Shown: positions 1 through 64,000 of the stretch, piece after piece | Position numbering within the stretch: position 1 is the first letter of the stretch | Layout of the letters: each line of letters opens with the position of its first letter | Assembly: GCF_028368995.1 (NCBI RefSeq) | Contig: NZ_JAQNDL010000002.1 | Span: 1,376,001 to 1,440,000 of the forward strand | Reading direction: 5' to 3' | Source of the DNA: Nannocystis bainbridge | Lineage (GTDB): Bacteria; Myxococcota_A; Polyangia; Nannocystales; Nannocystaceae | Length of the DNA stretch: 64,000 nt | Notes under the pieces: generated by a model | Told to the model about the DNA's origin: nothing | Seen by the model: only the letters and a program-made list of their open reading frames with translations | Databases searched by the model: none | Position numbers and translations under genes: made by a program

Positions 1-2
1 GT

Positions 3-1184
3 GACCACGCCGATGCGCTGGGCCGCTCGATCAGCGAGGAGATGGGCAAGCCGATCCGCGAGGCCAGGTCCGAGGCGCGCAGCATCGCCGCCCGCGTCGA
101 GTCGTTCATCAGCGCCGCCGATCAGGCGCTCGCCGACGACGACGGGGTCGAGAACGGGATCCGCATGCGCGTGCGCTGGCGTCCGCTCGGGGTGGTGGGA
201 GTGATCGCCCCGTGGAATTATCCGGTGGCGACGCCGAGCAACCTCCTGCTGTCGGCGCTGCTCACCGGCAACGCGGCGGTGTTCAAGCCGTCGGAGTACA
301 CGCCGCACACCGGCGCGCTGCTGCACCGCCTGTACGCCGAGACCTTGCCCGAGGGACTGGTCGGCCTGGTCCAAGGGGCAGGTGCGGTCGGGGCCGCGCT
401 GGTGGCCAGCGACGTCGACATGATCGCGTTCACCGGCTCGATCGCCACCGGCCAGGCGATCATGCGCGAGGCGGCGACGACGATGAAGCGGCTGGTGCTC
501 GAGCTCGGCGGCAAGGATCCGATGCTGGTGCTGCCGGGCGCCGATCTGCAGGCCGCGGCCCGCCACGCCGCCGACGAGGCGCTGCGCAACGCGGGGCAGG
601 TGTGCGTCAGCGTCGAGCGCATCATCGTGCACGCCGACGTCGCGGCCGAGTTCACCCGCCGCGTGGCCGAGCTGGCGCGCGCGGTGAAGCCCGGCGATCC
701 GCGCGACGAGGCGACCGCGATGGGCCCGATGGCGAGCGCGCGTCAGCGCGAGCTGGTGCTCGAGCAGCTGGCCGACGCGCGCCGTCACGGGGCGACGTTC
801 GTGGTCGAGGGGCAGGCGCAGGAGCCGGGTTACTACCTGACACCGACGGTGGTCACCGATCTCAAGCCGGAGATGACGCTGGTCAAGGACGAGACGTTCG
901 GGCCCGTGGTGGCGATCCAGGTCGCGCGCGACGTCGACGAGGCGGTGCAGCTGGCCAACGACACCCGCTACGGGCTCGGCGCGAGCGTGTGGGGCGCTCC
1001 GGGGCCGGAGCTCGACGCGGTCGCTGACCGCATCGAGGCAGGCATGGTGGGCGTCAACCGCGGGCTGTCGACCGCGGCTGGCGGTCCATGGGTGGGCTGG
1101 AAGATGTCGGGCCTCGGCTACACGCGCAGCGTGGCCGGCATGCGCCACTTCCTGCAGCCGCAGTCGCAGGCCCGGCGCGCGTAG
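3..1184 (+). CDS. Aldehyde dehydrogenase family protein (5' truncated by the window edge)
   Basis: The frame is open from position 3 (DHADALGRSISEEMGKPIREA). ALDH motifs: PWNYP, KPSE, FTGS, LELGGKDP, catalytic Cys in NAGQVC, ETFGPV, NDTRYGL. Confidence 0.95.
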   Translation, partial: DHADALGRSISEEMGKPIREARSEARSIAARVESFISAADQALADDDGVENGIRMRVRWRPLGVVGVIAPWNYPVATPSNLLLSALLTGNAAVFKPSEYTPHTGALLHRLYAETLPEGLVGLVQGAGAVGAALVASDVDMIAFTGSIATGQAIMREAATTMKRLVLELGGKDPMLVLPGADLQAAARHAADEALRNAGQVCVSVERIIVHADVAAEFTRRVAELARAVKPGDPRDEATAMGPMASARQRELVLEQLADARRHGATFVVEGQAQEPGYYLTPTVVTDLKPEMTLVKDETFGPVVAIQVARDVDEAVQLANDTRYGLGASVWGAPGPELDAVADRIEAGMVGVNRGLSTAAGGPWVGWKMSGLGYTRSVAGMRHFLQPQSQARRA

Positions 1185-1637
1185 GGACGAGGGGGCGCAC
1201 GGTCGAGCCTCTCGGGTTGCAACGCCGCGAGGCCGCACGTCCGCGAGGTCGCGGGGATAGCGTGGCCCCGCGGTTGCAGATCCCGCAGGCCACGGCGCGA
1301 GGATCTGCGCGGCGGCCGTCGCGCGGCGAGTCTACGTGGTTGCTACGCGAGAAGCGTCGCGCCTCCGAGGTCGCCACGTCGTTGCAGCTTCAACGACGTG
1401 ACGCCCATGGGCCCCGAAGCGACGGATCTCGGGGCTTTCGCGTCGACAGGGGCAGGGCCGCTCGGGCCTACGGGCTTGCGAGACGCCGGCGCGAGGGCTC
1501 CCGCGTCGGTGTCGCGTGATGGCGGGGGGGTGCAGACGCGGGGCGAGGAGCCGGCCTCGCAGCGCGTCCGCCTTGCGCGAGCCGCACCGATCGGATGGGG
1601 CCTCCTGGCGCCCGCGCGCATTTGTTATGGTTCGGTC

Positions 1638-2648
1638 GTGGGCCTGCTCTCCAGCCTGCTCGCCGAGGCGGCCACCAGCCGACCCGGCGAGGTCGTGATC
1701 GAGACCGACCAGCCGCTGCGGCTCATGCACACGCAGGGCGGTGCGACGCTGGGCAAGGCGTTGTCAGGCGAGGTCGTGTTCGACGCGCTGGTCGAGGTGC
1801 TCTCGTGCGAGCAACAGGCCGACCTCGCGCTGGGCGAGTCGGTCAAGTTCGACCTGGTGGTCGATCAGGTCATGTGGCACCTGGTCGGAGAGACAGCGCT
1901 CGAGATGACCTCGGTGCGCGCGCGGCCCGGCGTCGACGGGTTCGAGCCGGGCGACAGCGTCAACATCGCCCTCGACGAGCCCGAGCCCGAGGCGCTGCGA
2001 CAGCCGCGGCGTCACACGTCCGGACCGGCCGAGCTCGACATCGAGATCCAGATCGACGACGACGGGCAGGAGGAGCGCGCCGGCGTGCGCCTGGCGGCGT
2101 TGCGGCCGCTCGCGGTCGAGGCAGAGCCGCGCGTGGGCTGGCCGCGACGGATCGCGGGCACCGGCTGGAACGGGCGCGCCGAGTCGCCGCGCCGCCGCAA
2201 TGCGCCGCCCTCGACGCTGCGCGACGCGGGTCGCCGCGAAGACCTCGATGCGATGGCGCTGGCGATCCCGAGCGGCACGCTCGCGTTCTTGCACCGCGTC
2301 GAGGGCGGGGCCGACCCGCTGGCGCGAGCGCTCGGCTGGCCGCTGCGGATCATCGGCGAGCGCGACGCGCCCGATCGTGTGCATGGCGAAATCGCGGCGT
2401 TGCCTGACGGCGTGGCGCTGGTGGTCCGCCTCGAAGATCCGAGCCCGTGGCTGCCGTGGCTGTTGCGCCGGGTCGAGGAGGGCAGGCGCGTGCTCGTCGA
2501 GACGCAGGCGACCTCGCCCGCGGGAGCGCGACGGATCGCCCTCGGCGTGGCAGCGAGTGACCGGGCCGAGGCGTGGCTGTCGGCCGTCCGCGTGGTCCAT
2601 GCGGCGCAGCTCGGCGGGGAGTGGACGCTGCTGGCCTTCGAGGCATGA
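1638..2648 (+). CDS. Hypothetical protein, possibly a degenerate PilT/secretion-ATPase-like protein
   Basis: GC3-biased coding begins at about GTG 1638. The N-terminus (LLSSLLAEAA...EVLSCEQQADL...VKFDL) resembles the PilT N-domain pattern. No Walker A motif. Start uncertain. Confidence 0.55.
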   Translation: MGLLSSLLAEAATSRPGEVVIETDQPLRLMHTQGGATLGKALSGEVVFDALVEVLSCEQQADLALGESVKFDLVVDQVMWHLVGETALEMTSVRARPGVDGFEPGDSVNIALDEPEPEALRQPRRHTSGPAELDIEIQIDDDGQEERAGVRLAALRPLAVEAEPRVGWPRRIAGTGWNGRAESPRRRNAPPSTLRDAGRREDLDAMALAIPSGTLAFLHRVEGGADPLARALGWPLRIIGERDAPDRVHGEIAALPDGVALVVRLEDPSPWLPWLLRRVEEGRRVLVETQATSPAGARRIALGVAASDRAEAWLSAVRVVHAAQLGGEWTLLAFEA

Positions 2649-2941
2649 CCCCGGGGACAGGTTGCTCGGCGCCCCGTCGGAGCGGTCAGTGGCAGATTTT
2701 CTGACGACGTGACCGAAAGGTCATGTCGGGAGGAAGACGCGCCGCGCGGTTCGGCGACGGATCGACCTGGCTCGAAGGACAGCCTTCACGGCCGGTCACG
2801 AAGGACAGCGCCTGCGAGCCGCCTCTCTCCGCGGTGCGGGGGCTTGGCTCGGCAGGTGGGCGACGAGCGAGACTGCTTGCTGTTCGCAGGGACCTGTACG
2901 AAAGGCCAGATCCGGAGCGCGTCCGCTCGACGCGTCGCGCG

Positions 2942-3157
2942 TCACTCTTCGCCGTCTTGCGGCTCCTGGACGGCGGCCAGCGAGCCCTTGGCGCCCTCTT
3001 GGGCGATCTGCTGGTAGAGCTCCTCGCGGTACACCGGGAGCCCTTGCGGGGCAGAGATGCCGAGGCGAACCTGACGCCCGCGGATCTCTCGGACGACGAT
3101 CTCGATGTTGTCCCCGATCCGGATCTTCTGCCCGACTTTTCTGGTTAGCGTCAACAT
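2942..3157 (-). CDS. csrA: Carbon storage regulator CsrA/RsmA
   Basis: MLTLTRKVGQKIRIGDNIEIVVREIRGRQVRLGISAP...VYREELY is the canonical CsrA signature. GGAGG SD upstream. Confidence 0.96.
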   Translation of the reverse strand: MLTLTRKVGQKIRIGDNIEIVVREIRGRQVRLGISAPQGLPVYREELYQQIAQEGAKGSLAAVQEPQDGEE

Positions 3158-3436
3158 GGAAACCCTCCGTGGCGGAGCCGGTGCACCCCAATGAGTATCA
3201 CGCCGAAGCGATCCTCGTACCCGATAGCTATTGAGGAATATCGAGTTTTCTGCAAGAGCTTCTTTCGCGCGTGACAGGCTGATTCCGCTCGGATTACGGC
3301 CGATCGCGCCAAGAAGCGCGATTTTGAGCGGGGCCTCGATCTGTCCCGAAGACCAGGTAGAAACACGCCGACTCGGAGGGCCCCGCGGCGCGTCGATCGT
3401 GCATCGCCTGCGCGTTCGCTCGACATGTCGCGCGCG

Positions 3437-5254
3437 TCACTCGCGGCACAGGCCTTGTTCGCGCGCTTGCTCGGCTGGATCGGTGGCGACCTGCGCGAGG
3501 TCGCAGTGCAGCGCCGGGATGAACGGGTTCACGCGCAGCGCTCGCGCGAGCGCGAGGCGAGCGCCCGCGAGGTCGCCGACCAGTCGCAACGCGCGGCCCT
3601 CGGCGGCGGCGAGGTTCGGCTGCTCCGGATCGTCCTCGCCGGCGCGACGCAGCAGCGGCACCGCGCGCGCGGCCTTGCCGAGCTGGAGATAGAGCTCGCC
3701 GAGGCGCCGCGCGAGCTTGGCGTCGTCGCGCACGCGCGCGTCGGCGGCCCGAGCTTTCTCGTACTGCTTGGCCGCGGCGCCGAGGTGTCCGCGGAGCGTG
3801 AGCAGCACGCCGAGCCGCGCGTGCTGACGCGCTGCGCCGCCGCCGAGATGCGAGAACACGTCGCCGAGCAGCGAGAGATCTTCGCCCGCCTCGGCCGCGG
3901 CCTGCTGCTCGGGCGCGAGGAACTGCAGCTTGCGCAGCGCGCCGCCGGGCTTGCCCGCGGTGCGCTTCTTCATCAGCTCGCGCCAGTGGGCGTCGAAGCG
4001 CGCGAAGGTGTCGCCCCACGCGGTCGCCAGCGCGGCCTCGGCGTCCTCGCCGGCGGCGACGCGGCGCAGCAGCTCGTCGATGCCGGCGCCGCCGCGCTCC
4101 TCGCGGAGCACACCGAGCATGGTCTGGACCTGCGCGTAGGCGAGGGCGGCCCGCTCCTGCGACGGCAGCATCGCCAGCGACGGGTACATCTCGGCGAACG
4201 TGACGAGGTCGTCGGCCGCCAGCGCCTTGGCCAGCAGCTTGCGCGCGGGCGGCTCGAGCGGCAGCGGCTCGGGGCTGCGCCAGCGCGTCTCGAGCAGCTT
4301 GGCCAGGCCCTCCTGCAGCCACACGGGGGCGCGGTTGCGGGTCTTGAGGGTGACGAGGTAGTGCACGTACTCGTGCACGGCGGTGTCGATCCAGCCGTAG
4401 CCGTAGAGCATCACCCGCGGCGAGACCATGACGATCCGCCGGTACTTGGTGATGCCGACGGTGCCGGTCGTGTACACGTTCTCGCGCGTGAGCGGCGAGA
4501 CCAGCGCGAGCTTGACCGCGTCGTCGAGGATCTCGAAGCGCACCGGGTGATCGGGCTCGATGCCGAGGTCGGCGGCGAACGCCTGGCGGGCCTCGGCCAT
4601 GGCCGCGAACAGGTACGGCGCGATCAGCTCGTCCTTGGCGTTGGCGAACACGACCTCGACCTGGCCGTCGGGGCTGACGAGCCGCGTGGCCGGGCCGAGC
4701 GCCCGCTGGGCCCCGCGCGCGAGGTCGAGGTAGTGCTGGGCCTCCTCGCGCAGCGCCCCGGCCGGCGGCAGCTGCCCGGAGGCGACCGCGCCCGCCAGCA
4801 GCGACTCGGACTCGGGGTAGGCCGCGCGGTGGAACGCCAGCACGCCCGCCTTGACGTCGCGCGCCGAGCCGCTCGGCATGGCGGCGACCGCTTCGGCGGC
4901 GTCGGTGAGGTCCCAGGCGTTGATCGCCCCGTCGAAGCGCTCGGCGAGGTCCGCCCAGGCTTCGGCGGATCCGAGCGCGAGCGGAGCGCCTGTCGCTGGG
5001 GCCATGGCGTAGAGGACAGGGTCTTTCGGACCTGTCGCATCGGCCATGACCGCAGGGCCAGATGACCGTTCGGACATGGCCGAACCGCCATGTCCTTCGG
5101 CGCCTGGCCCTTGGGCCGTGTCGATATCGACATGTCCTGGAGGACCTGCGGTATTAGACATGTCCGATTCGACATGTCCTTGGGGACCGGAGCCGCAGCC
5201 GACGAGGGCGAGGGCGAGGGCGAGGCTGCGCGGCAGGGTGGGCCGGGTCGTCAT
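3437..5254 (-). CDS. Lipoprotein, peptidase MA-like (gluzincin) domain plus TPR repeats
   Basis: ATG overlaps the upstream stop (ATGA at 5251-5254). Lipobox LALVGC, HEYVH...PVWLQEGLA zinc motif, C-terminal TPR-like helices. Confidence 0.85.
   Translation of the reverse strand: MTTRPTLPRSLALALALVGCGSGPQGHVESDMSNTAGPPGHVDIDTAQGPGAEGHGGSAMSERSSGPAVMADATGPKDPVLYAMAPATGAPLALGSAEAWADLAERFDGAINAWDLTDAAEAVAAMPSGSARDVKAGVLAFHRAAYPESESLLAGAVASGQLPPAGALREEAQHYLDLARGAQRALGPATRLVSPDGQVEVVFANAKDELIAPYLFAAMAEARQAFAADLGIEPDHPVRFEILDDAVKLALVSPLTRENVYTTGTVGITKYRRIVMVSPRVMLYGYGWIDTAVHEYVHYLVTLKTRNRAPVWLQEGLAKLLETRWRSPEPLPLEPPARKLLAKALAADDLVTFAEMYPSLAMLPSQERAALAYAQVQTMLGVLREERGGAGIDELLRRVAAGEDAEAALATAWGDTFARFDAHWRELMKKRTAGKPGGALRKLQFLAPEQQAAAEAGEDLSLLGDVFSHLGGGAARQHARLGVLLTLRGHLGAAAKQYEKARAADARVRDDAKLARRLGELYLQLGKAARAVPLLRRAGEDDPEQPNLAAAEGRALRLVGDLAGARLALARALRVNPFIPALHCDLAQVATDPAEQAREQGLCRE
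4987..5192. repeat. 14-bp-period palindrome array (GACATGTC-like, 15 units) inside the CDS
   Basis: Cores at 4987, 5001, 5015, 5029, 5043, 5057/59, 5073, 5087, 5101, 5115, 5129, 5143, 5157, 5171, 5185. Confidence 0.9.
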
Positions 5255-8200
5255 CGCAGGAGCTCCTCGTAGTAGCGCTCGACCGAGCCGCGGAAGCCCT
5301 CCGGCGCGCGCTCCTTCATCGCCTCCATCAGCTCGTCGCGGAGCGAGCGGTCGCGCTCGGTCTCGGTCGAGACCTCGTCGGGAGGAGAGGTCGTCTGCGG
5401 CGCGGACGAGCTGTCGCGCAGGCTGTCGAGCGCGCGCTGGAGGCCGCCGAGGGCGCCGCTCTGGCGCTCGAGCGCCGGGCCGCCGCGACGCTCGCCGAGC
5501 GCGCCGCTGCTGCCCTCCATCTCCGAAATGGCGCCGCGCATGGCCTGCTTGCCGGGGTCGGGCAGATGGCGGGCGTTGGGGCTCTCGAGCACCTGCGCGG
5601 CGCGGGCCCGCAGGCCCTGCTGCTTCTGCGAGAGGCCGTCGAAGCGGGCCTGGGCGGCCTCGTCGAGGCCTTCGGTCGGGGTCGGGAGCTGGGCCTCGAG
5701 CAGCTTGCGCAGGGCGTCGCCGCGCTCGCGCAGCGGTCCGAGCTGCCGGCGCTCCTGCGAGTCGGCGCCCGCGCCGGCGACGGCCCGCTCGAGCGCCTGG
5801 GCGGCGGCCCGCGCGGCCTCGGCGGTGGCGAGGGCCTTGGGCTCGCTCGCCTGGGCCTCGGCGGCCACGCGCTGCAGCTGCTCGCGGGCGTCCTCGAGCG
5901 CGCGCCGGCCATCGCGGCCGAGCCGGGCGTCGTTGATCGCGTCGAGCGCCTTGCCGAGCGCGGCGGCCTGCCTGGCGGCCTGCTCGGCGGTCGTCTGTTC
6001 GAGGGCGCGGGTCTGGGCCTGCTTGCGCCACTGCTCGTGGAGCGACCGACTCTCGCCGCGCAGGCCAGTCTCCTCGTCCTGGATCCGGCTGATCTCTCGC
6101 ATCAGCTCCATGCGCGCCCGCTCCTCGGGCGTCATCGCGGCCCCTGGCCCCGAGGCCATGCGGTCCTGGACGCCGGAGCGCAGCTGGCGGAGCTCGTCGA
6201 GCACGCCGCGGGCGCGGTCGAGGGCGCCGTCGACGTCGCCCTGGCGCAGCTGCTCGCCGACGTCCTGCTGGCGCAGCTGCTCGGCCATCGACTCGAAGGC
6301 GTCGGTGTTGAGGAATTCCTGGCCGAGCTCCTTGTCGAGCTTGGACCGCGCCTCCGACAGTCGGCGCAGGTCCTCGCGGATCCGCTGCTGCAGCTGATCG
6401 ACTTCGCCGCGCACGCTCTCGTCGCCGGCCTTGAGCCGCTCGAGCAGGTCGACGAGCTTCTGCTGCGAGGTCTGCAAGCGGGCCACCAGCTGCTCGATCT
6501 GCGCCAGCAGCTGGTTGTCGACCAGGTCGTCGAGGCGAATGACCTCGTCCTCGAGCTGGGTCAGCTGCAGGCGATTGGTGGCAGACAGCTTGCCGAGGAT
6601 CCGCGCGGCGGCGTCGGGACGCTCGGCCTCGGCGCCCGGGGGGAGCTCCTCGTGCTCGGCCGACTCGCGCCGATGCAGCTCCATCAGCCGCTTGTGCACG
6701 CCGACCAGGACGGCGACGTCGCGCGGCGGCGCGAGAGTGTCGACGGACAGCGCGTCGATCGCGGTGCTGATCGCGGCCAGCAAACCACCCGAGGCGGCCA
6801 GGAGCTCGCGCATGCCGGCGACGCGACGCGCGGGATCGCCGTCGTCGACGGGCGCGGCCTGATCGTCGGCGCGGATCAGACCTGGCTCTTCGGTCAGCAT
6901 GCGGCGCGCCAGGAGATCGACGGCGGTGTCGCGCAGGGCGGCCAGGTGGGCGAGGTTCTCGGCGTGCTCGGTCTCCTGATCGCGGATCGTCAGGGTCATC
7001 TTCGCCGAGCGAGCGACCTTGCCGGGCGGATCGGCGAGCGGCACGAGGCCGAGACCGGGGTCGTTGTCGCGGACCTCGATCCAGTAGGTGAGTCGCCCGC
7101 GATCCTCGACCGGCAGCGAGGACAGGTCCCAGGCGTAGCGGTGCTGCCAGGTGCGGGCGCGGGCCGGCGGAGCGCCGGCATCGAGGCGCACGGGCTGTTT
7201 GTCGCCGCCCTCGAACACGAGCACCGCGCTGGCGATGCCGAAGTCGTCGCGGGCCTTGAAGCGCAGCTCGACGCTGTCGAGCTCGCTCGGGGCGCTCTGC
7301 GAGCGGGGCAGGGGCAAGAGCTCGATCTCCGGCGGCTCGTCGGCCTCGAGCTCGAGCGGAGCCGGGGCGGACCGGGCCGGCCCGTCGCCGTCCTCGGGCG
7401 TGACGACGATGTGCCAGCTGCCGGCGCCGCGCACGACGAAGCGGCCGCGCCACTTGCCGTCTGTCTCTCGGGACAGGTCGATGCGCTCGGGCGCGGGCGG
7501 CTCGGACAGCGGCCCCTGGTCGTAGCTGAGGATTACGTGCACGGCGCTGGCGGGCCGCCGCGTCTCGAGCTCGACCTCGGTCTCGGTGCCGGCGAGGGCC
7601 CGCACGGCGCCGCTGGGGTTGATGAGCTGACGCGGCACCCGGCCGCTGTACTCGGGGTAGCGCAGGGTGAGGCTGAGGGCGGACCAGACCGGCGCGGGCG
7701 GGGCCGGCGGGCGCCCGTCCTCGGCGGCTCGGATCAGCTCGAGCCCGCGCGCGAACTCGGGGTAACCCGCGAGCACGGCCGCGAGCAGGGCCAGCAGCGC
7801 GGTGGTGAGCGCAGGGACGCGGAGGTTGGCGGGCGGCGCCGCGAGGTCCGGCCGGGCTTCGCTGAGCGACCACTCGACCTGCCGCACGTAGGCCGTGGCG
7901 AGGTCCTGAGACCCGAGGTGACCGCCCGGCCCGGCGAGCAGGAGTTCGGTGGCCCCGAGGATCTCGCGGCGCAGCGAGCTGTCGGAGCGCAGAAAAGGTG
8001 ACGCCTCGCGGGGTCGGCGCGTGAGCGCCCCGCGGAATTGGGCTATGGTAAGCGCCGTCCGATGGGGAGTCCCAGTCAGTGCGAGGATCCGACGCCACGC
8101 GCGTCCGAACAGGGCCAGCAGCGTGACGACGGCGCCGGCGAGCCAGCCGGCCGCGGCGAGATCGCCACGCAAGGTCCAGCCCGCGAGCCCGGCCGCGACC

Positions 8201-8319
8201 ACGGCCAGAGCCAGCAAGAGGGCGACGCAGTGGAGCGCCGCCGCCGCGAGCTCCCGCCGTCGCACGACCCGGCGAACGGCTGCCAGAAACTCGAGCAGAG
8301 GCGGGGGACGGACGTTCAT
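5251..8319 (-). CDS. DUF4175-like large membrane-anchored coiled-coil protein
   Basis: N-terminal TM helices, Ig-like region with ARDDFGI and EVRDND motifs, long Q/E/R-rich coiled coil, C-terminal P..FR..VERYYEELL. Confidence 0.8.
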   Translation of the reverse strand: MNVRPPPLLEFLAAVRRVVRRRELAAAALHCVALLLALAVVAAGLAGWTLRGDLAAAGWLAGAVVTLLALFGRAWRRILALTGTPHRTALTIAQFRGALTRRPREASPFLRSDSSLRREILGATELLLAGPGGHLGSQDLATAYVRQVEWSLSEARPDLAAPPANLRVPALTTALLALLAAVLAGYPEFARGLELIRAAEDGRPPAPPAPVWSALSLTLRYPEYSGRVPRQLINPSGAVRALAGTETEVELETRRPASAVHVILSYDQGPLSEPPAPERIDLSRETDGKWRGRFVVRGAGSWHIVVTPEDGDGPARSAPAPLELEADEPPEIELLPLPRSQSAPSELDSVELRFKARDDFGIASAVLVFEGGDKQPVRLDAGAPPARARTWQHRYAWDLSSLPVEDRGRLTYWIEVRDNDPGLGLVPLADPPGKVARSAKMTLTIRDQETEHAENLAHLAALRDTAVDLLARRMLTEEPGLIRADDQAAPVDDGDPARRVAGMRELLAASGGLLAAISTAIDALSVDTLAPPRDVAVLVGVHKRLMELHRRESAEHEELPPGAEAERPDAAARILGKLSATNRLQLTQLEDEVIRLDDLVDNQLLAQIEQLVARLQTSQQKLVDLLERLKAGDESVRGEVDQLQQRIREDLRRLSEARSKLDKELGQEFLNTDAFESMAEQLRQQDVGEQLRQGDVDGALDRARGVLDELRQLRSGVQDRMASGPGAAMTPEERARMELMREISRIQDEETGLRGESRSLHEQWRKQAQTRALEQTTAEQAARQAAALGKALDAINDARLGRDGRRALEDAREQLQRVAAEAQASEPKALATAEAARAAAQALERAVAGAGADSQERRQLGPLRERGDALRKLLEAQLPTPTEGLDEAAQARFDGLSQKQQGLRARAAQVLESPNARHLPDPGKQAMRGAISEMEGSSGALGERRGGPALERQSGALGGLQRALDSLRDSSSAPQTTSPPDEVSTETERDRSLRDELMEAMKERAPEGFRGSVERYYEELLR

Positions 8320-8468
8320 GAGGGCCGGCGGGGGCGTCGGTCGCTCTTCGGTATATCTCCCTTAAACCACTTCGTCACGGTCCGGATCCGCCAGGCGCTC
8401 CGGCAACTCCCCCGCGCGCAGGCCGCACTCTGAATAGTGCGGCCGCGCGCCCGTAGAAGGACGCTCAC

Positions 8469-9134
8469 GTGGTTCCTCCAGAAGCCGACGACCAAGCCCT
8501 GGTCGAAGCGTGTCGCCACGGCGACCGGCAAGCCTTCCGCCTGCTGACGCAGCGCTACCAGCGCAAGGTCTACTCGATCGCCTACGGGTTCTTGCGCAAC
8601 CCGGAAGACGCGCTCGACGTCGTGCAGGAGAGCTTCATCAAGGTCCACCGGTACCTCCACAACTTCGAGGGCAACTCGAGCTTTTATACGTGGCTGTACC
8701 GGATCGTGACCAACCTCTGCATCGATCACATCCGCAAGAACCGGCGCCACAAGGAGCTCGAGTTCGACGACGGGCTGCGCCACGACGACGACGGCGACAC
8801 GGCGTTCGTGCCGCCGTCACCGCTCGGCGACCCCGCCAGCCTGGTGCAGCGGCGAGAGATCCTGGAGGCGGTGCAGGACGGGCTCCAGCACCTCAGTGAC
8901 AAGCATCGCGCCGTGATCGTGATGCGCGAGCTCCAGGGCATGTCGTACGAAGAGATGGCGCGCACGATGGGCTGCTCGAAGGGCACGATCATGAGCCGGC
9001 TCTTCCACGCCCGGCGCAACATGCAGCGCCTCCTCACCGAACGGCTGGGCTACGTGCCGAGCGGACCGACCGGCGGGGCCGATGAAGATTCCGACGCTGA
9101 GCGCGTCCCAGCACCACAACCCATGCTGCCATGA
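8469..9134 (+). CDS. ECF sigma-70 factor (RpoE/SigW-like)
   Basis: [33 protein letters not shown] (region 2); [22 protein letters not shown] (region 4). Confidence 0.95.
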
Positions 9135-9775
9135 CCGAGCCGCATTTCGACCCGCAGCAACTCAACGCCTACCTCGACGGCGAGCTTTCAGCGCCGGAGC
9201 GCGCCGATGTCGAGCGGCTGCTCTCGGCCAACCCGCAGGCCAGCGCCTACCTCGCCGGGCTGCGCGCGCTCCAGGGGGCCGTGGTCGCCGGATTCGAGGC
9301 CGAGGCCGCCAAGGTGCCCGAGGCGCGGTTCGAACAGATCTGGGACGAGATCGAGCGCACCCTCGACCGGGATCTTCGTTTGCAGAAGGCGCCGGAGCCG
9401 CCGCCCTCGCTGTGGGCGCGACTGCGCGGCGCGTTGCGCCCGGTGTTCGTGCCGGTGGCGTCGGTCGCGGCGGTGGCCGCGGTGGTGGTGGTGTTGTGGA
9501 GCGGGCGCGGCGCCGTCGAGGCTCCGGCGGACACGGCGCCGATGGTCGCGTCGAAGCCGGTCGCCGAGCAACCTGTTCTTGCGGACAGCTCGAAGCCGGC
9601 GCCCGAGGAGAGCGCCGTCGTGTTGCCCGAGCCGAACGGCGGACCGGCGCACATTCAGCGGATCGATTGGGGCGTCAAGTCGGGACGCATCAGCGAGATC
9701 GAGGGCAAGCGCAACACGACCACGGTGATCTGGATCTCCGACGACGACCCTAGCAGCAGTGAGCGTTCCTTATGA
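9131..9775 (+). CDS. Membrane-anchored anti-sigma factor
   Basis: [21 protein letters not shown] anti-sigma domain, single TM, translational coupling (ATGA) to the ECF sigma gene. Confidence 0.85.
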
Positions 9776-10281
9776 TGTACAAGTCGATCACGAAGCGGCT
9801 GTTGGCCACGACCGTCGTTGCCGTCCTGCTCCCCGGCGTCGCCGGGACCACGTACCTCCTGCCGGACGTGGCGCACGCCGAGGTCAAGACGGTCGCCTGC
9901 AAGATCACCGCGTTCCTGGCCCAGAAGGACGGCGACGGCACCATCCCCGCGGACCTCAAGTTCCTCGAGGAGCAGCTGCACGACGACTCGTTCGCGGCCT
10001 TCAAGGGCTTCCGCTTGCTCGAGACCAAGGCGCTGCGCCTTGGCGTCGACAAGCCCGGCCTCGCGGCGCTCAAGTCGGGCTTTCAGCTCAAGCTCAGCCT
10101 GCTCGGCGAGGTCAACAACAAGCTCAAGCTGCACGCCAACCTGCTGGCGCCCGGCCGCGACGCGCCGCTCGTCGACACCGACTACGCGATCGACGACAAC
10201 GGCCTGCTGCTGGTCGGCGGCGTGCGCCACCTCGAGGGCAAGATCTTCTTCGCCCTCCAGTGTGGCAAGCAGCCGAGCTGA
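9772..10281 (+). CDS. Secreted hypothetical protein
   Basis: Signal peptide ending AHA-E, strong codon bias, start overlaps the anti-sigma stop. Confidence 0.75.
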   Translation: MMYKSITKRLLATTVVAVLLPGVAGTTYLLPDVAHAEVKTVACKITAFLAQKDGDGTIPADLKFLEEQLHDDSFAAFKGFRLLETKALRLGVDKPGLAALKSGFQLKLSLLGEVNNKLKLHANLLAPGRDAPLVDTDYAIDDNGLLLVGGVRHLEGKIFFALQCGKQPS

Positions 10282-10420
10282 CGCGACCGACGCCGCGTGA
10301 CCGCGCGAGTCCGCCTCCATCGCGGGGCGTCACCGCGCTCCGCGGCGTCCGCTCGTTTGCTCGGAGCGCGGGCGGGCGGTACTCTGAGCCGCCTTTTCGC
10401 CGCCCCCGGCGCGTTCGGCC

Positions 10421-12817
10421 ATGACCACCCCTGAGCCCACGAAGAGCCCGAGGCCCCGCTGGCGCCGCGTCGCCCTGATCGGCGGCTCGCTCGGCGTGTT
10501 GCTCCTCGGCGGGCTCGCGGTCGCGGTCGCCACGTTCCCGCGATGGGGCGACGAGTGGGTGCAGGAGCAGGCGCACGCACGCCTGCAGAGGATCGCCGGG
10601 GTCCCGGTCACGATCGCCAGGCTCGACCTCGTCGATTTCGACAGCGTGGTCGTCGAGGGCGTGGAGCTGAAGTTCGGGCCCGAGGCGTCGCTAGTGATCG
10701 ACCGCATCGAAGTCGGCCTCGAGCGCGACAAGCTGTGGTCCGGGCAGATCGTCGTCGACCGCGTGAAGGCCTTCGGCGGGCGCCTCACGGGCGACGGCGG
10801 CACGCTCCGCGAGTACGCCCGGGACCTGCGCGCGCGCCTGTCGCAGCGCCGCGAGGACGGCGAGGGTCGGGTCAAGCTGGTGCCGCCGAAGGCCAGCCTG
10901 GAGCGGCTGCAGATCGATCTGCAGGACGAGTTCGGCGGCCGCTCGCTGACGCTGCGCGGGGTGGCGGCGATCGAGGCGCGGCTGGCCGAGCGGACAGCTT
11001 CGCTGGAGCTCGCCGGGGTCGAGGCCGCGGTCGACGAGCGGACGCTGCGAGCGGTCGCGCTGACGACCAGGCTCGATCTGTCGCAAGGGACAGCCGGTGC
11101 GTTCCCGCTGACCTTGACGGTCGATCGCGCGGCCACGGCGATCACCCCGCAGATCGCGGTGGCGGAGATCCGCGGCACTGTGACGCTGGCCGACGCGTCG
11201 GTCAGCCGGGTGGCGCTCGACCTCGCGGGCGGCTTCTCCGACGAGGTGACGGGGGACGAGGAGCACGACGCCGCGGCCCCGCTGTGGGCGCTCGAGGGCG
11301 ACGTGGCCCGCGATCTCTCCGACGGCACCATCAATCTCGACATGGAGGCGTTCAAGCTCGGGCGCGTCCCCGACGTGCTCGCGCGCCTGCCCGTGATCGA
11401 GTCGGAGTCGGCGACGGTCGGCGGCGATCTCAAGGTGGCGTTCGCCGAGGGCAAGGCCAACGTCGTCGGCGACCTCGAGATCGCGGGGCTCAACGTCGAC
11501 CACCCGTTGCTCGCGCGGCAGCCGGTCCGTGGCCTGGGGTTCTCGCTCGGCCTCAAGGCCGACGTGGACCCGCGTGAGCGCGTGGTGAAGATCGAGCAGG
11601 CGACGCTGCAGCGCGGTCCGGTGAAGCTGACGCTGGCCGGCGAGTTCGTGCACGCCGACGATCCGGCCGCGCGCCACTACCGGGCCGATTTGACGATGCC
11701 GAAGGTCCGCTGCCAGGAGTTCCTCGGCGCGATCCCGGCCGAGCTCATCCCGAGTCTGCAGGGCTTCGAGCTCAAGGGTGACTTCGAGTTCGAGATCAAC
11801 GCCGATGTCGACTTCCGCGATCTCGAGGCGCTGGTGCTGACGGCCAAGCTCAAGCCGGAGACGTGCAAGCCGGTCAAGGTCCCGCCGCTGGTGTCGGCGA
11901 CGCGGCTCAACGGGCCGCTGGTGCACCGCGTGGCGATGCGCGACGGCACCGAGCGCTCGGTCGACGTCAGTGAGGGCTCGACCGACTACACGCCGCTCGA
12001 CCAGATCTCGCCGTACGTGCTGGCGGCGGTGACGACGACCGAAGACGGCGGGTTCTGGAGGCACAAGGGCTTCATCACCTCGCAGTTCCGGGCCGCGCTG
12101 CGCAGCAACCTCGAGGCCGGGCGGGTCCGCCTCGGGGCGTCGACGATCACCATGCAGATGGTCAAGAACGTGCTGCTCAGCCACGAGCGCACGCTCTCGC
12201 GCAAGATGCAGGAGGTGTTCCTGACCTGGTACGTCGAGCAATCGCTGACGAAGAACCGGATCATGGAGCTCTACCTCAACGTGATCGAGTTCGGGCCCGG
12301 GGTGTACGGCATCACCCGCGCGGCCTCGCACTACTTCGCCAAGGCGCCGCTCGATCTGACGCCGCCCGAGGCGGCCTACCTGGCGTTGATGCTCCCGAGC
12401 CCGGTGCGTCGCCACGTCCACTACTGCGAGGGCGCCCCTTCGCCGGCGTTTCAGGCCAAGCTCAAGCGGCTGCTGGCGATCATGCACGGGCGCGGGCGCC
12501 TCGACCCCGAGACGTTCGAGCAGTGGAAGGACGAGGGGGTGACGTTCGACGCGACCGAGCTGACGAGCAAGCGCGAGTGCATGGCCGAGGTCGACCGCCT
12601 GCTGGCGGCGTCGGCACAGCAGCGCTCGCTGACGGGGTTGCTCGACGACGGTCAGGACATCGTCGACCTGTCGCTCGACGCCGAGCCGCTGGCCGATGCG
12701 ACCGGCGGCAAGCCGAAGCCGCGCGGCCCGCGGGCGGGCTTCGAGGAGGCCACGCTCGAGGTCATCGGCGGCCTGGACGAGGGCGAGCCCGCGCGCCCGG
12801 TGAGACGACAGCCATGA
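10421..12817 (+). CDS. Peptidoglycan transglycosylase (GT51, monofunctional) with a long N-terminal beta-rich extension
   Basis: GT51 motifs EDGGFWRHKG, GASTITMQMVKN, RKMQE, KNRIMELYLN. No transpeptidase SxxK/KTG seen. N-terminal TM. Confidence 0.9.
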   Translation: MTTPEPTKSPRPRWRRVALIGGSLGVLLLGGLAVAVATFPRWGDEWVQEQAHARLQRIAGVPVTIARLDLVDFDSVVVEGVELKFGPEASLVIDRIEVGLERDKLWSGQIVVDRVKAFGGRLTGDGGTLREYARDLRARLSQRREDGEGRVKLVPPKASLERLQIDLQDEFGGRSLTLRGVAAIEARLAERTASLELAGVEAAVDERTLRAVALTTRLDLSQGTAGAFPLTLTVDRAATAITPQIAVAEIRGTVTLADASVSRVALDLAGGFSDEVTGDEEHDAAAPLWALEGDVARDLSDGTINLDMEAFKLGRVPDVLARLPVIESESATVGGDLKVAFAEGKANVVGDLEIAGLNVDHPLLARQPVRGLGFSLGLKADVDPRERVVKIEQATLQRGPVKLTLAGEFVHADDPAARHYRADLTMPKVRCQEFLGAIPAELIPSLQGFELKGDFEFEINADVDFRDLEALVLTAKLKPETCKPVKVPPLVSATRLNGPLVHRVAMRDGTERSVDVSEGSTDYTPLDQISPYVLAAVTTTEDGGFWRHKGFITSQFRAALRSNLEAGRVRLGASTITMQMVKNVLLSHERTLSRKMQEVFLTWYVEQSLTKNRIMELYLNVIEFGPGVYGITRAASHYFAKAPLDLTPPEAAYLALMLPSPVRRHVHYCEGAPSPAFQAKLKRLLAIMHGRGRLDPETFEQWKDEGVTFDATELTSKRECMAEVDRLLAASAQQRSLTGLLDDGQDIVDLSLDAEPLADATGGKPKPRGPRAGFEEATLEVIGGLDEGEPARPVRRQP

Positions 12818-14295
12818 TCCGTCGCGCTCTCGGTCTCGCTGTCTTTGTGGGCATGTCCCTTGGGACATCTCGTGCGTCGGCCCAGGAAGTGCTGATCGAG
12901 GCCGACGCCAGCCCGCGTCCGCCCGAGTACCAGGTGCGCAAGGTCCACGGCGACATCCGCTTCGGCGCGGGCTTCGGGTTCGTCGCCGAGGACCCGATCT
13001 TCAGCGCGGAGCCGTCGTTCGGCCTCGATCTCCGCGACATCGCGCCGGTGCAGCTCCGGCTCGGTGCGCCGGTCCGCCTCCGCATGTACGACCGCGACCC
13101 GGAGCAGGGGCCGGTGGTTCGCAACACCGAGTGGGACGAGGCGGGCGACTACCTGGCGATCCTGCAGCAGCTGCAGTACAGCGGCGACTATGTGTTCGGC
13201 CGCGAGGGCCGGGTGCTCGTCGATCTGCGCGTCGGCGACCTCCAGCGCGTGCAGGTCGGCCACGGCAGCATGGTCCGCGGCTACGCCAACAGCCTCGACC
13301 TCGATCGGCGTCGCAGCGGGCTCGACCTCGACGCGCGTATCGAGGGTCTCCTGCTCGGGCACGCCGCGGGCGCCGAGATCGCGTTCGTGGCCGGTGACCT
13401 CGCGGCGCAGCAGATCTTCGGCACACGCATCGCGGCCGACTGGGCTGGCGCGGCGCTCGGCTTCTCGGTGTTCGGCGATCCGTACGCTCCGCGCACTCTG
13501 GTGCCGTGGGACGGCCGCGGCGACGCCCTGACGGTCGACAACAAGAATCGCTTGCAGACCGACGGATCGCTCGGGGCGATGGCGATGGGCCTCGACCTCA
13601 GCTACCGCTGGACCGATCGCTGGCGGTTCCTCGTCACGCCGTACATCGATCTCAACCTCATGCCCGGGCTCGGCAAGGGCATGCACCTCGGGATCGACAC
13701 CGAGTTCATCCTCGGTCGTCGCCGGCGGGCGCGGCTCGGCGTGGTCGCCGAGCTGACCGTCGGCGATCGCGGCTACGATCCGACCTACTTCGACGTCTTC
13801 TATACGATGCAGCGCATGCAGGCGCAGTTCGTCGCGTACCCCGGCGACCTGCCGCCGGACTTCGCGACCACCGCGCTGCCGAAGTACAGCTTCGTGCTTC
13901 AGAACGACCTGAGCGGCGTCGGCGGGTACGGCGGGATCCGCTTCGCGCACGACGACGGCGCCTTCTTCGAGACCGGTTATCGCTACCGGCCGGGCCCGCT
14001 CGGGCACACCTGGGAGACCCGGCTCGGCATCGATCTCGAGGTGGTGCAGCTGTCGCTGCTGCACGCGCACCGGGGCAAGCTCGGGTTCGACATCATCGAT
14101 CCCGCGGGCACTCTGGCGCGCTTCGACCTCAACGTCCCGGTGCTGCGCTGGCTCGACGTGTTCGCCCAGGCGGGCTTCCAGTATCAGGTCCGTCGCGCGC
14201 CCGGAGAGTCGGCCGCGGCGCGTCAGCCTGCCGGCGGGTTCGTCGGCGGCGGCGGGCTCATGCTGCTCGGGGTCGCGGGCAAGTTCGGCTGGTGA
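12814..14295 (+). CDS. Probable outer-membrane beta-barrel protein
   Basis: ATGA overlap with the upstream gene, signal peptide (ASA-Q), alternating hydrophobic strands, C-terminal GVAGKFGW. Confidence 0.7.
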   Translation: MIRRALGLAVFVGMSLGTSRASAQEVLIEADASPRPPEYQVRKVHGDIRFGAGFGFVAEDPIFSAEPSFGLDLRDIAPVQLRLGAPVRLRMYDRDPEQGPVVRNTEWDEAGDYLAILQQLQYSGDYVFGREGRVLVDLRVGDLQRVQVGHGSMVRGYANSLDLDRRRSGLDLDARIEGLLLGHAAGAEIAFVAGDLAAQQIFGTRIAADWAGAALGFSVFGDPYAPRTLVPWDGRGDALTVDNKNRLQTDGSLGAMAMGLDLSYRWTDRWRFLVTPYIDLNLMPGLGKGMHLGIDTEFILGRRRRARLGVVAELTVGDRGYDPTYFDVFYTMQRMQAQFVAYPGDLPPDFATTALPKYSFVLQNDLSGVGGYGGIRFAHDDGAFFETGYRYRPGPLGHTWETRLGIDLEVVQLSLLHAHRGKLGFDIIDPAGTLARFDLNVPVLRWLDVFAQAGFQYQVRRAPGESAAARQPAGGFVGGGGLMLLGVAGKFGW

Positions 14296-14533
14296 TCATG
14301 ACATGTCCCTTCGTGACTGACCCTTCAGACAGGTACTCGCCCACGCCCGGCGGGGGCGGCGAGCGTCAGGGGGTCGGCGGGCCTGACGCCGACGGCCGCA
14401 CGAGGCCGCGGCGGCCGCGAAACCGCCAGGAGATTGACAGGGCGGCGCACGCCGTGATTGGAACCATGCCGAGCGCGATGATCGGAATCAGGCAGCACGG
14501 CCCAGGAGTAAAGAGCGGCGGGGGGTTCACGTC

Positions 14534-16957
14534 GTGAACGAAGCGCCGCGGACAGGTCGCTCGCGCCTGCGAAAGATCGGGCTGTGGTGCCTCGGCCTGG
14601 CGGGGACCGGCATGGTCCTCGGGGCAGGCACGGTGGCCGGTGTGTTCTGGTACTACGGTCGCGGGATCGAGGGCATCGATGTCGCCGCGATCCGCGACTA
14701 TCGGCCGCCGCAGGTCACGCGGATCGTCGCGCGCGACGGCGTGGTCATCGGCGAGATCTTCAGCGAGCGGCGCACGCTGGTCGGCTACGAGGACATCCCG
14801 GCCCACGTCGAGAACGCCTTCCTCGCGGCCGAGGACGGCGATTTCTACAACCACGAGGGCATGGACTACGTCGGCATGGTGCGCGCCATGCTGAGCAACA
14901 TCGAGGCCGGCGAGATCCGCCAGGGCGCTTCGACGATCACGCAGCAGGTGGTGAAGAACTTCCTGCTGTCGCCGGAGCGGACCTTCGAGCGCAAGATCCA
15001 GGAGATCCTGCTCGCGCGCCGGCTCGAGCGCGCGCTGAGCAAGCGCGAGATCCTCGAGCTGTACCTCAACGAGATTTACTTCGGCCACGGCCGCTACGGC
15101 ATCGAGGAGGCCAGCCGCTTCTATTTCGGCAAGAGCGTCCGCGACATCAACGTCGGTCAGGCGGCGCTGCTGGCGTCGCTGCCGAAAGCGCCCGGCAAGT
15201 CGTCGCCGCTCAAGGATCCGCAGCGCTCGAAGGACCGCCAGATCTATGTGTTGCAGCAGATGGTGCGGCACGGGTGGGTCCAGCCGATCGAGGCCGACAA
15301 GTTCATTCAGGGTCCGCTCGAGCTGAGCCCGCAGACGCAGGACGCGGTGGTGGTCGCCGGGGCGCAGGAGTTCGTCGACGCGGCGCGCGAGCGGCTGGTG
15401 GCGATGTACGGGCAGGAGCGTCTCGATCGCCTCGGCGCGACGGTGACGACCACCGTCGATCTCAAGCTGCAAGCGCAGGCCCACGCGGGGCTGATGGAGG
15501 GGCTGGTCGCGCTCGATCGCCGCCAGGGCTACGGCCACAAGATCAAGCCGACGCCGGAGAAGCAGCAGGCGAAGGTGCTCGAGAAGGGCAAGGGGCCGCT
15601 GCAGGTCGGGGCGGTGCTGCCGGGGCTGATCCAGCCGCGTGAGGCGAGCACGCCGGCGGACTCGTTCGTGGTGTTGATCGGCGACCACCGCGTGCTGGTG
15701 AAGGTCCCCGAGGGCTCGCGCTACGACGATCCGAAGCTCTCGACCGACGAGCAGTTTCCGGCCTCCGGGGTGGCGATGGTGCGCATCGTGACGCTGCCGA
15801 CCGCGGAGCAGCCGGCGCGCGGCGAGATCGGGTCGGGGCCGCAGGCGGCGGTGGTGGTCGCGGCGGTCGACACCGGCGAAGTGTTGGCGATGATCGGCGG
15901 CGAGGACTACCAGCGCGGCGATTTCAACCGCGCGTCGGCGGCCAAGCGCCAGCCGGGCTCGTCGTTCAAGCCGTTCGTGTACGGCGCGGCGTTGGCGAGC
16001 GAAAAGTACACCGCGGCGACGATCGTCAACGACTCGCCGGAGATCTACGAGAAGTGGCGGCCGACCAACTTCGAGGCCGACGAGTACCGCGGCGACATCC
16101 GCCTGCGCGTGGCGCTGACGCACTCGGTCAACACGATCGCTATCAAGCTGCTCGACGCGATCGGCTTCGAGGCGGTGCACACGTTCGCGCGGGCGGCGGG
16201 GATCCGCGGCGAGCTGGCGAGCAACCTCGCGCTCGCGCTCGGCGTCAGCGAGCTGACCCCGATCGACGTGCTGTCCGGCTACCTCACGCTCGCGCGCGGC
16301 GGCTCGCACCTCGAGCCGACGGTGATCCGTAAGATCGAGATCCCGGGCGAGGCGGCGTGGGTGCCCGAGCGCGCGCCGCAGCAGGCGCTGCGCGACGACA
16401 TCGTGTTCGTCCTGACGTCGATGATGACGAGCGTGGTCGAGGAGGGTACGGCCAAGGCCGCGCGCGCGCTGGGGCGGCCGTCGGCCGGCAAGACGGGGAC
16501 CTCGGCCGAGCACCGCGACGCGTGGTACGCGGGTTACACGCCGCGCCACGTCGCGGTCGCGTGGGTCGGCTTCGACGTGCCGAAGAAGATCGGCAAGGGC
16601 GAGACCGGCGGCAAGGCGGCGCTGCCGATCTGGATCACGGCGATGAAGGCCGCCGAGGCCGACCAGCCGCCGCTGCCGTTCGTGCCGCCGGCGTCGGTGC
16701 AGGTGCGCACGATCGACCGCCGTACGGGTCTGCTCGCGCCCGCCGACGCCAAGTCCGAGGACGTGCTCGAGGAGTTCTTCATCGCCGGCACCGAGCCGAT
16801 CGAGACCGCGGAGCCCGCGGCCCTGCCGACCGGCGACGTGGTCCTCGATCTGTACGGGGACGGCGACGAGCACGCCGACGCCGCGCCCCCCGCCGAGGCG
16901 CCGGCGCCCGAGGAGCCCAAGAACGGGCTCCCCAGCGTGCATGACGACCCAGGTTGA
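14534..16957 (+). CDS. mrcA: Class A penicillin-binding protein 1A
   Basis: TG motifs EDGDFYNHEG, GASTITQQVVKN, RKIQE. TP motifs QPGSSFK, SVN, KTGT. Confidence 0.93.
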   Translation: MNEAPRTGRSRLRKIGLWCLGLAGTGMVLGAGTVAGVFWYYGRGIEGIDVAAIRDYRPPQVTRIVARDGVVIGEIFSERRTLVGYEDIPAHVENAFLAAEDGDFYNHEGMDYVGMVRAMLSNIEAGEIRQGASTITQQVVKNFLLSPERTFERKIQEILLARRLERALSKREILELYLNEIYFGHGRYGIEEASRFYFGKSVRDINVGQAALLASLPKAPGKSSPLKDPQRSKDRQIYVLQQMVRHGWVQPIEADKFIQGPLELSPQTQDAVVVAGAQEFVDAARERLVAMYGQERLDRLGATVTTTVDLKLQAQAHAGLMEGLVALDRRQGYGHKIKPTPEKQQAKVLEKGKGPLQVGAVLPGLIQPREASTPADSFVVLIGDHRVLVKVPEGSRYDDPKLSTDEQFPASGVAMVRIVTLPTAEQPARGEIGSGPQAAVVVAAVDTGEVLAMIGGEDYQRGDFNRASAAKRQPGSSFKPFVYGAALASEKYTAATIVNDSPEIYEKWRPTNFEADEYRGDIRLRVALTHSVNTIAIKLLDAIGFEAVHTFARAAGIRGELASNLALALGVSELTPIDVLSGYLTLARGGSHLEPTVIRKIEIPGEAAWVPERAPQQALRDDIVFVLTSMMTSVVEEGTAKAARALGRPSAGKTGTSAEHRDAWYAGYTPRHVAVAWVGFDVPKKIGKGETGGKAALPIWITAMKAAEADQPPLPFVPPASVQVRTIDRRTGLLAPADAKSEDVLEEFFIAGTEPIETAEPAALPTGDVVLDLYGDGDEHADAAPPAEAPAPEEPKNGLPSVHDDPG

Positions 16958-16981
16958 TGGCTTGATGCTACTGTAGGGAGC

Positions 16982-17608
16982 ATGAGCGGGCAGAAGGTCG
17001 TCGACCTGGTCGTCGAGCACGGCCGGGTCCAGATCGTCCAGGCGGGGGTAGGGGTGGCGCCTCAGGTCGCGCCCGTGCCGCTGACGACCGCCCTGGCGAC
17101 GCGCAGCGGCACCGGCGTGGCCGCCCCGTGGAGCGTGCTGCTCGGCAGCGGCGCGGCGTGCATGGCTCTCGGCGCGGTGACTCTCGGGCTGTTCCCGTTC
17201 TCGGTGCTCGGCCTCGTGTTGACCAACCTGTTGTTCTCGGCCGGGGCCGGGCTGGCCGTGCTGGCGTTCGCCAAGCGTGCGAGCTCGGCGGGCTCATTCG
17301 GTCCCGCGGCATCGCCCGCCCGCGTCGATCCGTCGCTGATCGCCGAGCGCAGCCGGCGCGTCCGGGCGATCCTGCGCGGCGTCGGGCCGATGACCTTCGA
17401 GCGCATCAAGAGTGAGCTCAAATGGACGCAGGTGGCGCTGGTGTCGACGCTGGTGCACATGAAAGAGCAGGGTGAGGTCGTCGAGGACCTCAGCCTCGAC
17501 ACCGGAGAGTGGGTGTACACCTTGGCAGACAACCATGATGCCGTGCTGGGATCTCCCACGCTGGCGGAGCGGCAGGCCCAAGTGGGCGAGGGGAAGGGGC
17601 AAGGATGA
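16982..17608 (+). CDS. Hypothetical membrane protein (2 TM plus winged-helix-like C-terminus)
   Basis: Two hydrophobic segments. The C-terminal MTFERIKSELKWT...GEVVEDL..GEWVY pattern is wHTH-like. GGGAG RBS. Confidence 0.65.
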   Translation: MSGQKVVDLVVEHGRVQIVQAGVGVAPQVAPVPLTTALATRSGTGVAAPWSVLLGSGAACMALGAVTLGLFPFSVLGLVLTNLLFSAGAGLAVLAFAKRASSAGSFGPAASPARVDPSLIAERSRRVRAILRGVGPMTFERIKSELKWTQVALVSTLVHMKEQGEVVEDLSLDTGEWVYTLADNHDAVLGSPTLAERQAQVGEGKGQG

Positions 17609-18162
17609 AGGACAAGAACATCGCGTCGATCCTGGCCTTCCCGCTGTTCGGCGGCTGGGGAGCGCACAAGTTCTACCTCGGGCAAGTCGGCGCGGGCATC
17701 GTCTACCTGGCGTTCGCGTGGACGCTGATCCCGGCGATCATCGCGTTCTTCGAGTTCATCATCCTGGCGCTGATGGACCGCGACGAGTTCAACCGGCGCT
17801 ACAACGGCAACAACGCGCTGACCGGCGCGCCCGTGGTCGTCAACATGCTGCCGCCGGGGCCGGCCTACTACCCGCCGAGCCACTCGCACTACCCGCACGG
17901 CTACCCGCAGCCCGGACATCCGCAGGCGGGCTACCCGTACCCGGCGAACATCTACCCGGGCGTGTATCCGCCCGGGACCCAGCCGCCGGGGCAGATGTCC
18001 GCAGGGACAGGTCCTTCGGGACAGGAGACGCCGGCGCGCAGCGCCGCGGCCGTCGACGAGTTGATCGCCCGCATCGAGAAGCTCAACGAGCTGCGCGTCG
18101 CGGGGCTGCTCACCGACGAGGAGTTCGCGCAGCAGAAGGCCCGCGTGCTGCAGCACATGTGA
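17605..18162 (+). CDS. TM2 (NINE) domain protein with C-terminal SHOCT
   Basis: KNIASILAFPLFGGWGAHKFYLGQ (TM2); IEKLNELRVAGLLTDEEFAQQKARVL (SHOCT); Pro/Tyr/Gly linker. Confidence 0.9.
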   Translation: MKDKNIASILAFPLFGGWGAHKFYLGQVGAGIVYLAFAWTLIPAIIAFFEFIILALMDRDEFNRRYNGNNALTGAPVVVNMLPPGPAYYPPSHSHYPHGYPQPGHPQAGYPYPANIYPGVYPPGTQPPGQMSAGTGPSGQETPARSAAAVDELIARIEKLNELRVAGLLTDEEFAQQKARVLQHM

Positions 18163-18169
18163 CGGGCCC

Positions 18170-18775
18170 GTGCTCGGCGTCGTCGTCTACTGCGTGTTCG
18201 TGCTGATGATCGGGGTGTCGCTGCGACGCCCGATCGGTTCGCTGGTCGAGGCCCGGCGCCAGCGCGCCAACCTCGAGCGCGAGCTGCGGGCGCTGGCCGA
18301 GGCGCCGGAGCTGCCGAGGGTCCCGAGCGCCCACCTCTCGCCCGGGCTGGCCCGCCTGTTCGACGAGACCCGAATGCTGCGCACGGTCCTGGAGGAGCCG
18401 CTGCAGGCGGTGCGCGCGTGGCAGGCCGCCGATCGCAACCCGTGGCTGGCGCGGGTCGACGTCGGCGACGGCTCGGACCTCGATCGGCTGGAGGAGGTCG
18501 ACGTGGCGCTGGTCAACGCCCGCCGCGGCGTGTGGGACTGGCTGGGGATGGTCGATGGGCTGTCCGAGGCCGACCAGGAGACGCTGATGTGGCTCGGGCT
18601 GTCGGTGGTGCCGGTCCGCGGCGCCCTCGAAGGCCGCGACGCGTTCCGCCGCACGAGCGCGGTCGCCCGCAAGGAGTCGGCGCGGATCGAGCAAGTGGTG
18701 ATGCACGTGCGCGCGGGCCTCGACCGCTTCGAGGGCGGGCTGTCGCGGGCGACCCGGGCCGGGCTGTACCGCTGA
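18170..18775 (+). CDS. Hypothetical membrane-anchored helical protein
   Basis: N-terminal TM, codon bias, operon position. Confidence 0.65.
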   Translation: MLGVVVYCVFVLMIGVSLRRPIGSLVEARRQRANLERELRALAEAPELPRVPSAHLSPGLARLFDETRMLRTVLEEPLQAVRAWQAADRNPWLARVDVGDGSDLDRLEEVDVALVNARRGVWDWLGMVDGLSEADQETLMWLGLSVVPVRGALEGRDAFRRTSAVARKESARIEQVVMHVRAGLDRFEGGLSRATRAGLYR

Positions 18776-18791
18776 GCCTCGGCCGGCGCGA

Positions 18792-19784
18792 TCAGCCGCC
18801 CGAGTAGTGAAGGGCGAACTGCAGGAACTGCGACGGCGGGAGATCGCCGCGGAACGAGCCGACGAGGACCTGGTAGCCGAGGCCGAGGCCGACGCCGTGG
18901 AACAGCTTGCGCGAGCGGTCGGGGCTGAGCAAAAGGCCCAGGTTGAGCTGGGCGCGCGGGCCGTGGGGCAGCATCGCGGGCAGGCGCTCGACGCCGCCTT
19001 CGAGCAGGCGCTCGCGCGTGGGGGCGAAGAAGAAGTCGTAGCCGACGCGGAAGTCGAGGTAACCGCGCTGCAGGAAGCCGAGCCGGCCGAGCGTCAGCGT
19101 CGGACCGCCGCCGAGCAGGCCGGTCATCTGGCTGCGTCCGGTGGGGCCGAAGTCGATCGTGCCGCCCTCGCCGCGCAGGGTCAGCGCGTAGCCGATGAAG
19201 TTGAAGCTCTGGCCGAGGTCGACCTGGGCACCACCTGTCCTTCCGGACAGGCTGGTGTTGCCGAAGCTGCTGCCGATGCTGTACTGGGCGCGGGCGAGGA
19301 TGTGGAACCGGCCCGGGTTGTGCTTGGGGCGGAACATCTCGCGGTACACGGCCGCGACCGCGGCGTCCTCGGCGGCCGCCGCCTCGGCCTCGGTCAGCAC
19401 CGGCTTGCCGGGCCGCTTCGCCGGGTGCTGATTGACCGACGGCCCGAGCAGCGACTCGGCCAGGCCCGGACCCTGAGTCGCCCCGGGGTCGGCGGAGACG
19501 TCCGGTTGCGCGACTGGCGCCGGAACGGGATCGGCTGGGGAGGCGTCTGTCGTGGGTTGGGGCGAAGTCGCGCCAACGTCCGCTGGCGGCACCGGGACTC
19601 CCTCGGTCGGTGCGGGAGTTGCGGGGCCCGGTTCGACGGCGACGGGGGCTGGCGCCGTCGTTCCTGAAACCGTGTTCGTGGGCCGCTGGACAGGCGCCAC
19701 GGCAGGGGCAGCCCCGACGGAGGCCGGGAGGGCGATGACGAGGAAAGCGAGGCCGAACGAGGGGGGCCTCCGGAGCGCGCGCAT
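18792..19784 (-). CDS. Secreted protein, probable small outer-membrane barrel after a Pro/Thr linker
   Basis: Signal peptide, low-complexity linker, amphipathic beta strands ending FALHYSGG. Confidence 0.7.
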   Translation of the reverse strand: MRALRRPPSFGLAFLVIALPASVGAAPAVAPVQRPTNTVSGTTAPAPVAVEPGPATPAPTEGVPVPPADVGATSPQPTTDASPADPVPAPVAQPDVSADPGATQGPGLAESLLGPSVNQHPAKRPGKPVLTEAEAAAAEDAAVAAVYREMFRPKHNPGRFHILARAQYSIGSSFGNTSLSGRTGGAQVDLGQSFNFIGYALTLRGEGGTIDFGPTGRSQMTGLLGGGPTLTLGRLGFLQRGYLDFRVGYDFFFAPTRERLLEGGVERLPAMLPHGPRAQLNLGLLLSPDRSRKLFHGVGLGLGYQVLVGSFRGDLPPSQFLQFALHYSGG

Positions 19785-19935
19785 GCGACAAGGCTACTCG
19801 GGGCTCAGGAGCGGGGCGAGTCATTTCGTTGCACCCGCCGTGACATGTGTTCAAAATGCCCCCGCGAAGACGCCCGGACGGCCTAAAAGCCCGGATTGGG
19901 CGGTTCTTTCGCTACCCATCGATCGGGAGACCCTC

Positions 19936-20628
19936 ATGATTTTCGCTCACAACCCCCATCGCGGGAACTTCCGCCCAGTCTCTTCGGGCCTGAAGTTCGC
20001 GCTCGTCGCCTCGTTCGCGTTCACGGCGACCGCCCAGCTCGCGGCCTGTGGCCCGACGATCTTCGAAGACGCGTCCGCCCTGTCCGTTGTCGGTGATCCG
20101 CCGCCGCCGCCCCCCAAGCCGAAGGTCGTGCAGGAGAAGCCGAAGCGCGTCGTGGTGGAGGAGAACCGGATCAAGATCAACGAGAAGATCGAGTTCGACT
20201 TCAACAAGGCGACCATCCGCCCCGAGTCGGACGGCCTGATGACCGAGATCATCTCCGTCATCAAGGAGAACCCCCACATCAAGAAGATCGCGATCGAGGG
20301 GCACACCTCGAGCGAGGGCAGCGACAGCTACAACCTCAAGCTGTCGGACAAGCGCGCCAAGGCCGTGATGGAGTACTTCGTCAAGAAGGGCGGGCTCCCC
20401 AAGGAGATGTTCTCCGCCAAGGGCTTCGGCGAGAAGAAGCCGCTGTCCGACGAATCGACGGAGGAGGGCAAGGAGAACAACCGTCGCGTGGAGTTCAACA
20501 TCGTCGAGCAGGACGTGACCCGCAAGCGCGTGGCGATCGACCCCGAGTCGGGTGAGAAGACGGTCATCGATGAGAAGACCAAGACCGAGGACGCAGGCCC
20601 GCCGCCGCCGCCCGCGCCCGCCAAGTGA
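19936..20628 (+). CDS. OmpA-family (peptidoglycan-binding) lipoprotein
   Basis: LAAC lipobox; IEFDFNKA, IEGHT, NLKLSDKRA, GFGE, NRRVEF motifs; GGAG RBS before ATG 19936. Confidence 0.92.
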   Translation: MIFAHNPHRGNFRPVSSGLKFALVASFAFTATAQLAACGPTIFEDASALSVVGDPPPPPPKPKVVQEKPKRVVVEENRIKINEKIEFDFNKATIRPESDGLMTEIISVIKENPHIKKIAIEGHTSSEGSDSYNLKLSDKRAKAVMEYFVKKGGLPKEMFSAKGFGEKKPLSDESTEEGKENNRRVEFNIVEQDVTRKRVAIDPESGEKTVIDEKTKTEDAGPPPPPAPAK

Positions 20629-20661
20629 GTCACACCGCGAGTTTGCGAAGTTAAGGAGTCC

Positions 20662-21084
20662 GTGATGCCCAAGAGCACGATGTTGAGCCTTCTGTTCGTC
20701 GCTGCGTCCGCGGTCCTGCCGGGATGCAGCTGCGTCGCCCGTGACGCCGAGACGTACAAGAACGACACCCGCAGCCTCCTCGAGACCCGTAACAAGGCGA
20801 TCAAGGACTGCTACGACGTGGCCCTCACCACCGACCCGAAGGTCGACGGCGAGGTCGTGGTCAACTTCACGGTCGAGAAGAAGACCGGGAAGATCATCAA
20901 TGTGGCCGCCGACAAGGAGCGCACCAAGGCGCCCGGCTCGCTGAGCCGGTGCATCGTCGATGCGGTCGACGGGCTGATCCTCGACCCGGTCGACCAGCGC
21001 GACGGCCAGGCGACCTTCAGCTGGAAGTTCCGCGCCAACGAGCCCGCGGCGCCGGTCGAAGAAGAGGCCACGCCGAACAGCTAA
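20662..21084 (+). CDS. Lipoprotein with AgmX/PglI-type (TonB-C-like) C-terminal domain
   Basis: LPGC lipobox; IKDCYDVALTTDPKVDGEVVVNFTV...LSRCI pattern; AAGGAG RBS. Confidence 0.8.
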   Translation: MMPKSTMLSLLFVAASAVLPGCSCVARDAETYKNDTRSLLETRNKAIKDCYDVALTTDPKVDGEVVVNFTVEKKTGKIINVAADKERTKAPGSLSRCIVDAVDGLILDPVDQRDGQATFSWKFRANEPAAPVEEEATPNS

Positions 21085-21372
21085 TCGCGCCCGGGCGGCC
21101 ACGCGCCGTCAGGAGCACGGTTGGAGAGCGTCCCCGCCGCGCAGGCCTCGCCTGTGCGGTCGGCGGACGCTCGTTGCGTTGATGGAGCCCGGGTGCGAAC
21201 GGGTATGCCGGGGCTCGCTGGCGGAGGATACGTTTCCGACGCGCCGTGTTTATCCCTGGGCACGTCGCGGCGGGTCGGCGAGGGCGGCGAGTCCGACGAC
21301 GTAGCGAGGAGCTGCGTCACGGAGGGCAGGTGGCGTTGTCGGGGTGGTGGTCCGCGGCCTACACTCGCGGCC

Positions 21373-21885
21373 GTGCGGCACACCATCGAGCACGTGTTCG
21401 ACTGTTCTCCCGAGCGCCTGTGGGAGGTGTTCTTCTTCGACGAGGACTACGCCCGCGGGCTCTACGAGCGCCTGCGGCTCGCGGTGGTCCGGCGCGACCT
21501 GCAGCGCGAGGGCGAAGGACCGACCCTGATCGTGCGCCGCAAGCTGCAGCTGGCGGCCGACCGCGAGCTGCCGGGGGCGCTCAAGCGGCTGTTCCAGGGC
21601 ACGTCGACCGTGACCGAGACCGGCGAGTTCAACGCGGCGCTGCGCCGCTACAGCGTGACGATCCAGGTCCCGGTGATCGGTAACCTGGTCGACTACGGCG
21701 GCGAGTACACCTGGGACACGACGCCCGGCGGCCAGCTGCGCCGCGTGTGGCGGGGTCACTGCGATGCGCGGATCCCCCTCGTCGGCGGCAAGCTCGAGGC
21801 GTACCTGCTCGGGGAGATCGAGAAGAGCATGGCCGAGAACTTCGCCTTCACCCGCGACTACTTGAAGGCGCACCCGGCGAGCTGA
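21373..21885 (+). CDS. DUF2505/SRPBCC-like protein
   Basis: HTIEHVFDCSPERLW...IPLVGGKLEAYL signature. GTG start inferred. Confidence 0.75.
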   Translation: MRHTIEHVFDCSPERLWEVFFFDEDYARGLYERLRLAVVRRDLQREGEGPTLIVRRKLQLAADRELPGALKRLFQGTSTVTETGEFNAALRRYSVTIQVPVIGNLVDYGGEYTWDTTPGGQLRRVWRGHCDARIPLVGGKLEAYLLGEIEKSMAENFAFTRDYLKAHPAS

Positions 21886-21987
21886 GCGAGCTGTCCCGAG
21901 GGACAGCCGGCTGATGACGCCGACAAAAGCGAACGGCTCGTCGGAGGACCGACGAGCCGTGCGCGCAGAGCCGGTCGCTCGCGGCGT

Positions 21988-23172
<1,185 letters not shown>

Positions 23173-23191
23173 GCGGAGATGTCCCTTGGGG

Positions 23192-24598
23192 CTACTGCTG
23201 CGAGGCGAGGTAGTCGATGAGGTCGATCTTGGTGAGGAGACCGAGCAGGCGGTCGCCCTCGGTGACCAGCACGACCTTGGCGTCGTTGAAGATGCTGCGC
23301 AGCAGCTGGATGCGGGTGTGCGGGGTGACGGTGGCGTAGTCGCTGTTGACGAGGTCGGCCAGCGGCTCGTCGAGGCGGCCCTCGCTGCGGACGAGGAAGT
23401 TGAGGAGATCGAGCTCGCTGACGATGCCGCAGTGGCGGCCGTGCTCGTCGAGGACCGGCAGCTGGCTGATGCTGTTCTCCTTGAGCGTCTGGATCGCCAC
23501 GCGCACGGAGGTGTCGCGGGAGGCGGTGATCGTGCGCGCGGGCTTGCGCTTGAGGATGTGGGCGACGTAGCCGCTGGCCTCGTCCTCGTCGAGGAAGCCG
23601 TTCTGGCGCATCCAGTCGTCGTTGAAGATCTTGCTGAGGTACTTGGTGCTGCTGTCGGGCAGCAGGACCAGCAGACGCTTGGGCTGCTTGAGGGTGCGGG
23701 CGTACTTGATGGCGCCGAGCACCGCCGCGCCGCCCGAGCCGCCGACCGAGATGCCCTCGCGACGCACGAGGTCGCGCGTCATGATGAAGCACTCCTTGTC
23801 GTCGACCTGGACGATCTCGTCGAGGATGTTGAGGTTCATCGTCGACGGCAGGAAGTCCTCGCCGATGCCCTCCACGTAGTAGCTGAAGGGCTTGGTGAGG
23901 CGGCCGGTCTTGACGTACTCGTAGTAGAGCGAGCCGACCGGATCGACGCCGACGATCTTGATCGCCGGGTTCTTCTCCTTGAAGTAGCGGCCGCAGCCCG
24001 ACAGCGTGCCGCCGGTGCCCATGCCCGAGACGAACACGTCGAACTCGCCGCCGGTCTGCTCCCACATCTCGGGTGCGGTGCTGAGGTAGTGCGCCTCGGG
24101 GTTGGCGGGGTTGTGGTACTGGTTGGCGTAGAACGCCCCCGGCGTCTCCTCGACGATCCGCCGCGAGACCGAGTAGTAGCTGCGCGGGTCGGAGGGGTCG
24201 ACCGCCGTGGGGCACAGCACGACCTTGGCGCCGTACGACTTGAGGTTGTCGATCTTCTCGCGCGACATCTTGTCGGGCATGACGAAGATGCACTTGTAGC
24301 CGCGCGTGGAGGCGATCATCGCCAGGCCGGCGCCGGTGTTGCCGCTGGTGGCCTCGATGATGGTGCCGCCGGGCTGCAACATGCCGCGCGTCTCGGCGTC
24401 GCGGATGATGTTGAGCGCCACGCGGTCCTTCATCGAACCAGCCGGATTCAACATCTCGAGCTTGACGTAGACCTCGGACGTGAGTCCCTCGGTGACGTGG
24501 TTGAGACGGACGATCGGTGTGTGGCCAATCGCGGCGGTGACGTCGGCCCGGGCGCCCTTCATCAGCGCCCGCTCGGGCCGGGACGTATTGTTGCTCAT
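23192..24598 (-). CDS. Cystathionine beta-synthase with C-terminal CBS pair
   Basis: KLEMLNPAGSMKDR, EATSGNTG, GMGTGGT, YLSKIFNDDWM, followed by CBS domains. Directly upstream of the gamma-lyase. Confidence 0.93.
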   Translation of the reverse strand: MSNNTSRPERALMKGARADVTAAIGHTPIVRLNHVTEGLTSEVYVKLEMLNPAGSMKDRVALNIIRDAETRGMLQPGGTIIEATSGNTGAGLAMIASTRGYKCIFVMPDKMSREKIDNLKSYGAKVVLCPTAVDPSDPRSYYSVSRRIVEETPGAFYANQYHNPANPEAHYLSTAPEMWEQTGGEFDVFVSGMGTGGTLSGCGRYFKEKNPAIKIVGVDPVGSLYYEYVKTGRLTKPFSYYVEGIGEDFLPSTMNLNILDEIVQVDDKECFIMTRDLVRREGISVGGSGGAAVLGAIKYARTLKQPKRLLVLLPDSSTKYLSKIFNDDWMRQNGFLDEDEASGYVAHILKRKPARTITASRDTSVRVAIQTLKENSISQLPVLDEHGRHCGIVSELDLLNFLVRSEGRLDEPLADLVNSDYATVTPHTRIQLLRSIFNDAKVVLVTEGDRLLGLLTKIDLIDYLASQQ

Positions 24599-24691
24599 GA
24601 ACCCTCCGCGGCGTCGTCGCGCGCGCGCGACGAAGATACGGGGGTTTGCGTCAGGTGGCGAGCGCAGGCGCGGCGGTGCGCGTGGCCTTGC

Positions 24692-25369
24692 TCACGGTGA
24701 TGCGGCCGCGCGCTGTTTCCTCCGCTTGCCGACCTCGAAATACCAACCGAGGCTGAAGGTGACGATCGGGTACCAGCGCTTGAGGTCGAGGTTGAGGTGG
24801 ATGAGGTGCGTCTTCATGCCGCCGACGCGCAGGCCGAAGTTGAGCGCGCCGCGGTCGAGCCGGCTGGTCAGCGAGAGCTCGAGCTGCAGCGCGTGGTTGC
24901 CCCACAGCGCCGGCTGGGCCAGCCCCAGGCGACCGTCGTCCTGGTTGGCCACGGTCGGGAACGGGAAGATGAAGCTCCAGCCGGCGGCGGCGCCGAACAG
25001 CTTGCCCTGATAGCCGGCGAACAGGCTCGGCTGCAAGATCGCCGGCATCGCGTTGCGCGAATTGCCGACGTTGTAGCCGATGCCGAGGCTCGGCCGAAAC
25101 ATGGCGTACTTCAAGAACTGCAGCTGATAGGCGACGTCGAGGAGCAGCGGCGCGAAGTGGAAGCGCTGGCACCGCATCGGGCTGTCGTCGCACGCCTGGC
25201 TGGCGCGCACCCAGTCGGCGACGATGGCGATCCGCAGGCGATGCCGCGCCGGCAGCTCGCGCTTGCGCGGATCGGTAAGACCCTCTTCGCCGACGCTGCG
25301 CGCGGGAGCGGCAGCCGCGACGGTCGGCAGCGCGAGCGCGAGCGCGACCAGGACGGAAAGACAGCGCAC
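24692..25369 (-). CDS. Secreted hypothetical protein, probable outer-membrane barrel
   Basis: Signal peptide (LSVLVALALALPTVAAA), beta-strand pattern with FSLGWYF near the C-terminus. Start approximate. Confidence 0.65.
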   Translation of the reverse strand: MRCLSVLVALALALPTVAAAAPARSVGEEGLTDPRKRELPARHRLRIAIVADWVRASQACDDSPMRCQRFHFAPLLLDVAYQLQFLKYAMFRPSLGIGYNVGNSRNAMPAILQPSLFAGYQGKLFGAAAGWSFIFPFPTVANQDDGRLGLAQPALWGNHALQLELSLTSRLDRGALNFGLRVGGMKTHLIHLNLDLKRWYPIVTFSLGWYFEVGKRRKQRAAASP

Positions 25370-25548
25370 GGCCGTCAGGATCAACCGAGCGCGGCGAGGT
25401 GTAAAGGGTTCGACCGATCGCGGTCCGTGCCGGGGCACGGACGGTGCGCACGGGCGATCGGCGGCGCGTGGGCACGGATCGCCGGGATGGCGGCCAACCG
25501 GGGCCGCGGGCCGCGGGGGCCGGATTCGTGGGGGTGAGGCGTCGGGCG

Positions 25549-27684
25549 TCACTCGAGGTCGACGCCATCGCGCTCGCCGTGAATGACGATCGCTTCGCCG
25601 CTGAGCGCGCGGGCGGCCTGGAGCCCGGTGATGACGGCCCCCTCGGCGCAGGCGAGCTCGATGCCGCCGCCGACCCAGTCGCCGGCGAGCCAGAGGTTGC
25701 GAAAGCCGCTGTCGCCGGCGGCGAGGCGGTGCCGCGGATCGCCGGGGAGGGTGACGATCTGGCGGTCGCTGGCGTTTTGGGTCGACCAGCAGTGCTGGGC
25801 GGCGAGGCGGTGCTCGCCGGCGCGGCCCTGCGGATCGAGGAGCAGCTCCCAGTTGAACTCGTCGGCGCCGGCGAGCGTGGCCTCGGGCCACAGGGCGCGC
25901 GGATGGCTCTTGAGCCAGGTCTCGGCGATGTCGCGCACGGGCTCGCGGCTGCCGTCGGCGGCGCGATCGGGGCGCGGCCCGCTGAGCGACGCGATCGCGC
26001 CGGGCCAGTGCTCGCGCGGCCAACCTTCGTAGGGCGCGGCGGTCGAGAGGTTGAACCACCGCGGCAGTTCAGTGCCCGGCAGCTCGCCGGCGCCGGCGGG
26101 GGCGGGCGCGCCGAGGAGCTGGGCCCAGGTCGGCGAGAGCCACAGCTGCGCGCCCATGGCGGCGATCGAGTGGGTGCGATCGAGCAGCTCGCCCCAGCGC
26201 GGGTCACGAGCGGCGAGCTCGCGCGCGACGCCGCCGAGCGCGGGCGGCGGGATGGCGAGGATGATGTCGTCGAAGTCGACGCCGGCGCGCAGGGCGACCT
26301 CCTCGACCTCGGGCGACTCGGTGGCCTCGAAGTCGATGGCCTGGATCACGGGGTCGTCGCCGAGGACGATCTGCGAGTAGAGCGGGCGGCTCGGCCAGCA
26401 CGGCAGGCCCTTGACCTTGAGGAGCGGCTCGTACTCTTCGACGCCCGGGGCGAGCTCGATCTGGCGGCCGACGATCGCGGCGGACACGGTCGCGCCGTCA
26501 GGCGCGGGGCACAGGCGCTTGAGCTTGTGGAAGAAGCGGAAGGCGACGCCGCGGTCGCGCAGGAGGCGGTAGAGCGGGGCGAACAGGACCTCGCCGAGGC
26601 CGGCGGCGGGGGTGTAGTAGAGGGCGCCGGAGAAGGCGAGGTAGCGGCGCAGGGCGGCCCGCAGCATGGCGCCGGCGGCGGCGACGGGGCGCGCGACGTC
26701 ACCCGACTCATAGGACATGTGGTCGGCGTACAGGCCGACGACCACGCTGCTGGCCAGCGACGCCTCGGCGGCGCCGTGGCGGCGCAGCCAGTCGCGCAGG
26801 TCTTGATCGTCGATCGCGGAGAAGCCGGCGCGATCGAGGCCGTCGTGCAGGATCCCGCGGACGATGGCGAGCGCCAGGTCGACCATGGTGGTGAACTGCG
26901 GGTGACTGTCGCGCGCGCCGAGGCCGACGAGCGTGCGCAGGCTGTGCTCGCCGCAGTGGGTCAGCGGCTGGGCCCAGGCGCGGCGCTGACGCGAGGTCTG
27001 CGGCGCGTCCTCGTCGTGGGCGGCCGCGGCGGCGCGGCGGAGCAGGGCGTCGTAGTCGGGGCTCTGCGGGTCGAAGCCGTCGTAGGCGCGCACGCCCTGG
27101 CCGCTCGCGCGGCGCATCAGCGCCGGCCACAGCGCGCGCGATGAATCGGGCCAGCGCGGGACGATCGCGGACCAGGTGGCGAACTGCGGATGTAGGCGCG
27201 GGATGCAGTCGATGGCCCACAGCAACAAGGTCTGGGCGAAGTGCCACACGCTCGGCTGCGGCGCGCCGTCGCCGGGCAGGTTGTCGGCGCGCGGCAGGTG
27301 CATCTTCCACGGCGGCGCGCGGCTGGAGCGATCACCTGTCCCGAGGAGCAGGGTGTCGCACGGCTTGAAGGCCTCTTTGAAGGTGGCGAGCGGCGCGCCC
27401 GGAGCCCGTCGCGTCTCGGCGTAGACGCGGCGCGCCAGGGCGAAGGCGTTGTCGTACCAGCCGAACCACACGTGGTGACCGAGCGCCTCGCTGCGGGCGT
27501 GCGCGCGGAGGTTGCGGCCGCTGCGGGCCTTGCCGCCGAGGCGCCAGCCGATCTGGTAGACGGTGATGTCGTAGCGCTCGCGCCAGTCGGGCAGCTCGGT
27601 CAGCGCGAACACGGCGCTGAGCGAGCCGAGCCCGCCGCCGAACACGGCGAGCTTGCGGGGACGAGGCGGAGGACCGGCGGACAT
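25549..27684 (-). CDS. FAD/NAD(P)-binding oxidoreductase (amine oxidase/phytoene-desaturase-like)
   Basis: LAVFGGGLGS dinucleotide motif, RLGGK, C-terminal NLWLAGDW...EGAVITG. Confidence 0.85.
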   Translation of the reverse strand: MSAGPPPRPRKLAVFGGGLGSLSAVFALTELPDWRERYDITVYQIGWRLGGKARSGRNLRAHARSEALGHHVWFGWYDNAFALARRVYAETRRAPGAPLATFKEAFKPCDTLLLGTGDRSSRAPPWKMHLPRADNLPGDGAPQPSVWHFAQTLLLWAIDCIPRLHPQFATWSAIVPRWPDSSRALWPALMRRASGQGVRAYDGFDPQSPDYDALLRRAAAAAHDEDAPQTSRQRRAWAQPLTHCGEHSLRTLVGLGARDSHPQFTTMVDLALAIVRGILHDGLDRAGFSAIDDQDLRDWLRRHGAAEASLASSVVVGLYADHMSYESGDVARPVAAAGAMLRAALRRYLAFSGALYYTPAAGLGEVLFAPLYRLLRDRGVAFRFFHKLKRLCPAPDGATVSAAIVGRQIELAPGVEEYEPLLKVKGLPCWPSRPLYSQIVLGDDPVIQAIDFEATESPEVEEVALRAGVDFDDIILAIPPPALGGVARELAARDPRWGELLDRTHSIAAMGAQLWLSPTWAQLLGAPAPAGAGELPGTELPRWFNLSTAAPYEGWPREHWPGAIASLSGPRPDRAADGSREPVRDIAETWLKSHPRALWPEATLAGADEFNWELLLDPQGRAGEHRLAAQHCWSTQNASDRQIVTLPGDPRHRLAAGDSGFRNLWLAGDWVGGGIELACAEGAVITGLQAARALSGEAIVIHGERDGVDLE

Positions 27685-27742
27685 GGCTGCAGAGGTCGGC
27701 GATGGTAGCTCGGTTGCGCCCGGACGGATCCTCCCCGGATGT

Positions 27743-28114
27743 TCAGCCCCCGGCCGCTCGATGGGTCATGTCGATGAAGTTGTGGAGGAAGCCGCAGGTC
27801 GAGCAGGCGAGCGAATGCACCGGCGCGGAGTGGGTGAAGCCGCCGGTCGGCGAGGTGAACCGCAGGGTGCTCATGTGCAGCGGCAAGGGGGCGCGGGTGT
27901 CGTGGCCGGCGAAGATGGCGACCGGCAGCAGGGTGACGCCGCCGCACATGACGCAGGTCTTGTGGGCGCCGGAGCGGCGGCGCTCGCGGGTGTCGTCGGC
28001 CACGCCGCGGGCGCGCGCGTCGGCGTCGGCGAGCTCGCGCTGCAGTCGCTCGTTTTCTTGCTCGAGCGCGGCGAGCTGCAGGAGCAGCGCCTCACGATCG
28101 TCGCGGTAGGGCAC
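27743..28114 (-). CDS. Small hypothetical protein, coiled coil plus two CxxC motifs
   Basis: PYRDDREAL start; CVMCGG and CSTCG. Confidence 0.6.
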   Translation of the reverse strand: MPYRDDREALLLQLAALEQENERLQRELADADARARGVADDTRERRRSGAHKTCVMCGGVTLLPVAIFAGHDTRAPLPLHMSTLRFTSPTGGFTHSAPVHSLACSTCGFLHNFIDMTHRAAGG

Positions 28115-28165
28115 GCGCGCGACACATTAGCAGGTCGCAAGCCAGGGCTGCTACCCTTGCGCCCG

Positions 28166-28807
28166 GTGACCCGCTTCATCGCCCGTCAATGCGAGCGCGC
28201 GAGCTGCCGCCTCCGCTTCCCGGTGGCCGAAGGCAGCTCGCTCGGCGAGTCGTGTCCGCACTGCGGCGGACCGACGGCCGTCGACCCCGAACCGTACGAG
28301 AGCCACGAGGCGCGCGCGCCGGCGCGAGCGAGCGGGCCGAAGGTGCACGCGCTGCTCGACAACGTCCGCAGCCTGAAGAACGTCGGCTCGATGTTCCGCA
28401 CCGCCGACGGGGCCGGGGTCGAGCACATGCACCTGACCGGGTTCACGCCGACGCCCGATCACCCGGCGATGGCGAAGACCGCCCTCGGCGCGGAGAAGAC
28501 CGTGCCGTGGACGCTCCATCGCGACGGCGCGGCGGCGGCGGCGTGGCTGTGCGACGCGGGCCATCGCTTGTGGGCGCTCGAGGGCGGACCGCGAGCGACG
28601 CCGTGGTTCGAGGCGCTGCGCGAACCCGGCGACGCGCCGATCGTGTTGGTGGTCGGCCACGAGGTGTCGGGGGTGGACCCGCGGATCCTGGCCCGCTGCG
28701 AGCGCGTGCTGGCGCTGCCGATGCTCGGGATCAAGGGCTCGCTCAACGTCGGCGTGGCGTTCGGCGTGGCGCTCTACAGCCTGCGCTTTGGGACAGGGAC
28801 CGACTGA
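28166..28807 (+). CDS. SpoU/TrmH-family RNA methyltransferase with N-terminal zinc-ribbon
   Basis: LDNVRSLKNVGSMFRTADG, VVGHEVSGV, SLNVGVA; N-terminal C..xC / CPHC. Confidence 0.9.
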   Translation: MTRFIARQCERASCRLRFPVAEGSSLGESCPHCGGPTAVDPEPYESHEARAPARASGPKVHALLDNVRSLKNVGSMFRTADGAGVEHMHLTGFTPTPDHPAMAKTALGAEKTVPWTLHRDGAAAAAWLCDAGHRLWALEGGPRATPWFEALREPGDAPIVLVVGHEVSGVDPRILARCERVLALPMLGIKGSLNVGVAFGVALYSLRFGTGTD

Positions 28808-29128
28808 TGTTCGCGCCGCGAGATCGTGCGCCAGCGCAATCTCGCGGGTGTGGGCGGTGCGGCGAACTGGCGTGATCGAAAGGCGGTGCTGCCGCCGCCG
28901 CCTGTGCGATCGGACAGGTGCGATCGGCCATGAGAGCCGGAAGGCCGCGCGTCCCGGGCAGGAGACGTTGCCGCCAGATGGGCGAGAATTCATGGCCGAC
29001 GGGTCTTTCGCGGCGTGTGCGGATCCGCCACATCGAAGTCGTCGCTCGTGCGTGACCTACCGGGGACGAGGCGCCGGGGCTGGAGTTGTGTTACCGTGCC
29101 GGCCTCTCAGAGGAGAACCCGAAACGTG

Positions 29129-29881
29129 ATGCTGCTTCGAACTCTGGCTGTTCCTGTCCTGGTGCTCGGTCTGGCGGTGGCTGGCTGTGGCAAGAAGACC
29201 CCCGACGGCACGACGCCCCCGGGCGAGACCGGCGCCGGCGGTGCGTCCGCCGGAGGTGGTGATTCCGGCGGCGGTGATGCGGGTGGTGGTGAGTCCGCTG
29301 GTGAGGCCGGCGGTGATGCGGGCGGCGGCGACTCCGACGTCTCGCAGAAGGTTTGCGACGCCGAAGTGGGCGACACGCCCAAGGCCGTGTTCGCCGACAA
29401 CGTGATCCTGCGGCTCCCGAAGGGGATGGAGCTGGTCGAAGAGAACCCGTTCTTCGCCCGCATCTCCACCAAGGACACCGTGTCGACGTGCGACGGCGTG
29501 ATCAGCTTCGGCGCGCTCGGCTACTTCCAGGCCGACGCGACCAAGACCGTCAAGCAGGTCCGCGACGAGACGATCCAGGCCGCGCGCGGCGTGCCGCCGA
29601 ACGAGGTCACCTGGACCGAGGAGACCGAGAAGGGCCGCGATTACTCGGGCTCGTACTCGATCCCCGAGGACGCCAAGGGCAACCCGCCGATCAAGGGCTG
29701 GTTCGTGCTCAAGGAGAAGGCCGGCTTCACGTTCTGGTACGCGCTCGAGACGCATCCGAACGCCTGGAACGCGCTGGCCAAGACCTTCCAGGAGTCGGGC
29801 AACCGCCTCCGCATCGGGCCGAACATCGCGCCGGCGCCGGCCCCCACGCCAGCACCGTCTGGCAAGAAGAAGGGCAAGTGA
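29129..29881 (+). CDS. Lipoprotein of unknown function (paralog 1)
   Basis: AGGAG RBS, VAGC lipobox, Gly-rich linker, domain shared with 30290..31090. Confidence 0.85.
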   Translation: MLLRTLAVPVLVLGLAVAGCGKKTPDGTTPPGETGAGGASAGGGDSGGGDAGGGESAGEAGGDAGGGDSDVSQKVCDAEVGDTPKAVFADNVILRLPKGMELVEENPFFARISTKDTVSTCDGVISFGALGYFQADATKTVKQVRDETIQAARGVPPNEVTWTEETEKGRDYSGSYSIPEDAKGNPPIKGWFVLKEKAGFTFWYALETHPNAWNALAKTFQESGNRLRIGPNIAPAPAPTPAPSGKKKGK

Positions 29882-29910
29882 GCTGAACGCGTCCCCTCGA
29901 CGCGCTCCTC

Positions 29911-29947
29911 GCGGCTCCGGGCTTCGGCGCGGGGCCGCTTGCTTTTT
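29911..29947 (+). terminator. Probable rho-independent terminator
   Basis: GCGGCTCCG...CGGGGCCGC stem followed by TTGCTTTTT, 30 bp after the stop codon. Confidence 0.5.
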
Positions 29948-30289
29948 GGCGGCACGCGCATGCGAGTGACGGGGCAGAGTGCTCTGCGGACGCAGGACGA
30001 GCGGCGGCCGGGAGTGACACGGGGAGCTGCGAGGTTTCGCGGGCGCGGCTGCGAGTGACGCGGGGAGGCGCGAGGCGGACGCAGCACCAGCGACCGCTGC
30101 GAGCGGCACCGGAGGCGCGAGCTTCTGCCGCCGCAGGACGTGCGAGGTCTGGGACTTGACGAGGTTGGTGGCGGGCTCGGCCGTCGTGGATCGAGGATCG
30201 TCGCCGTCGGGCGCGATTGACTTCGCGGGCGGCACGAGGTCTGATCGCGCCACGTCGGGCCGCGGGCCCGGCACGCCAAGGAGATCTCG

Positions 30290-31090
30290 ATGTCGCGCGT
30301 CGCTCTGTCTCTCGCTCTCGCGCTCGCGTGGGCTCCGCTCGTCGGCTGTGCCGTGAGCGCCAGCGCCAGTTCTGGCTCGGGGACCATGTCCTCCGGGACA
30401 GGTCCTCAGGGCAAGCCGGCGCGGCGGGTCGACGAGGGCGGAGGCGAGGCCGGCGGGGGCGGGGCTGCACCGGCCGGGCCGCCGCCGTGTCAGCCGGCGC
30501 TGGCCGACGCTCCGACCGCGCTGTTCGGCACGCGAATCCTGGTGCGTTTGCCGAAGGGCGTCGAGCTGGCGGAGCAGAACCCGTTCTACGCCCAGGCGGT
30601 CGCGCCCGACCAGGCGACGAATTGCGGGCAGCCGGTGGCGTACGCGGCGGTCGGCTTCTTCGAGTATCCGAACGCGGCCCCGGCGGCAGTGCGCGACCAG
30701 GTGCTCGAGCTGCGGGGGATCGCCAAGGGCGCGGCGACGTGGGACGACGAGGGGACGCGCGGCAAGACGTACACCGGCGCGTACACGGTGCCGGCCGACG
30801 CGGCCACTGGCGCGCCGGCGGTGCGCGGGTGGTTCGTGCTGCGCGACGCCAACGACAAGTACGGTTACTTCGCGCTCTACGAGACCGACCCGGCCCACTG
30901 GGACGCGCTGAAGCCGGTGCTGGTGGCGAGCGGCAAGTCGCTGCTGGTGAAGCCGCGCATGGTCGCGTCGCCGGCCGAGGCGCAGGTGAGCGCCGCGCCG
31001 CCGCCGACGTCGGGCGGTCTCTCGGCCGAGCCGGCGGGCGCCAAGCCGGCGAAGCCCGCGAAGGACGCGAAGGCCGTGAAGGCCAAATAG
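30290..31090 (+). CDS. Lipoprotein of unknown function (paralog 2)
   Basis: AAGGAG RBS, LVGC lipobox; RLPKG.EL.E.NPF, GWFVL and ALYET motifs match paralog 1. Confidence 0.85.
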   Translation: MSRVALSLALALAWAPLVGCAVSASASSGSGTMSSGTGPQGKPARRVDEGGGEAGGGGAAPAGPPPCQPALADAPTALFGTRILVRLPKGVELAEQNPFYAQAVAPDQATNCGQPVAYAAVGFFEYPNAAPAAVRDQVLELRGIAKGAATWDDEGTRGKTYTGAYTVPADAATGAPAVRGWFVLRDANDKYGYFALYETDPAHWDALKPVLVASGKSLLVKPRMVASPAEAQVSAAPPPTSGGLSAEPAGAKPAKPAKDAKAVKAK

Positions 31091-31131
31091 CAGCGGCGGG
31101 GCTAACGCACGTCCTCGCCGTCACGAGGCGC

Positions 31132-31160
31132 TTGCGGGTCGCGTCACAGTCGAGTAAAAG
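31132..31160 (+). promoter_or_regulatory. Possible sigma-70 promoter for the tRNA pair
   Basis: TTGCGG-N17-TAAAAG about 30 bp upstream of tRNA-Glu. Confidence 0.4.
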
Positions 31161-31189
31161 CCGCAAGTCCCAGCCGCGCGTGGCGCTGT

Positions 31190-31262
31190 GACCCTGTCGT
31201 CCAGAGGCCTAGGACAGTGGCCTTTCACGCCACCAACACGGGTTCGAATCCCGTCAGGGTCG
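31190..31262 (+). tRNA. tRNA-Glu (TTC)
   Basis: Acceptor GACCCTG/CAGGGTC, anticodon arm GTGGC-CT TTC AC-GCCAC, T arm GGTTCGAATCC. CCA not encoded. Confidence 0.95.
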
Positions 31263-31305
31263 TCTCTCGCGCGCGGCTGGGCCCTTGAGCTCGCTCAAGG
31301 GTCCT

Positions 31306-31378
31306 GGGCCCGTAGCTCAGTCGGTAGAGCAACGGACTTTTAATCCGTGGGTCGTCGGTTCGATCCCGACCGGGCTCA
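31306..31378 (+). tRNA. tRNA-Lys (TTT)
   Basis: GGGCCCG/CGGGCTC acceptor, D arm TAGCTCAGTCGGTAGAGC, ACGGA-CT TTT AA-TCCGT, GGTTCGATCCC. CCA not encoded. Confidence 0.95.
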
Positions 31379-31554
31379 TTCGCTCCCGGCCCTCTCGGGC
31401 CGGAAGGCCCTCCGGGCCGAGGCCTGCGACGGTCTCGGCGCGGATGGTCTTGCGCGCGTTCAGGCCGGGCTCAGGCCGCGCAGACGCCCCGGAAACTGGC
31501 TGGCAGGGGATCTTCTGTTATGGTGGCGTCGGGCTCGCCCCCGGAGGTTTCGCC

Positions 31555-32550
31555 ATGTGGATCGCACGCGGCCCGACTGTCGCCGTCAGCTTCGCCGTCG
31601 CCATGGGCCTGGGGGGGTCGCTGGCCGCGGCGGCCCCCGCCGATGCGCTGTCGACCTGCCTGAGCCGGTGCGACCGCGCGCGGCTGTCGGACACGAACCG
31701 CGCGACATGTCGCCTCGATTGCGAGCAGGACGCGGCGACGGATCCGGAGCTTATCCGCTCGCAGATCGCGGCGCAGTCGAAGACGGGCGCGAAGCCCTCG
31801 TCGGCGCCGGGCCCGACGACGCCGACGCCGCGGCCAGGGCCGACGATGACGCCGGCGCCGGCGCTCTCCGGCCGGGCGGCGTGCAAGGCGGAGTGCGCGG
31901 CCGACCGCACGCTTTCGGCCGACGACCGGGCGACGTGTCGGCTCGAGTGCGATCAGATCGCCGAACCTGCCGGGCCGTCCGCGCGGCCGACGCCGGTGAC
32001 GAGCGGGACCACGGCGCTGCCGGCGAGCGGGCCGATCGCGGTGCCGACCGGGACGTACGCGCCGCCGAGCCTCGGCGTGGGATCGTCTAGCTTTTTGGCC
32101 ATGTGCCTCGAGACATGTCGCAAGGGACCGGTCCCGTTGAGCGCGACCGACCAGGCGACCTGCCGCCTGACCTGCGAGAACTCGGCGAGCGTGGTCGACG
32201 TGGCGCTCGATGCGGTGCCGGCGGTGTGGTTCGCGGCCGCACCAGCGCCGACGGTGATGACGGCGCCGCGACCTTCCCCGGTGAAGGTGACGGCGACGCC
32301 GACCGGGACGCCGAGCCCGCCGCGACCCGTGTCGATGGGGACGGCCGCGGCAGGCTCGTGCGAGGCGGCGCGCTCGACCTGCGAGGGGGCGTGCTCGAAG
32401 GTGCAGGCGCAGTGCGAACGCGGGTGCGGCAAGCAGAAGGTCGAGACGGACCGCGAGACCTGCAAGCTCGACTGCGGCGAGAACCTCGGGCTGTGCTCGG
32501 CCGACTGCACCGGGGCACACGCGAGCTGCGTGAACGGCCGGAGCCGCTGA
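31555..32550 (+). CDS. Secreted Cys-rich repeat protein
   Basis: GGAGG RBS, signal peptide, four CX3C...D(R/Q)xTC(R/K)LxC modules separated by Pro/Thr linkers. Confidence 0.8.
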   Translation: MWIARGPTVAVSFAVAMGLGGSLAAAAPADALSTCLSRCDRARLSDTNRATCRLDCEQDAATDPELIRSQIAAQSKTGAKPSSAPGPTTPTPRPGPTMTPAPALSGRAACKAECAADRTLSADDRATCRLECDQIAEPAGPSARPTPVTSGTTALPASGPIAVPTGTYAPPSLGVGSSSFLAMCLETCRKGPVPLSATDQATCRLTCENSASVVDVALDAVPAVWFAAAPAPTVMTAPRPSPVKVTATPTGTPSPPRPVSMGTAAAGSCEAARSTCEGACSKVQAQCERGCGKQKVETDRETCKLDCGENLGLCSADCTGAHASCVNGRSR

Positions 32551-32572
32551 GGGAGGCGGCGAGCGCTGTGCC

Positions 32573-33556
32573 TCAGCTGCGGGGGCTGGGGAGCGGGCGG
32601 GCGGCGAGGTCGAGCAGGGCGAGGCGCAGGGTCTCGCCGACAGCACCGAGGCTGCGGGCGTCGAGCTTGTCGCGGGTGTCGGCGTGGGTGTGCCAGGCCG
32701 GGTAGTCGTAGTCGATGAGCAGGATCGAGGGCACGCCGGCCTCGTCGAGCGGGACGTGGTCATCGAGCAGCGGCACGGCCAGCGGGGCGGCGTCGAAGGC
32801 CGTGAAGCCGTGCGCCTGTCCGATCGACCAGATCCGGTCGATGAGGGCCGGGTGCTGGGCCAGGCTGGCGAGGTCGGGCTGGACCCGCAGATCGCGGTCG
32901 CCGACCATGTCGAGGACGACGCCGAACTCCGCGCGAGCGACCTGGGGGAAGCGACCCTGGAGGACCTCCGTGGCCAGCGCGCGCGAGCCGGCGAGGTACG
33001 GGCCGACGTCGGGGCGGCCGAGCTCCTCGCCGTCGAACAGGATGACGGTGACGCCGACGTCGGGCGGGAGCTGGCGGACGAGCAGGGGCACGAGCTCGAG
33101 CACGACGGCGAGGCCGCTGGTGCCGTCGTTGGCGCCGACGATCGGCTGCTCGCGGCGCGCGGGATCGGGGTCGGACTCGGCCCACGGGCGGGTGTCGAAG
33201 TGGGTGGCGAGGATGAACCGGCGTGGCGCGTCGGGGCGCACGTGGCCGAGCAGCGTGGTCATGGCGAAGCTGACGCCGGTCTGTGGATCGGCGCCGCGAT
33301 GGTCGAGGCGATCGATCACCGTCGCGCCCGCCGTCTGCAGGTCCGCGGCGAGGGCCTCGATGGCTCCCGCGCGCCGCGCGTCGCCGAGAGCTCGCGGGTA
33401 GCGGTCGAGGAGGAGGTCGACGCGCGCGAGCGCGGCCGCGCCGGAGAACGGCTCGCCGGTGTCGCCGCTGGCGGCCAGGCCGGAGGCCGACGCGCCCGGA
33501 GGACGGCCGCAGGCCACGAGGAGGGCGGCGAGCGCGAGGACGCTGCGAGCGGGCAT
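32573..33556 (-). CDS. M28 peptidase/glutaminyl-cyclase-like lipoprotein
   Basis: LVAC lipobox; HFDTRP, GANDGTSG, FDGEE, LDMVG, DDH, WHT. Confidence 0.9.
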   Translation of the reverse strand: MPARSVLALAALLVACGRPPGASASGLAASGDTGEPFSGAAALARVDLLLDRYPRALGDARRAGAIEALAADLQTAGATVIDRLDHRGADPQTGVSFAMTTLLGHVRPDAPRRFILATHFDTRPWAESDPDPARREQPIVGANDGTSGLAVVLELVPLLVRQLPPDVGVTVILFDGEELGRPDVGPYLAGSRALATEVLQGRFPQVARAEFGVVLDMVGDRDLRVQPDLASLAQHPALIDRIWSIGQAHGFTAFDAAPLAVPLLDDHVPLDEAGVPSILLIDYDYPAWHTHADTRDKLDARSLGAVGETLRLALLDLAARPLPSPRS

Positions 33557-33678
33557 ACCTGGCCCCTGGCATGCCCTGCGGCGGCGGCGGGTGCAAGCGG
33601 AAAAAACGCCGGTGGTGCGGACGCTGGGCGGCTGCGCGGGGTGGACCGGGGGCCTCAGTGCACGATTCTGTCTCATTA

Positions 33679-33809
33679 GACATGTCGTAAAGGACATGTC
33701 TTGTGAGTCATCGTGTGCCAGGGGTCGAGCGGGCCCTCATGGACATGTCATGGACTCGGGCCTCGCGCCGAGAGACATGCCCTTCAGGACATGTCCCATG
33801 GTGCATGCG
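33679..33809. repeat. GACATGTC palindrome cluster with 14-bp phasing
   Basis: Cores at 33679/33693, 33742 and 33774/33788/33802. Confidence 0.85.
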
Positions 33810-33864
33810 CTACGCATCACCCCTGAAACATTCCCCGGACGAGCCGCGAGGCCACGGCTCGCGC

Positions 33865-34998
33865 TCAGGGCAGGCGTTCGAGCAGCTCGAGCGTGCGCGC
33901 GGCCTCGCGGGCGACCGAAGTGCGGGGGTCGCGGATGAACGCGGTGACGGCGGGGATGTCGGGGCGGCGGCCGAATTCGGAGAGGTTGGCGAGGGCGCCG
34001 ACGAGGGCCGGGCGGGGCGACTCGGGGTCGGCGAGGCTGGCGAGGGCGCGTTCGCGGTAGTCGATGGGGCCGAACCCGGAGGCGAGCAGGATCCGCGCGT
34101 GGTGGCGGACCAGACCCATCGAATCGAAGGTCGCGCGGACGAGGCCCTCCCGATCGCCGGCGGCCGCGAAGCCGCGGACGCCGGCGACGCGGACGGCGGG
34201 GTTGCGGTCGGCGGCGAGCACCGGCGCCAGCTCCTGCAGCACGGTCGACGGGGTGACGGCGGGGTCGACGGCGAGCCGCGCGGCCCACAGCCGCAGCGGA
34301 GCGTCGCGGCGAGCGAGCGCGGCGGCGAGGATCTCCCGCAGCTCCGGCTGCCCGCGGTAGAGGTCGGCGAGGACGAGGCCGGCGGCGCGGACCAGCACGA
34401 GGTCGCGGTCGCGGAGGCTGTCCCAAAGGGCAGGTCTCGCGGCGAGGCTGCGGACCAGCTCGACTAGCGCCTTGCGTTGGCTGACGCCGGTGCGGACCCA
34501 GTCGCGCATGCGCTCGACGAGCGGCAGGCAGTGGACCACCAGCGCGGCGTGGCGGGCGGTCAGACGCGGCTGGAGGCCGGCCCAGGCGAGGCCGCCGATC
34601 GGGCCGACGTAGTCGTTGAGGCGGTTGATGAGGAACGCGGTGCTCTGGCGGTCGACGCGAGCGGCGAGGCGGCGCACGGCGGCCTCGCGCGCGTGGCCGT
34701 CGCGCACCAGGCTGGCGATGCCGAGCGCGCCGCTGGTGGTGCCGCAGCGCTCGAGGCGCTCGAGGTCGACGGGGCGGAGGTCGAGGAAGGCGAGGCCGAG
34801 GTCGCGGTGCAGGCCGGCGTCACGGAAGGCCCGGTCGAGCGCGGGCACGAGGGTGACCGAGCAGCTGGCGAGGATGGCTTCGATGTCGGCCGCGGCGGAC
34901 CGCACGGTCGCCGGGCGGCGGTGGACCAGGTCGACGGCGCGGAGCAAGATCCGGGCGACCGGGGTGCGGCGTCGGAGCTCGCGCAGGTTCGCGGTCAT
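33865..34998 (-). CDS. HEAT-repeat-like helical protein
   Basis: DGHAREAAVRRLA, RLNDYV, D.NPAVR..G, DPRTSVAREA repeats. Confidence 0.7.
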   Translation of the reverse strand: MTANLRELRRRTPVARILLRAVDLVHRRPATVRSAAADIEAILASCSVTLVPALDRAFRDAGLHRDLGLAFLDLRPVDLERLERCGTTSGALGIASLVRDGHAREAAVRRLAARVDRQSTAFLINRLNDYVGPIGGLAWAGLQPRLTARHAALVVHCLPLVERMRDWVRTGVSQRKALVELVRSLAARPALWDSLRDRDLVLVRAAGLVLADLYRGQPELREILAAALARRDAPLRLWAARLAVDPAVTPSTVLQELAPVLAADRNPAVRVAGVRGFAAAGDREGLVRATFDSMGLVRHHARILLASGFGPIDYRERALASLADPESPRPALVGALANLSEFGRRPDIPAVTAFIRDPRTSVAREAARTLELLERLP

Positions 34999-35081
34999 GC
35001 GGTCATGCTGCCTCGACCGCGGGGGCGAGCTCCAGCGCGGGGCGAGTGGCTGATGTCGCGCATGCGGTGTATGCCTCGGCC

Positions 35082-35540
35082 ATGAGAGCAGACGCAGATC
35101 CCAGGGCGAATCCGACGGTGTACACGCGGCGCGAGCTGCTCGGCGCGAGCGCGGGGGTGGTGAGCCTCGTGGTGATCGGCTGCGCGGGCAAGCTGCCGCC
35201 CGCGCACGAGGTCGCGCCCGCGGGCGGCGAGGTGACTATCGCGCTCGCGGACGCGCCCGAGCTGGCTCAGCCGGGCGGGGTGATGACGCTCGCGGTCGAC
35301 GGGGTGAAGAAGCCGGTGCTGGTGGTCCGCGACGGCGACAGCTACGAGGCGCTGCTGCTCAAGTGCACGCACATGGGCTGCACCCCCGGCTGGAACGCGG
35401 GCGAGCGCAGCCTCGACTGCCCGTGCCACGGCTCGCGCTTCGACGCCCACGGCGCGGTGCTGAAGGGGCCGGCCAAGGCGCCGCTCGAGAAGTACGCGGT
35501 GACCTCGGACGGGTCGACGCTGCGCTTCCGCGTCGGCTAG
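35082..35540 (+). CDS. Rieske [2Fe-2S] protein, Tat-exported lipoprotein
   Basis: CTHMGC and CPCHGSRF ligands; TRRELLG twin-arginine motif; VIGC lipobox. Confidence 0.92.
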   Translation: MRADADPRANPTVYTRRELLGASAGVVSLVVIGCAGKLPPAHEVAPAGGEVTIALADAPELAQPGGVMTLAVDGVKKPVLVVRDGDSYEALLLKCTHMGCTPGWNAGERSLDCPCHGSRFDAHGAVLKGPAKAPLEKYAVTSDGSTLRFRVG

Positions 35541-35554
35541 GCGGGCCAGAGATG

Positions 35555-35774
35555 CGCGTGTCTCGAGGGACATGTGCGAAGGACCCTGTCCTTCTCTCCA
35601 TGGCCCAACGGACATGCTCCAAGGAGCATGTCCGAAGAAGCTCATGGCCCTACGGACATGCCCTGAAAGACATGCGCGAATGTACATAGCCTAACGAACA
35701 TGTGGCGAAGGCCATGCCCGAAGGAGCATGGCCCTCGCCACATGGCCTTGAAGACCTGCGCCTTCAGACAGGCG
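35555..35774. repeat. 14-bp-period palindrome array (16 units) between convergent genes
   Basis: Cores at 35555, 35569, 35583, 35597, 35611, 35625, then a +16 step to 35641, 35655, 35669, 35683, 35697, 35711, 35725, 35739, 35753, 35767. Confidence 0.93.
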
Positions 35775-35792
35775 GCCGGCCGCGGGGCGGGC

Positions 35793-37904
35793 TCACCAGA
35801 GCTCGCAGGCGTCCTTGGCGCGCATGGCGGCGCCGGGCTGGCACTGGAACGTCTCCGAGAAGGCGGGGAAGTGGGCCAGGGGGACGTTGACGCGCTGCTT
35901 GGGGGGGCTGTGCGGGTCGACGGTGGCGCGCAGGCGCTGGCTCTCGGGGGTCTCGTGGGTGCACCAGCCCTGGGCGAAGCCGATGAAGAACAGCTGCTCG
36001 GAGGTGAGGCCCTGGATCAGCGGCTCTTCCGGCTTCTTGCTGGCGTGCAGCTTGTAGCCGGCGTACGCGGCCTTGATCCCGCCGAAGTCGGCGATGTTCT
36101 CGCCGAGGGTCAGCTTGCCGTTGAGCTTGACCGCGGGCAGCACCTCGATGCCGCCGTAGGTCGTCTCGATGCACTTGGCGCGGGTCTCGAACTTGGCGGC
36201 GACGCCCGGGTCCCACCACTCGCGGAGGACGCCGTCCTTGTCGAACTTGCGGCCCTGGTCGTCGAAGCCGTGGCTGAGCTCGTGGCCCATGACCATGCCG
36301 ATGCCGCCGAAGTTCATCGCCATCGGGAACTCGGCGCTGAAGTACGGCGGCTGGAGGATGCCGGCCGGGAACACCATCTCGTTGGCGCTCGGGTTGTAGT
36401 AGGCGTTGACCAGCGCGGGCGGCATGTGCCACTCGCCCTTGTCGACCGGCTTGCCGACGCGGTCGAAGTCCCGCTGCAGCAGGAACTTGCGGATCGCCTG
36501 GCCGTTGCCGGCGTGGGTGCGCTGCAGCTTGAGCTTGCCGTAGTCGCGCCAGGCGTCGGGGTAGCCGATCTTGTTGTGCAGCGCCTGGGCCTTCTCGATC
36601 GCGCGCGTGCGGGTGGCGTCGTCCATCCACGCCAGCGCGGGCAGGCCGGCGGCGAACGCCTCCTCGATGGCGGCGATCATCTCGAGGGCGATGTCCTTGC
36701 TGGCGCCGGCGAACCGCTCCTTGACGAAGGCCTGACCGACGAGCTCGCCGAGGCCCATGTTGGCCCAGCCGACGCACCGCTCCCACCGCGGCGACAGCTC
36801 CTTGGCGCCGGTCAGCGCCGAGGTGAACTGGAAGTCGGCGGCGACGATGTCCTTGCTGAGGGCGGCCGCGCTGACGCGGAGGATGTGCCAGCGCAGGTAG
36901 GCCTGCAGGGTGGCGGGGTCGGTGCCGCGCAGCAGGGCGCCGAGCTTCTCGAAGTAGCCGGGCACGGTGACGTTGAGGTCGGTGCCGAGCTTGGCGTAGC
37001 CGAACGACTTGAAGAAGCCGGCCCAGTTGAGCTCGGGGTCGAGCTTGGCCAGACCCTCGACGCCGAGCAGGTTGTAGGTCTTGTCGGGGTCGCGCATCTG
37101 ATCGCGCGGGGTCTGCAGCTCGGCCAGCGCGGTCTCGAAGCCGACGATCTTGGCGGCGAGGTCGGCGGCGACCTCGGGGGCGTCGCCGAGGAAGCCGAGC
37201 ATGCGCCCGACGTGGGCCTGGTAGGCGGCGAGCAGCGACTTCGAGCGCTCGTCGGTCTTGAGGTAGAAATCGCGGTCGGGCAGGCCGGTGCCGCCCTGAT
37301 CGACGAAGGCGACGTAGACCTCGGGGCGCTTGGGATCGGGCTCGACGAACAGGTCGAACAGCGGGCCGTGACCGCCGAACAGGTCGAGGTCGAGGCCGCC
37401 GACGACGGTCATCATGGTGTTGGCGTCCTTGACGGTCTTGACGCGCGCGAGCAGGGGCTTGAGCGGGGCGATGCCGGCCTTGTCGATCGCGGGCTCGTCC
37501 ATGCAGGCGGCGTAGAAGGAGCCGAGCTTGGTCTCGATCGGGTCCTTGGACTTGCCGGCGGCGGAGCGCTCGAGGATCGCGCGCAGGACCTCGTTGTTGC
37601 GGTCGGTGACCTCGCCGAAGCCGCGGCCGTAGCGGGGCTTGTCGGCCGGCGGGGGGGTCTTCCGCAGCCAGCCGCCGCAGGCGTACTGGTAGAAGTCGGT
37701 GCAGGGGTCGACGTTGGTGTCGAGCGCCGCGAGCACGCCGGCGCCGACCGGCTCGCGGGCGACGAGGTTGGCCCGCTGCACCGGAGAGGGCGCCGGCGTG
37801 GCGGCGGTCTCGGGCTGGGCCGCGGGCGGCTGCGTTGAGGCAGGTTTTTCGCAGGCGAGGGCGAGCAGGGCCAGGGCGCAGTACGCGGGCGTCAGGCGTG
37901 ACAT
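35793..37904 (-). CDS. M13 metallopeptidase (neprilysin/PepO-like) lipoprotein
   Basis: LALAC lipobox; DPCTDFYQYACGGW, VNAYY, HELSHGFD, ENIADFGG, DPHSP. Confidence 0.95.
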   Translation of the reverse strand: MSRLTPAYCALALLALACEKPASTQPPAAQPETAATPAPSPVQRANLVAREPVGAGVLAALDTNVDPCTDFYQYACGGWLRKTPPPADKPRYGRGFGEVTDRNNEVLRAILERSAAGKSKDPIETKLGSFYAACMDEPAIDKAGIAPLKPLLARVKTVKDANTMMTVVGGLDLDLFGGHGPLFDLFVEPDPKRPEVYVAFVDQGGTGLPDRDFYLKTDERSKSLLAAYQAHVGRMLGFLGDAPEVAADLAAKIVGFETALAELQTPRDQMRDPDKTYNLLGVEGLAKLDPELNWAGFFKSFGYAKLGTDLNVTVPGYFEKLGALLRGTDPATLQAYLRWHILRVSAAALSKDIVAADFQFTSALTGAKELSPRWERCVGWANMGLGELVGQAFVKERFAGASKDIALEMIAAIEEAFAAGLPALAWMDDATRTRAIEKAQALHNKIGYPDAWRDYGKLKLQRTHAGNGQAIRKFLLQRDFDRVGKPVDKGEWHMPPALVNAYYNPSANEMVFPAGILQPPYFSAEFPMAMNFGGIGMVMGHELSHGFDDQGRKFDKDGVLREWWDPGVAAKFETRAKCIETTYGGIEVLPAVKLNGKLTLGENIADFGGIKAAYAGYKLHASKKPEEPLIQGLTSEQLFFIGFAQGWCTHETPESQRLRATVDPHSPPKQRVNVPLAHFPAFSETFQCQPGAAMRAKDACELW

Positions 37905-38127
37905 CGGGCGGGACGATGCCACAGCGCGCTCAGGCGCCGCGGGTTTCACGAAGTTAGACAACTCACCGCGGCGGCCGCGGCCGCTGGGGCCGGGCGACAC
38001 CGGCGGCGGCGCTCGGCCGCGATCGAGCACAAAAGGACAGCGCGGGTCCCTCGGCGCGCAGAGGCTGGCGAACGACATGGGACGGGCGCGGCGCCGGACG
38101 CAAACGGGAGGCAACGGGGGCGTGCTG

Positions 38128-38274
38128 GACCTGCCGCCGAGGGCAAGTCCATTCGCGCATGTCGTGATGGACATGGTCTTTTGGACATGTCAATAGGGAC
38201 ATGTCTGTTCGGCCATGTCCTCAGGGACATGGCGTTACGGACAGGTCAGACACGCCTGACCTTCGGGACAGGTC
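38128..38274. repeat. 14-bp-period palindrome array (11 units)
   Basis: Cores at 38128, 38142, 38156, 38170, 38184, 38198, 38212, 38226, 38240, 38253, 38267. The last unit overlaps the dehydrogenase stop codon. Confidence 0.93.
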
Positions 38275-39574
38275 AGCCGGCCCAGCCGTCCTCGACCAGG
38301 CCGGCGACGATGGCCCGCGCGCGGTGGCCCCAGATCGGGTGCGGCTCGGTGGCGAGGGCGTCGGCGAGGCGGTTGGCGGCGGCGGCGGAGGTGATGTTCT
38401 CGCGCTCGGCCAGCTCGAGCGCGCGGCGGGTGACGACGTAGACGGCGTTGTCCCAGTCGCGTCCGTAGTGGCGCTCGATGGCGGCGTCGTGCGGGACCGA
38501 GCCGTACTGCTCGTTGGCGCAGTAGACGATGCCCATGCGGTTGCACAGGAAATCGGGCACGTAGACGATGTCGCGCGCGCGCAGGGCCTCGCCGTCGCGC
38601 ACGTCGTCGAGGAGCTGGTTGTTGGCGGCGCCGCAGACGATGCGGGCCTGGATGGTCGGGATGGTGTCGGGGTTGAGCACGCCGCCGAGAGCGTTGGGCG
38701 CGAGGATGTCGCACGGCTCGGCGAGGATCCGGTTGTCGCCCGGCTCGGCCGCGACGACGGTGAGCGGGCTGCCGGCGAAGTCGCGCTCGAGCTGCTCGCG
38801 CCGCGCGGGCGAGAGCTCGCTGGCGAGGATCGAGCCGACGCCGCGCTGGAAGAGCTCGCCGATCATGGCGGCGCCGACGTTGCCGGTGCCCTGCATGACG
38901 ATCTTCCGGCCGGCGAGGGGGCCGAGGCCGAGGTGGGCGAGGGCGCCCTCCATCGCGCAGACGACCCCCTTGGCGGTCGCGGGCGAGGGGTTGCCGGCGC
39001 CGCCGACGGCCGGCGGGGTGCAAGTGACGAAGCGGGTGCCGCGGTGGACGATGGCCATGTCGGCAGGCCCGGTGCCGGCGTCCTCGGCGGTGATGTAGCA
39101 GCCGCGCAGGCTGGCGACGAAGCCGGCGTACTCGGTGTAGACGCGCTCGCGGAAGCCGACGTCCTGGTACGGATGGTCGACGTGGCGGGCGATGAGGCCC
39201 TTGCCGCCGCCCCACCACAGACCGGCGAGGGCGCTCTTGCGGGTCATGCCATGCGACAGGCGCAGGCCGTCGCTGAGGAAGCCGGCGAGGTCGCGGTACG
39301 GCCAGTAACGCAGGCCGCCCTGGCCCTGGCCGCGGGTGGTGTTGTGGACAAAGGCGCCGAACAAGGCGCCAGTGGTGGCGCCGACCTCGAGGAAGACGCC
39401 CTCGTGACGGTGGTAGTCGCGGGTGTCGCCGAGGAGGTGGCTCGCGATCTCGGCCAGCTCGGGGTGCGAGCCGCGGACGACGCCGTTCTCGTGGACGAAG
39501 TAGGCGCGGCGAAGGCCTAACGAGGTGAGGTGCGCGGCGAATGCTTCGGGGCTGAGGTCGACGAGGCGCGTCAT
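38273..39574 (-). CDS. Glu/Leu/Phe/Val dehydrogenase family protein
   Basis: GGLR, GMTRK, GGGKG, AEDAGT, QGTGNVG, PNALGG, CGAANNQL. Confidence 0.92.
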   Translation of the reverse strand: MTRLVDLSPEAFAAHLTSLGLRRAYFVHENGVVRGSHPELAEIASHLLGDTRDYHRHEGVFLEVGATTGALFGAFVHNTTRGQGQGGLRYWPYRDLAGFLSDGLRLSHGMTRKSALAGLWWGGGKGLIARHVDHPYQDVGFRERVYTEYAGFVASLRGCYITAEDAGTGPADMAIVHRGTRFVTCTPPAVGGAGNPSPATAKGVVCAMEGALAHLGLGPLAGRKIVMQGTGNVGAAMIGELFQRGVGSILASELSPARREQLERDFAGSPLTVVAAEPGDNRILAEPCDILAPNALGGVLNPDTIPTIQARIVCGAANNQLLDDVRDGEALRARDIVYVPDFLCNRMGIVYCANEQYGSVPHDAAIERHYGRDWDNAVYVVTRRALELAERENITSAAAANRLADALATEPHPIWGHRARAIVAGLVEDGWAG

Positions 39575-39790
39575 GTCTGCGTCGACTTTAGCCGCCGCGT
39601 CGCAGGCGGCGAGGGCCGCGGGGCCGTGAGGGCTCGCACCGACGCCAGGCGCGCGCCTGCGCCAGGTGAAGACGGGGCACGTCGAAGTGAGGGTCGCCGC
39701 CGCGAAAACGCGGTGGCGGGTGCCTGCAGACCAGGGGGCCGGACGGCGAGGGACGGGCGCGGGGAGGGCGATGCGCGAAGCGCTGCGCGG

Positions 39791-40999
39791 TCAGCCGGCG
39801 GCGCGCGGGGCGAGGCCGATGAGGCTCAGGCCCTTGACGCCGGTGTCCTTGTTGAGGGTGCCGTCGAGTTCGGCGAAGCGCAGCATCGGGTTGCGCGAGC
39901 GGTTCTTGCGGTCGCCGAGGCGGGCGCGGTAGTCGGTCAGCGGCTGGATCTGGTAGGCCCACAGCTGATCGGCGTGGATCCACTTCTTGCTGTAGATCGT
40001 GCGCAGGACCAGCGACTGCTCGTCGCCGATCAGCGCCTCGACGTTGGCGACGAACTGCCGGTTGTAATCGAAGTACTCCTCGGCGTTGCTGAAGTAGACG
40101 AGCCGCACCGGCAGACCGAACTGCTTGGCGGCGGCGCCGACCGACTGCAGCGAGTTGGGGCCGGTGAGGTCGCCGGCCATCATGCGCACGCGATCGGCGA
40201 GGAACATGCCGCGGATGTACTGATACATCTCGGGGTTCGACATCCACGAGGTCGGCTGCTCGCCCTGGTGGCGCCGGTAGACGCGCTCGAGGTGGACGTA
40301 GACGGTCTCGCGCGCGGCCCGGTAGAGCCGGACGATGCGCTTGCGGTCGGCCTCGGGCAGGTCGGCGTAGGTGGTCTCGAGGATCTTGACGCTGTCGTCG
40401 ACGGCGCCGGCGGACCAGCGATCGAACAAGATCTTGGCATCGGGCGAGGCCTCGATGAGGGCCTCGTAACAGCGGTGGAGGTCGACGACGCTCTGATCGA
40501 TGTCGAGCAGGAACATCAGCTCGCTGCCGGCCGCGGCCGCGAGGGTGTAGTTCTGATCGGAGCCGACGCCGACGTAGACGCCGCCCTTGCCGGCGACGTA
40601 CGGGAAGAACACGTCGTGGCGGACCTCGTTGCTCTTCATGTAGTGGATCGGCGTGGCGATGAGGCTGTCCTCGGGGCCAGCCAACATCGCCGCCCGCTGA
40701 TCGGCGGTCAGCGGGGCGGTGCCACCAGCGCCCGCAGGCGCGCCGGGCGGGGGATCCGCCGCAGGTGCGGCGGGCTCCGGCGCGGGCGTGCGCGGCGGCG
40801 GTGCGGGCGTCGGCTCGGGCGCGGGGCTGGTGCCGGCCGACAACGATTGATGGGCGCTGGCCGACGGCGCCGCTTCGGTCGGGGGGCGGCCGCCGCACGC
40901 GATCGTGAGCACGAGGCCGAGGCCGCACGCGAACGGGGTCCAGCGCTGAAATCCGCGGGAGAGGCGAGGCAAACTGCGTGGGCGCGGCGGGACCGGCAT
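39791..40999 (-). CDS. Hypothetical lipoprotein, possible Rossmann/methyltransferase-like fold
   Basis: LTIAC lipobox, Pro-rich linker, then SNE...GGVYVGVGSDQNY...LLDID...GDL...YFSNAEEY. Start approximate. Confidence 0.7.
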   Translation of the reverse strand: MPVPPRPRSLPRLSRGFQRWTPFACGLGLVLTIACGGRPPTEAAPSASAHQSLSAGTSPAPEPTPAPPPRTPAPEPAAPAADPPPGAPAGAGGTAPLTADQRAAMLAGPEDSLIATPIHYMKSNEVRHDVFFPYVAGKGGVYVGVGSDQNYTLAAAAGSELMFLLDIDQSVVDLHRCYEALIEASPDAKILFDRWSAGAVDDSVKILETTYADLPEADRKRIVRLYRAARETVYVHLERVYRRHQGEQPTSWMSNPEMYQYIRGMFLADRVRMMAGDLTGPNSLQSVGAAAKQFGLPVRLVYFSNAEEYFDYNRQFVANVEALIGDEQSLVLRTIYSKKWIHADQLWAYQIQPLTDYRARLGDRKNRSRNPMLRFAELDGTLNKDTGVKGLSLIGLAPRAAG

Positions 41000-41243
41000 C
41001 GGCGAGAGCCTATGCCACAAGCCCGGCATGATTGGGAGATTGGTGCTTGTCAGGTCGGGGCGGAAGGAATACACATGCGGGCGCGCAGGTAGGTCCTGCG
41101 CCGCCGCACGTGCCGCGGATCCGCGGATTGTCCCGGGTCCACACGTGGAGCCACCGCGGAGCACCGCGGAGCCCGCTCTGCAGACCGGCCGTCGCGTGCG
41201 ACCCGAGCGGCCGCGCGCGGCCGCCCCCGCGAGAGCAGCACGC

Positions 41244-42005
41244 ATGACCACGCACGAATCGAACTCCAGTCGCAGCGTGACCATCCGCGCCGAGAACCTG
41301 TCGAAGATCTACGGCGACTTCGCGGCCCTGCACAGCGTCACCTTCGAGGTACGCAAGGGCACCGTCGCCGCGTTCCTCGGCCCGAACGGCGCCGGCAAGT
41401 CGACGACGATGAAGATCCTGACGGGTTACCTCGCGCCGTCGTCCGGCAGCGCGAGGGTCCTCGGCTTCGATCCCACGCACCCCGACCAGCGCATCGAGAT
41501 GGCGCGGCGGCTCGGCTACCTGCCCGAGAACGGCCCGCTCTACGGCGACATGACGCCGCGCGAGACGCTCGAGTTCGTCGGCCGGGTCCGCGGGCTCGGC
41601 GGCGGCCTCAAGTCGGCGATCGAGCGCGTGACCGGGCAGTGTGCCATCCGCGAGGTGTTCGACAAGCCGGTCGGCAAGCTGTCGAAGGGCTTCCGTCAGC
41701 GCGTCGGCATGGCCCAGGCGCTGCTGCACGACCCCGAGGTGCTGATCCTCGACGAGCCGACCAGCGGCCTCGATCCGCTGCAGATCCGCGATGTCCGCGA
41801 GCTCATCCGCGAGCTCGGGCGGACCAAGACGATCCTGCTGTCGACGCACATCCTGCAAGAGGTCGAGGCGGTGGCCAGCGAGGTCATCGTGGTCGGCGAG
41901 GGCCGGCTGGTGTTCTCCGGCACGGTCGACGAGCTGCGGGCTGGTGGCACCGTCGAGGAGCGCTTCTACGCGCTGATGGACAAGCGGCGCAAGGAGGCCG
42001 CGTAG
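41244..42005 (+). CDS. ABC transporter ATP-binding protein (GldA-like)
   Basis: GPNGAGKST, LSKGFRQRVG, ILDEPTSGLDP, STHIL. Confidence 0.95.
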   Translation: MTTHESNSSRSVTIRAENLSKIYGDFAALHSVTFEVRKGTVAAFLGPNGAGKSTTMKILTGYLAPSSGSARVLGFDPTHPDQRIEMARRLGYLPENGPLYGDMTPRETLEFVGRVRGLGGGLKSAIERVTGQCAIREVFDKPVGKLSKGFRQRVGMAQALLHDPEVLILDEPTSGLDPLQIRDVRELIRELGRTKTILLSTHILQEVEAVASEVIVVGEGRLVFSGTVDELRAGGTVEERFYALMDKRRKEAA

Positions 42006-42007
42006 TC

Positions 42008-42874
42008 ATGGCGAATTCGTCTTCCAAGGACGTGATCCTGGGGATCGCCGGCAAGGAGCTGCGCAGCTTCCTCGGCAACCCGACGGGCTACGTGTTCCTC
42101 ACCCTGTTCATCGCCCTGTGCGCCGGCGCGGCGTTCTGGCCGCGCGAGTTCTTCGACCGCAACCTGGCGGACCTGGCGACGCTCAACCGGCAGATGCCGC
42201 TGATCCTGATGCTGTTCGTGCCGGCGATCACGATGACGCTGTGGGCCGACGAGCGGCGCGCGGGCACCGACGAGCTGCTGCTGACGCTGCCGGTGCGCGA
42301 CACCGAGGTGGTGCTCGGCAAGTTCCTCGGCGCCGTCGGGGTGCTGTCGATCGGGCTGGTGTTCAGCCTCGCCAACGTCGGCGTGCTGGCCTACCTCGGC
42401 GAGCCCGACGTCGGCCTGATGTTCTCGACGTTCCTCGGCTACTGGCTGATGGGCACCCTGTTCGTGGCGGTCGGCATGATCGGCTCGCTGCTGACGACCA
42501 ACGTCACGGTCGCGTTCGTGCTCGGGGTGCTGGCCTGCGCCGCGTTCGCGCTGGCACAGTCGGTGGCCATCGGCGGCGGCGTCATCGGCATCGCGCTGCT
42601 CGCGGGCCTGGCGTCGCTCGGCTGGCTGGTTTCGTTCGGCTCCGGCATCCACGCCGGCTACGCGGCGCTGGTCGGCGCGTTCATCGGCGTGGTGCTGTGG
42701 CTCGGCGACGTGGTGCCGGGCTTCACCGGCCTGTTCGGGGCCTTCGACGCGCCGTCGCACTTCGCCAGCTTCGGCGAGGGCGTCATCCGCCTCGGCGACG
42801 TCGTGTTCTTCATCGGCGGCACGGCCGTCGCGCTCTACCTGTGCGGTCTTCTGCTGTCTCGGAGGCACTGGTGA
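42008..42874 (+). CDS. ABC-2 permease (GldF-like)
   Basis: KELRSFL.NPTGYVF, PAITM.LWADERRAGTDELLLTLP, VLGKF; multiple TM helices. Confidence 0.9.
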   Translation: MANSSSKDVILGIAGKELRSFLGNPTGYVFLTLFIALCAGAAFWPREFFDRNLADLATLNRQMPLILMLFVPAITMTLWADERRAGTDELLLTLPVRDTEVVLGKFLGAVGVLSIGLVFSLANVGVLAYLGEPDVGLMFSTFLGYWLMGTLFVAVGMIGSLLTTNVTVAFVLGVLACAAFALAQSVAIGGGVIGIALLAGLASLGWLVSFGSGIHAGYAALVGAFIGVVLWLGDVVPGFTGLFGAFDAPSHFASFGEGVIRLGDVVFFIGGTAVALYLCGLLLSRRHW

Positions 42875-44826
42875 TGCACCCGCGCGTCCATCGTTTCATC
42901 CGCTTCGCGTCGATCGCCGTCACGGCGGTCTCGCTGACCTACATGGCCCAGCGCGCCAACGTGCGCGCCGACGTCACCGCCGAGAAGCTCAACCAGGTCA
43001 CCCCGGCCACCCGCGATCTCATCGACGCGGTCACGCCCGAGCGGCCGGTGGCGATCCACGCGTTCGTGTCGCGCGAGGTCCCGCGCGACTACGTGACGGT
43101 GCGCGCGCGCCTGCTGTCGGTGCTGCGCGAAATGGAGGCCCGCGGCACGGCCGGCCTGACGGTCCGCATCGTCGAGCCGTCGTCGTTCTCCGACGAGGCG
43201 GTCGAGGCCGAGGAGAAGTACGGCATCCGCCCGCAGGTGGTGGCCAACCGCGACGGCGACCGCGTGCAGGAGATGCAGGTGTTCCTCGGCGTGGCCGTGA
43301 CGAGCGGGCCGCACGAGCAGACCATCCCGTTCATCGATCGCGGCATGTCGCCCGAGTACGAGCTGGTCCGGGCGCTGCGCACGGTCTCGCAGGAGAAGAA
43401 GAAGGTGGTCGGGGTGCTGCGCACCGACGCGACCATCATGGGCAACTTCGACCTGCAGGCGCGCAAGCAGCAGCCGGCCTGGCGCGTCATCGCCGAGCTG
43501 AAGAAGCAGTACGAGGTCCGCAGCCTCAACCCCGGCGCCGAGATCCCGAAGGACGTCGACGTCCTGCTGGTGCCGCAGATGAGCAGCATGACCGCGCCGC
43601 AGCTCGAGCACCTCAAGAAGTACGTCGACGAGGGCCGCCCGGCGCTGCTGACCGTCGACCCGATGCCGCTGTTCGACATGCGGCTGTCGCCGAGCGAGCC
43701 GATGCTGCCGCCCCCGGGCCAGAACCAGGGGATGATGTTCGGCATGCAGGACCAGGGCGGGGAGCCGAAGGGCGACTACCTCGGGTTCCTCGAGAAGCTC
43801 GGCGTGACGTGGGAGTCGGACAAGATCGTGTTCGACAGCGACAACCCGCACCCGCGGTTCGCCGGCAGCCCGCCGCAGGTGGTGTTCGTGACCGAGCGGC
43901 CCGACGGCACCAAGCCGTTCAATGGCCAGGATCCGGTGGTCTCCGGCATCAACGAGGTCGTGGTCCTGTTCGGCGGCGCGATCAAGCCGGCGGCCGGGTT
44001 CGAGGCCCAGTTCGTGCCGCTGCTGCAGACGGGCACGCGCGGCGGCTTCAACAAGTTCGAGGAGATGACCGAGCGGCACATGCTGTTCGGGCTCCAGGGG
44101 CCGATCCTGCCGCGTCAGCGCAAGATCTCGGGCGTCAACGAGGTCATCGCGGCCCACGTCACCGGCGGCGAGAGCTCGGGCGAGGGCAAGGGCAAGAACG
44201 TGATCGTGGTCGCCGACCTCGACATCTTCGGCGACCAGTTCTTCGTGCTCAACGAGCGCGGCGGCGACCTCGACGGCGACGGCATCGACGACCTGCGGTT
44301 CGACAACGTCACGTTCCTGCTCAACGCGATCGACTCGCTGACCGGCGACGCCGGCCTCGTCGAGCTGCGCGGGCGCAAGGCGCAGTACCGCCGCATGACG
44401 AAGATGGACGCGCTGACGAAGGAGGCCGACGACAAGCGCAACGCCGAGATCGAGGCCGCCAACGCCAAGGCCGAGATCGAGCTCAAGGGCGCCCAGGAGG
44501 CCCTCGACGCCGCGGTCAAGAAGATCCAGGACGACGCCTCCCTCGACGAGACGACCAAGGCCGTCCTGCTCAAGAGCCGCGAGGAGGCCGAGAACCGGCG
44601 CCTGGCGGCCAAGCGCGAGACGATCGAGCGCGACAAGGCGCGCGCGCTCAAGGCCACCGAGAACGAGCGCGACAAGGCGGTCGAGTCGGTGCGCGCGAAG
44701 GTCCGCCTGATCGCCAGCACGACGCCGCTGCTGCTCCCGATCCTGCTCGGCTTCGGCGTCTGGATGCGCAAGCGCGGCCGCGAGGCCGATTCGATCCCGA
44801 GCTCCCGCAAGCGAGGTGCCGCATGA
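42874..44826 (+). CDS. GldG-like ABC auxiliary protein
   Basis: RADVTAEK, EYELVRAL, IP.DVDVLL, NVTFLLNAIDSL; C-terminal coiled coil and TM; TGATG coupling. Confidence 0.88.
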   Translation: MHPRVHRFIRFASIAVTAVSLTYMAQRANVRADVTAEKLNQVTPATRDLIDAVTPERPVAIHAFVSREVPRDYVTVRARLLSVLREMEARGTAGLTVRIVEPSSFSDEAVEAEEKYGIRPQVVANRDGDRVQEMQVFLGVAVTSGPHEQTIPFIDRGMSPEYELVRALRTVSQEKKKVVGVLRTDATIMGNFDLQARKQQPAWRVIAELKKQYEVRSLNPGAEIPKDVDVLLVPQMSSMTAPQLEHLKKYVDEGRPALLTVDPMPLFDMRLSPSEPMLPPPGQNQGMMFGMQDQGGEPKGDYLGFLEKLGVTWESDKIVFDSDNPHPRFAGSPPQVVFVTERPDGTKPFNGQDPVVSGINEVVVLFGGAIKPAAGFEAQFVPLLQTGTRGGFNKFEEMTERHMLFGLQGPILPRQRKISGVNEVIAAHVTGGESSGEGKGKNVIVVADLDIFGDQFFVLNERGGDLDGDGIDDLRFDNVTFLLNAIDSLTGDAGLVELRGRKAQYRRMTKMDALTKEADDKRNAEIEAANAKAEIELKGAQEALDAAVKKIQDDASLDETTKAVLLKSREEAENRRLAAKRETIERDKARALKATENERDKAVESVRAKVRLIASTTPLLLPILLGFGVWMRKRGREADSIPSSRKRGAA

Positions 44827-46148
44827 ACCGCACGACCATCCTGACCGCCGTCGTCGCGCTCGCCAGCCTCGGCGGCGCCCTGGCGATGCGCCCGGGACCT
44901 GCCCCGCAGGTCAGCTACGAAGACACCGGCCAGCCGCTGTTCCCGAGCTTCACCGATCCGTCGCAGGCCGCGAGCCTCGAGGTGATCGGCTGGGACGAGA
45001 CGGGGGCCCGCAACACGTCGTTCAAGGTCGAGCTCAAGGACGGTCGCTGGACCATCCCGAGTCACAACGACTACCCGGCCGACGGCACCGAGCGCATGGG
45101 CAAGGCGGCGGCGTCCTTCATCGACGTGAAGAAGGACATCTACCGCGGCGACCGGCCCGAGGATCAGTCGAGCTTCGGCCTCGACGATCCGACCGACGCC
45201 AACGCCAAGGAGCGCGGGCAGCGGATCACGATCAAGGACGCGTCCGGCACGGTGCTTTCCGACGTCATCGTCGGCAAGAAGGTCGAGGACAAGGAGGGCT
45301 ACCGCTACGTCCGCCTGCCCGACCAGAAGCGCGTGTACGCGGTCAAGATCGACGTCGACATCTCGACCAACTTCACCGACTGGATCGAGAAGGACCTGCT
45401 GCTGATCGAGCAGGACCAGGTCGTGTCGTTCATGAGCGACACGTACAAGGTCGACGAGAGCCAGGGCAAGGTCACCGGCAGCGACCCGCTGCTGGTCAAG
45501 AAGGACGCGGCCGATCCGGAGGGCTCGTGGCTGCTGGGCGAGGGCTCGACGGCGATCGCCGGCAAGGAGCTCGACCCGTTCAAGGTCAAGCAGGCGATCA
45601 GCGGCCTCGACCGCCTGCAGATCGTCGGCGTGCGCCCGCGGCCGGAGATGCTGACGTTGCAGGCGCTGCAGTCGAAGGGCTTCTTCGTCACGCGCGACGG
45701 CTCGCGCCTCTACGGCAACGAGGGCGAGGTCAAGGCCATCTGCGACGACGGCGTGGTCTACAGCCTCTACTTCGGCGAGGTGACGTACGACTCGGGCCTG
45801 GCGCTGACGGCCGGGCAGGAGGGCGCGGAGGCAGCGGCGCCCAAGCCCGAGGACGAGGCGGCGGCCAAGAAGGACGCCAACCGCTACATGTTCGTCGACG
45901 TGTTCTACGACCCGACGCTCGACGCCCAGGCGACCGCGGGGGCGAACCCCGACGACGCGCCGGGGGCGAAGCGGGCCAAGCAGCTGTCGGCGCGCTTCGG
46001 CAAGTGGTTCTATGTGATCTCCGACGCGAGCTTCAAACAGATCCGCAAGCCCAAGGTCGAGTTCTTCAAGGACGCGCCGGCCGGCAGCGGCGCGGCGCCG
46101 GCGAGCCCCGCGGCGCCGGCGAAAAAGCCGGCAGCGCCGAACAAGTAG
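44823..46148 (+). CDS. DUF4340-like membrane-anchored protein
   Basis: N-terminal TM; W.I...DYPAD, FGLDDP, RYVR....VY motifs; typical fourth gene of Gld-type ABC operons. Confidence 0.8.
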   Translation: MNRTTILTAVVALASLGGALAMRPGPAPQVSYEDTGQPLFPSFTDPSQAASLEVIGWDETGARNTSFKVELKDGRWTIPSHNDYPADGTERMGKAAASFIDVKKDIYRGDRPEDQSSFGLDDPTDANAKERGQRITIKDASGTVLSDVIVGKKVEDKEGYRYVRLPDQKRVYAVKIDVDISTNFTDWIEKDLLLIEQDQVVSFMSDTYKVDESQGKVTGSDPLLVKKDAADPEGSWLLGEGSTAIAGKELDPFKVKQAISGLDRLQIVGVRPRPEMLTLQALQSKGFFVTRDGSRLYGNEGEVKAICDDGVVYSLYFGEVTYDSGLALTAGQEGAEAAAPKPEDEAAAKKDANRYMFVDVFYDPTLDAQATAGANPDDAPGAKRAKQLSARFGKWFYVISDASFKQIRKPKVEFFKDAPAGSGAAPASPAAPAKKPAAPNK

Positions 46149-46336
46149 TCCGCCCCGAGTCGGCGGAACGCGAGTTCGCGGCCGAAGAAAACGGCCGCAA
46201 GCGGCCTCAGACAGCCCGGCGGCGCCTGCCCCCGGGCTGTGTGCATTTGCGCGCCGGGCGCCCGGGCCGGCGCAGTGAGGTGGTCTGGATCGGTTGTCAT
46301 CGCCGGCCGGCGCGGGCATAAGTCGCATGGCGACGC

Positions 46337-48484
46337 ATGGGTAGCGAAGCTGAAGAGGAGCCCTCCAGACCTCGCCTCTCCTGGCGCGAGGGCTTCTATC
46401 TCGTCGGTCCGCAGCCGCTCAGCACGCCTTACTTCGTGTCGGGCTTCCTGCTGGCGGCGGGCGTCGGCTACGCGACGCCGGTGGTGCAGGTCGGCCTCTA
46501 CGTGCTGCTGCTGCTGCTCGCGCCGCTGTACATCGAGGCGGTGCTGCTGACGCTGTCGAACGGCGGCACGTACATGATGACCCGCTACGCGCTCGGCCAC
46601 CTCGGCAAGCTGGCCGTGGCGGCGTCGGCGTTCGTCGGCGTGATCATCTCGATCTCGTACGCGGTGTCGACCCTGGCGTGTCTGCTGGCCTACGGGGCCC
46701 ACATCACGGCGCTCAGCCAGGTGGTCCTCGGGACAGGTACGATCGGCGTGGTCGGGCTGTCGGCGCTGCCGGCGATCGGCTTCGGGATCTGGGTCACGCC
46801 GGGAGAGTGGCGCTACGTGGCGCTGCGTCAGAGCCTCATCGCCTTCGCCGCGCTGCTGTTCTCCGCGGTGGTGCCGGATCCGATCGTCGCCACCTTCGCG
46901 CCGATCGGGCTGCTCCTGCGCCTCAACAACCTCGGGCTCAAGCCGAGCGTGCGGGTGTCGAAGGCGATCTTCCTCGTCAACCTGATCATCATCGGCGCGA
47001 CGATCGTGGCCGGCTACGTGTGCCTGGCGCTGCAGGGGTTCGACGCGACGGCGGTGTGGTCGGGCTACGGCCAGGCGGCGCCGGCGGTGCCGCTCGACGC
47101 GACGTTCGACATCGGCATCATCCCCGGGCTGGCGATGCTTTCGGCGCCGATCCTGCTGGCGGGGGTCGGCAACGGGGTGCTGAGCGCGACCGGGGTCGAG
47201 ACGGTGATGAACATCCCGGAGGAGCTCGAGAACCCGCAGCGCGACGTGCCGAAGATCTACTGGGCGATGCTGCTGACGCTGCTGGTCGTCGGCGGGTCGC
47301 TGGCGCTGCAGGTGTTTTTGCTGCTGCCGCCCGAGGTGCTGTTATCGCGCAGCGGCGACCTGGTCGGCGCGCTGGGCTACCACGTCGGCTTCTCGCTGAC
47401 GGGGGTGTCGGGCGTCGGTGGGGCGTGGCAGGCGGCGCTGGTGGCGAGCGCGGCGCTGATGCTGATCGGGGCGGTCAACGCCGGGTTCGCCGGGTCGCGC
47501 GGGCTGTGGCTGGCGATGACGCGCGACAACCTGCTGCCGCGCGCGCTCATCACTCCCAACTGGCGCGGGGCGCTGGCGCGGCTGCACTGGCTGCTGCTGG
47601 CCGGCGCGGCGCTGCTCGGCTCGCAGTCGGACTGGAACCCGCTGTCGCTCGATCGCTGGCACAAGGCGATGTTCGGCCTGGTGATGTTCTCGGGGATGGC
47701 GGCGTTCATCCTCCTGCGCAAGTTCAAGGGCGAGGAGCGGCGGGTCTACACCGCGCCGTGGAACATCTCGGTGCTCGGCACGCGCGTGCCGGTGGCGGCG
47801 TTCCTCGGGGTGTCGGCGCTGAGCTACGCGCTGCTGAGCCTGTGGGCCGCCAGCAGCTCGCACCTCGAGGAGCTGCGCACGCTGGTGTGGGTGGTGCTGG
47901 TGCTGGTCGGGTCGGTGGTGCTGGTCTATAACCACCGGCCGCTGATCCGCGGCGGCTACCGCTACGTCCGCCGGGTGCTCGAGACGGTCGAGTCGACGGT
48001 GATCGACCCGCAGCAGCGCACGGTGGTGGTCGCCGTCGGCGGGGTCCGGGTCGGCCGCCTGGTGTCCAAGGCGATCGATCTGGCGCACCAGCAGAGCCGC
48101 ACGACCGGGATCCCGTACCGCCAGGTGGTCGTGTTCCACATGACCAAGGGCGTGCGCAGCGAGTTCGTCTACCGCATCACCCAGGACTCGATCCGCCCCG
48201 AGGGCATCGAGGGCGGCACGGTCCGGATCTTCACGGAGCTGACCGAGATCGCGCCGAAGGACCTCGACCTGTACCTGGCCCTGGTGCCGCACAAGCAGAC
48301 GCCCGCGCACAAGAGCGTGCTACACGCGGCGTTCGACGCGCTGGTCCGCTTCCACGAGGCCCACAGCTTCAAGGGCCACATGACGATGATCGGGACCTAC
48401 GGGGTGCGGCCGGCCGACATCGAGGAGCTGCAGACGCGGCTCAAAGACACGACGCTGGTGCCGGTGCCGCTGTTCGACGACTGA
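46337..48484 (+). CDS. APC-superfamily amino acid permease with cytoplasmic C-terminal domain
   Basis: NGGTY, TGVETVMN..EEL.NP motifs; many TM helices; C-terminal USP-like beta-alpha domain. Confidence 0.8.
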   Translation: MGSEAEEEPSRPRLSWREGFYLVGPQPLSTPYFVSGFLLAAGVGYATPVVQVGLYVLLLLLAPLYIEAVLLTLSNGGTYMMTRYALGHLGKLAVAASAFVGVIISISYAVSTLACLLAYGAHITALSQVVLGTGTIGVVGLSALPAIGFGIWVTPGEWRYVALRQSLIAFAALLFSAVVPDPIVATFAPIGLLLRLNNLGLKPSVRVSKAIFLVNLIIIGATIVAGYVCLALQGFDATAVWSGYGQAAPAVPLDATFDIGIIPGLAMLSAPILLAGVGNGVLSATGVETVMNIPEELENPQRDVPKIYWAMLLTLLVVGGSLALQVFLLLPPEVLLSRSGDLVGALGYHVGFSLTGVSGVGGAWQAALVASAALMLIGAVNAGFAGSRGLWLAMTRDNLLPRALITPNWRGALARLHWLLLAGAALLGSQSDWNPLSLDRWHKAMFGLVMFSGMAAFILLRKFKGEERRVYTAPWNISVLGTRVPVAAFLGVSALSYALLSLWAASSSHLEELRTLVWVVLVLVGSVVLVYNHRPLIRGGYRYVRRVLETVESTVIDPQQRTVVVAVGGVRVGRLVSKAIDLAHQQSRTTGIPYRQVVVFHMTKGVRSEFVYRITQDSIRPEGIEGGTVRIFTELTEIAPKDLDLYLALVPHKQTPAHKSVLHAAFDALVRFHEAHSFKGHMTMIGTYGVRPADIEELQTRLKDTTLVPVPLFDD

Positions 48485-48486
48485 GT

Positions 48487-48564
48487 CGGATGGTCGTTCG
48501 GACATGCCCGAGAGGGCATGTTCGAAGGGGCATGTCCGCACGGACATGCCCGCAAGGACACGCC
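48487..48564. repeat. 14-bp-period palindrome array (5-6 units) filling a convergent intergenic gap
   Basis: Cores at (48487), 48501, 48515, 48529, 48543, 48557. Confidence 0.88.
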
Positions 48565-48566
48565 GA

Positions 48567-49676
48567 TCAGCGGGCGTTGGCGGCGTCGAAGAGCGGGTCG
48601 AGCTCGACGGGCGGGCCGGTGTCGGGGACGGCCATGTGGACCACGGCCTCGCCCTCGTAGCAGAGGACGCCGTGGGGCAGGGCGAGGATCCAGCCGTCAT
48701 CCTCGGCCCGCACGTCGCCGCCGGCGGGCAGCGGGCGCCCGTGGATGTCGCTCAGGGTGGCGAGGCGGTCGCCGACGCGCACGAGGTCGCCGGGCTCGAC
48801 GTGGTAGTGGACGATGCCGGTGGCGCGGGCGCGGGGCACGAGCGCGCGCATGGCCGGGAACGCGACCCGCGGGATCGGGATGCCGACGAGCGGCTCGATC
48901 GCGCCAGGCAACATGCCGGCGCCGCGCAGGACGTTGAGGCAGGCGCCGATGCCGGCCTGACGCGCGGCAGGATCGACGGCGCCGGTGAGGCCGAGCTCGA
49001 CGGTGATCGCAGGGATGCCCGCCTGCAGCAGGGCGGTGCCGCTGACTGAACGATGAAGCCGCGCCTGCAGGTAGCGGTCGCTCGGAATCTCGCCGACGAC
49101 CGGCAGGCCGCTCCAGGCGCACAGGGCGTCGAGCCGCTCGGCGAGCTCGCGCGCGGCCGGCAGCTCCTCGGGGCGGCGGTAGAGGACGCGATCGCGGATG
49201 ATGAAGCAGCAGGCGCGCAGGCCGTAGCAGTGCAGGTCGACCAGGAAATCGGCGTGGCGCACCTCGGCGAACAGGCGCGCGTAGCCGGCCTCGAGCACGG
49301 CCGGGTGATCGCTGCCCTGGCCGGGCTCGGGCGGGAAGTCGGGGAACAGGCGGTTGGGGTCGCGCCGGTCGAGGTAGGAGACGCGCTGGCGAGCGTGCAG
49401 GCCGGCGGGGTTGAGGCTGGGGACGGCGACGAGGGTGCCGCGCAGCTTGTCGGCGAGGTCGAGCTCGAGCAGGCCGTGCACGACGGACAGGCCGGTGACC
49501 TCGTCGCCGTGGATGTTGGCGGTGATCCACACGGTCGGTCCGGGCTCGCGGCCCTGGACGAGGACGATGGGGAGCCGCTCGAGGTGGCCAGTCGGCAAAG
49601 TGGCGAGCTCGAACCAACCGTGCGCGAGCTCGCCAGGGACGGCGACGACGTCGCCGAGCGCGAAGGGGGCCGTCAT
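48567..49676 (-). CDS. Succinylglutamate desuccinylase/aspartoacylase (M14) family protein
   Basis: HGDE, NP, DPNRLFP, DLH, TVELG. Confidence 0.9.
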   Translation of the reverse strand: MTAPFALGDVVAVPGELAHGWFELATLPTGHLERLPIVLVQGREPGPTVWITANIHGDEVTGLSVVHGLLELDLADKLRGTLVAVPSLNPAGLHARQRVSYLDRRDPNRLFPDFPPEPGQGSDHPAVLEAGYARLFAEVRHADFLVDLHCYGLRACCFIIRDRVLYRRPEELPAARELAERLDALCAWSGLPVVGEIPSDRYLQARLHRSVSGTALLQAGIPAITVELGLTGAVDPAARQAGIGACLNVLRGAGMLPGAIEPLVGIPIPRVAFPAMRALVPRARATGIVHYHVEPGDLVRVGDRLATLSDIHGRPLPAGGDVRAEDDGWILALPHGVLCYEGEAVVHMAVPDTGPPVELDPLFDAANAR

Positions 49677-49693
49677 GCGGATAAGAGTGTGCC

Positions 49694-52237
49694 TCAGCCG
49701 GGCTCGAGCACGAAGGGATAGCGCACAGTGACGACGCCGCCGGAGTTGCCGGGGAACCGCCAGCCCCGGGCGGCGGCGGCGATGCAGGGCGCGACGGTGT
49801 TGACGGCGAGGGTGTCCTCGGCCACATCGGCGCGGCTGACCACGCCGTTCTTCTCGATCTGGAGGTCGAGGGCGACGCGCCCGCGGAGGTTGGGGTCGCG
49901 CTGGAGGCCGCTTTCGTAGCAGGCGCGCACCTCGTTGATGTGGGCGCGGACGACCCGGCGGATGAGGTCCTGATCGAGCGAGCCCTGCACTTCGGGCTTG
50001 GCCTGGCGCACAGTGGGCACCCGCGTGCCCCGTCCGCCGAAGCCTGCGCCGGCGCCGCGACCGTAGCCGCTGCCGCTGCCGCTGCCGCCCTGGCCGGAGC
50101 TGCCGCTGGCGCGACGGTACTTCTCGCCGCTGTTGTGACCGTACCCGATGCCACCGCCACCGCCGCCGCCGCCCTGACCGATGAGACCGGTGGAGCCGAG
50201 GCCGAGGCTGCCCTCGTCACTGGGGCTCATGTCGAGGCCGAAAGGTGATTCAACGGGGATCTGCACGGTCCGCAGGGTGCCGTCGGGCTGCCTCTCGCGG
50301 CGCTCGTCGACGGCCACGAAGGCGGTGTAGTCGGTCAAGATCCGGTGCTTCACGGCGAGCGAGACGACGGCCTCCCACCGGGGGCCGAACAGCGGGCCGG
50401 GGACCTGGTTGAAGGGGTAATTGCTGAGGTCGTCGATGCGCTTCCTCGCCCACATGCTGGCGAGGCCGTCGTGCTCGTGGACGCGGGCGTCGGCGAGGCG
50501 GACCGGGAGCTCGATGTCGGCGCCGCCGAGCTTGCCGCGGATCTTGACGTTGCCGGCGAGGGCGCCGGTATAGCGGCCGTGGAGGACCAGCGGCTGGCCG
50601 GCGAACAGGTCGGGCAGCTGCGCGGGGGCGACGTCGGCGACGGCGAGGCCGCCCCAGTCGATCGAGATGTCCGTGAGGACAGGTCGATCGATGCTCTCGT
50701 AGAACTCGTCGACCACGGCCGCGGGGGCCTCGCCGGGGCCGACGACGGTGGCGGACCCGTGACCGACGCGGCCGAGGCCGTCGACGAGGAAGCGGTTGAC
50801 GCTGCTGCCGACGCCGAGCGCGAACACCCGGGCGTCGCGCCGCGCGGCCTCGAGGGCGGTAAAAATGTCGACCTCGTTGCCGATGTAGCCGTCGGTCATG
50901 AACAGCACCATGCGCAGGCGCTCGGGATCCTTGGGGGCGTCGAGCGCGGCGGCGACGCCGGTGAGCATCTCGGTGCTACCGCCGACGTTGCGCGCGTTGG
51001 CCAGGAAGTCGAGCGCGCGCTGGCGGTTGTCCTCGGTGTTGGCGACGCTGGCTGGCTCAAAGGACAGGGCGCTGCTGGCGAAGGTGATGAGGTTGAAGGT
51101 GTCGTCCTTGCGCATGCCGGCGAGGGCGCGCTCGATCGCGGCCTTGGCGGTGTCGAGCGGGGCCCCGCGCATCGATCCGGACACGTCGACGACGAACACG
51201 AGCTCGCGCGGGCGCGAGCTGCCGGCGTCGAAGCCCTGCGGCGGCTGAAGGGTGAGGGCGAAGTAGCCTTCGTTGTCACCTGTCTTTTGGGCCATGAGCT
51301 CGGCGCGCGGCTGGGGGCCGGCGAGCCGCCAGCTCAGCTCGAAGTCGCGGTCGGCCCGCGCCGGTCCGCGCGCGAGGGCGACGGAGACGCCCTGCGGGCG
51401 CTGGGTGACGGCGACGGCGTGCAGCTTGGAGGCGACGTCGGCGACCGGCAGGGTGGTGTCGATGTCGACGGCGATCTCGACGGGCACGCAGGAGTCGACG
51501 CCGGCGGGCAGCACGGGCGGGGTGATGCGCGAGGCGTCGGCGACAGCGCCGGGCGGACTGTAGCGCGGACCGACGACGGTCGGCAGCGCGAGCGAGTAAC
51601 GACCGGCGCGCTGGCGCAGCGGCTGCACGAGGTGGATCTCGACCTCGATGGTCTCGCCGGGGCCGATGTTGGTGACGGCCTGGGTGAAGAGGTTGGGCCG
51701 CTCCTGGGTGAGCAGCGCGGCGGTGCGACCGGCTTTGCGGGCCTGATCGAAGGTGCGCTGGGCCTCGGCGTAGCGCTTGAGCAGGCCGTGGATCGAGCGC
51801 GAGCCGATGCGGATCCAGTAGTCGTCGATGGCGGCGTCGTCAGGCAGCGGGAAGCTGTAGATGGCCTCGAGACGCTCGCTCCGCGGGTTGACGAAGGTCT
51901 GGGTGACGGTGGTCTCGGCGAGGGTGCCGACGACGACGGTGTCGTAGCGGATGGCCTGGAGCGGGAGACCGAGCCAGCGATCACCGGCGGCGACCATGAG
52001 CTGGCCCTGGTCGGGCTCGGCGGCGGGATCGATCGCGGTGAGCTCGGTGGGCCGCGGGCCGCTGCAAGTGGAGGCTTCGGGGCCGCTGATGTGCACCGGG
52101 CCGGGGGCCTCGGCGAGGTCGTCGGGGGTGTCGAGCTCGGGGTCGTCGCCGTCAGCGACAGGGGTACAAGCGAGAGCGAGAAGCGACCAGAACGACGAGA
52201 GCGCGAGCGGACGGACCAAGGTGCACCTCCACGACAT
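49694..52237 (-). CDS. Lipoprotein: VIT + vWA + Gly-rich linker + AgmX/PglI-type C-terminal domain
   Basis: LALAC lipobox; VIT (QTFVNP..LEAIYSFPLP); MIDAS DVSGSM...TDG; IRRVVRAHINEVRACYE...VRYPF. Start approximate. Confidence 0.88.
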   Translation of the reverse strand: MSWRCTLVRPLALSSFWSLLALACTPVADGDDPELDTPDDLAEAPGPVHISGPEASTCSGPRPTELTAIDPAAEPDQGQLMVAAGDRWLGLPLQAIRYDTVVVGTLAETTVTQTFVNPRSERLEAIYSFPLPDDAAIDDYWIRIGSRSIHGLLKRYAEAQRTFDQARKAGRTAALLTQERPNLFTQAVTNIGPGETIEVEIHLVQPLRQRAGRYSLALPTVVGPRYSPPGAVADASRITPPVLPAGVDSCVPVEIAVDIDTTLPVADVASKLHAVAVTQRPQGVSVALARGPARADRDFELSWRLAGPQPRAELMAQKTGDNEGYFALTLQPPQGFDAGSSRPRELVFVVDVSGSMRGAPLDTAKAAIERALAGMRKDDTFNLITFASSALSFEPASVANTEDNRQRALDFLANARNVGGSTEMLTGVAAALDAPKDPERLRMVLFMTDGYIGNEVDIFTALEAARRDARVFALGVGSSVNRFLVDGLGRVGHGSATVVGPGEAPAAVVDEFYESIDRPVLTDISIDWGGLAVADVAPAQLPDLFAGQPLVLHGRYTGALAGNVKIRGKLGGADIELPVRLADARVHEHDGLASMWARKRIDDLSNYPFNQVPGPLFGPRWEAVVSLAVKHRILTDYTAFVAVDERRERQPDGTLRTVQIPVESPFGLDMSPSDEGSLGLGSTGLIGQGGGGGGGGIGYGHNSGEKYRRASGSSGQGGSGSGSGYGRGAGAGFGGRGTRVPTVRQAKPEVQGSLDQDLIRRVVRAHINEVRACYESGLQRDPNLRGRVALDLQIEKNGVVSRADVAEDTLAVNTVAPCIAAAARGWRFPGNSGGVVTVRYPFVLEPG

Positions 52238-52328
52238 GCAGCGAGCCCGGAGACAGGGCGAGGTCGGGAAAGTTCCGGGCGCGGGTGACGACGGGCTCGC
52301 GTGCCCGAGTCGCGTATACTGAAGATCG

Positions 52329-53222
52329 GTGACGATGCCCGGCCCGATCGTTCGCAGCTCGCTCGCGCTCGTCGCGGCCCTGGTGATGGCTGGCTGCTTC
52401 CACGACTCGCCGCCGCAGCTGGGCTGCGCGACCGATGCGGACTGCACGACGACGTCCTCGAGCTCGACGACGACGGGCGCGTCGATGGATCCGACGACGA
52501 CGACGGGCGAGCTGTCGCAGTCGCGGACGTTTCGCATCGACGCGCTGCGCCTCGTCGATCCGCACCTGTTCTCGGACCTGTGCTTCGACGTGACGGGGCT
52601 CGTCAACATGTTCGGGCTGTCGCAGCAGATCGGCGACGGCGAGCTGAACCTGATCCTCCACTTCGCGGACTTCGAGCCGGGGGCGCTGGCGGCGGTGCTG
52701 GGTGAGGCGATGTCGTGCGACCTGGCGGCGCAGACGTGCGTGCCCGACGACTCAGTGAGCCTGCAGCTGCCGGTCGAGCAGATCACGGAGGCGCCGTGCC
52801 TGGCGGTCGATCCTTCGGTGTTCGCGGTCAAGAACGCGGCGTCGCTGCACGCGCCGGAGCCGACGTGCTTCCGCACCACGGCGGTCGAGCTGGCGCTGCC
52901 GCTCGGCGCCGCCGATGCGCCGCTCAACATGTTGCAGACGCAGATCGCGTTCAACTTCGACGACGCGGCCGACCCGCAGGCGATCCTGCAAGGCGTGGTG
53001 TCGGGGTTCTTGCCGCGCGCTTCGGCGGAGGCGGTCGACATCGAGGTGTCAGGGTCGAGCTACAACCTGTGGGCGATGGTGAAGGGGCCGGAGGGCTGCG
53101 CCGCCAGCCACGCCGAATTGCTGCCCAGCGTGGATGCGCTCGCTGGGCCGGACGGGCCCATCGAGGGGGTGTGGCTGGCGTTCAATGCCACGGCCTCGCG
53201 CGTGGCGCTGGTGCCGCCATGA
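52329..53222 (+). CDS. Cys-containing hypothetical lipoprotein
   Basis: MAGC lipobox, CATDADC, Thr/Ser linker. Confidence 0.75.
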   Translation: MTMPGPIVRSSLALVAALVMAGCFHDSPPQLGCATDADCTTTSSSSTTTGASMDPTTTTGELSQSRTFRIDALRLVDPHLFSDLCFDVTGLVNMFGLSQQIGDGELNLILHFADFEPGALAAVLGEAMSCDLAAQTCVPDDSVSLQLPVEQITEAPCLAVDPSVFAVKNAASLHAPEPTCFRTTAVELALPLGAADAPLNMLQTQIAFNFDDAADPQAILQGVVSGFLPRASAEAVDIEVSGSSYNLWAMVKGPEGCAASHAELLPSVDALAGPDGPIEGVWLAFNATASRVALVPP

Positions 53223-54604
53223 GGCGCGCGCACGGCCGGGAACTTCACGGGCGAGTCGAGGTCCAAGCGCCCGTGACCGATCGCGCCCGTCCGCTGGTGG
53301 TCGAGGTCGTGGCCCGACAGGGCCCGACGATCGTGGATGTGACAGTGGTGGGAGGCCGGGCCGGCGCGTATCGCATCGGCGAGGGCCCGCGGGCGCAGGC
53401 GACGGTGGCAGTGCCGGCCGCCGAGGCCGACGGGTGCTTCGCGCTGGTGGTGCTGCGCGGGGGCTCGCCGCTGCTGCGGGTGCCGGCAGGGGCGACGGGC
53501 GAGCTGCAGGCGGGCGCGGCGGAGGGGCGGCCGCTGGTCGCGGGCGAGGCGATCGAGCTGGTCGATGGGACATGTGCGATCGTGCATGTCGGGCCGCTGA
53601 CGTTCGAGCTGCGCGCGGGGCCGGCCGAGCCGGCGGTGAAGTGGTCGCCGGTGATCGAGTGGCCGCTGTGGCTGGCGCAGGCGGCCTCGCTGGCGCTGTT
53701 CCTGACGCTGGCGCTGCTGATCCGGATCTGGGGGCCGACGGCCGAGGCGCCGCGCTGGGACGATCCGGAGCTGCAGGAGCGGCTGATCCGCTACACGGCC
53801 GCATTGCCGCCGCCGCCGCCGCCACCGGACGTGATCGGCGAGGTCGGGCGTGCGCGGCCGCGGGAGCCGATCGCGCGCGCGCCGCGACCGACGCCGAGCG
53901 AGCCGGCGACCAGTGAGTCACCCGACGCGCCGGCGGTGACCGGGTCTCGAGGACAGGACCCCGAGGACAGGTCCCGAGAGGCAGGTTTTCTCGGGCTGGC
54001 GGAGTTCGACCGGATCTTGCGCGAGTACACGGCGTCGCTCGATGTCTCGATCCGCAACTACGCGACGTCGCCGGAGACCGACTCGGCGTGGGCGGCGGCG
54101 ACGCGCACGGTGCCGCGGGCGATCGCGGGGCTCGGGCTGGGCGAGACGCTGCGCGGCGGCGGGGGCGTGGCCGAGGCGGTGATCGACCTCGACCTCGGGG
54201 AGCTGTTCGCGGGCCTCGAGGCCCGGCGCAAGCGCGGGCCGCCGGGGACGGGGCGCAAGGAGGCGGCGTTCACGAAGGCGGCGGTGCCGGAGGTCCGCGA
54301 GACGCCGCGTCAGAGCGTCGAGTGGACGGCGGCGGTCGGCCAGGATCTGATCCGCGGGGTGATCCGGCGCCACACGCCCGAGGTCCGTAAATGCTTCCGC
54401 GAGGGGCCGGCGACCGGCAAGGTCGAGGTGGCGTTCACGATCGGCAGCGGCGGCAAGGTCCGCGCGGCGGCGATCGAGGCGAGCACGATCGACCACGCCG
54501 GGGTGCAGGACTGCATCACCACGGCGGTGAAGTCGTGGACGTTCCCGACCATCGTGGCAGCGGCCGGGGACGTCGCAGTGCGCTATCCGTTTTCGGTCGG
54601 CTGA
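53219..54604 (+). CDS. GltG/AgmX-like single-TM protein with C-terminal AgmX/PglI domain
   Basis: ATGA coupling; degenerate FHA-like N-terminus, TM, Pro-rich linker, IRGVIRRHTPEVRKCF...CI...WTFP...VRYPF. Confidence 0.75.
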   Translation: MRRAHGRELHGRVEVQAPVTDRARPLVVEVVARQGPTIVDVTVVGGRAGAYRIGEGPRAQATVAVPAAEADGCFALVVLRGGSPLLRVPAGATGELQAGAAEGRPLVAGEAIELVDGTCAIVHVGPLTFELRAGPAEPAVKWSPVIEWPLWLAQAASLALFLTLALLIRIWGPTAEAPRWDDPELQERLIRYTAALPPPPPPPDVIGEVGRARPREPIARAPRPTPSEPATSESPDAPAVTGSRGQDPEDRSREAGFLGLAEFDRILREYTASLDVSIRNYATSPETDSAWAAATRTVPRAIAGLGLGETLRGGGGVAEAVIDLDLGELFAGLEARRKRGPPGTGRKEAAFTKAAVPEVRETPRQSVEWTAAVGQDLIRGVIRRHTPEVRKCFREGPATGKVEVAFTIGSGGKVRAAAIEASTIDHAGVQDCITTAVKSWTFPTIVAAAGDVAVRYPFSVG

Positions 54605-54613
54605 GGCGCCGAC

Positions 54614-54832
54614 TCACTTCTTGCCGAACAGGCCGCCGATGCCGGAGGTGATGCTGCCGACGTCGACGCCGCCGAGCGCGCCACCGGCCGAGCCGAGGGC
54701 CGCGTCGACCTGGCCGGCGAGCGGCGCGGGGAGCTTGGTCTTGAGGAAGTTGGCGACCGTCTCGATCGCGCTGCGGGCGTTGCTCTCGGAGATGCCGGTC
54801 TTGGACACGATCTGCTGGATGAGCTCTTCCAT
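54614..54832 (-). CDS. Small hypothetical protein (DUF2267-like)
   Basis: MEELIQQIVSKTGISE..AR.A.ETV..FLK.KLP; Gly-rich tail; GAGG RBS. Confidence 0.8.
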   Translation of the reverse strand: MEELIQQIVSKTGISESNARSAIETVANFLKTKLPAPLAGQVDAALGSAGGALGGVDVGSITSGIGGLFGKK

Positions 54833-54878
54833 GGATGGGCCTCGGTGACGGCAGTATGCGAGCCGCCGCGCGGCGGCG

Positions 54879-56564
54879 TCAACCGGGTCCGAGGACGATC
54901 GGCGGCTCGATCAGGCCGGGGAGCGTGTCGGGGTGCGGATCGTCGGGGACGAGCTTCGGCTCGCCCGGATCGGCGCCGACCATGGTTCGCCAGCGCCGCG
55001 GTACCCGCCGCAGCGCGATCGGATAGAGGACGAGGGCGCCGTCGCGGCGGACGTGCAGGCGGACGAAATGTTTGAAGTCCTGGATCCGCAGCGACGAGAA
55101 GGCCTCGTTGCCGTGGCGGCGGAACAGGTTGACGGCGAGCAGCAGGTAGACACCGAAGATCAGCGAGCTGAACAGCCAGCCGAGGCCGAGCAGGATGACG
55201 AGGCCGATCCCGATCGCGGCGGCGCTGTCCCACGCGAGGCCGCAGGCGCCGGCGATCTGTCCTGCGAGCCAGGTGAGGGCGAGGACGGCGAAGGCGTGGG
55301 CGGCGGCGTGGACGAGGCCGGCGAGCCACCGCCGGTGGGCCCGGCGAGCGTCGGCGAACCACACCAGGGCGCCGGCGGTGGCGAGCAGCCACAGCGCGGC
55401 CCACGGTGAGCGCAAGAGGGCGGACGACATGTCCGAAAGGGCAGGTAGGAATTCGGCCGCCGGCGGGCCGTCGAGCGCGGCTCGCAGGTTCCAGCCGATG
55501 AGGAGGTAGAGGAGGCCGGTGACGGCGCCGAAGCTCGGGTTCTGCAGCGGGAAGGCGAGGTTGCGCCAGGCCAGGCGGCGCGAGGTCGCGGGATCGGGGA
55601 AGGCGCAGCGCAGGCCGTGGCCGCCGGCGAGCGGGTCGTCGTGAAGGACGTGGGTGGGGTGGAGGAAGGCGCCGCCGCCTCCGGCGGTGATCTTCTGGAC
55701 GCGGCCGTCGGCGGTGGCGTGGCGGCGGTAATGGTGGAGGTCGCCGGACAGGAACACACGGATCCGCGGGCCGAACAGCCGCTCGAGGAAGGCGAGGTTG
55801 CCGTCGCGGACGCGGCGCAGCCGGGCCTTGCGATCGCGCTGCTCGTGGGCGCGGACCCAGTGCGGCTCGGCGGTGCAGAGGATGATGCGGGCGCGCGGGC
55901 CCATGCGTTCGGCGAGGGCGCGGAAGTAATCGACCTGGTGGGCGTCGATGTCGGAGCCGAGCTGGACGTCGACGCCGACGAGCCACCAGTCGTGCGGCAG
56001 GCGGGCGGCGAAGTAGCTGGCGCGCTGATGGATCTGCCAGCCGCAGAACCACCGCTTGTCGAGGAACAGCTTGGTGAAGGTGGCGAGGCTGTCGTACCAG
56101 TCGTGGTTGCCGGGCACGGCGAACAGCACGGGGTGCGGCGGGGCGCTGCGTTCGAAGGCGCACTCGTAGGGGAGGACCAGCCGCTGCTCGTAGGCGGTGC
56201 GGCTGGGGGTCGGGTAGACCTGATCGCCGCCGAACACGAGGACGCTGGCGCGCGGCAATTCGTAGGCGCGGCCGTGCGGGCCGTGGACGCGGAGGACCGG
56301 CCGCGTGGCCCAGTAGGCGACCGCGTAGGTCGGGTTCCAGCCGTCGCCCGAGTCGGCCACGAAGTCGAGCACGAGCTGGTCGCGGTGCGAGAAGTCAGTC
56401 AGCTCGTCCGGCGGCACCGGTCGCAGGAGCCGCCGATCGAGCTGGTCGCCGAGGGCCGTCGAGACCGCGACGCGCGCGGCCGTCTGCAGCAGCTGGACCG
56501 GCGCGTACCAGCGCACCATGTCCGCGGGGGCGTGGAGGTCGCGGGCGGTCGGGACGTCGGTCAT
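54879..56564 (-). CDS. Calcineurin-like metallophosphoesterase with C-terminal TM helices
   Basis: ADSGDG, GGDQVYP, PGNHDWYD, SGDLHHY, GGGGAFLHPTH; GAGAGG RBS before ATG 56564. Confidence 0.88.
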   Translation of the reverse strand: MTDVPTARDLHAPADMVRWYAPVQLLQTAARVAVSTALGDQLDRRLLRPVPPDELTDFSHRDQLVLDFVADSGDGWNPTYAVAYWATRPVLRVHGPHGRAYELPRASVLVFGGDQVYPTPSRTAYEQRLVLPYECAFERSAPPHPVLFAVPGNHDWYDSLATFTKLFLDKRWFCGWQIHQRASYFAARLPHDWWLVGVDVQLGSDIDAHQVDYFRALAERMGPRARIILCTAEPHWVRAHEQRDRKARLRRVRDGNLAFLERLFGPRIRVFLSGDLHHYRRHATADGRVQKITAGGGGAFLHPTHVLHDDPLAGGHGLRCAFPDPATSRRLAWRNLAFPLQNPSFGAVTGLLYLLIGWNLRAALDGPPAAEFLPALSDMSSALLRSPWAALWLLATAGALVWFADARRAHRRWLAGLVHAAAHAFAVLALTWLAGQIAGACGLAWDSAAAIGIGLVILLGLGWLFSSLIFGVYLLLAVNLFRRHGNEAFSSLRIQDFKHFVRLHVRRDGALVLYPIALRRVPRRWRTMVGADPGEPKLVPDDPHPDTLPGLIEPPIVLGPG

Positions 56565-56626
56565 GGCCGACCTCTCAGTATTGGAGAGGTCGCGCGGCGG
56601 TGCCAGGCGCGAGGCCGAGCTGTCCT

Positions 56627-57475
56627 TCAGGACAGTCGCGCCAGCAGCCGGCGCAACAGCGTGGGGCTGACGAACACGAGGTAGAGGCTGATCATCTGTA
56701 GGCTGAAATAAATCAGCTGGTACATGGTGACGGCGACCACGAGGTGGAGGCCGATGCCGAGCAGGAAGCCGAGCGGTCGCAGACGTCGTGGCAGGAGCAG
56801 CAGCGGCGCGAGCAGCTCGAAGCCGAGAGCGGCGTGTTGCAGAAGCGTCCACACGCCGGCGGGGAGGACGCGCAGCAGCCACGCGGCCGCCTCGGTGCAG
56901 TAGACGCCCTGGACCTGGACCCACAGCACGTCGTCGTAGGCGAGCCAGTCGCCCCGCAGCGCCTTGCACAGGCCGGAGGCGACGTAGTGGATCAGGAGCG
57001 AGACCTGGAGGACGCGGATCGGCCAGGCGGCGATCCTGGCCTCGGGGCCCTGTCCCGAAGGACCTGGCGCGAGGGCCAGGATCAGAAAGCCGAAGATGTA
57101 GAGGCGGTTGATCGTGAAGGCGCTGATCGGGTCGGCCAGCGAGACGTAGAGCAGGCCGGCGATGACGAGCCACGTGGCGGCGCGGCGGGCCCAGCCGAAG
57201 ATGATGGCCAACATGGCGCCGAAGTAGACGGCGAAGAACGGGCCGAGCGTGGCGCGGGTGAGCAGCGGGACGTGCGGCGCGTAGTAAGCGTCGACGGCGG
57301 GCGTGGGGTGGTAGCCGACGGCAGTGAGCCACTCGCCGGCGTGCTGGGCCCAGGCGAAGGTGTAGAAGACCAGGGTGTAGGTGAAGGCCTGGCGGAAAGC
57401 GTCGAGCTGGATCGGGTCGACGGGCTCGTACCAGAACCGCTGCCAGCCCTCGCGCGCGCGGGCGACGAGGCTCAT
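56627..57475 (-). CDS. HTTM-domain membrane protein (SdpB/VKG-carboxylase-like)
   Basis: W.RFW, WPIRVLQV..LIHY..SGL.K..GDW, FELLAPLLL, GIGLHL...M. Confidence 0.8.
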   Translation of the reverse strand: MSLVARAREGWQRFWYEPVDPIQLDAFRQAFTYTLVFYTFAWAQHAGEWLTAVGYHPTPAVDAYYAPHVPLLTRATLGPFFAVYFGAMLAIIFGWARRAATWLVIAGLLYVSLADPISAFTINRLYIFGFLILALAPGPSGQGPEARIAAWPIRVLQVSLLIHYVASGLCKALRGDWLAYDDVLWVQVQGVYCTEAAAWLLRVLPAGVWTLLQHAALGFELLAPLLLLPRRLRPLGFLLGIGLHLVVAVTMYQLIYFSLQMISLYLVFVSPTLLRRLLARLS

Positions 57476-58008
57476 CGCGGACGCTCCGGGTAGTCGTGGA
57501 CGGACAGGATCCGCCGCTCGTGGCGAGGCACCTGGGCGAGCGGCGGCCGGCGCCAGGCGCCCTGGGCGACGTCGTCGGGGCGCGGGACGAAGCCGGTCCA
57601 GACGAAGCGCAGGCCGACGATCGGCGCCAATTCGGGGTGCCTCCCGCGATCGCTGGCGACGAGGTAGTCGGCGACCTCGCGCCGGCCGGCGTCGCGCTGG
57701 ACGCCCCAGGCGACGAGGAAGCGGTGCATCCGCGTGCGATGACCGAACGGCTCCATGGCGAAATCGAGGGTCTCGTCGAGCTGCTCCCACTCGGGGCGAC
57801 CGGACCGGCGAACTTCGACGAAGTAGATGTTCCAGACCGTGGGCCGGTTGGGGAACAGACAGGCGATGTCGTGCCAGTCGTGCAGCAGCGCCGGCTCACC
57901 GGGCAGCTTGGCCCGCCACAGACCGTGGTAGGCGGTCGGCCCGATCCACAGGAGGATGAAGGCGGCGACGCACAGGCGATCGCGGAGGCGGGGACGGAGA
58001 GCGGTCAT
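57472..58008 (-). CDS. Membrane-anchored HTTM partner protein
   Basis: N-terminal TM, W.....LFP motif, ATGA overlap with the HTTM gene. Confidence 0.7.
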   Translation of the reverse strand: MTALRPRLRDRLCVAAFILLWIGPTAYHGLWRAKLPGEPALLHDWHDIACLFPNRPTVWNIYFVEVRRSGRPEWEQLDETLDFAMEPFGHRTRMHRFLVAWGVQRDAGRREVADYLVASDRGRHPELAPIVGLRFVWTGFVPRPDDVAQGAWRRPPLAQVPRHERRILSVHDYPERPR

Positions 58009-58856
58009 GCGCGCCGGAGGCCCTGGCCACCTCGTCTTGCCACGCCGGTCCGCACCTTGTCGAGCCCCGCGTGGCCGCAGCAACCTCGTCGAGCGGCGCT
58101 GGCGGGCCTGGTGCACGCGTCAGCCGAGCCGAGGGCGTGTTACCGTGAGCGATGGACGCGGCCTGCTCGCCCTGGCGCAGCAGCGGTCGGCGAGAGACGG
58201 GTGGCGACGTTGATCGAGTAGCAACGGACCTCGGTGTCGTGGGCGGGGCTGATCGAGCAGCGCGCAGCGAAGTGCTCGAGTCGCTACGCATGAAGGGCGG
58301 CGAGGCGGTCGCGCTGTCGCTTGCGCCGTTCGGGGCACCGGTGTCTCCCGTCGCTCTCCGGAACTGTCCCTGTCAACACGCTCGACGTGCGATTTGCTGG
58401 AGGCAATCCGGGTCGCGCTGCGAAGCTTGCGAGCACGACATGAAAAATCGCGGTCGAACGCCAACTGCGAACGCCTGAGGCTGGTGCGGCCGGGCCGCGC
58501 GCCGGGGTGCTGTTGAACCGCAGTCACGGCTCGCTCGAGCGGGCTGCTGCCGCGATCGGTCGTGGGTCGACATCCTCGCGTTCACTGGCTTTCACGCGTG
58601 GCGCGAGGGGATCACGAACGCCGACGAGCAGGCGCTTTTCGGCTCGCATCTGGAGCGAGTGGTCGGCGAATCGTTGCCTGCGGACGAGTGCAGACAGATG
58701 TCCTTTCGGACATATCGCTGCACGGTGCATGTCCACATGACGACGAATCCACGTCGCGGCTCGCGTGTGGAAACGCGCTAGCCGTGGCGCGCGGGTCTCT
58801 GATAGAAGCGAAGACGACCCCTCAAGGTCCTGACTTTTCTCTCGCGTAAGGATCCG

Positions 58857-60293
58857 ATGATGACGATGAACAGTGATTGGCGTGTGACGGGACTCGGCCT
58901 CCTGGCCCTGCTCGGCGCGGCTTGCGGCGACAGTGTCGACAGCGGCATCACCGCTTCCGCCGGCAACACCTCGACCTCGGGCGATTCGACCGACGGCACG
59001 GCCACGACCTCGCCGGGCTCGAATTCCAACAGCGAAACCAACAACCCGACGTCGACCACCGCCGGCTCCGAGTCCAACTCCGACTCCGAGGGCGAGACCA
59101 CCAGCGTCTCGACGACGGACGAGACGACCGAAGGCGGCACGAGCACGACGGATCCTGGCACGACGACGGACCCCGGCACCACGACCGATCCGGGCACCAC
59201 GACGAGCACGACCGACCCCGTCGACACCACCACGACCACCGACACCACCGGCGTCGAGAGCACCACCACCGGCAACGAGACCGGCGGCGACGAGTGCCCG
59301 CTGGCGCAGATGCACCTGCCGTGCGACGCCGACTCCAACGAGGCCCTGCACGCGCTCGGCCTCAACTGCACCTCGCTCGGCGGGCAGTGGACCAACAACC
59401 AGAACGCGGTCACGGTCGCCAACGCGACCTTCCAGGCCGCGCCGGCGCAGGGCAACTTCCGCTCGTGGCAGGTCGCCAAGTCGTACGGCACCTATATCGA
59501 CCCGAACACCAACGCGCCGTTCTGGGGTTCGCGCGAGGGCGACAAGGTCCTGCTCATCAGCTCGGGCCTGCTGCCGCAGCCGAACGGGCAGGGCGCGGTG
59601 ATCGTGCAGGACGGCGACGTGTACAACGACGTCGCGATCGGCGGCCAGTGGGACTCGAACTCGATGCCCCCGCCGATGACCGCGGTCAACGGCAGCCCCG
59701 ACCCGATGGGCTTCACCAACTGTGACGGCACCAACGACTGCTCGAACACCATCTCGGCGCAGTGGGCCCTCGGCGGCGGCAACGCCGAGGACAAGATGTG
59801 GTTCGGCTTCGAGGTGACCGCCCCGGCGATCGCCAGCGGCCAGATCGCCGACGCCAACGGCTACACCTTCGACTTCGCCTACTTCTCGGCCGAGTTCCCC
59901 GAGTACGTCGGCACCCAGTACAACGACATCTTCGTCGTCTGGCAGTCGTCGGAGGACTACACCGGCAACGTCACCTTCATCAACGGGCAGCCGCTCACGG
60001 TGACCGCGCTGTGGCCGATCGATTTCCAGGGCGAGTGCGACTTCTTCGACCCGAATTGTTCCGGGTCCGATCCGCACCTGCAGGGCACCGGCCACATCAA
60101 CGACGGCGGCGCGACCGGCTGGTACAAGGCGACCGGCGGCGTGAAGCCGGGCGAGACTTTCTCGCTGACCTTCGCCATCTTCGACATGGGCGACTCGGAC
60201 TTCGACACCACCGCGCTCCTCGACAACTGGTCGTGGGACTGCGAGGGTTGCGTGCCCAACGAGGTCGACGACTGCGGGGTCGCGCCGCAGTGA
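58857..60293 (+). CDS. Lipoprotein with Thr/Ser-rich linker and choice-of-anchor-L-like domain
   Basis: GAAC lipobox; TTDPGT repeats; FAYFSAEFPEYVGTQYNDIF; LTFAIFDMGDS.FDT. Confidence 0.85.
   Translation: MMTMNSDWRVTGLGLLALLGAACGDSVDSGITASAGNTSTSGDSTDGTATTSPGSNSNSETNNPTSTTAGSESNSDSEGETTSVSTTDETTEGGTSTTDPGTTTDPGTTTDPGTTTSTTDPVDTTTTTDTTGVESTTTGNETGGDECPLAQMHLPCDADSNEALHALGLNCTSLGGQWTNNQNAVTVANATFQAAPAQGNFRSWQVAKSYGTYIDPNTNAPFWGSREGDKVLLISSGLLPQPNGQGAVIVQDGDVYNDVAIGGQWDSNSMPPPMTAVNGSPDPMGFTNCDGTNDCSNTISAQWALGGGNAEDKMWFGFEVTAPAIASGQIADANGYTFDFAYFSAEFPEYVGTQYNDIFVVWQSSEDYTGNVTFINGQPLTVTALWPIDFQGECDFFDPNCSGSDPHLQGTGHINDGGATGWYKATGGVKPGETFSLTFAIFDMGDSDFDTTALLDNWSWDCEGCVPNEVDDCGVAPQ
59145..59199 (+). 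repeat. 18-bp coding tandem repeat (TTDPGT x3)
   Basis: acgacggatcctggcacg / acgacggaccccggcacc / acgaccgatccgggcacc. Confidence 0.8.
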
Positions 60294-60544
60294 GGCGTGG
60301 CGGCGGCCGGTGAACGCGGCCGCGACACTCCACGCTCGACGTGAAGCACGGACCCCGGGACTCCCGGGGTTCGTCGCGATGGGTGGCCTCGCCGACCGCG
60401 TCGCGCTCGCAGAACAGCGTGAACATCAGGTGGGGTCGCGGTCGGGACCGCGGGATCGCGCCACGTCGGCCGTAGCGGCGGCTCGCGGGCGCGCGCGAAG
60501 TCCGCTTTACGTCCTGAGGGTCTCTCGCGTACCGTGCGGGCCGC

Positions 60545-61693
60545 ATGCGTCGCCTCGCGGTCGTCCTCCTCCTGTCGTGCTCTTCTCTCGTCGCCTGTGC
60601 TCAGTTCGGCGCGCTGTTCGGCGCCAAGCCGCAGCAGCAGCCCGAGACTCAGGAGCAAGCGGCGGCGCGCGAGCGGGCCGCCGCGGCCGAGCAGCAGAAG
60701 GAGGAGCAGCGGCAGCAGGAGGCGGCGGCCGAGGCCGAGCGGAAGGAGCAGGCGCTGCTCGCCGAGCTCGACGCGGCGCGCGCCGGGGCGTCCTCCGGGA
60801 CCGCGGACCCGGCCGCCGCGATCGCGTTCGTCGACAAGGTCCGCGCGCTCGATGGTTCGCAAGCGGCCGCCAGCGGCAAGGTCGACCTCGCGGTGCTGTC
60901 GCGCGAGGCGGCCGGCTACGTCGATGCGGCCATGCAGAAGGCGCCGAGCTTCGAGCTGCTGCGCGCGCTCGACTCGCTGCGCGGACCGGAGGCCGACGCT
61001 GCGTTCGTGCGCGCGTGTCCGGTCCTGCGGCCGAAGGTCCCGGCGCAGGCCGTGATCGGCTTCACCGGTGACTGTCTCAAGCGCGCCGGCGGCGAGGCCG
61101 CTCGCCTGAAGTGGTCCGGCGTGCAGAAGGATCTGGTCGCCTATCGCAAACACGAAGAGGCCGAGCTCCGGCGCGCGCGCGAGGAGGAGGCCCGGCGCGC
61201 CGAGGAGGAGGCCGCGCGGGCCAAGGAAGAGGCGGCCCAGGCGTCGCGCGGCGAGAGCTACGTCGCGGCCGCCGTGTTCGCCGCCGGGCGCTGCAACTTC
61301 GGCAACTGCGCCAAGGACGGCTGGACCGTGAACACGCCCGAGGGCGACGTGAAGGTCCGCTGCAACTTCGGCAACTGCCTCAAGGAAGGTTGGGTCGCCG
61401 ACTTTCCTGGTGGCAAGAGCGCCCGCACGACCTGCAGCTTCGGCGACTGCTTCAAGGACGGCTGGCGCACCGACCTGCCCGACGGCCAGAGCGCGAGCAC
61501 CCGCTGCAGCTTCAACAATTGCCCCAAGGACGGCTGGAGCACCGACATCCCCGGCCTCGGGACCGCGACCACGCGCTGCAACTTTCAAGACTGTCTCAAG
61601 GACGGCTGGACCACCGACCTGCCGCGCGGCGGTCAGGTCCGCTGTCGCTGCAACTTTCAGGACTGTCTGAGCAATGGCGCCACTTGTGATTAG
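60545..61693 (+). CDS. Lipoprotein with six C-terminal CxFxxCxKDGW repeats
   Basis: LVAC lipobox, coiled coils, 23-24 aa Cys repeats. Confidence 0.85.
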   Translation: MRRLAVVLLLSCSSLVACAQFGALFGAKPQQQPETQEQAAARERAAAAEQQKEEQRQQEAAAEAERKEQALLAELDAARAGASSGTADPAAAIAFVDKVRALDGSQAAASGKVDLAVLSREAAGYVDAAMQKAPSFELLRALDSLRGPEADAAFVRACPVLRPKVPAQAVIGFTGDCLKRAGGEAARLKWSGVQKDLVAYRKHEEAELRRAREEEARRAEEEAARAKEEAAQASRGESYVAAAVFAAGRCNFGNCAKDGWTVNTPEGDVKVRCNFGNCLKEGWVADFPGGKSARTTCSFGDCFKDGWRTDLPDGQSASTRCSFNNCPKDGWSTDIPGLGTATTRCNFQDCLKDGWTTDLPRGGQVRCRCNFQDCLSNGATCD

Positions 61694-61866
61694 TTCGGCC
61701 GCGGGGCCTTGCCTGCCTGTCATCCAGGTGTCTTCGGCGCGGACTGCGCGGGGCGCGAATCTGGAGACGTCCGCCGATCGGAACTGTGACGCGACAGCGA
61801 GGGGTCGCGCGGATATAGTGAGTCCGGATAGCTGCGGCGCCGCTCCAGCGCCGTGACAAGCGCTTT

Positions 61867-63648
61867 ATGACGACCCGGCGACAGCCTCGCGCCAACCGAG
61901 AACCGGTCGATCCTCTCATCGGGGCGACCATCGCCGGCAAGTACCACATCACCCGATTGCTCGCGCGGGGCGGCATGGGTCTCGTCTACCTGGCGCGGCA
62001 GATGTCGCTCGAGGGCGGCGAGAGGGACGTCGTCGTCAAGGTGCTCGCGCCCAACTGGATCGACAACGCCGAGGCCGTCGGCCGCTTCGAGCGCGAGGGC
62101 CAGCGGCTCGGCGAGCTGCAGCACGCCAACATCGTCACGCTGCACGACTGCGGCCACGAGAACGGCGTCGCTTATCTGGTGATGGAGTACCTCGCGGGCG
62201 AGCTGCTGAGCGACTACCTCGCGCGCAAGGGTCGGCTGACGGTCGAGGAGTTCGTGCCGATCGCCGCCCAGATCTTGAAGGGCATCGGCTACGCCCACTC
62301 GCGCGGGCTCATGCACCGCGACCTCAAGCCGAGCAACATCATGTTGATGGTCCGCAAGGGCCGCGCCAACTACGTCAAGATCCTCGACTTCGGCATGGCC
62401 AAGTTGGTCGAGGGCGAGCGCGAGGTGACGGCCGAGCAGATCGTCGGCACCGCCAACTACATCTCGCCGGAGCAGATCCGCGGCGAGACGCTCGACGTGC
62501 GGGTCGACGTCTACGCGCTCGGGATCCTGTTCTACTCCATGCTCGCGGGGCGCTTGCCGTTCGAGGGCGAGGGCAACGCGGCGCTGCTCTACAAGCACGT
62601 GCATCAGGCCCCGCCGCTGCTGGGCGACGTCCTGCCGCCGAACCACGGCGTGCCCGACGATCTGATCGCCATGGTCCACCGCTGCCTGGCCAAGCAGGTC
62701 GACGAGCGGCCGGCCGACGCCAACGAGATGGTCGAGGCGATCATCGATTCGTGCCCGGCTTCGATGTTCCACCTGCCCGTCGCCGAGGGCGTGGCCGCGA
62801 CTTCGCACGCGACCGGCAGCATGGTCGCCACGCCGACCTCCGACCTGCTGCGCACCGCGCCGTATCGGACCCGCGGCACCGGCCGCATGCGGCCGGTGGT
62901 GATGCCGACGATCCCGCCGTCGCAGGCGAGCGGCGGCTTCTCCACCACGATGATCGCGCCGGAGCCCGACCGGGGCACGCGCACCTGGGCGCTGATCGGC
63001 GGCGCGGTCCTGGCGGTGCTGCTCGGCGGCATCGCCACGGCGGCGCTGTGGAACGGCGGCGGCAGCACGACCCCGGCGGTCGGCACCGGCGTGACCGACG
63101 AGAAGCGCCTGGCCGCCCAGCTCGATCAGGTCGAGCGCGAGATCCTCGGCGGCGAGTTCGACAAGGCCCGCCGCCACCTCGACGGCATGGCCCGCGACCT
63201 CGAGCCGTACCCGGTGCTCAGGCGGCGGGCGGAGACGAGCCTGACCCGGATCGCGGTCGCCAGCACGCTCGGGCTGGCGCATCGGCTCGAGAAGGAGGGC
63301 AACCTCCCGGCGGCCATCAGCGCCTATCGCGACATCCTCGCCATCGAGGCCAGCCACGCCGAGGCCAAGGCCTCGATCGCCCGCCTCACCGTCGCCGTCG
63401 ATCCGCCGGCGCCCGAGCCCGAGGCCGAGCCGAGCGGGCAACCCAGGCCCGGCGCCGGCAAGGCCCGCCCGGGCGCGGTGAAGCCTGGCGGTCGTCCGGA
63501 GCCCGCGGGCACGCCGGCGCCCGTCGAACCGGCGCCCGAGCCCGCGGGGGCGAAACAGCCCGCGCCGGCGCCGGCCAAGGATCCGTTCTTGCCGGTCGCG
63601 AAGAAGGACGACGGCGGTATCTTCCTACCTGTCGGAGGCAACAAGTGA
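61867..63648 (+). CDS. Membrane Ser/Thr protein kinase (Hanks type) with extracellular TPR
   Basis: GGMGLVY, VVVK, HRDLKPSN, DFG, GTANYISPEQ; TM; TPR-like C-terminus. Confidence 0.95.
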   Translation: MTTRRQPRANREPVDPLIGATIAGKYHITRLLARGGMGLVYLARQMSLEGGERDVVVKVLAPNWIDNAEAVGRFEREGQRLGELQHANIVTLHDCGHENGVAYLVMEYLAGELLSDYLARKGRLTVEEFVPIAAQILKGIGYAHSRGLMHRDLKPSNIMLMVRKGRANYVKILDFGMAKLVEGEREVTAEQIVGTANYISPEQIRGETLDVRVDVYALGILFYSMLAGRLPFEGEGNAALLYKHVHQAPPLLGDVLPPNHGVPDDLIAMVHRCLAKQVDERPADANEMVEAIIDSCPASMFHLPVAEGVAATSHATGSMVATPTSDLLRTAPYRTRGTGRMRPVVMPTIPPSQASGGFSTTMIAPEPDRGTRTWALIGGAVLAVLLGGIATAALWNGGGSTTPAVGTGVTDEKRLAAQLDQVEREILGGEFDKARRHLDGMARDLEPYPVLRRRAETSLTRIAVASTLGLAHRLEKEGNLPAAISAYRDILAIEASHAEAKASIARLTVAVDPPAPEPEAEPSGQPRPGAGKARPGAVKPGGRPEPAGTPAPVEPAPEPAGAKQPAPAPAKDPFLPVAKKDDGGIFLPVGGNK

Positions 63649-64000
63649 TGCGAGGTCGCGCGCGAGACCGTAGAGGTTCGCAACGTGGGGTCGCCGCGGC
63701 GCTGGCGGCGTCGCTGGTCTTCGGGGTCGCCCCCGGAACTCAGGGACAGGTCCTTGCGGCCATGTCCTTTGCGACAGGTCCCAGCGAGCAGGCGGCGAAC
63801 CAGCCGTCGGCCGCCGACCTGAGCGCGCAGGCGATCGAGCGCTTCCAGGCCCGCGACTACGACGCGGCGGTGCGCCTGTTCGAGGAGGCGTACGCGATCG
63901 ACCGGGTGCCGAACTACCTGTTCAACATCGGCCGCGTGTACGAGGAGAAGGGCGACATCCGCTCGGCGGTCGACTACTACCAGCGCTTCGTCAAGGAGCC
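63648..64000 (+). CDS. Secreted TPR protein (3' truncated by the window edge)
   Basis: TGATG coupling; signal-like N-terminus, then FQARDYDAAVRLFEEAYAIDRVPNYLFNIGRVYEEKGD...AVDYYQRF. Confidence 0.85.
   Translation, partial: MRGRARDRRGSQRGVAAALAASLVFGVAPGTQGQVLAAMSFATGPSEQAANQPSAADLSAQAIERFQARDYDAAVRLFEEAYAIDRVPNYLFNIGRVYEEKGDIRSAVDYYQRFVKE

What the first reader, a model, noticed from the sequence alone, without database searches (positions are those of the whole stretch)
7458..63780. Doublets/triplets of the motif overprinted on coding sequence throughout the window
Seen: 14-bp-spaced pairs or triplets at 7458/7472, 11075/11089, 12850/12864, 17992/18006/18020, 19232/19246, 30383/30397, 32098/32112/32126, 53938/53952/53966/53980, 55426/55440, 57047/57061 and 63745/63759/63773. 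Intergenic sets occur at 2891/2905, 3338/3352 and 58695/58709. Most coding hits fall in signal peptides, loops or disordered linkers and force rare ACA/GGA/TGT/CCT codons. Inference: a highly iterated chromosomal signal, about one site every 3 kb, comparable in concept to DNA uptake sequences, HIP1 or nucleoid-protein sites. The minimal unit appears to be (C/A)TGTC-N6-GACA(G/T).
Basis: partly seen in the sequence, partly recalled or inferred. Interest (0 to 1): 0.7.

Follow-up and report, generated by a model that had tools for sequence, protein, structure and literature searches.

The report
Hyper-abundant 14-bp palindrome word in Nannocystis
This myxobacterial genome carries thousands of copies of one short palindromic DNA word, alone or in strict head-to-tail rows, mostly just after genes but also written into protein-coding sequence, which points to an unknown factor that reads it.

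Summary

- **Abundance:** TGTC-N6-GACA occurs 21 times in the window (0.55 expected) and 3663 times in the 11-Mb genome. Other spacings give 29-175, apart from k=20 (984), which reflects two adjacent units.
- **Form:** the full word is (C)A-TGTCC-N4-GGACA-T(G). Units abut at exactly 14 bp, giving 5446 arrays of 1-9 units.
- **Not a codon artefact:** in coding sequence, k=6 gives 1353 sites against 15-111 for other spacings. The Thr codon inside the word is ACA in 288 of 311 cases, although ACA is only 2.3% of Thr codons.
- **Conservation:** the arms are conserved at synonymous sites (0.93 against 0.82 in the flanks).
- **Origin:** one site was built in place by four substitutions inside a conserved enzyme motif.
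- **Refinement:** coding sequence is the sparse compartment (0.14 sites/kb). Density is 3.0/kb between convergent genes, 1.2-1.3/kb between tandem genes and 0.5/kb between divergent genes.
- **Not transposed:** the arrays are not copies of one another, and no RAYT transposase was found.
- **Distribution:** the word is confined to Nannocystis and two sister genera.

The best reading is a lineage-specific signal read by an unidentified dimeric DNA-binding factor. It is closest in concept to HIP1, DUS/USS and REP/BIME elements. I found no paper describing it. The scan has noted analogous phased palindrome arrays, with different sequences, in other phyla.

The parts
5063..5188 (.). Intergenic arrays of 6 + 2 units, between two minus-strand genes (3437-5047 and 5251-8319)
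   Evidence: Array chaining. Present in three relatives, with arms kept while centres and lengths change.
7462..7475 (.). Single unit inside the CDS 5251-8319(-), encoding L-S-R-E-T
   Evidence: Arms are identical in G001, G005 and G010; the centre varies.
9574..9587 (.). Single 9/10 unit in CDS 9131-9775(+)
   Evidence: The relatives carry the perfect TGTCC arm.
10983..11092 (.). Two separate single units (10983 and 11079) in the transglycosylase-domain gene 10421-12817(+)
12840..12867 (.). Two-unit array 23 nt after the stop codon of 10421-12817(+)
   Evidence: Conserved in three relatives.
17996..18023 (.). Two-unit array in the linker of a TM2/SHOCT protein (17605-18162+), encoding M-S-A-G-T-G-P-S-G-Q
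19236..19249 (.). Single perfect unit in CDS 18792-19400(-)
21892..21905 (.). Single unit just after the stop codon of 21373-21885(+), in a convergent intergenic region. Relatives hold different motif-bearing sequence at this place.
22095..22108 (.). Single perfect unit overprinted on the conserved 'MTHASVPKDTR' motif of a Cys/Met-metabolism PLP enzyme (21988-23172-)
   Evidence: Pfam PF01053, E=1.8e-156. The orthologue codons of 22 genomes show that the word was built by substitutions only.
30387..30414 (.). Two-unit array at the predicted start of CDS 30386-31090(+), encoding M-S-S-G-T-G-P-Q-G
   Evidence: Only the centre changes (synonymously) among four genomes.
33669..33805 (.). Intergenic arrays of 3 + 2 units, relatively AT-rich, upstream of the M28 peptidase gene
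   Evidence: Unalignable among relatives, which carry their own ACATG-phased arrays here.
35559..35770 (.). Intergenic arrays of 1 + 2 + 9 units in a convergent intergenic region. The relatives have an extra 1.0-1.7 kb of sequence here.
38132..38270 (.). Intergenic arrays of 8 + 1 units between the stop of the Glu/Leu/Phe/Val dehydrogenase-family gene and the M13 peptidase start. The last unit abuts the stop codon and is kept in five genomes.
48491..48560 (.). Five-unit array filling the convergent intergenic region between 46337-48484(+) and 48567-49676(-)
   Evidence: The CATG junctions and arms are kept in three relatives; the centres are free.
50668..50681 (.). Single perfect unit in the VIT/VWA protein gene (49694-52537-), encoding P-V-L-T-D-I
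   Evidence: Identical in all four genomes.
53942..53983 (.). Three weak units (7-8 of 10) in CDS 53273-54604(+)
55430..55443 (.). Single 9/10 unit in CDS 54879-56564(-)
57037..57078 (.). Three-unit array in a variable loop of an HTTM-domain membrane protein (56627-57475-)
58699..58712 (.). Single perfect intergenic unit
63735..63790 (.). Four-unit array between the kinase gene stop (63648) and the next gene, overlapping that gene's predicted start (63762)

Best explanation
**What it is.** The word TGTCC-N4-GGACA (extended form CATGTCC-YNNR-GGACATG) is a lineage-specific genomic signal. I propose it is read on duplex DNA by a still unidentified, abundant, dimeric DNA-binding factor.

**Shown here.**
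- Copies are not transposed. They arise where they sit, by point substitution and by local duplication of the 14-bp unit.
- The two 5-bp arms are then held by purifying selection or an equivalent sequence-specific drive, while the 4-bp centre drifts.
- Copies pile up where DNA is least constrained. The order is convergent 3' intergenic regions (57% carry a unit, 34% an array of at least 3 units), then tandem regions, then divergent regions, then loops, linkers and weakly biased genes within CDS.

**Inferred.**
- The arm centres lie 9 bp apart, which suits a helix-turn-helix-type homodimer.
- Abutting units 14 bp apart (three units = 42 bp = four helical turns) would let dimers coat an array as a helical filament.
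- The role would then be nucleoid- or topology-related, or an insulator at gene ends.
- The reader protein and its function are not identified.
For: **Specific spacing and dyad form.**
- The k=6 spike is 3663 against 29-175. The 10/10 unit occurs 1987 times against 3 for the control.
- Of 23769 GGACA arms, 3974 have a perfect partner at offset 9, against 4-32 at other offsets.

**Centre.** It shows only a Y6/R9 preference and no transcript-strand bias. In 1125 tandem-region sites, CGAG:CTCG is 65:60, CGAA:TTCG is 56:51, and the purine fraction is 0.494.

**Arms conserved, centre free, against G001 over 400 kb at 91.2% identity.**
- At third codon positions in CDS, arms are 242/260 identical, flanks 591/720 (p=1e-5) and the centre 60/74.
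- In intergenic sites, arms are 183/200, flanks 474/648 (p=7e-9) and the centre 48/80.

**Origin in place.** Site 22095 reads TCT GTC CCG AAG GAC ACC. The other 21 of the 22 orthologue regions recovered from 25 loci read mostly TCG GTG CCC AAG GAG AAC-like sequence, with no length change. Only 1 of 68 coding sites lies in an indel against G001.

**No master copy.** The 384 arrays of at least 5 units share essentially only the arms (75-85% identity). The 24 near-identical HSPs longer than 120 bp are few, and the twelve listed all join arrays near contig ends; one contig end checked is a multi-kb repeat.

**Junction.** Two variant arms across one CATG junction are disfavoured (odds ratio 0.46), as expected if each GGACA|TGTCC junction needs one good half-site.

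**Distribution follows constraint.**

**Taxonomic range.** The same word and the same 14-bp phasing occur in a second genus (G071: 51 doublets, 0 in the control) but not in 13 other genera of the family.
Against: - **No reader found.** No candidate reader protein was found or even short-listed. Nothing here shows binding.
- **Symmetric double variants.** These exceed independence in strict contexts: T-A 142, C-G 58, C-A 49, T-G 37, where about 13 C-G are expected. The outer pair A-T 142 / G-C 81 has about 8 G-C expected. In one search the odds ratio is 3.5 for the pair that would face each other in a hairpin. Independent half-site reading does not predict this.
- **Strand asymmetry.** In tandem intergenic regions, U.G-type single variants outnumber C.A-type ones on the transcript strand at pair 3 (110:67, p=0.0015) and weakly at pair 4 (52:35).
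- **Folding.** Arrays fold into 10-13-bp stems as RNA, with z-scores of -7.6 and -5.6.
- **Strict 14-bp phasing.** This could be a by-product of unit duplication rather than of cooperative binding. Identical neighbouring centres number 128, against 70 +/- 7 expected.
- **Size of the CDS excess.** It is about 34-fold over in-frame spacings and includes two amino-acid changes at site 22095. That may fit a drive better than site-by-site selection for a nucleoid protein.
Confidence: 0.4

Rival explanations
1. DUS/USS-like molecular drive. The word is preferred by a DNA uptake, recombination or repair step acting on self DNA. Variants that improve the word are therefore fixed more often than chance, everywhere that coding allows. 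No function at the individual site is needed.
For: - The excess is very large, including in CDS (1353 against 15-111).
- The word was created by point substitutions, two of them non-synonymous, inside a conserved enzyme.
- The frame bias favours the frame using preferred GTC/GAC codons (677 / 570 / 106).
- Sites prefer weakly biased genes (0.267 down to 0.058 per kb) and Pro/Ser-rich segments.
- 37% of sites lie in ORFs. The table of Findlay & Redfield (PMC2817400; abstract and outline read) gives 34.5-65% for uptake sequences. That abstract also reports a preference for poorly conserved positions and preferred-codon frames.
- 100-kb bins of lower GC (0.686-0.711) hold 4-10 sites, against contig means of about 27-41.
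- The distribution is at genus or family level.
Against: - Uptake sequences are asymmetric words without fixed-spacing dyads or head-to-tail phased arrays. This statement is recalled, not tested.
- Competence with sequence preference is not known to me for Nannocystis, and no search addressed it.
- Vsr-type short-patch repair is not co-distributed: 0 hits in G000, 1 of 7 other Nannocystis genomes, 0 of 7 in g4.
- Fourteen genes without a G001 counterpart were not depleted (4 sites in 13.7 kb; small sample).
Confidence: 0.22
2. REP-like hairpin element acting as single-stranded nucleic acid. Units and arrays would form stem-loops in the 3' ends of transcripts, acting as terminators, stabilisers or bidirectional insulators, or would form stem-loops in single-stranded DNA. 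A hairpin-binding factor would read them.
For: - Position: density is 3.04/kb in convergent regions, 1.2-1.3/kb in tandem regions and 0.49/kb in divergent regions. In tandem regions it falls from the stop codon onward: 119, 101, 81 ... 9 over ten bins.
- 34% of convergent intergenic regions carry arrays of at least 3 units.
- Arrays fold with 10-13-bp stems, z = -7.6 and -5.6.
- Symmetric double variants are enriched 2-10 fold.
- There is a U.G over C.A asymmetry at pair 3.
Against: - Loop sequences show no strand preference.
- There is no wobble asymmetry at pair 5 (139:149).
- Orthologue comparison gives 2 compensatory doubles among 720 pairs, the same as a mis-paired control (low power).
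- No T-run follows the stem (logo). Terminator-like sites are not above shuffles (7 against 4.6 +/- 2.1).
- A generic hairpin does not need one fixed arm sequence at thousands of independently formed loci.
- 1353 sites lie inside CDS, spread evenly along genes.
- There is no Rfam match.
Confidence: 0.2
3. Mobile miniature repeat: a REP/REPIN element moved by a RAYT transposase, or a MITE. Copies would be insertions spread by a transposase.
For: - The copy number is high, arrays cluster, and they sit at 3' extragenic positions.
- Intergenic regions bearing arrays turn over fast and cannot be aligned between species whose genes are 91% identical.
Against: - There is no Y1/RAYT transposase (PF01797) in G000, while the control search rings in 6 of 14 known genomes.
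- Arrays share no sequence beyond the arms.
- Coding sites are substitutions, not insertions.
- The HTTM loop array differs from its orthologues by only 2-6 residues, not by a 14-residue block.
Confidence: 0.04
4. By-product of base, codon or amino-acid composition, or an assembly artefact.
For: In the commonest frame, the GTC and GAC inside the word are preferred codons.
Against: - In-frame control spacings k=0, 3, 9 and 12 give 51, 43, 26 and 37 sites in CDS, against 1353 at k=6.
- Rare ACA is used in 288 of 311 cases, and rare third-position T in 455 of 527.
- The reversed control word occurs 3 times, against 1987.
- The same excess is seen in the 7 other genomes of the genus searched.
Confidence: 0.01

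Closest known systems
HIP1 (GCGATCGC), the highly iterated palindrome of cyanobacteria
   Same: A clade-specific short palindrome, over-represented by one to two orders of magnitude. It is found inside and between ORFs and is conserved at orthologous sites, so it is maintained rather than merely replenished. No peptide or RNA role is evident, and its function is unresolved (abstract of Xu et al. 2018, PMC5861425; listing and abstract starts of PMC4390886 and of a 2024 bioRxiv preprint).
   Different: The word here is an interrupted 14-bp dyad with a free centre. It abuts itself in strictly phased arrays. It is about 20 times denser 3' of genes than in CDS. No cognate methyltransferase was looked for beyond showing that CATG is not avoided (O/E 1.24). 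It occurs in a different phylum.
DNA uptake sequences (DUS of Neisseriaceae, USS of Pasteurellaceae)
   Same: Thousands of copies occur. About a third to two thirds lie in ORFs, at weakly conserved positions and in frames that allow preferred codons. They arise by point mutation, and their range is family-level (PMC2817400, abstract and outline).
   Different: Uptake sequences are asymmetric single words. I know of no phased tandem arrays of them (recalled). Uptake bias was not testable here.
REP / BIME elements with RAYT transposases (Proteobacteria)
   Same: Palindromic, genus-specific, hundreds to thousands of copies, clustered, and mostly 3' of genes and between convergent genes.
   Different: The unit is 14 bp rather than roughly 20-40 nt. 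No RAYT is present. Copies are not insertions of a master sequence. 37% of copies lie in CDS.
Tandem operator arrays read by cooperative dimers (met boxes of MetJ, heptad arrays of the omega repressor)
   Same: Short dyad units are repeated head to tail without spacers. This is a working analogy for how an array could be read (recalled, not tested).
   Different: Those arrays occur at a handful of promoters or centromere-like sites, not at about 5400 loci, and not inside genes.

Membership tests
REP/BIME-RAYT | A cognate Y1 (IS200/IS605-like, RAYT) transposase in the genome | tested here: not met
   PF01797 gives 0 matches in G000 (90.5% complete, 5 contigs). The same search rings in 6 of 14 control genomes.
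REP/BIME-RAYT | Copies are extragenic insertions related by descent from a master sequence | tested here: not met
   1353 of 3663 exact sites lie in CDS. Arrays share only the arms. Site 22095 was made by substitutions. Only 1 of 68 coding sites lies in an indel.
REP/BIME-RAYT | Preference for 3' ends and convergent intergenic regions, and clustering | tested here: met
   Density is 3.04/kb in convergent regions, 1.2-1.3/kb in tandem regions and 0.49/kb in divergent regions. Arrays of up to 9 units occur.
HIP1-class iterated palindromes | Palindrome over-represented 15-300 fold | tested here: met
   k=6 gives 3663 against 29-175. The 10/10 unit occurs 1987 times against 3 for the control.
HIP1-class iterated palindromes | Sites conserved within and between ORFs beyond the background | tested here: met
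   Arms against flanks: 242/260 against 591/720 at third codon positions, and 183/200 against 474/648 in intergenic sites.
HIP1-class iterated palindromes | The sequence GCGATCGC with its orphan methyltransferases, in cyanobacteria | tested here: not met
   The word is different and the phylum is Myxococcota. Methyltransferases were not examined.
DNA uptake sequences | Preferential uptake of fragments bearing the word by competent cells | not testable with these tools
   This needs an uptake or transformation assay.
DNA uptake sequences | Accumulation in ORFs at weakly constrained positions and in frames with preferred codons | tested here: met
   Frame counts are 677 / 570 / 106. Density falls with codon score, and the flanks are rich in Pro and Ser.
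DNA uptake sequences | Depletion in recently acquired DNA | tested here: inconclusive
   Six lower-GC 100-kb bins hold 4-10 sites, against contig means of 27-41. However, 14 genes without a G001 counterpart hold 4 sites in 13.7 kb.
Intrinsic (Rho-independent) terminators | GC-rich hairpin followed by a T-run | tested here: not met
   No T-run appears in the logo after position +14. The consensus scan finds 7 sites against 4.6 +/- 2.1 in shuffles.
Any curated RNA family (Rfam 15) | Match at gathering score | tested here: not met
   Only two tRNAs match in the window.

The most novel reading that the evidence does not exclude
Nannocystis and its sister genera would possess an undescribed sequence-specific chromosome-marking system. 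An abundant dimeric protein would recognise TGTCC-N4-GGACA and polymerise along 14-bp-phased arrays that occupy a third of all convergent gene junctions. There it would act as a topological or transcriptional insulator, or as a mark of self DNA used in recombination or uptake. The pressure would be strong enough to rewrite synonymous sites, and even amino acids, in about a quarter of all genes.
Probability: 0.3. Interest if true: 0.85.

Novelty: new variant of a known kind. Interest (0 to 1): 0.62.

Why it matters
Hyper-abundant genome words such as HIP1, DUS/USS and REP are few, and the function of some is still debated. This one adds a case in a different phylum, Myxococcota.

It combines traits that the known classes hold separately:
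- It is created in place and conserved at synonymous sites inside genes, as with HIP1 and USS.
- It forms strictly phased arrays concentrated at gene 3' ends, as with REP/BIME elements.

About 9800 units make up 1.25% of the genome, and 23% of genes carry one. The word is therefore a measurable force on protein and codon evolution in this genus.

It also gives direct handles for experiments:
- a defined 14-bp bait to fish for the reader protein;
- a genus-level presence/absence pattern for phylogenetic profiling.

Practically, the word is a marker of native against acquired DNA. It is also a likely cause of intergenic instability in genomes that are mined for natural-product gene clusters.

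Tried and rejected
- **Composition artefact:** rejected.
- **REP-RAYT:** no Y1 transposase found.
- **MITE or master copy:** an all-against-all BLAST of the 384 long arrays shows only arm-level similarity.
- **Transposon ends:** the identical arrays listed, all near contig ends, are ordinary intergenic arrays. They sit inside a multi-kb repeat that forms a perfect 6.6-kb inverted repeat at a contig end, with no rRNA.
- **Vsr-type short-patch repair as the drive:** not co-distributed with the word.
- **Restriction-type avoidance:** CATG is not avoided (O/E 1.24), and ACATGT is the most over-represented 6-mer palindrome (1.6) simply because of the word.
- **Known RNA family:** none matches.
- **Covariation in loosely defined arrays:** this showed no association, but I discount it. 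The threshold of at least 7 of 10 matches biases against double variants. The conditional tests replace it.
- **Expression evidence:** the search for public RNA runs gave no result. Whether arrays are transcribed, or mark transcript ends, is open.
- **Failed scripts:** A centre-comparison script returned nothing and was replaced.
- **Literature:** searches for the word or for Nannocystis repeats found nothing relevant. Supplementary files could not be seen, and subscription journals are not covered.
- **Recalled operator motifs:** I considered PadR-type (ATGT-N8-ACAT) and lux-box-type (CTGT-N8-ACAG) operators. They show that the geometry is ordinary for helix-turn-helix dimers, but they were not tested and do not identify a reader.

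Full report
**1.

- Exact TGTC-N6-GACA occurs 21 times in the 64-kb window. One hundred dinucleotide-preserving shuffles give 0.55 (sd 0.76, maximum 3).
The 'triplets' and 'quadruplets' are two or three abutting units.
- The window lies in an 11.05-Mb, 71.5% GC genome of 5 contigs.
The exception is k=20 (984).
- The reciprocal words GACA-N0-TGTC (2237) and GACA-N14-TGTC (1305) are also high. All three signals arise from units abutting at exactly 14 bp.
- The 10/10 unit occurs 1987 times, against 3 for the reversed control word. Units matching at least 9/10 occur 6245 times, against 164 for the control.
- Tandem Repeats Finder independently reports period-14 or period-28 arrays at six places in the window.

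**2. Anatomy**

- The logo is (A/G)C(A/C)-TGTCC-N4-GGACA-(T/G)G(T). The junction between abutting units is GGACA|TGTCC, or GGACA|GGTCC and its complement.
- The centre shows only a pyrimidine preference at position 6 and a purine preference at position 9.
- Chaining seeds of at least 9/10 with neighbours of at least 7/10 at +/-14 bp gives 5446 arrays. Their sizes in units are 1: 3264, 2: 1140, 3: 495, 4: 163, 5: 209, 6: 130, 7: 33, 8: 10 and 9: 2. The control word gives 164 singles and no arrays.
- Together these are 9835 units, or 1.25% of the genome.
- The unit is inherently dyadic. Of 23769 GGACA arms, 3974 have a perfect TGTCC partner at offset 9, against 4-32 at offsets 7, 8 and 10-12.

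**3. Where it sits**

I had no annotation, so I trained a codon-usage gene caller on long ORFs. It called 8132 CDS covering 85% of the genome. The calls behave as real genes in alignments to a relative: identity by codon position is 0.941, 0.958 and 0.854.

Density of exact sites:

| Compartment | Sites per kb |
|---|---|
| Convergent intergenic regions | 3.04 |
| Tandem intergenic regions | 1.16-1.30 |
| Divergent intergenic regions | 0.49 |
| CDS | 0.144 (1353 of 3663 sites) |

Intergenic regions carrying units:

| Region type (n) | At least one unit | Array of at least 3 units |
|---|---|---|
| Convergent (1334) | 56.9% | 33.9% |
| Tandem (3565) | 26.7% | 8.7% |
| Divergent (1416) | 15.3% | 1.5% |

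- In tandem regions of 200-500 bp, unit density falls steadily from the upstream stop codon to the next start. Over ten equal bins the counts are 119, 101, 81, 71, 59, 42, 43, 29, 29 and 9.
- In convergent regions the density is flat. In divergent regions the units sit centrally.
- In the window, 13 of 30 arrays lie in called CDS and 17 are intergenic or at gene edges. The longest arrays are all intergenic.
- So 'overprinted on coding sequence' is true but describes the minority compartment.

**4. Coding copies are not a composition effect**

- Within CDS alone, k=6 gives 1353 sites, against 15-111 for k=0-12. The in-frame controls k=0, 3, 9 and 12 give 51, 43, 26 and 37.
- In the frame .TG TCC ... 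.GG ACN, the last base is A in 288 of 311 cases. ACA is only 2.3% of Thr codons.
- In the frame ..N GTC C.. ..G GAC A, N is T in 455 of 527 cases. Third-position T is only 3.7% genome-wide.
- All three frames are used, but unequally (677, 570 and 106). The fewest sites are in the frame that needs TGT and GGA.
- Sites are spread evenly along genes.
- Density falls from 0.267/kb in the lowest decile of codon score to 0.058/kb in the top quartile.
- The ten residues on either side are enriched in Pro (1.43x), Ser (1.41x) and Ala (1.16x). They are depleted in Ile, Met, Phe, Tyr and Asn.
- 23.4% of called genes carry a unit.

**5. Conservation**

- Three same-genus genomes (G001, G005, G010) are collinear with the window at about 90% identity.
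- In coding units the arms are kept in all of them, while the centre changes, often synonymously.
- I extended the comparison to 400 kb aligned to G001 (91.2% identity). It covers 68 coding and 20 intergenic exact sites.
- At third codon positions, arms are identical in 242 of 260 cases, the centre in 60 of 74 and the flanks in 591 of 720. Arms against flanks gives Fisher p=1e-5.
- In intergenic sites, arms are identical in 183 of 200 cases, the centre in 48 of 80 and the flanks in 474 of 648 (p=7e-9).
- Of the coding sites, 47 of 68 keep the exact core in G001 and only 1 of 68 lies in an indel. Of the intergenic sites, 6 of 20 keep the core and 7 of 20 lie in indels.
- Array-bearing intergenic regions are otherwise unalignable between genomes whose flanking genes are 91-97% identical.
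- Site density is 2.66/kb in unaligned intergenic DNA and 0.65/kb in aligned intergenic DNA.

**6. Origin: made in place, not inserted**

- Site 22095 lies in a Cys/Met-metabolism PLP enzyme (PF01053, E=1.8e-156), inside its conserved 'HPAIMTHASVPK..R' motif.
- I found this region in 22 of 25 orthologous loci from the family. All have the same length.
- Most read TCG GTG CCC AAG GAG AAC or similar. A distant Nannocystis genome reads TCG GTC CCG AAG GAG ACG.
- Only G000 reads TCT GTC CCG AAG GAC ACC. It therefore gained the word by two synonymous and two non-synonymous changes. Its three close relatives carry the same word there.
- A three-unit array in an HTTM-domain membrane protein lies in a loop of variable length. 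That loop is 2-6 residues longer than in seven homologues, not longer by a 14-residue block.
- Long arrays are not copies of a master element. Among 384 arrays of at least 5 units, nearly all non-self BLAST matches are 75-85% identical over 40-80 bp, which is arm-level similarity.
- The 24 HSPs that are at least 95% identical over 120 bp or more are few. The twelve listed all join arrays near contig ends, and the one contig end I examined is a multi-kb repeat.
- Local duplication of units does occur. Neighbouring units share an identical centre 128 times out of 4389, against 70 +/- 7 expected. Some arrays show 3-8 near-identical units.
- No Y1/RAYT transposase is present. The control search rings in 6 of 14 known genomes.

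**7. Taxonomic range**

- A 33-nt three-unit pattern scanned over one genome for each of 185,579 species hit only four stretches. All four are in records titled Nannocystis.
- A strict two-unit pattern was found in 8 of 10 other genomes of the same genus and in 0 of 30 genomes of other genera.
- Counts of TGTCC-N4-GGACA per genome in the family:

| Genus group | Sites per genome | Control word |
|---|---|---|
| Own genus (8 of 8 genomes) | 333-2090 | 2-6 |
| g4 (7 of 7) | 67-696 | not tallied here |
| g2 (5 of 5) | 87-169 | not tallied here |
| g32 | 5-20 | not tallied here |
| The other 13 genera | 0-11 | near these counts |

- One g4 genome (G071) also shows 51 phased doublets, against 0 for the control. 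One g2 genome (G052) shows none.

**8. Duplex DNA or hairpin?**

For a duplex-DNA reading:
- The centre has no transcript-strand bias in 1125 tandem-region sites. CGAG:CTCG is 65:60, CGAA:TTCG is 56:51, and the purine fraction is 0.494.
- Two variant arms across one CATG junction are disfavoured (odds ratio 0.46).
- Orthologue comparison gives 64 single changes and 2 compensatory double changes among 720 pairs, the same as a mis-paired control. The power of this test is low.
- No T-run follows the unit, and the terminator scan is not above chance.

For a hairpin reading:
- Because GGACA|TGTCC is itself palindromic, arrays fold as RNA into 10-13-bp stems, with z-scores of -7.6 and -5.6.
- With all other positions held at consensus, symmetric double variants exceed independence. 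T-A / C-G / C-A / T-G counts are 142 / 58 / 49 / 37, where about 13 C-G are expected. The outer pair gives 142 / 81 / 35 / 31, where about 8 are expected.
- The odds ratio is 3.5 for the two positions that would face each other across the middle unit, and 1.4 within a unit.
- U.G-type single variants outnumber C.A-type ones on the transcript strand at pair 3 (110:67, p=0.0015) and weakly at pair 4 (52:35). They do not at pair 5 (139:149).

An alternating A-B-A-B pattern of arm variants would also produce the associations seen. I regard this question as open, leaning toward duplex recognition.

**9. What follows**

- Identical arms were formed independently at thousands of loci. Some of these loci are inside conserved enzymes, and the arms are held at synonymous sites.
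- That requires something sequence-specific acting in trans: a protein (or conceivably an RNA) that reads the word, or a sequence-specific drive.
- The geometry has arms about one helical turn apart with a free centre. That is ordinary for helix-turn-helix-type dimers (general knowledge, not tested).
- A period of 14 bp puts successive dimers about 120 degrees apart, and three units make four helical turns (inference).
- I commit to a duplex-DNA recognition word for an unidentified abundant dimeric factor (0.40).
- The rivals are a DUS/USS-like drive (0.22), a REP-like hairpin function (0.20), a transposed mini-element (0.04) and a composition or assembly artefact (0.01). The remainder is for readings not listed.
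- Vsr-type repair is not co-distributed with the word. CATG is not avoided.

**10. Comparison and novelty**

- The closest concepts are HIP1, DNA uptake sequences and REP/BIME elements.
- For HIP1 I read the abstract of PMC5861425. It reports 15-300-fold excess, conservation within and between ORFs, and an unresolved function.
- For uptake sequences I read the abstract and outline of PMC2817400. They report 34.5-65% of copies in ORFs, at weakly conserved positions and in preferred-codon frames.
- The word fails REP membership on the transposase and on insertional origin. It differs from HIP1 and DUS/USS in its interrupted dyad, its phased arrays and its 20-fold preference for gene 3' ends.
- Seven full-text searches, plus one in-paper word search, found no description of it. 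Supplements and subscription journals were not visible.
- Earlier notes of this scan describe phased palindrome arrays of other sequences in other phyla. They are unchecked leads, and none concerns this word. A look-up around this window found no look-alike stretch.
- I rate the word a new variant of a known kind.

**11. Limits**

- Gene calls are my own, and start sites are approximate.
- Conservation statistics rest on 88 sites and one relative.
- No expression data could be obtained.
- No reader protein was sought systematically.

Noticed in passing
window 35541-35779, with the matching stretches of G001, G005 and G010: Three relatives carry an extra 1.0-1.7 kb here, with open coding-like sequence. 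In G005 it is flanked on both sides by motif arrays. G000 lacks it and has a merged run of at least 12 units instead. This suggests that arrays can mediate deletion or gain of gene cassettes.
   Followed up: partly
G001 stretch matching window 21883-21982: G001 has a tandem repeat of roughly 66 bp, in about 6 copies, each copy embedding one motif-like unit (CTGCCC-GGAG-AGACAGG). G000 has a single unit at this place.
   Followed up: no
L130 (G000:C5:706000-720618); also the ends of C1 and C2: The contig end is a perfect inverted repeat with 6.6-kb arms, 100% complementary and 124 nt apart. Identical arrays from it also occur near the ends of C1 and C2, and no rRNA is present. It is either a fold-back assembly artefact or a real large palindrome.
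   Followed up: partly
G000 100-kb bins: C1 bins 5, 11, 12, 18; C2 bin 18; C5 bin 4: These bins hold only 4-10 exact sites, against contig means of 27-41 per 100 kb. They also have lower GC (0.686-0.711) and a lower called coding fraction. They are candidates for recently acquired islands.
   Followed up: partly
window 31190-31262 and 31306-31378: Two tRNA genes on the + strand. They are the only Rfam matches in the window.
   Followed up: no
window 61358-61630: A 72-bp tandem repeat of 3.8 copies (73% matches) lies inside the called gene 60545-61693(+). It probably encodes a 24-residue protein repeat.
   Followed up: no
window 33669-33710; G005 stretch matching 35541-35779: Some arrays are strikingly AT-rich for a 71.5% GC genome. 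They keep little more than ACATG every 14 bp, and the G005 example has about 17 such units. The CATG junction is therefore the most resistant part of the repeat.
   Followed up: no
G000:C3:1816595 and G000:C3:1085844: One array has a 42-bp (three-unit) higher-order period repeated three times. Another has eight near-identical units (TG[T/C]CCCTGAGGTCA). Both are examples of recent tandem expansion.
   Followed up: no
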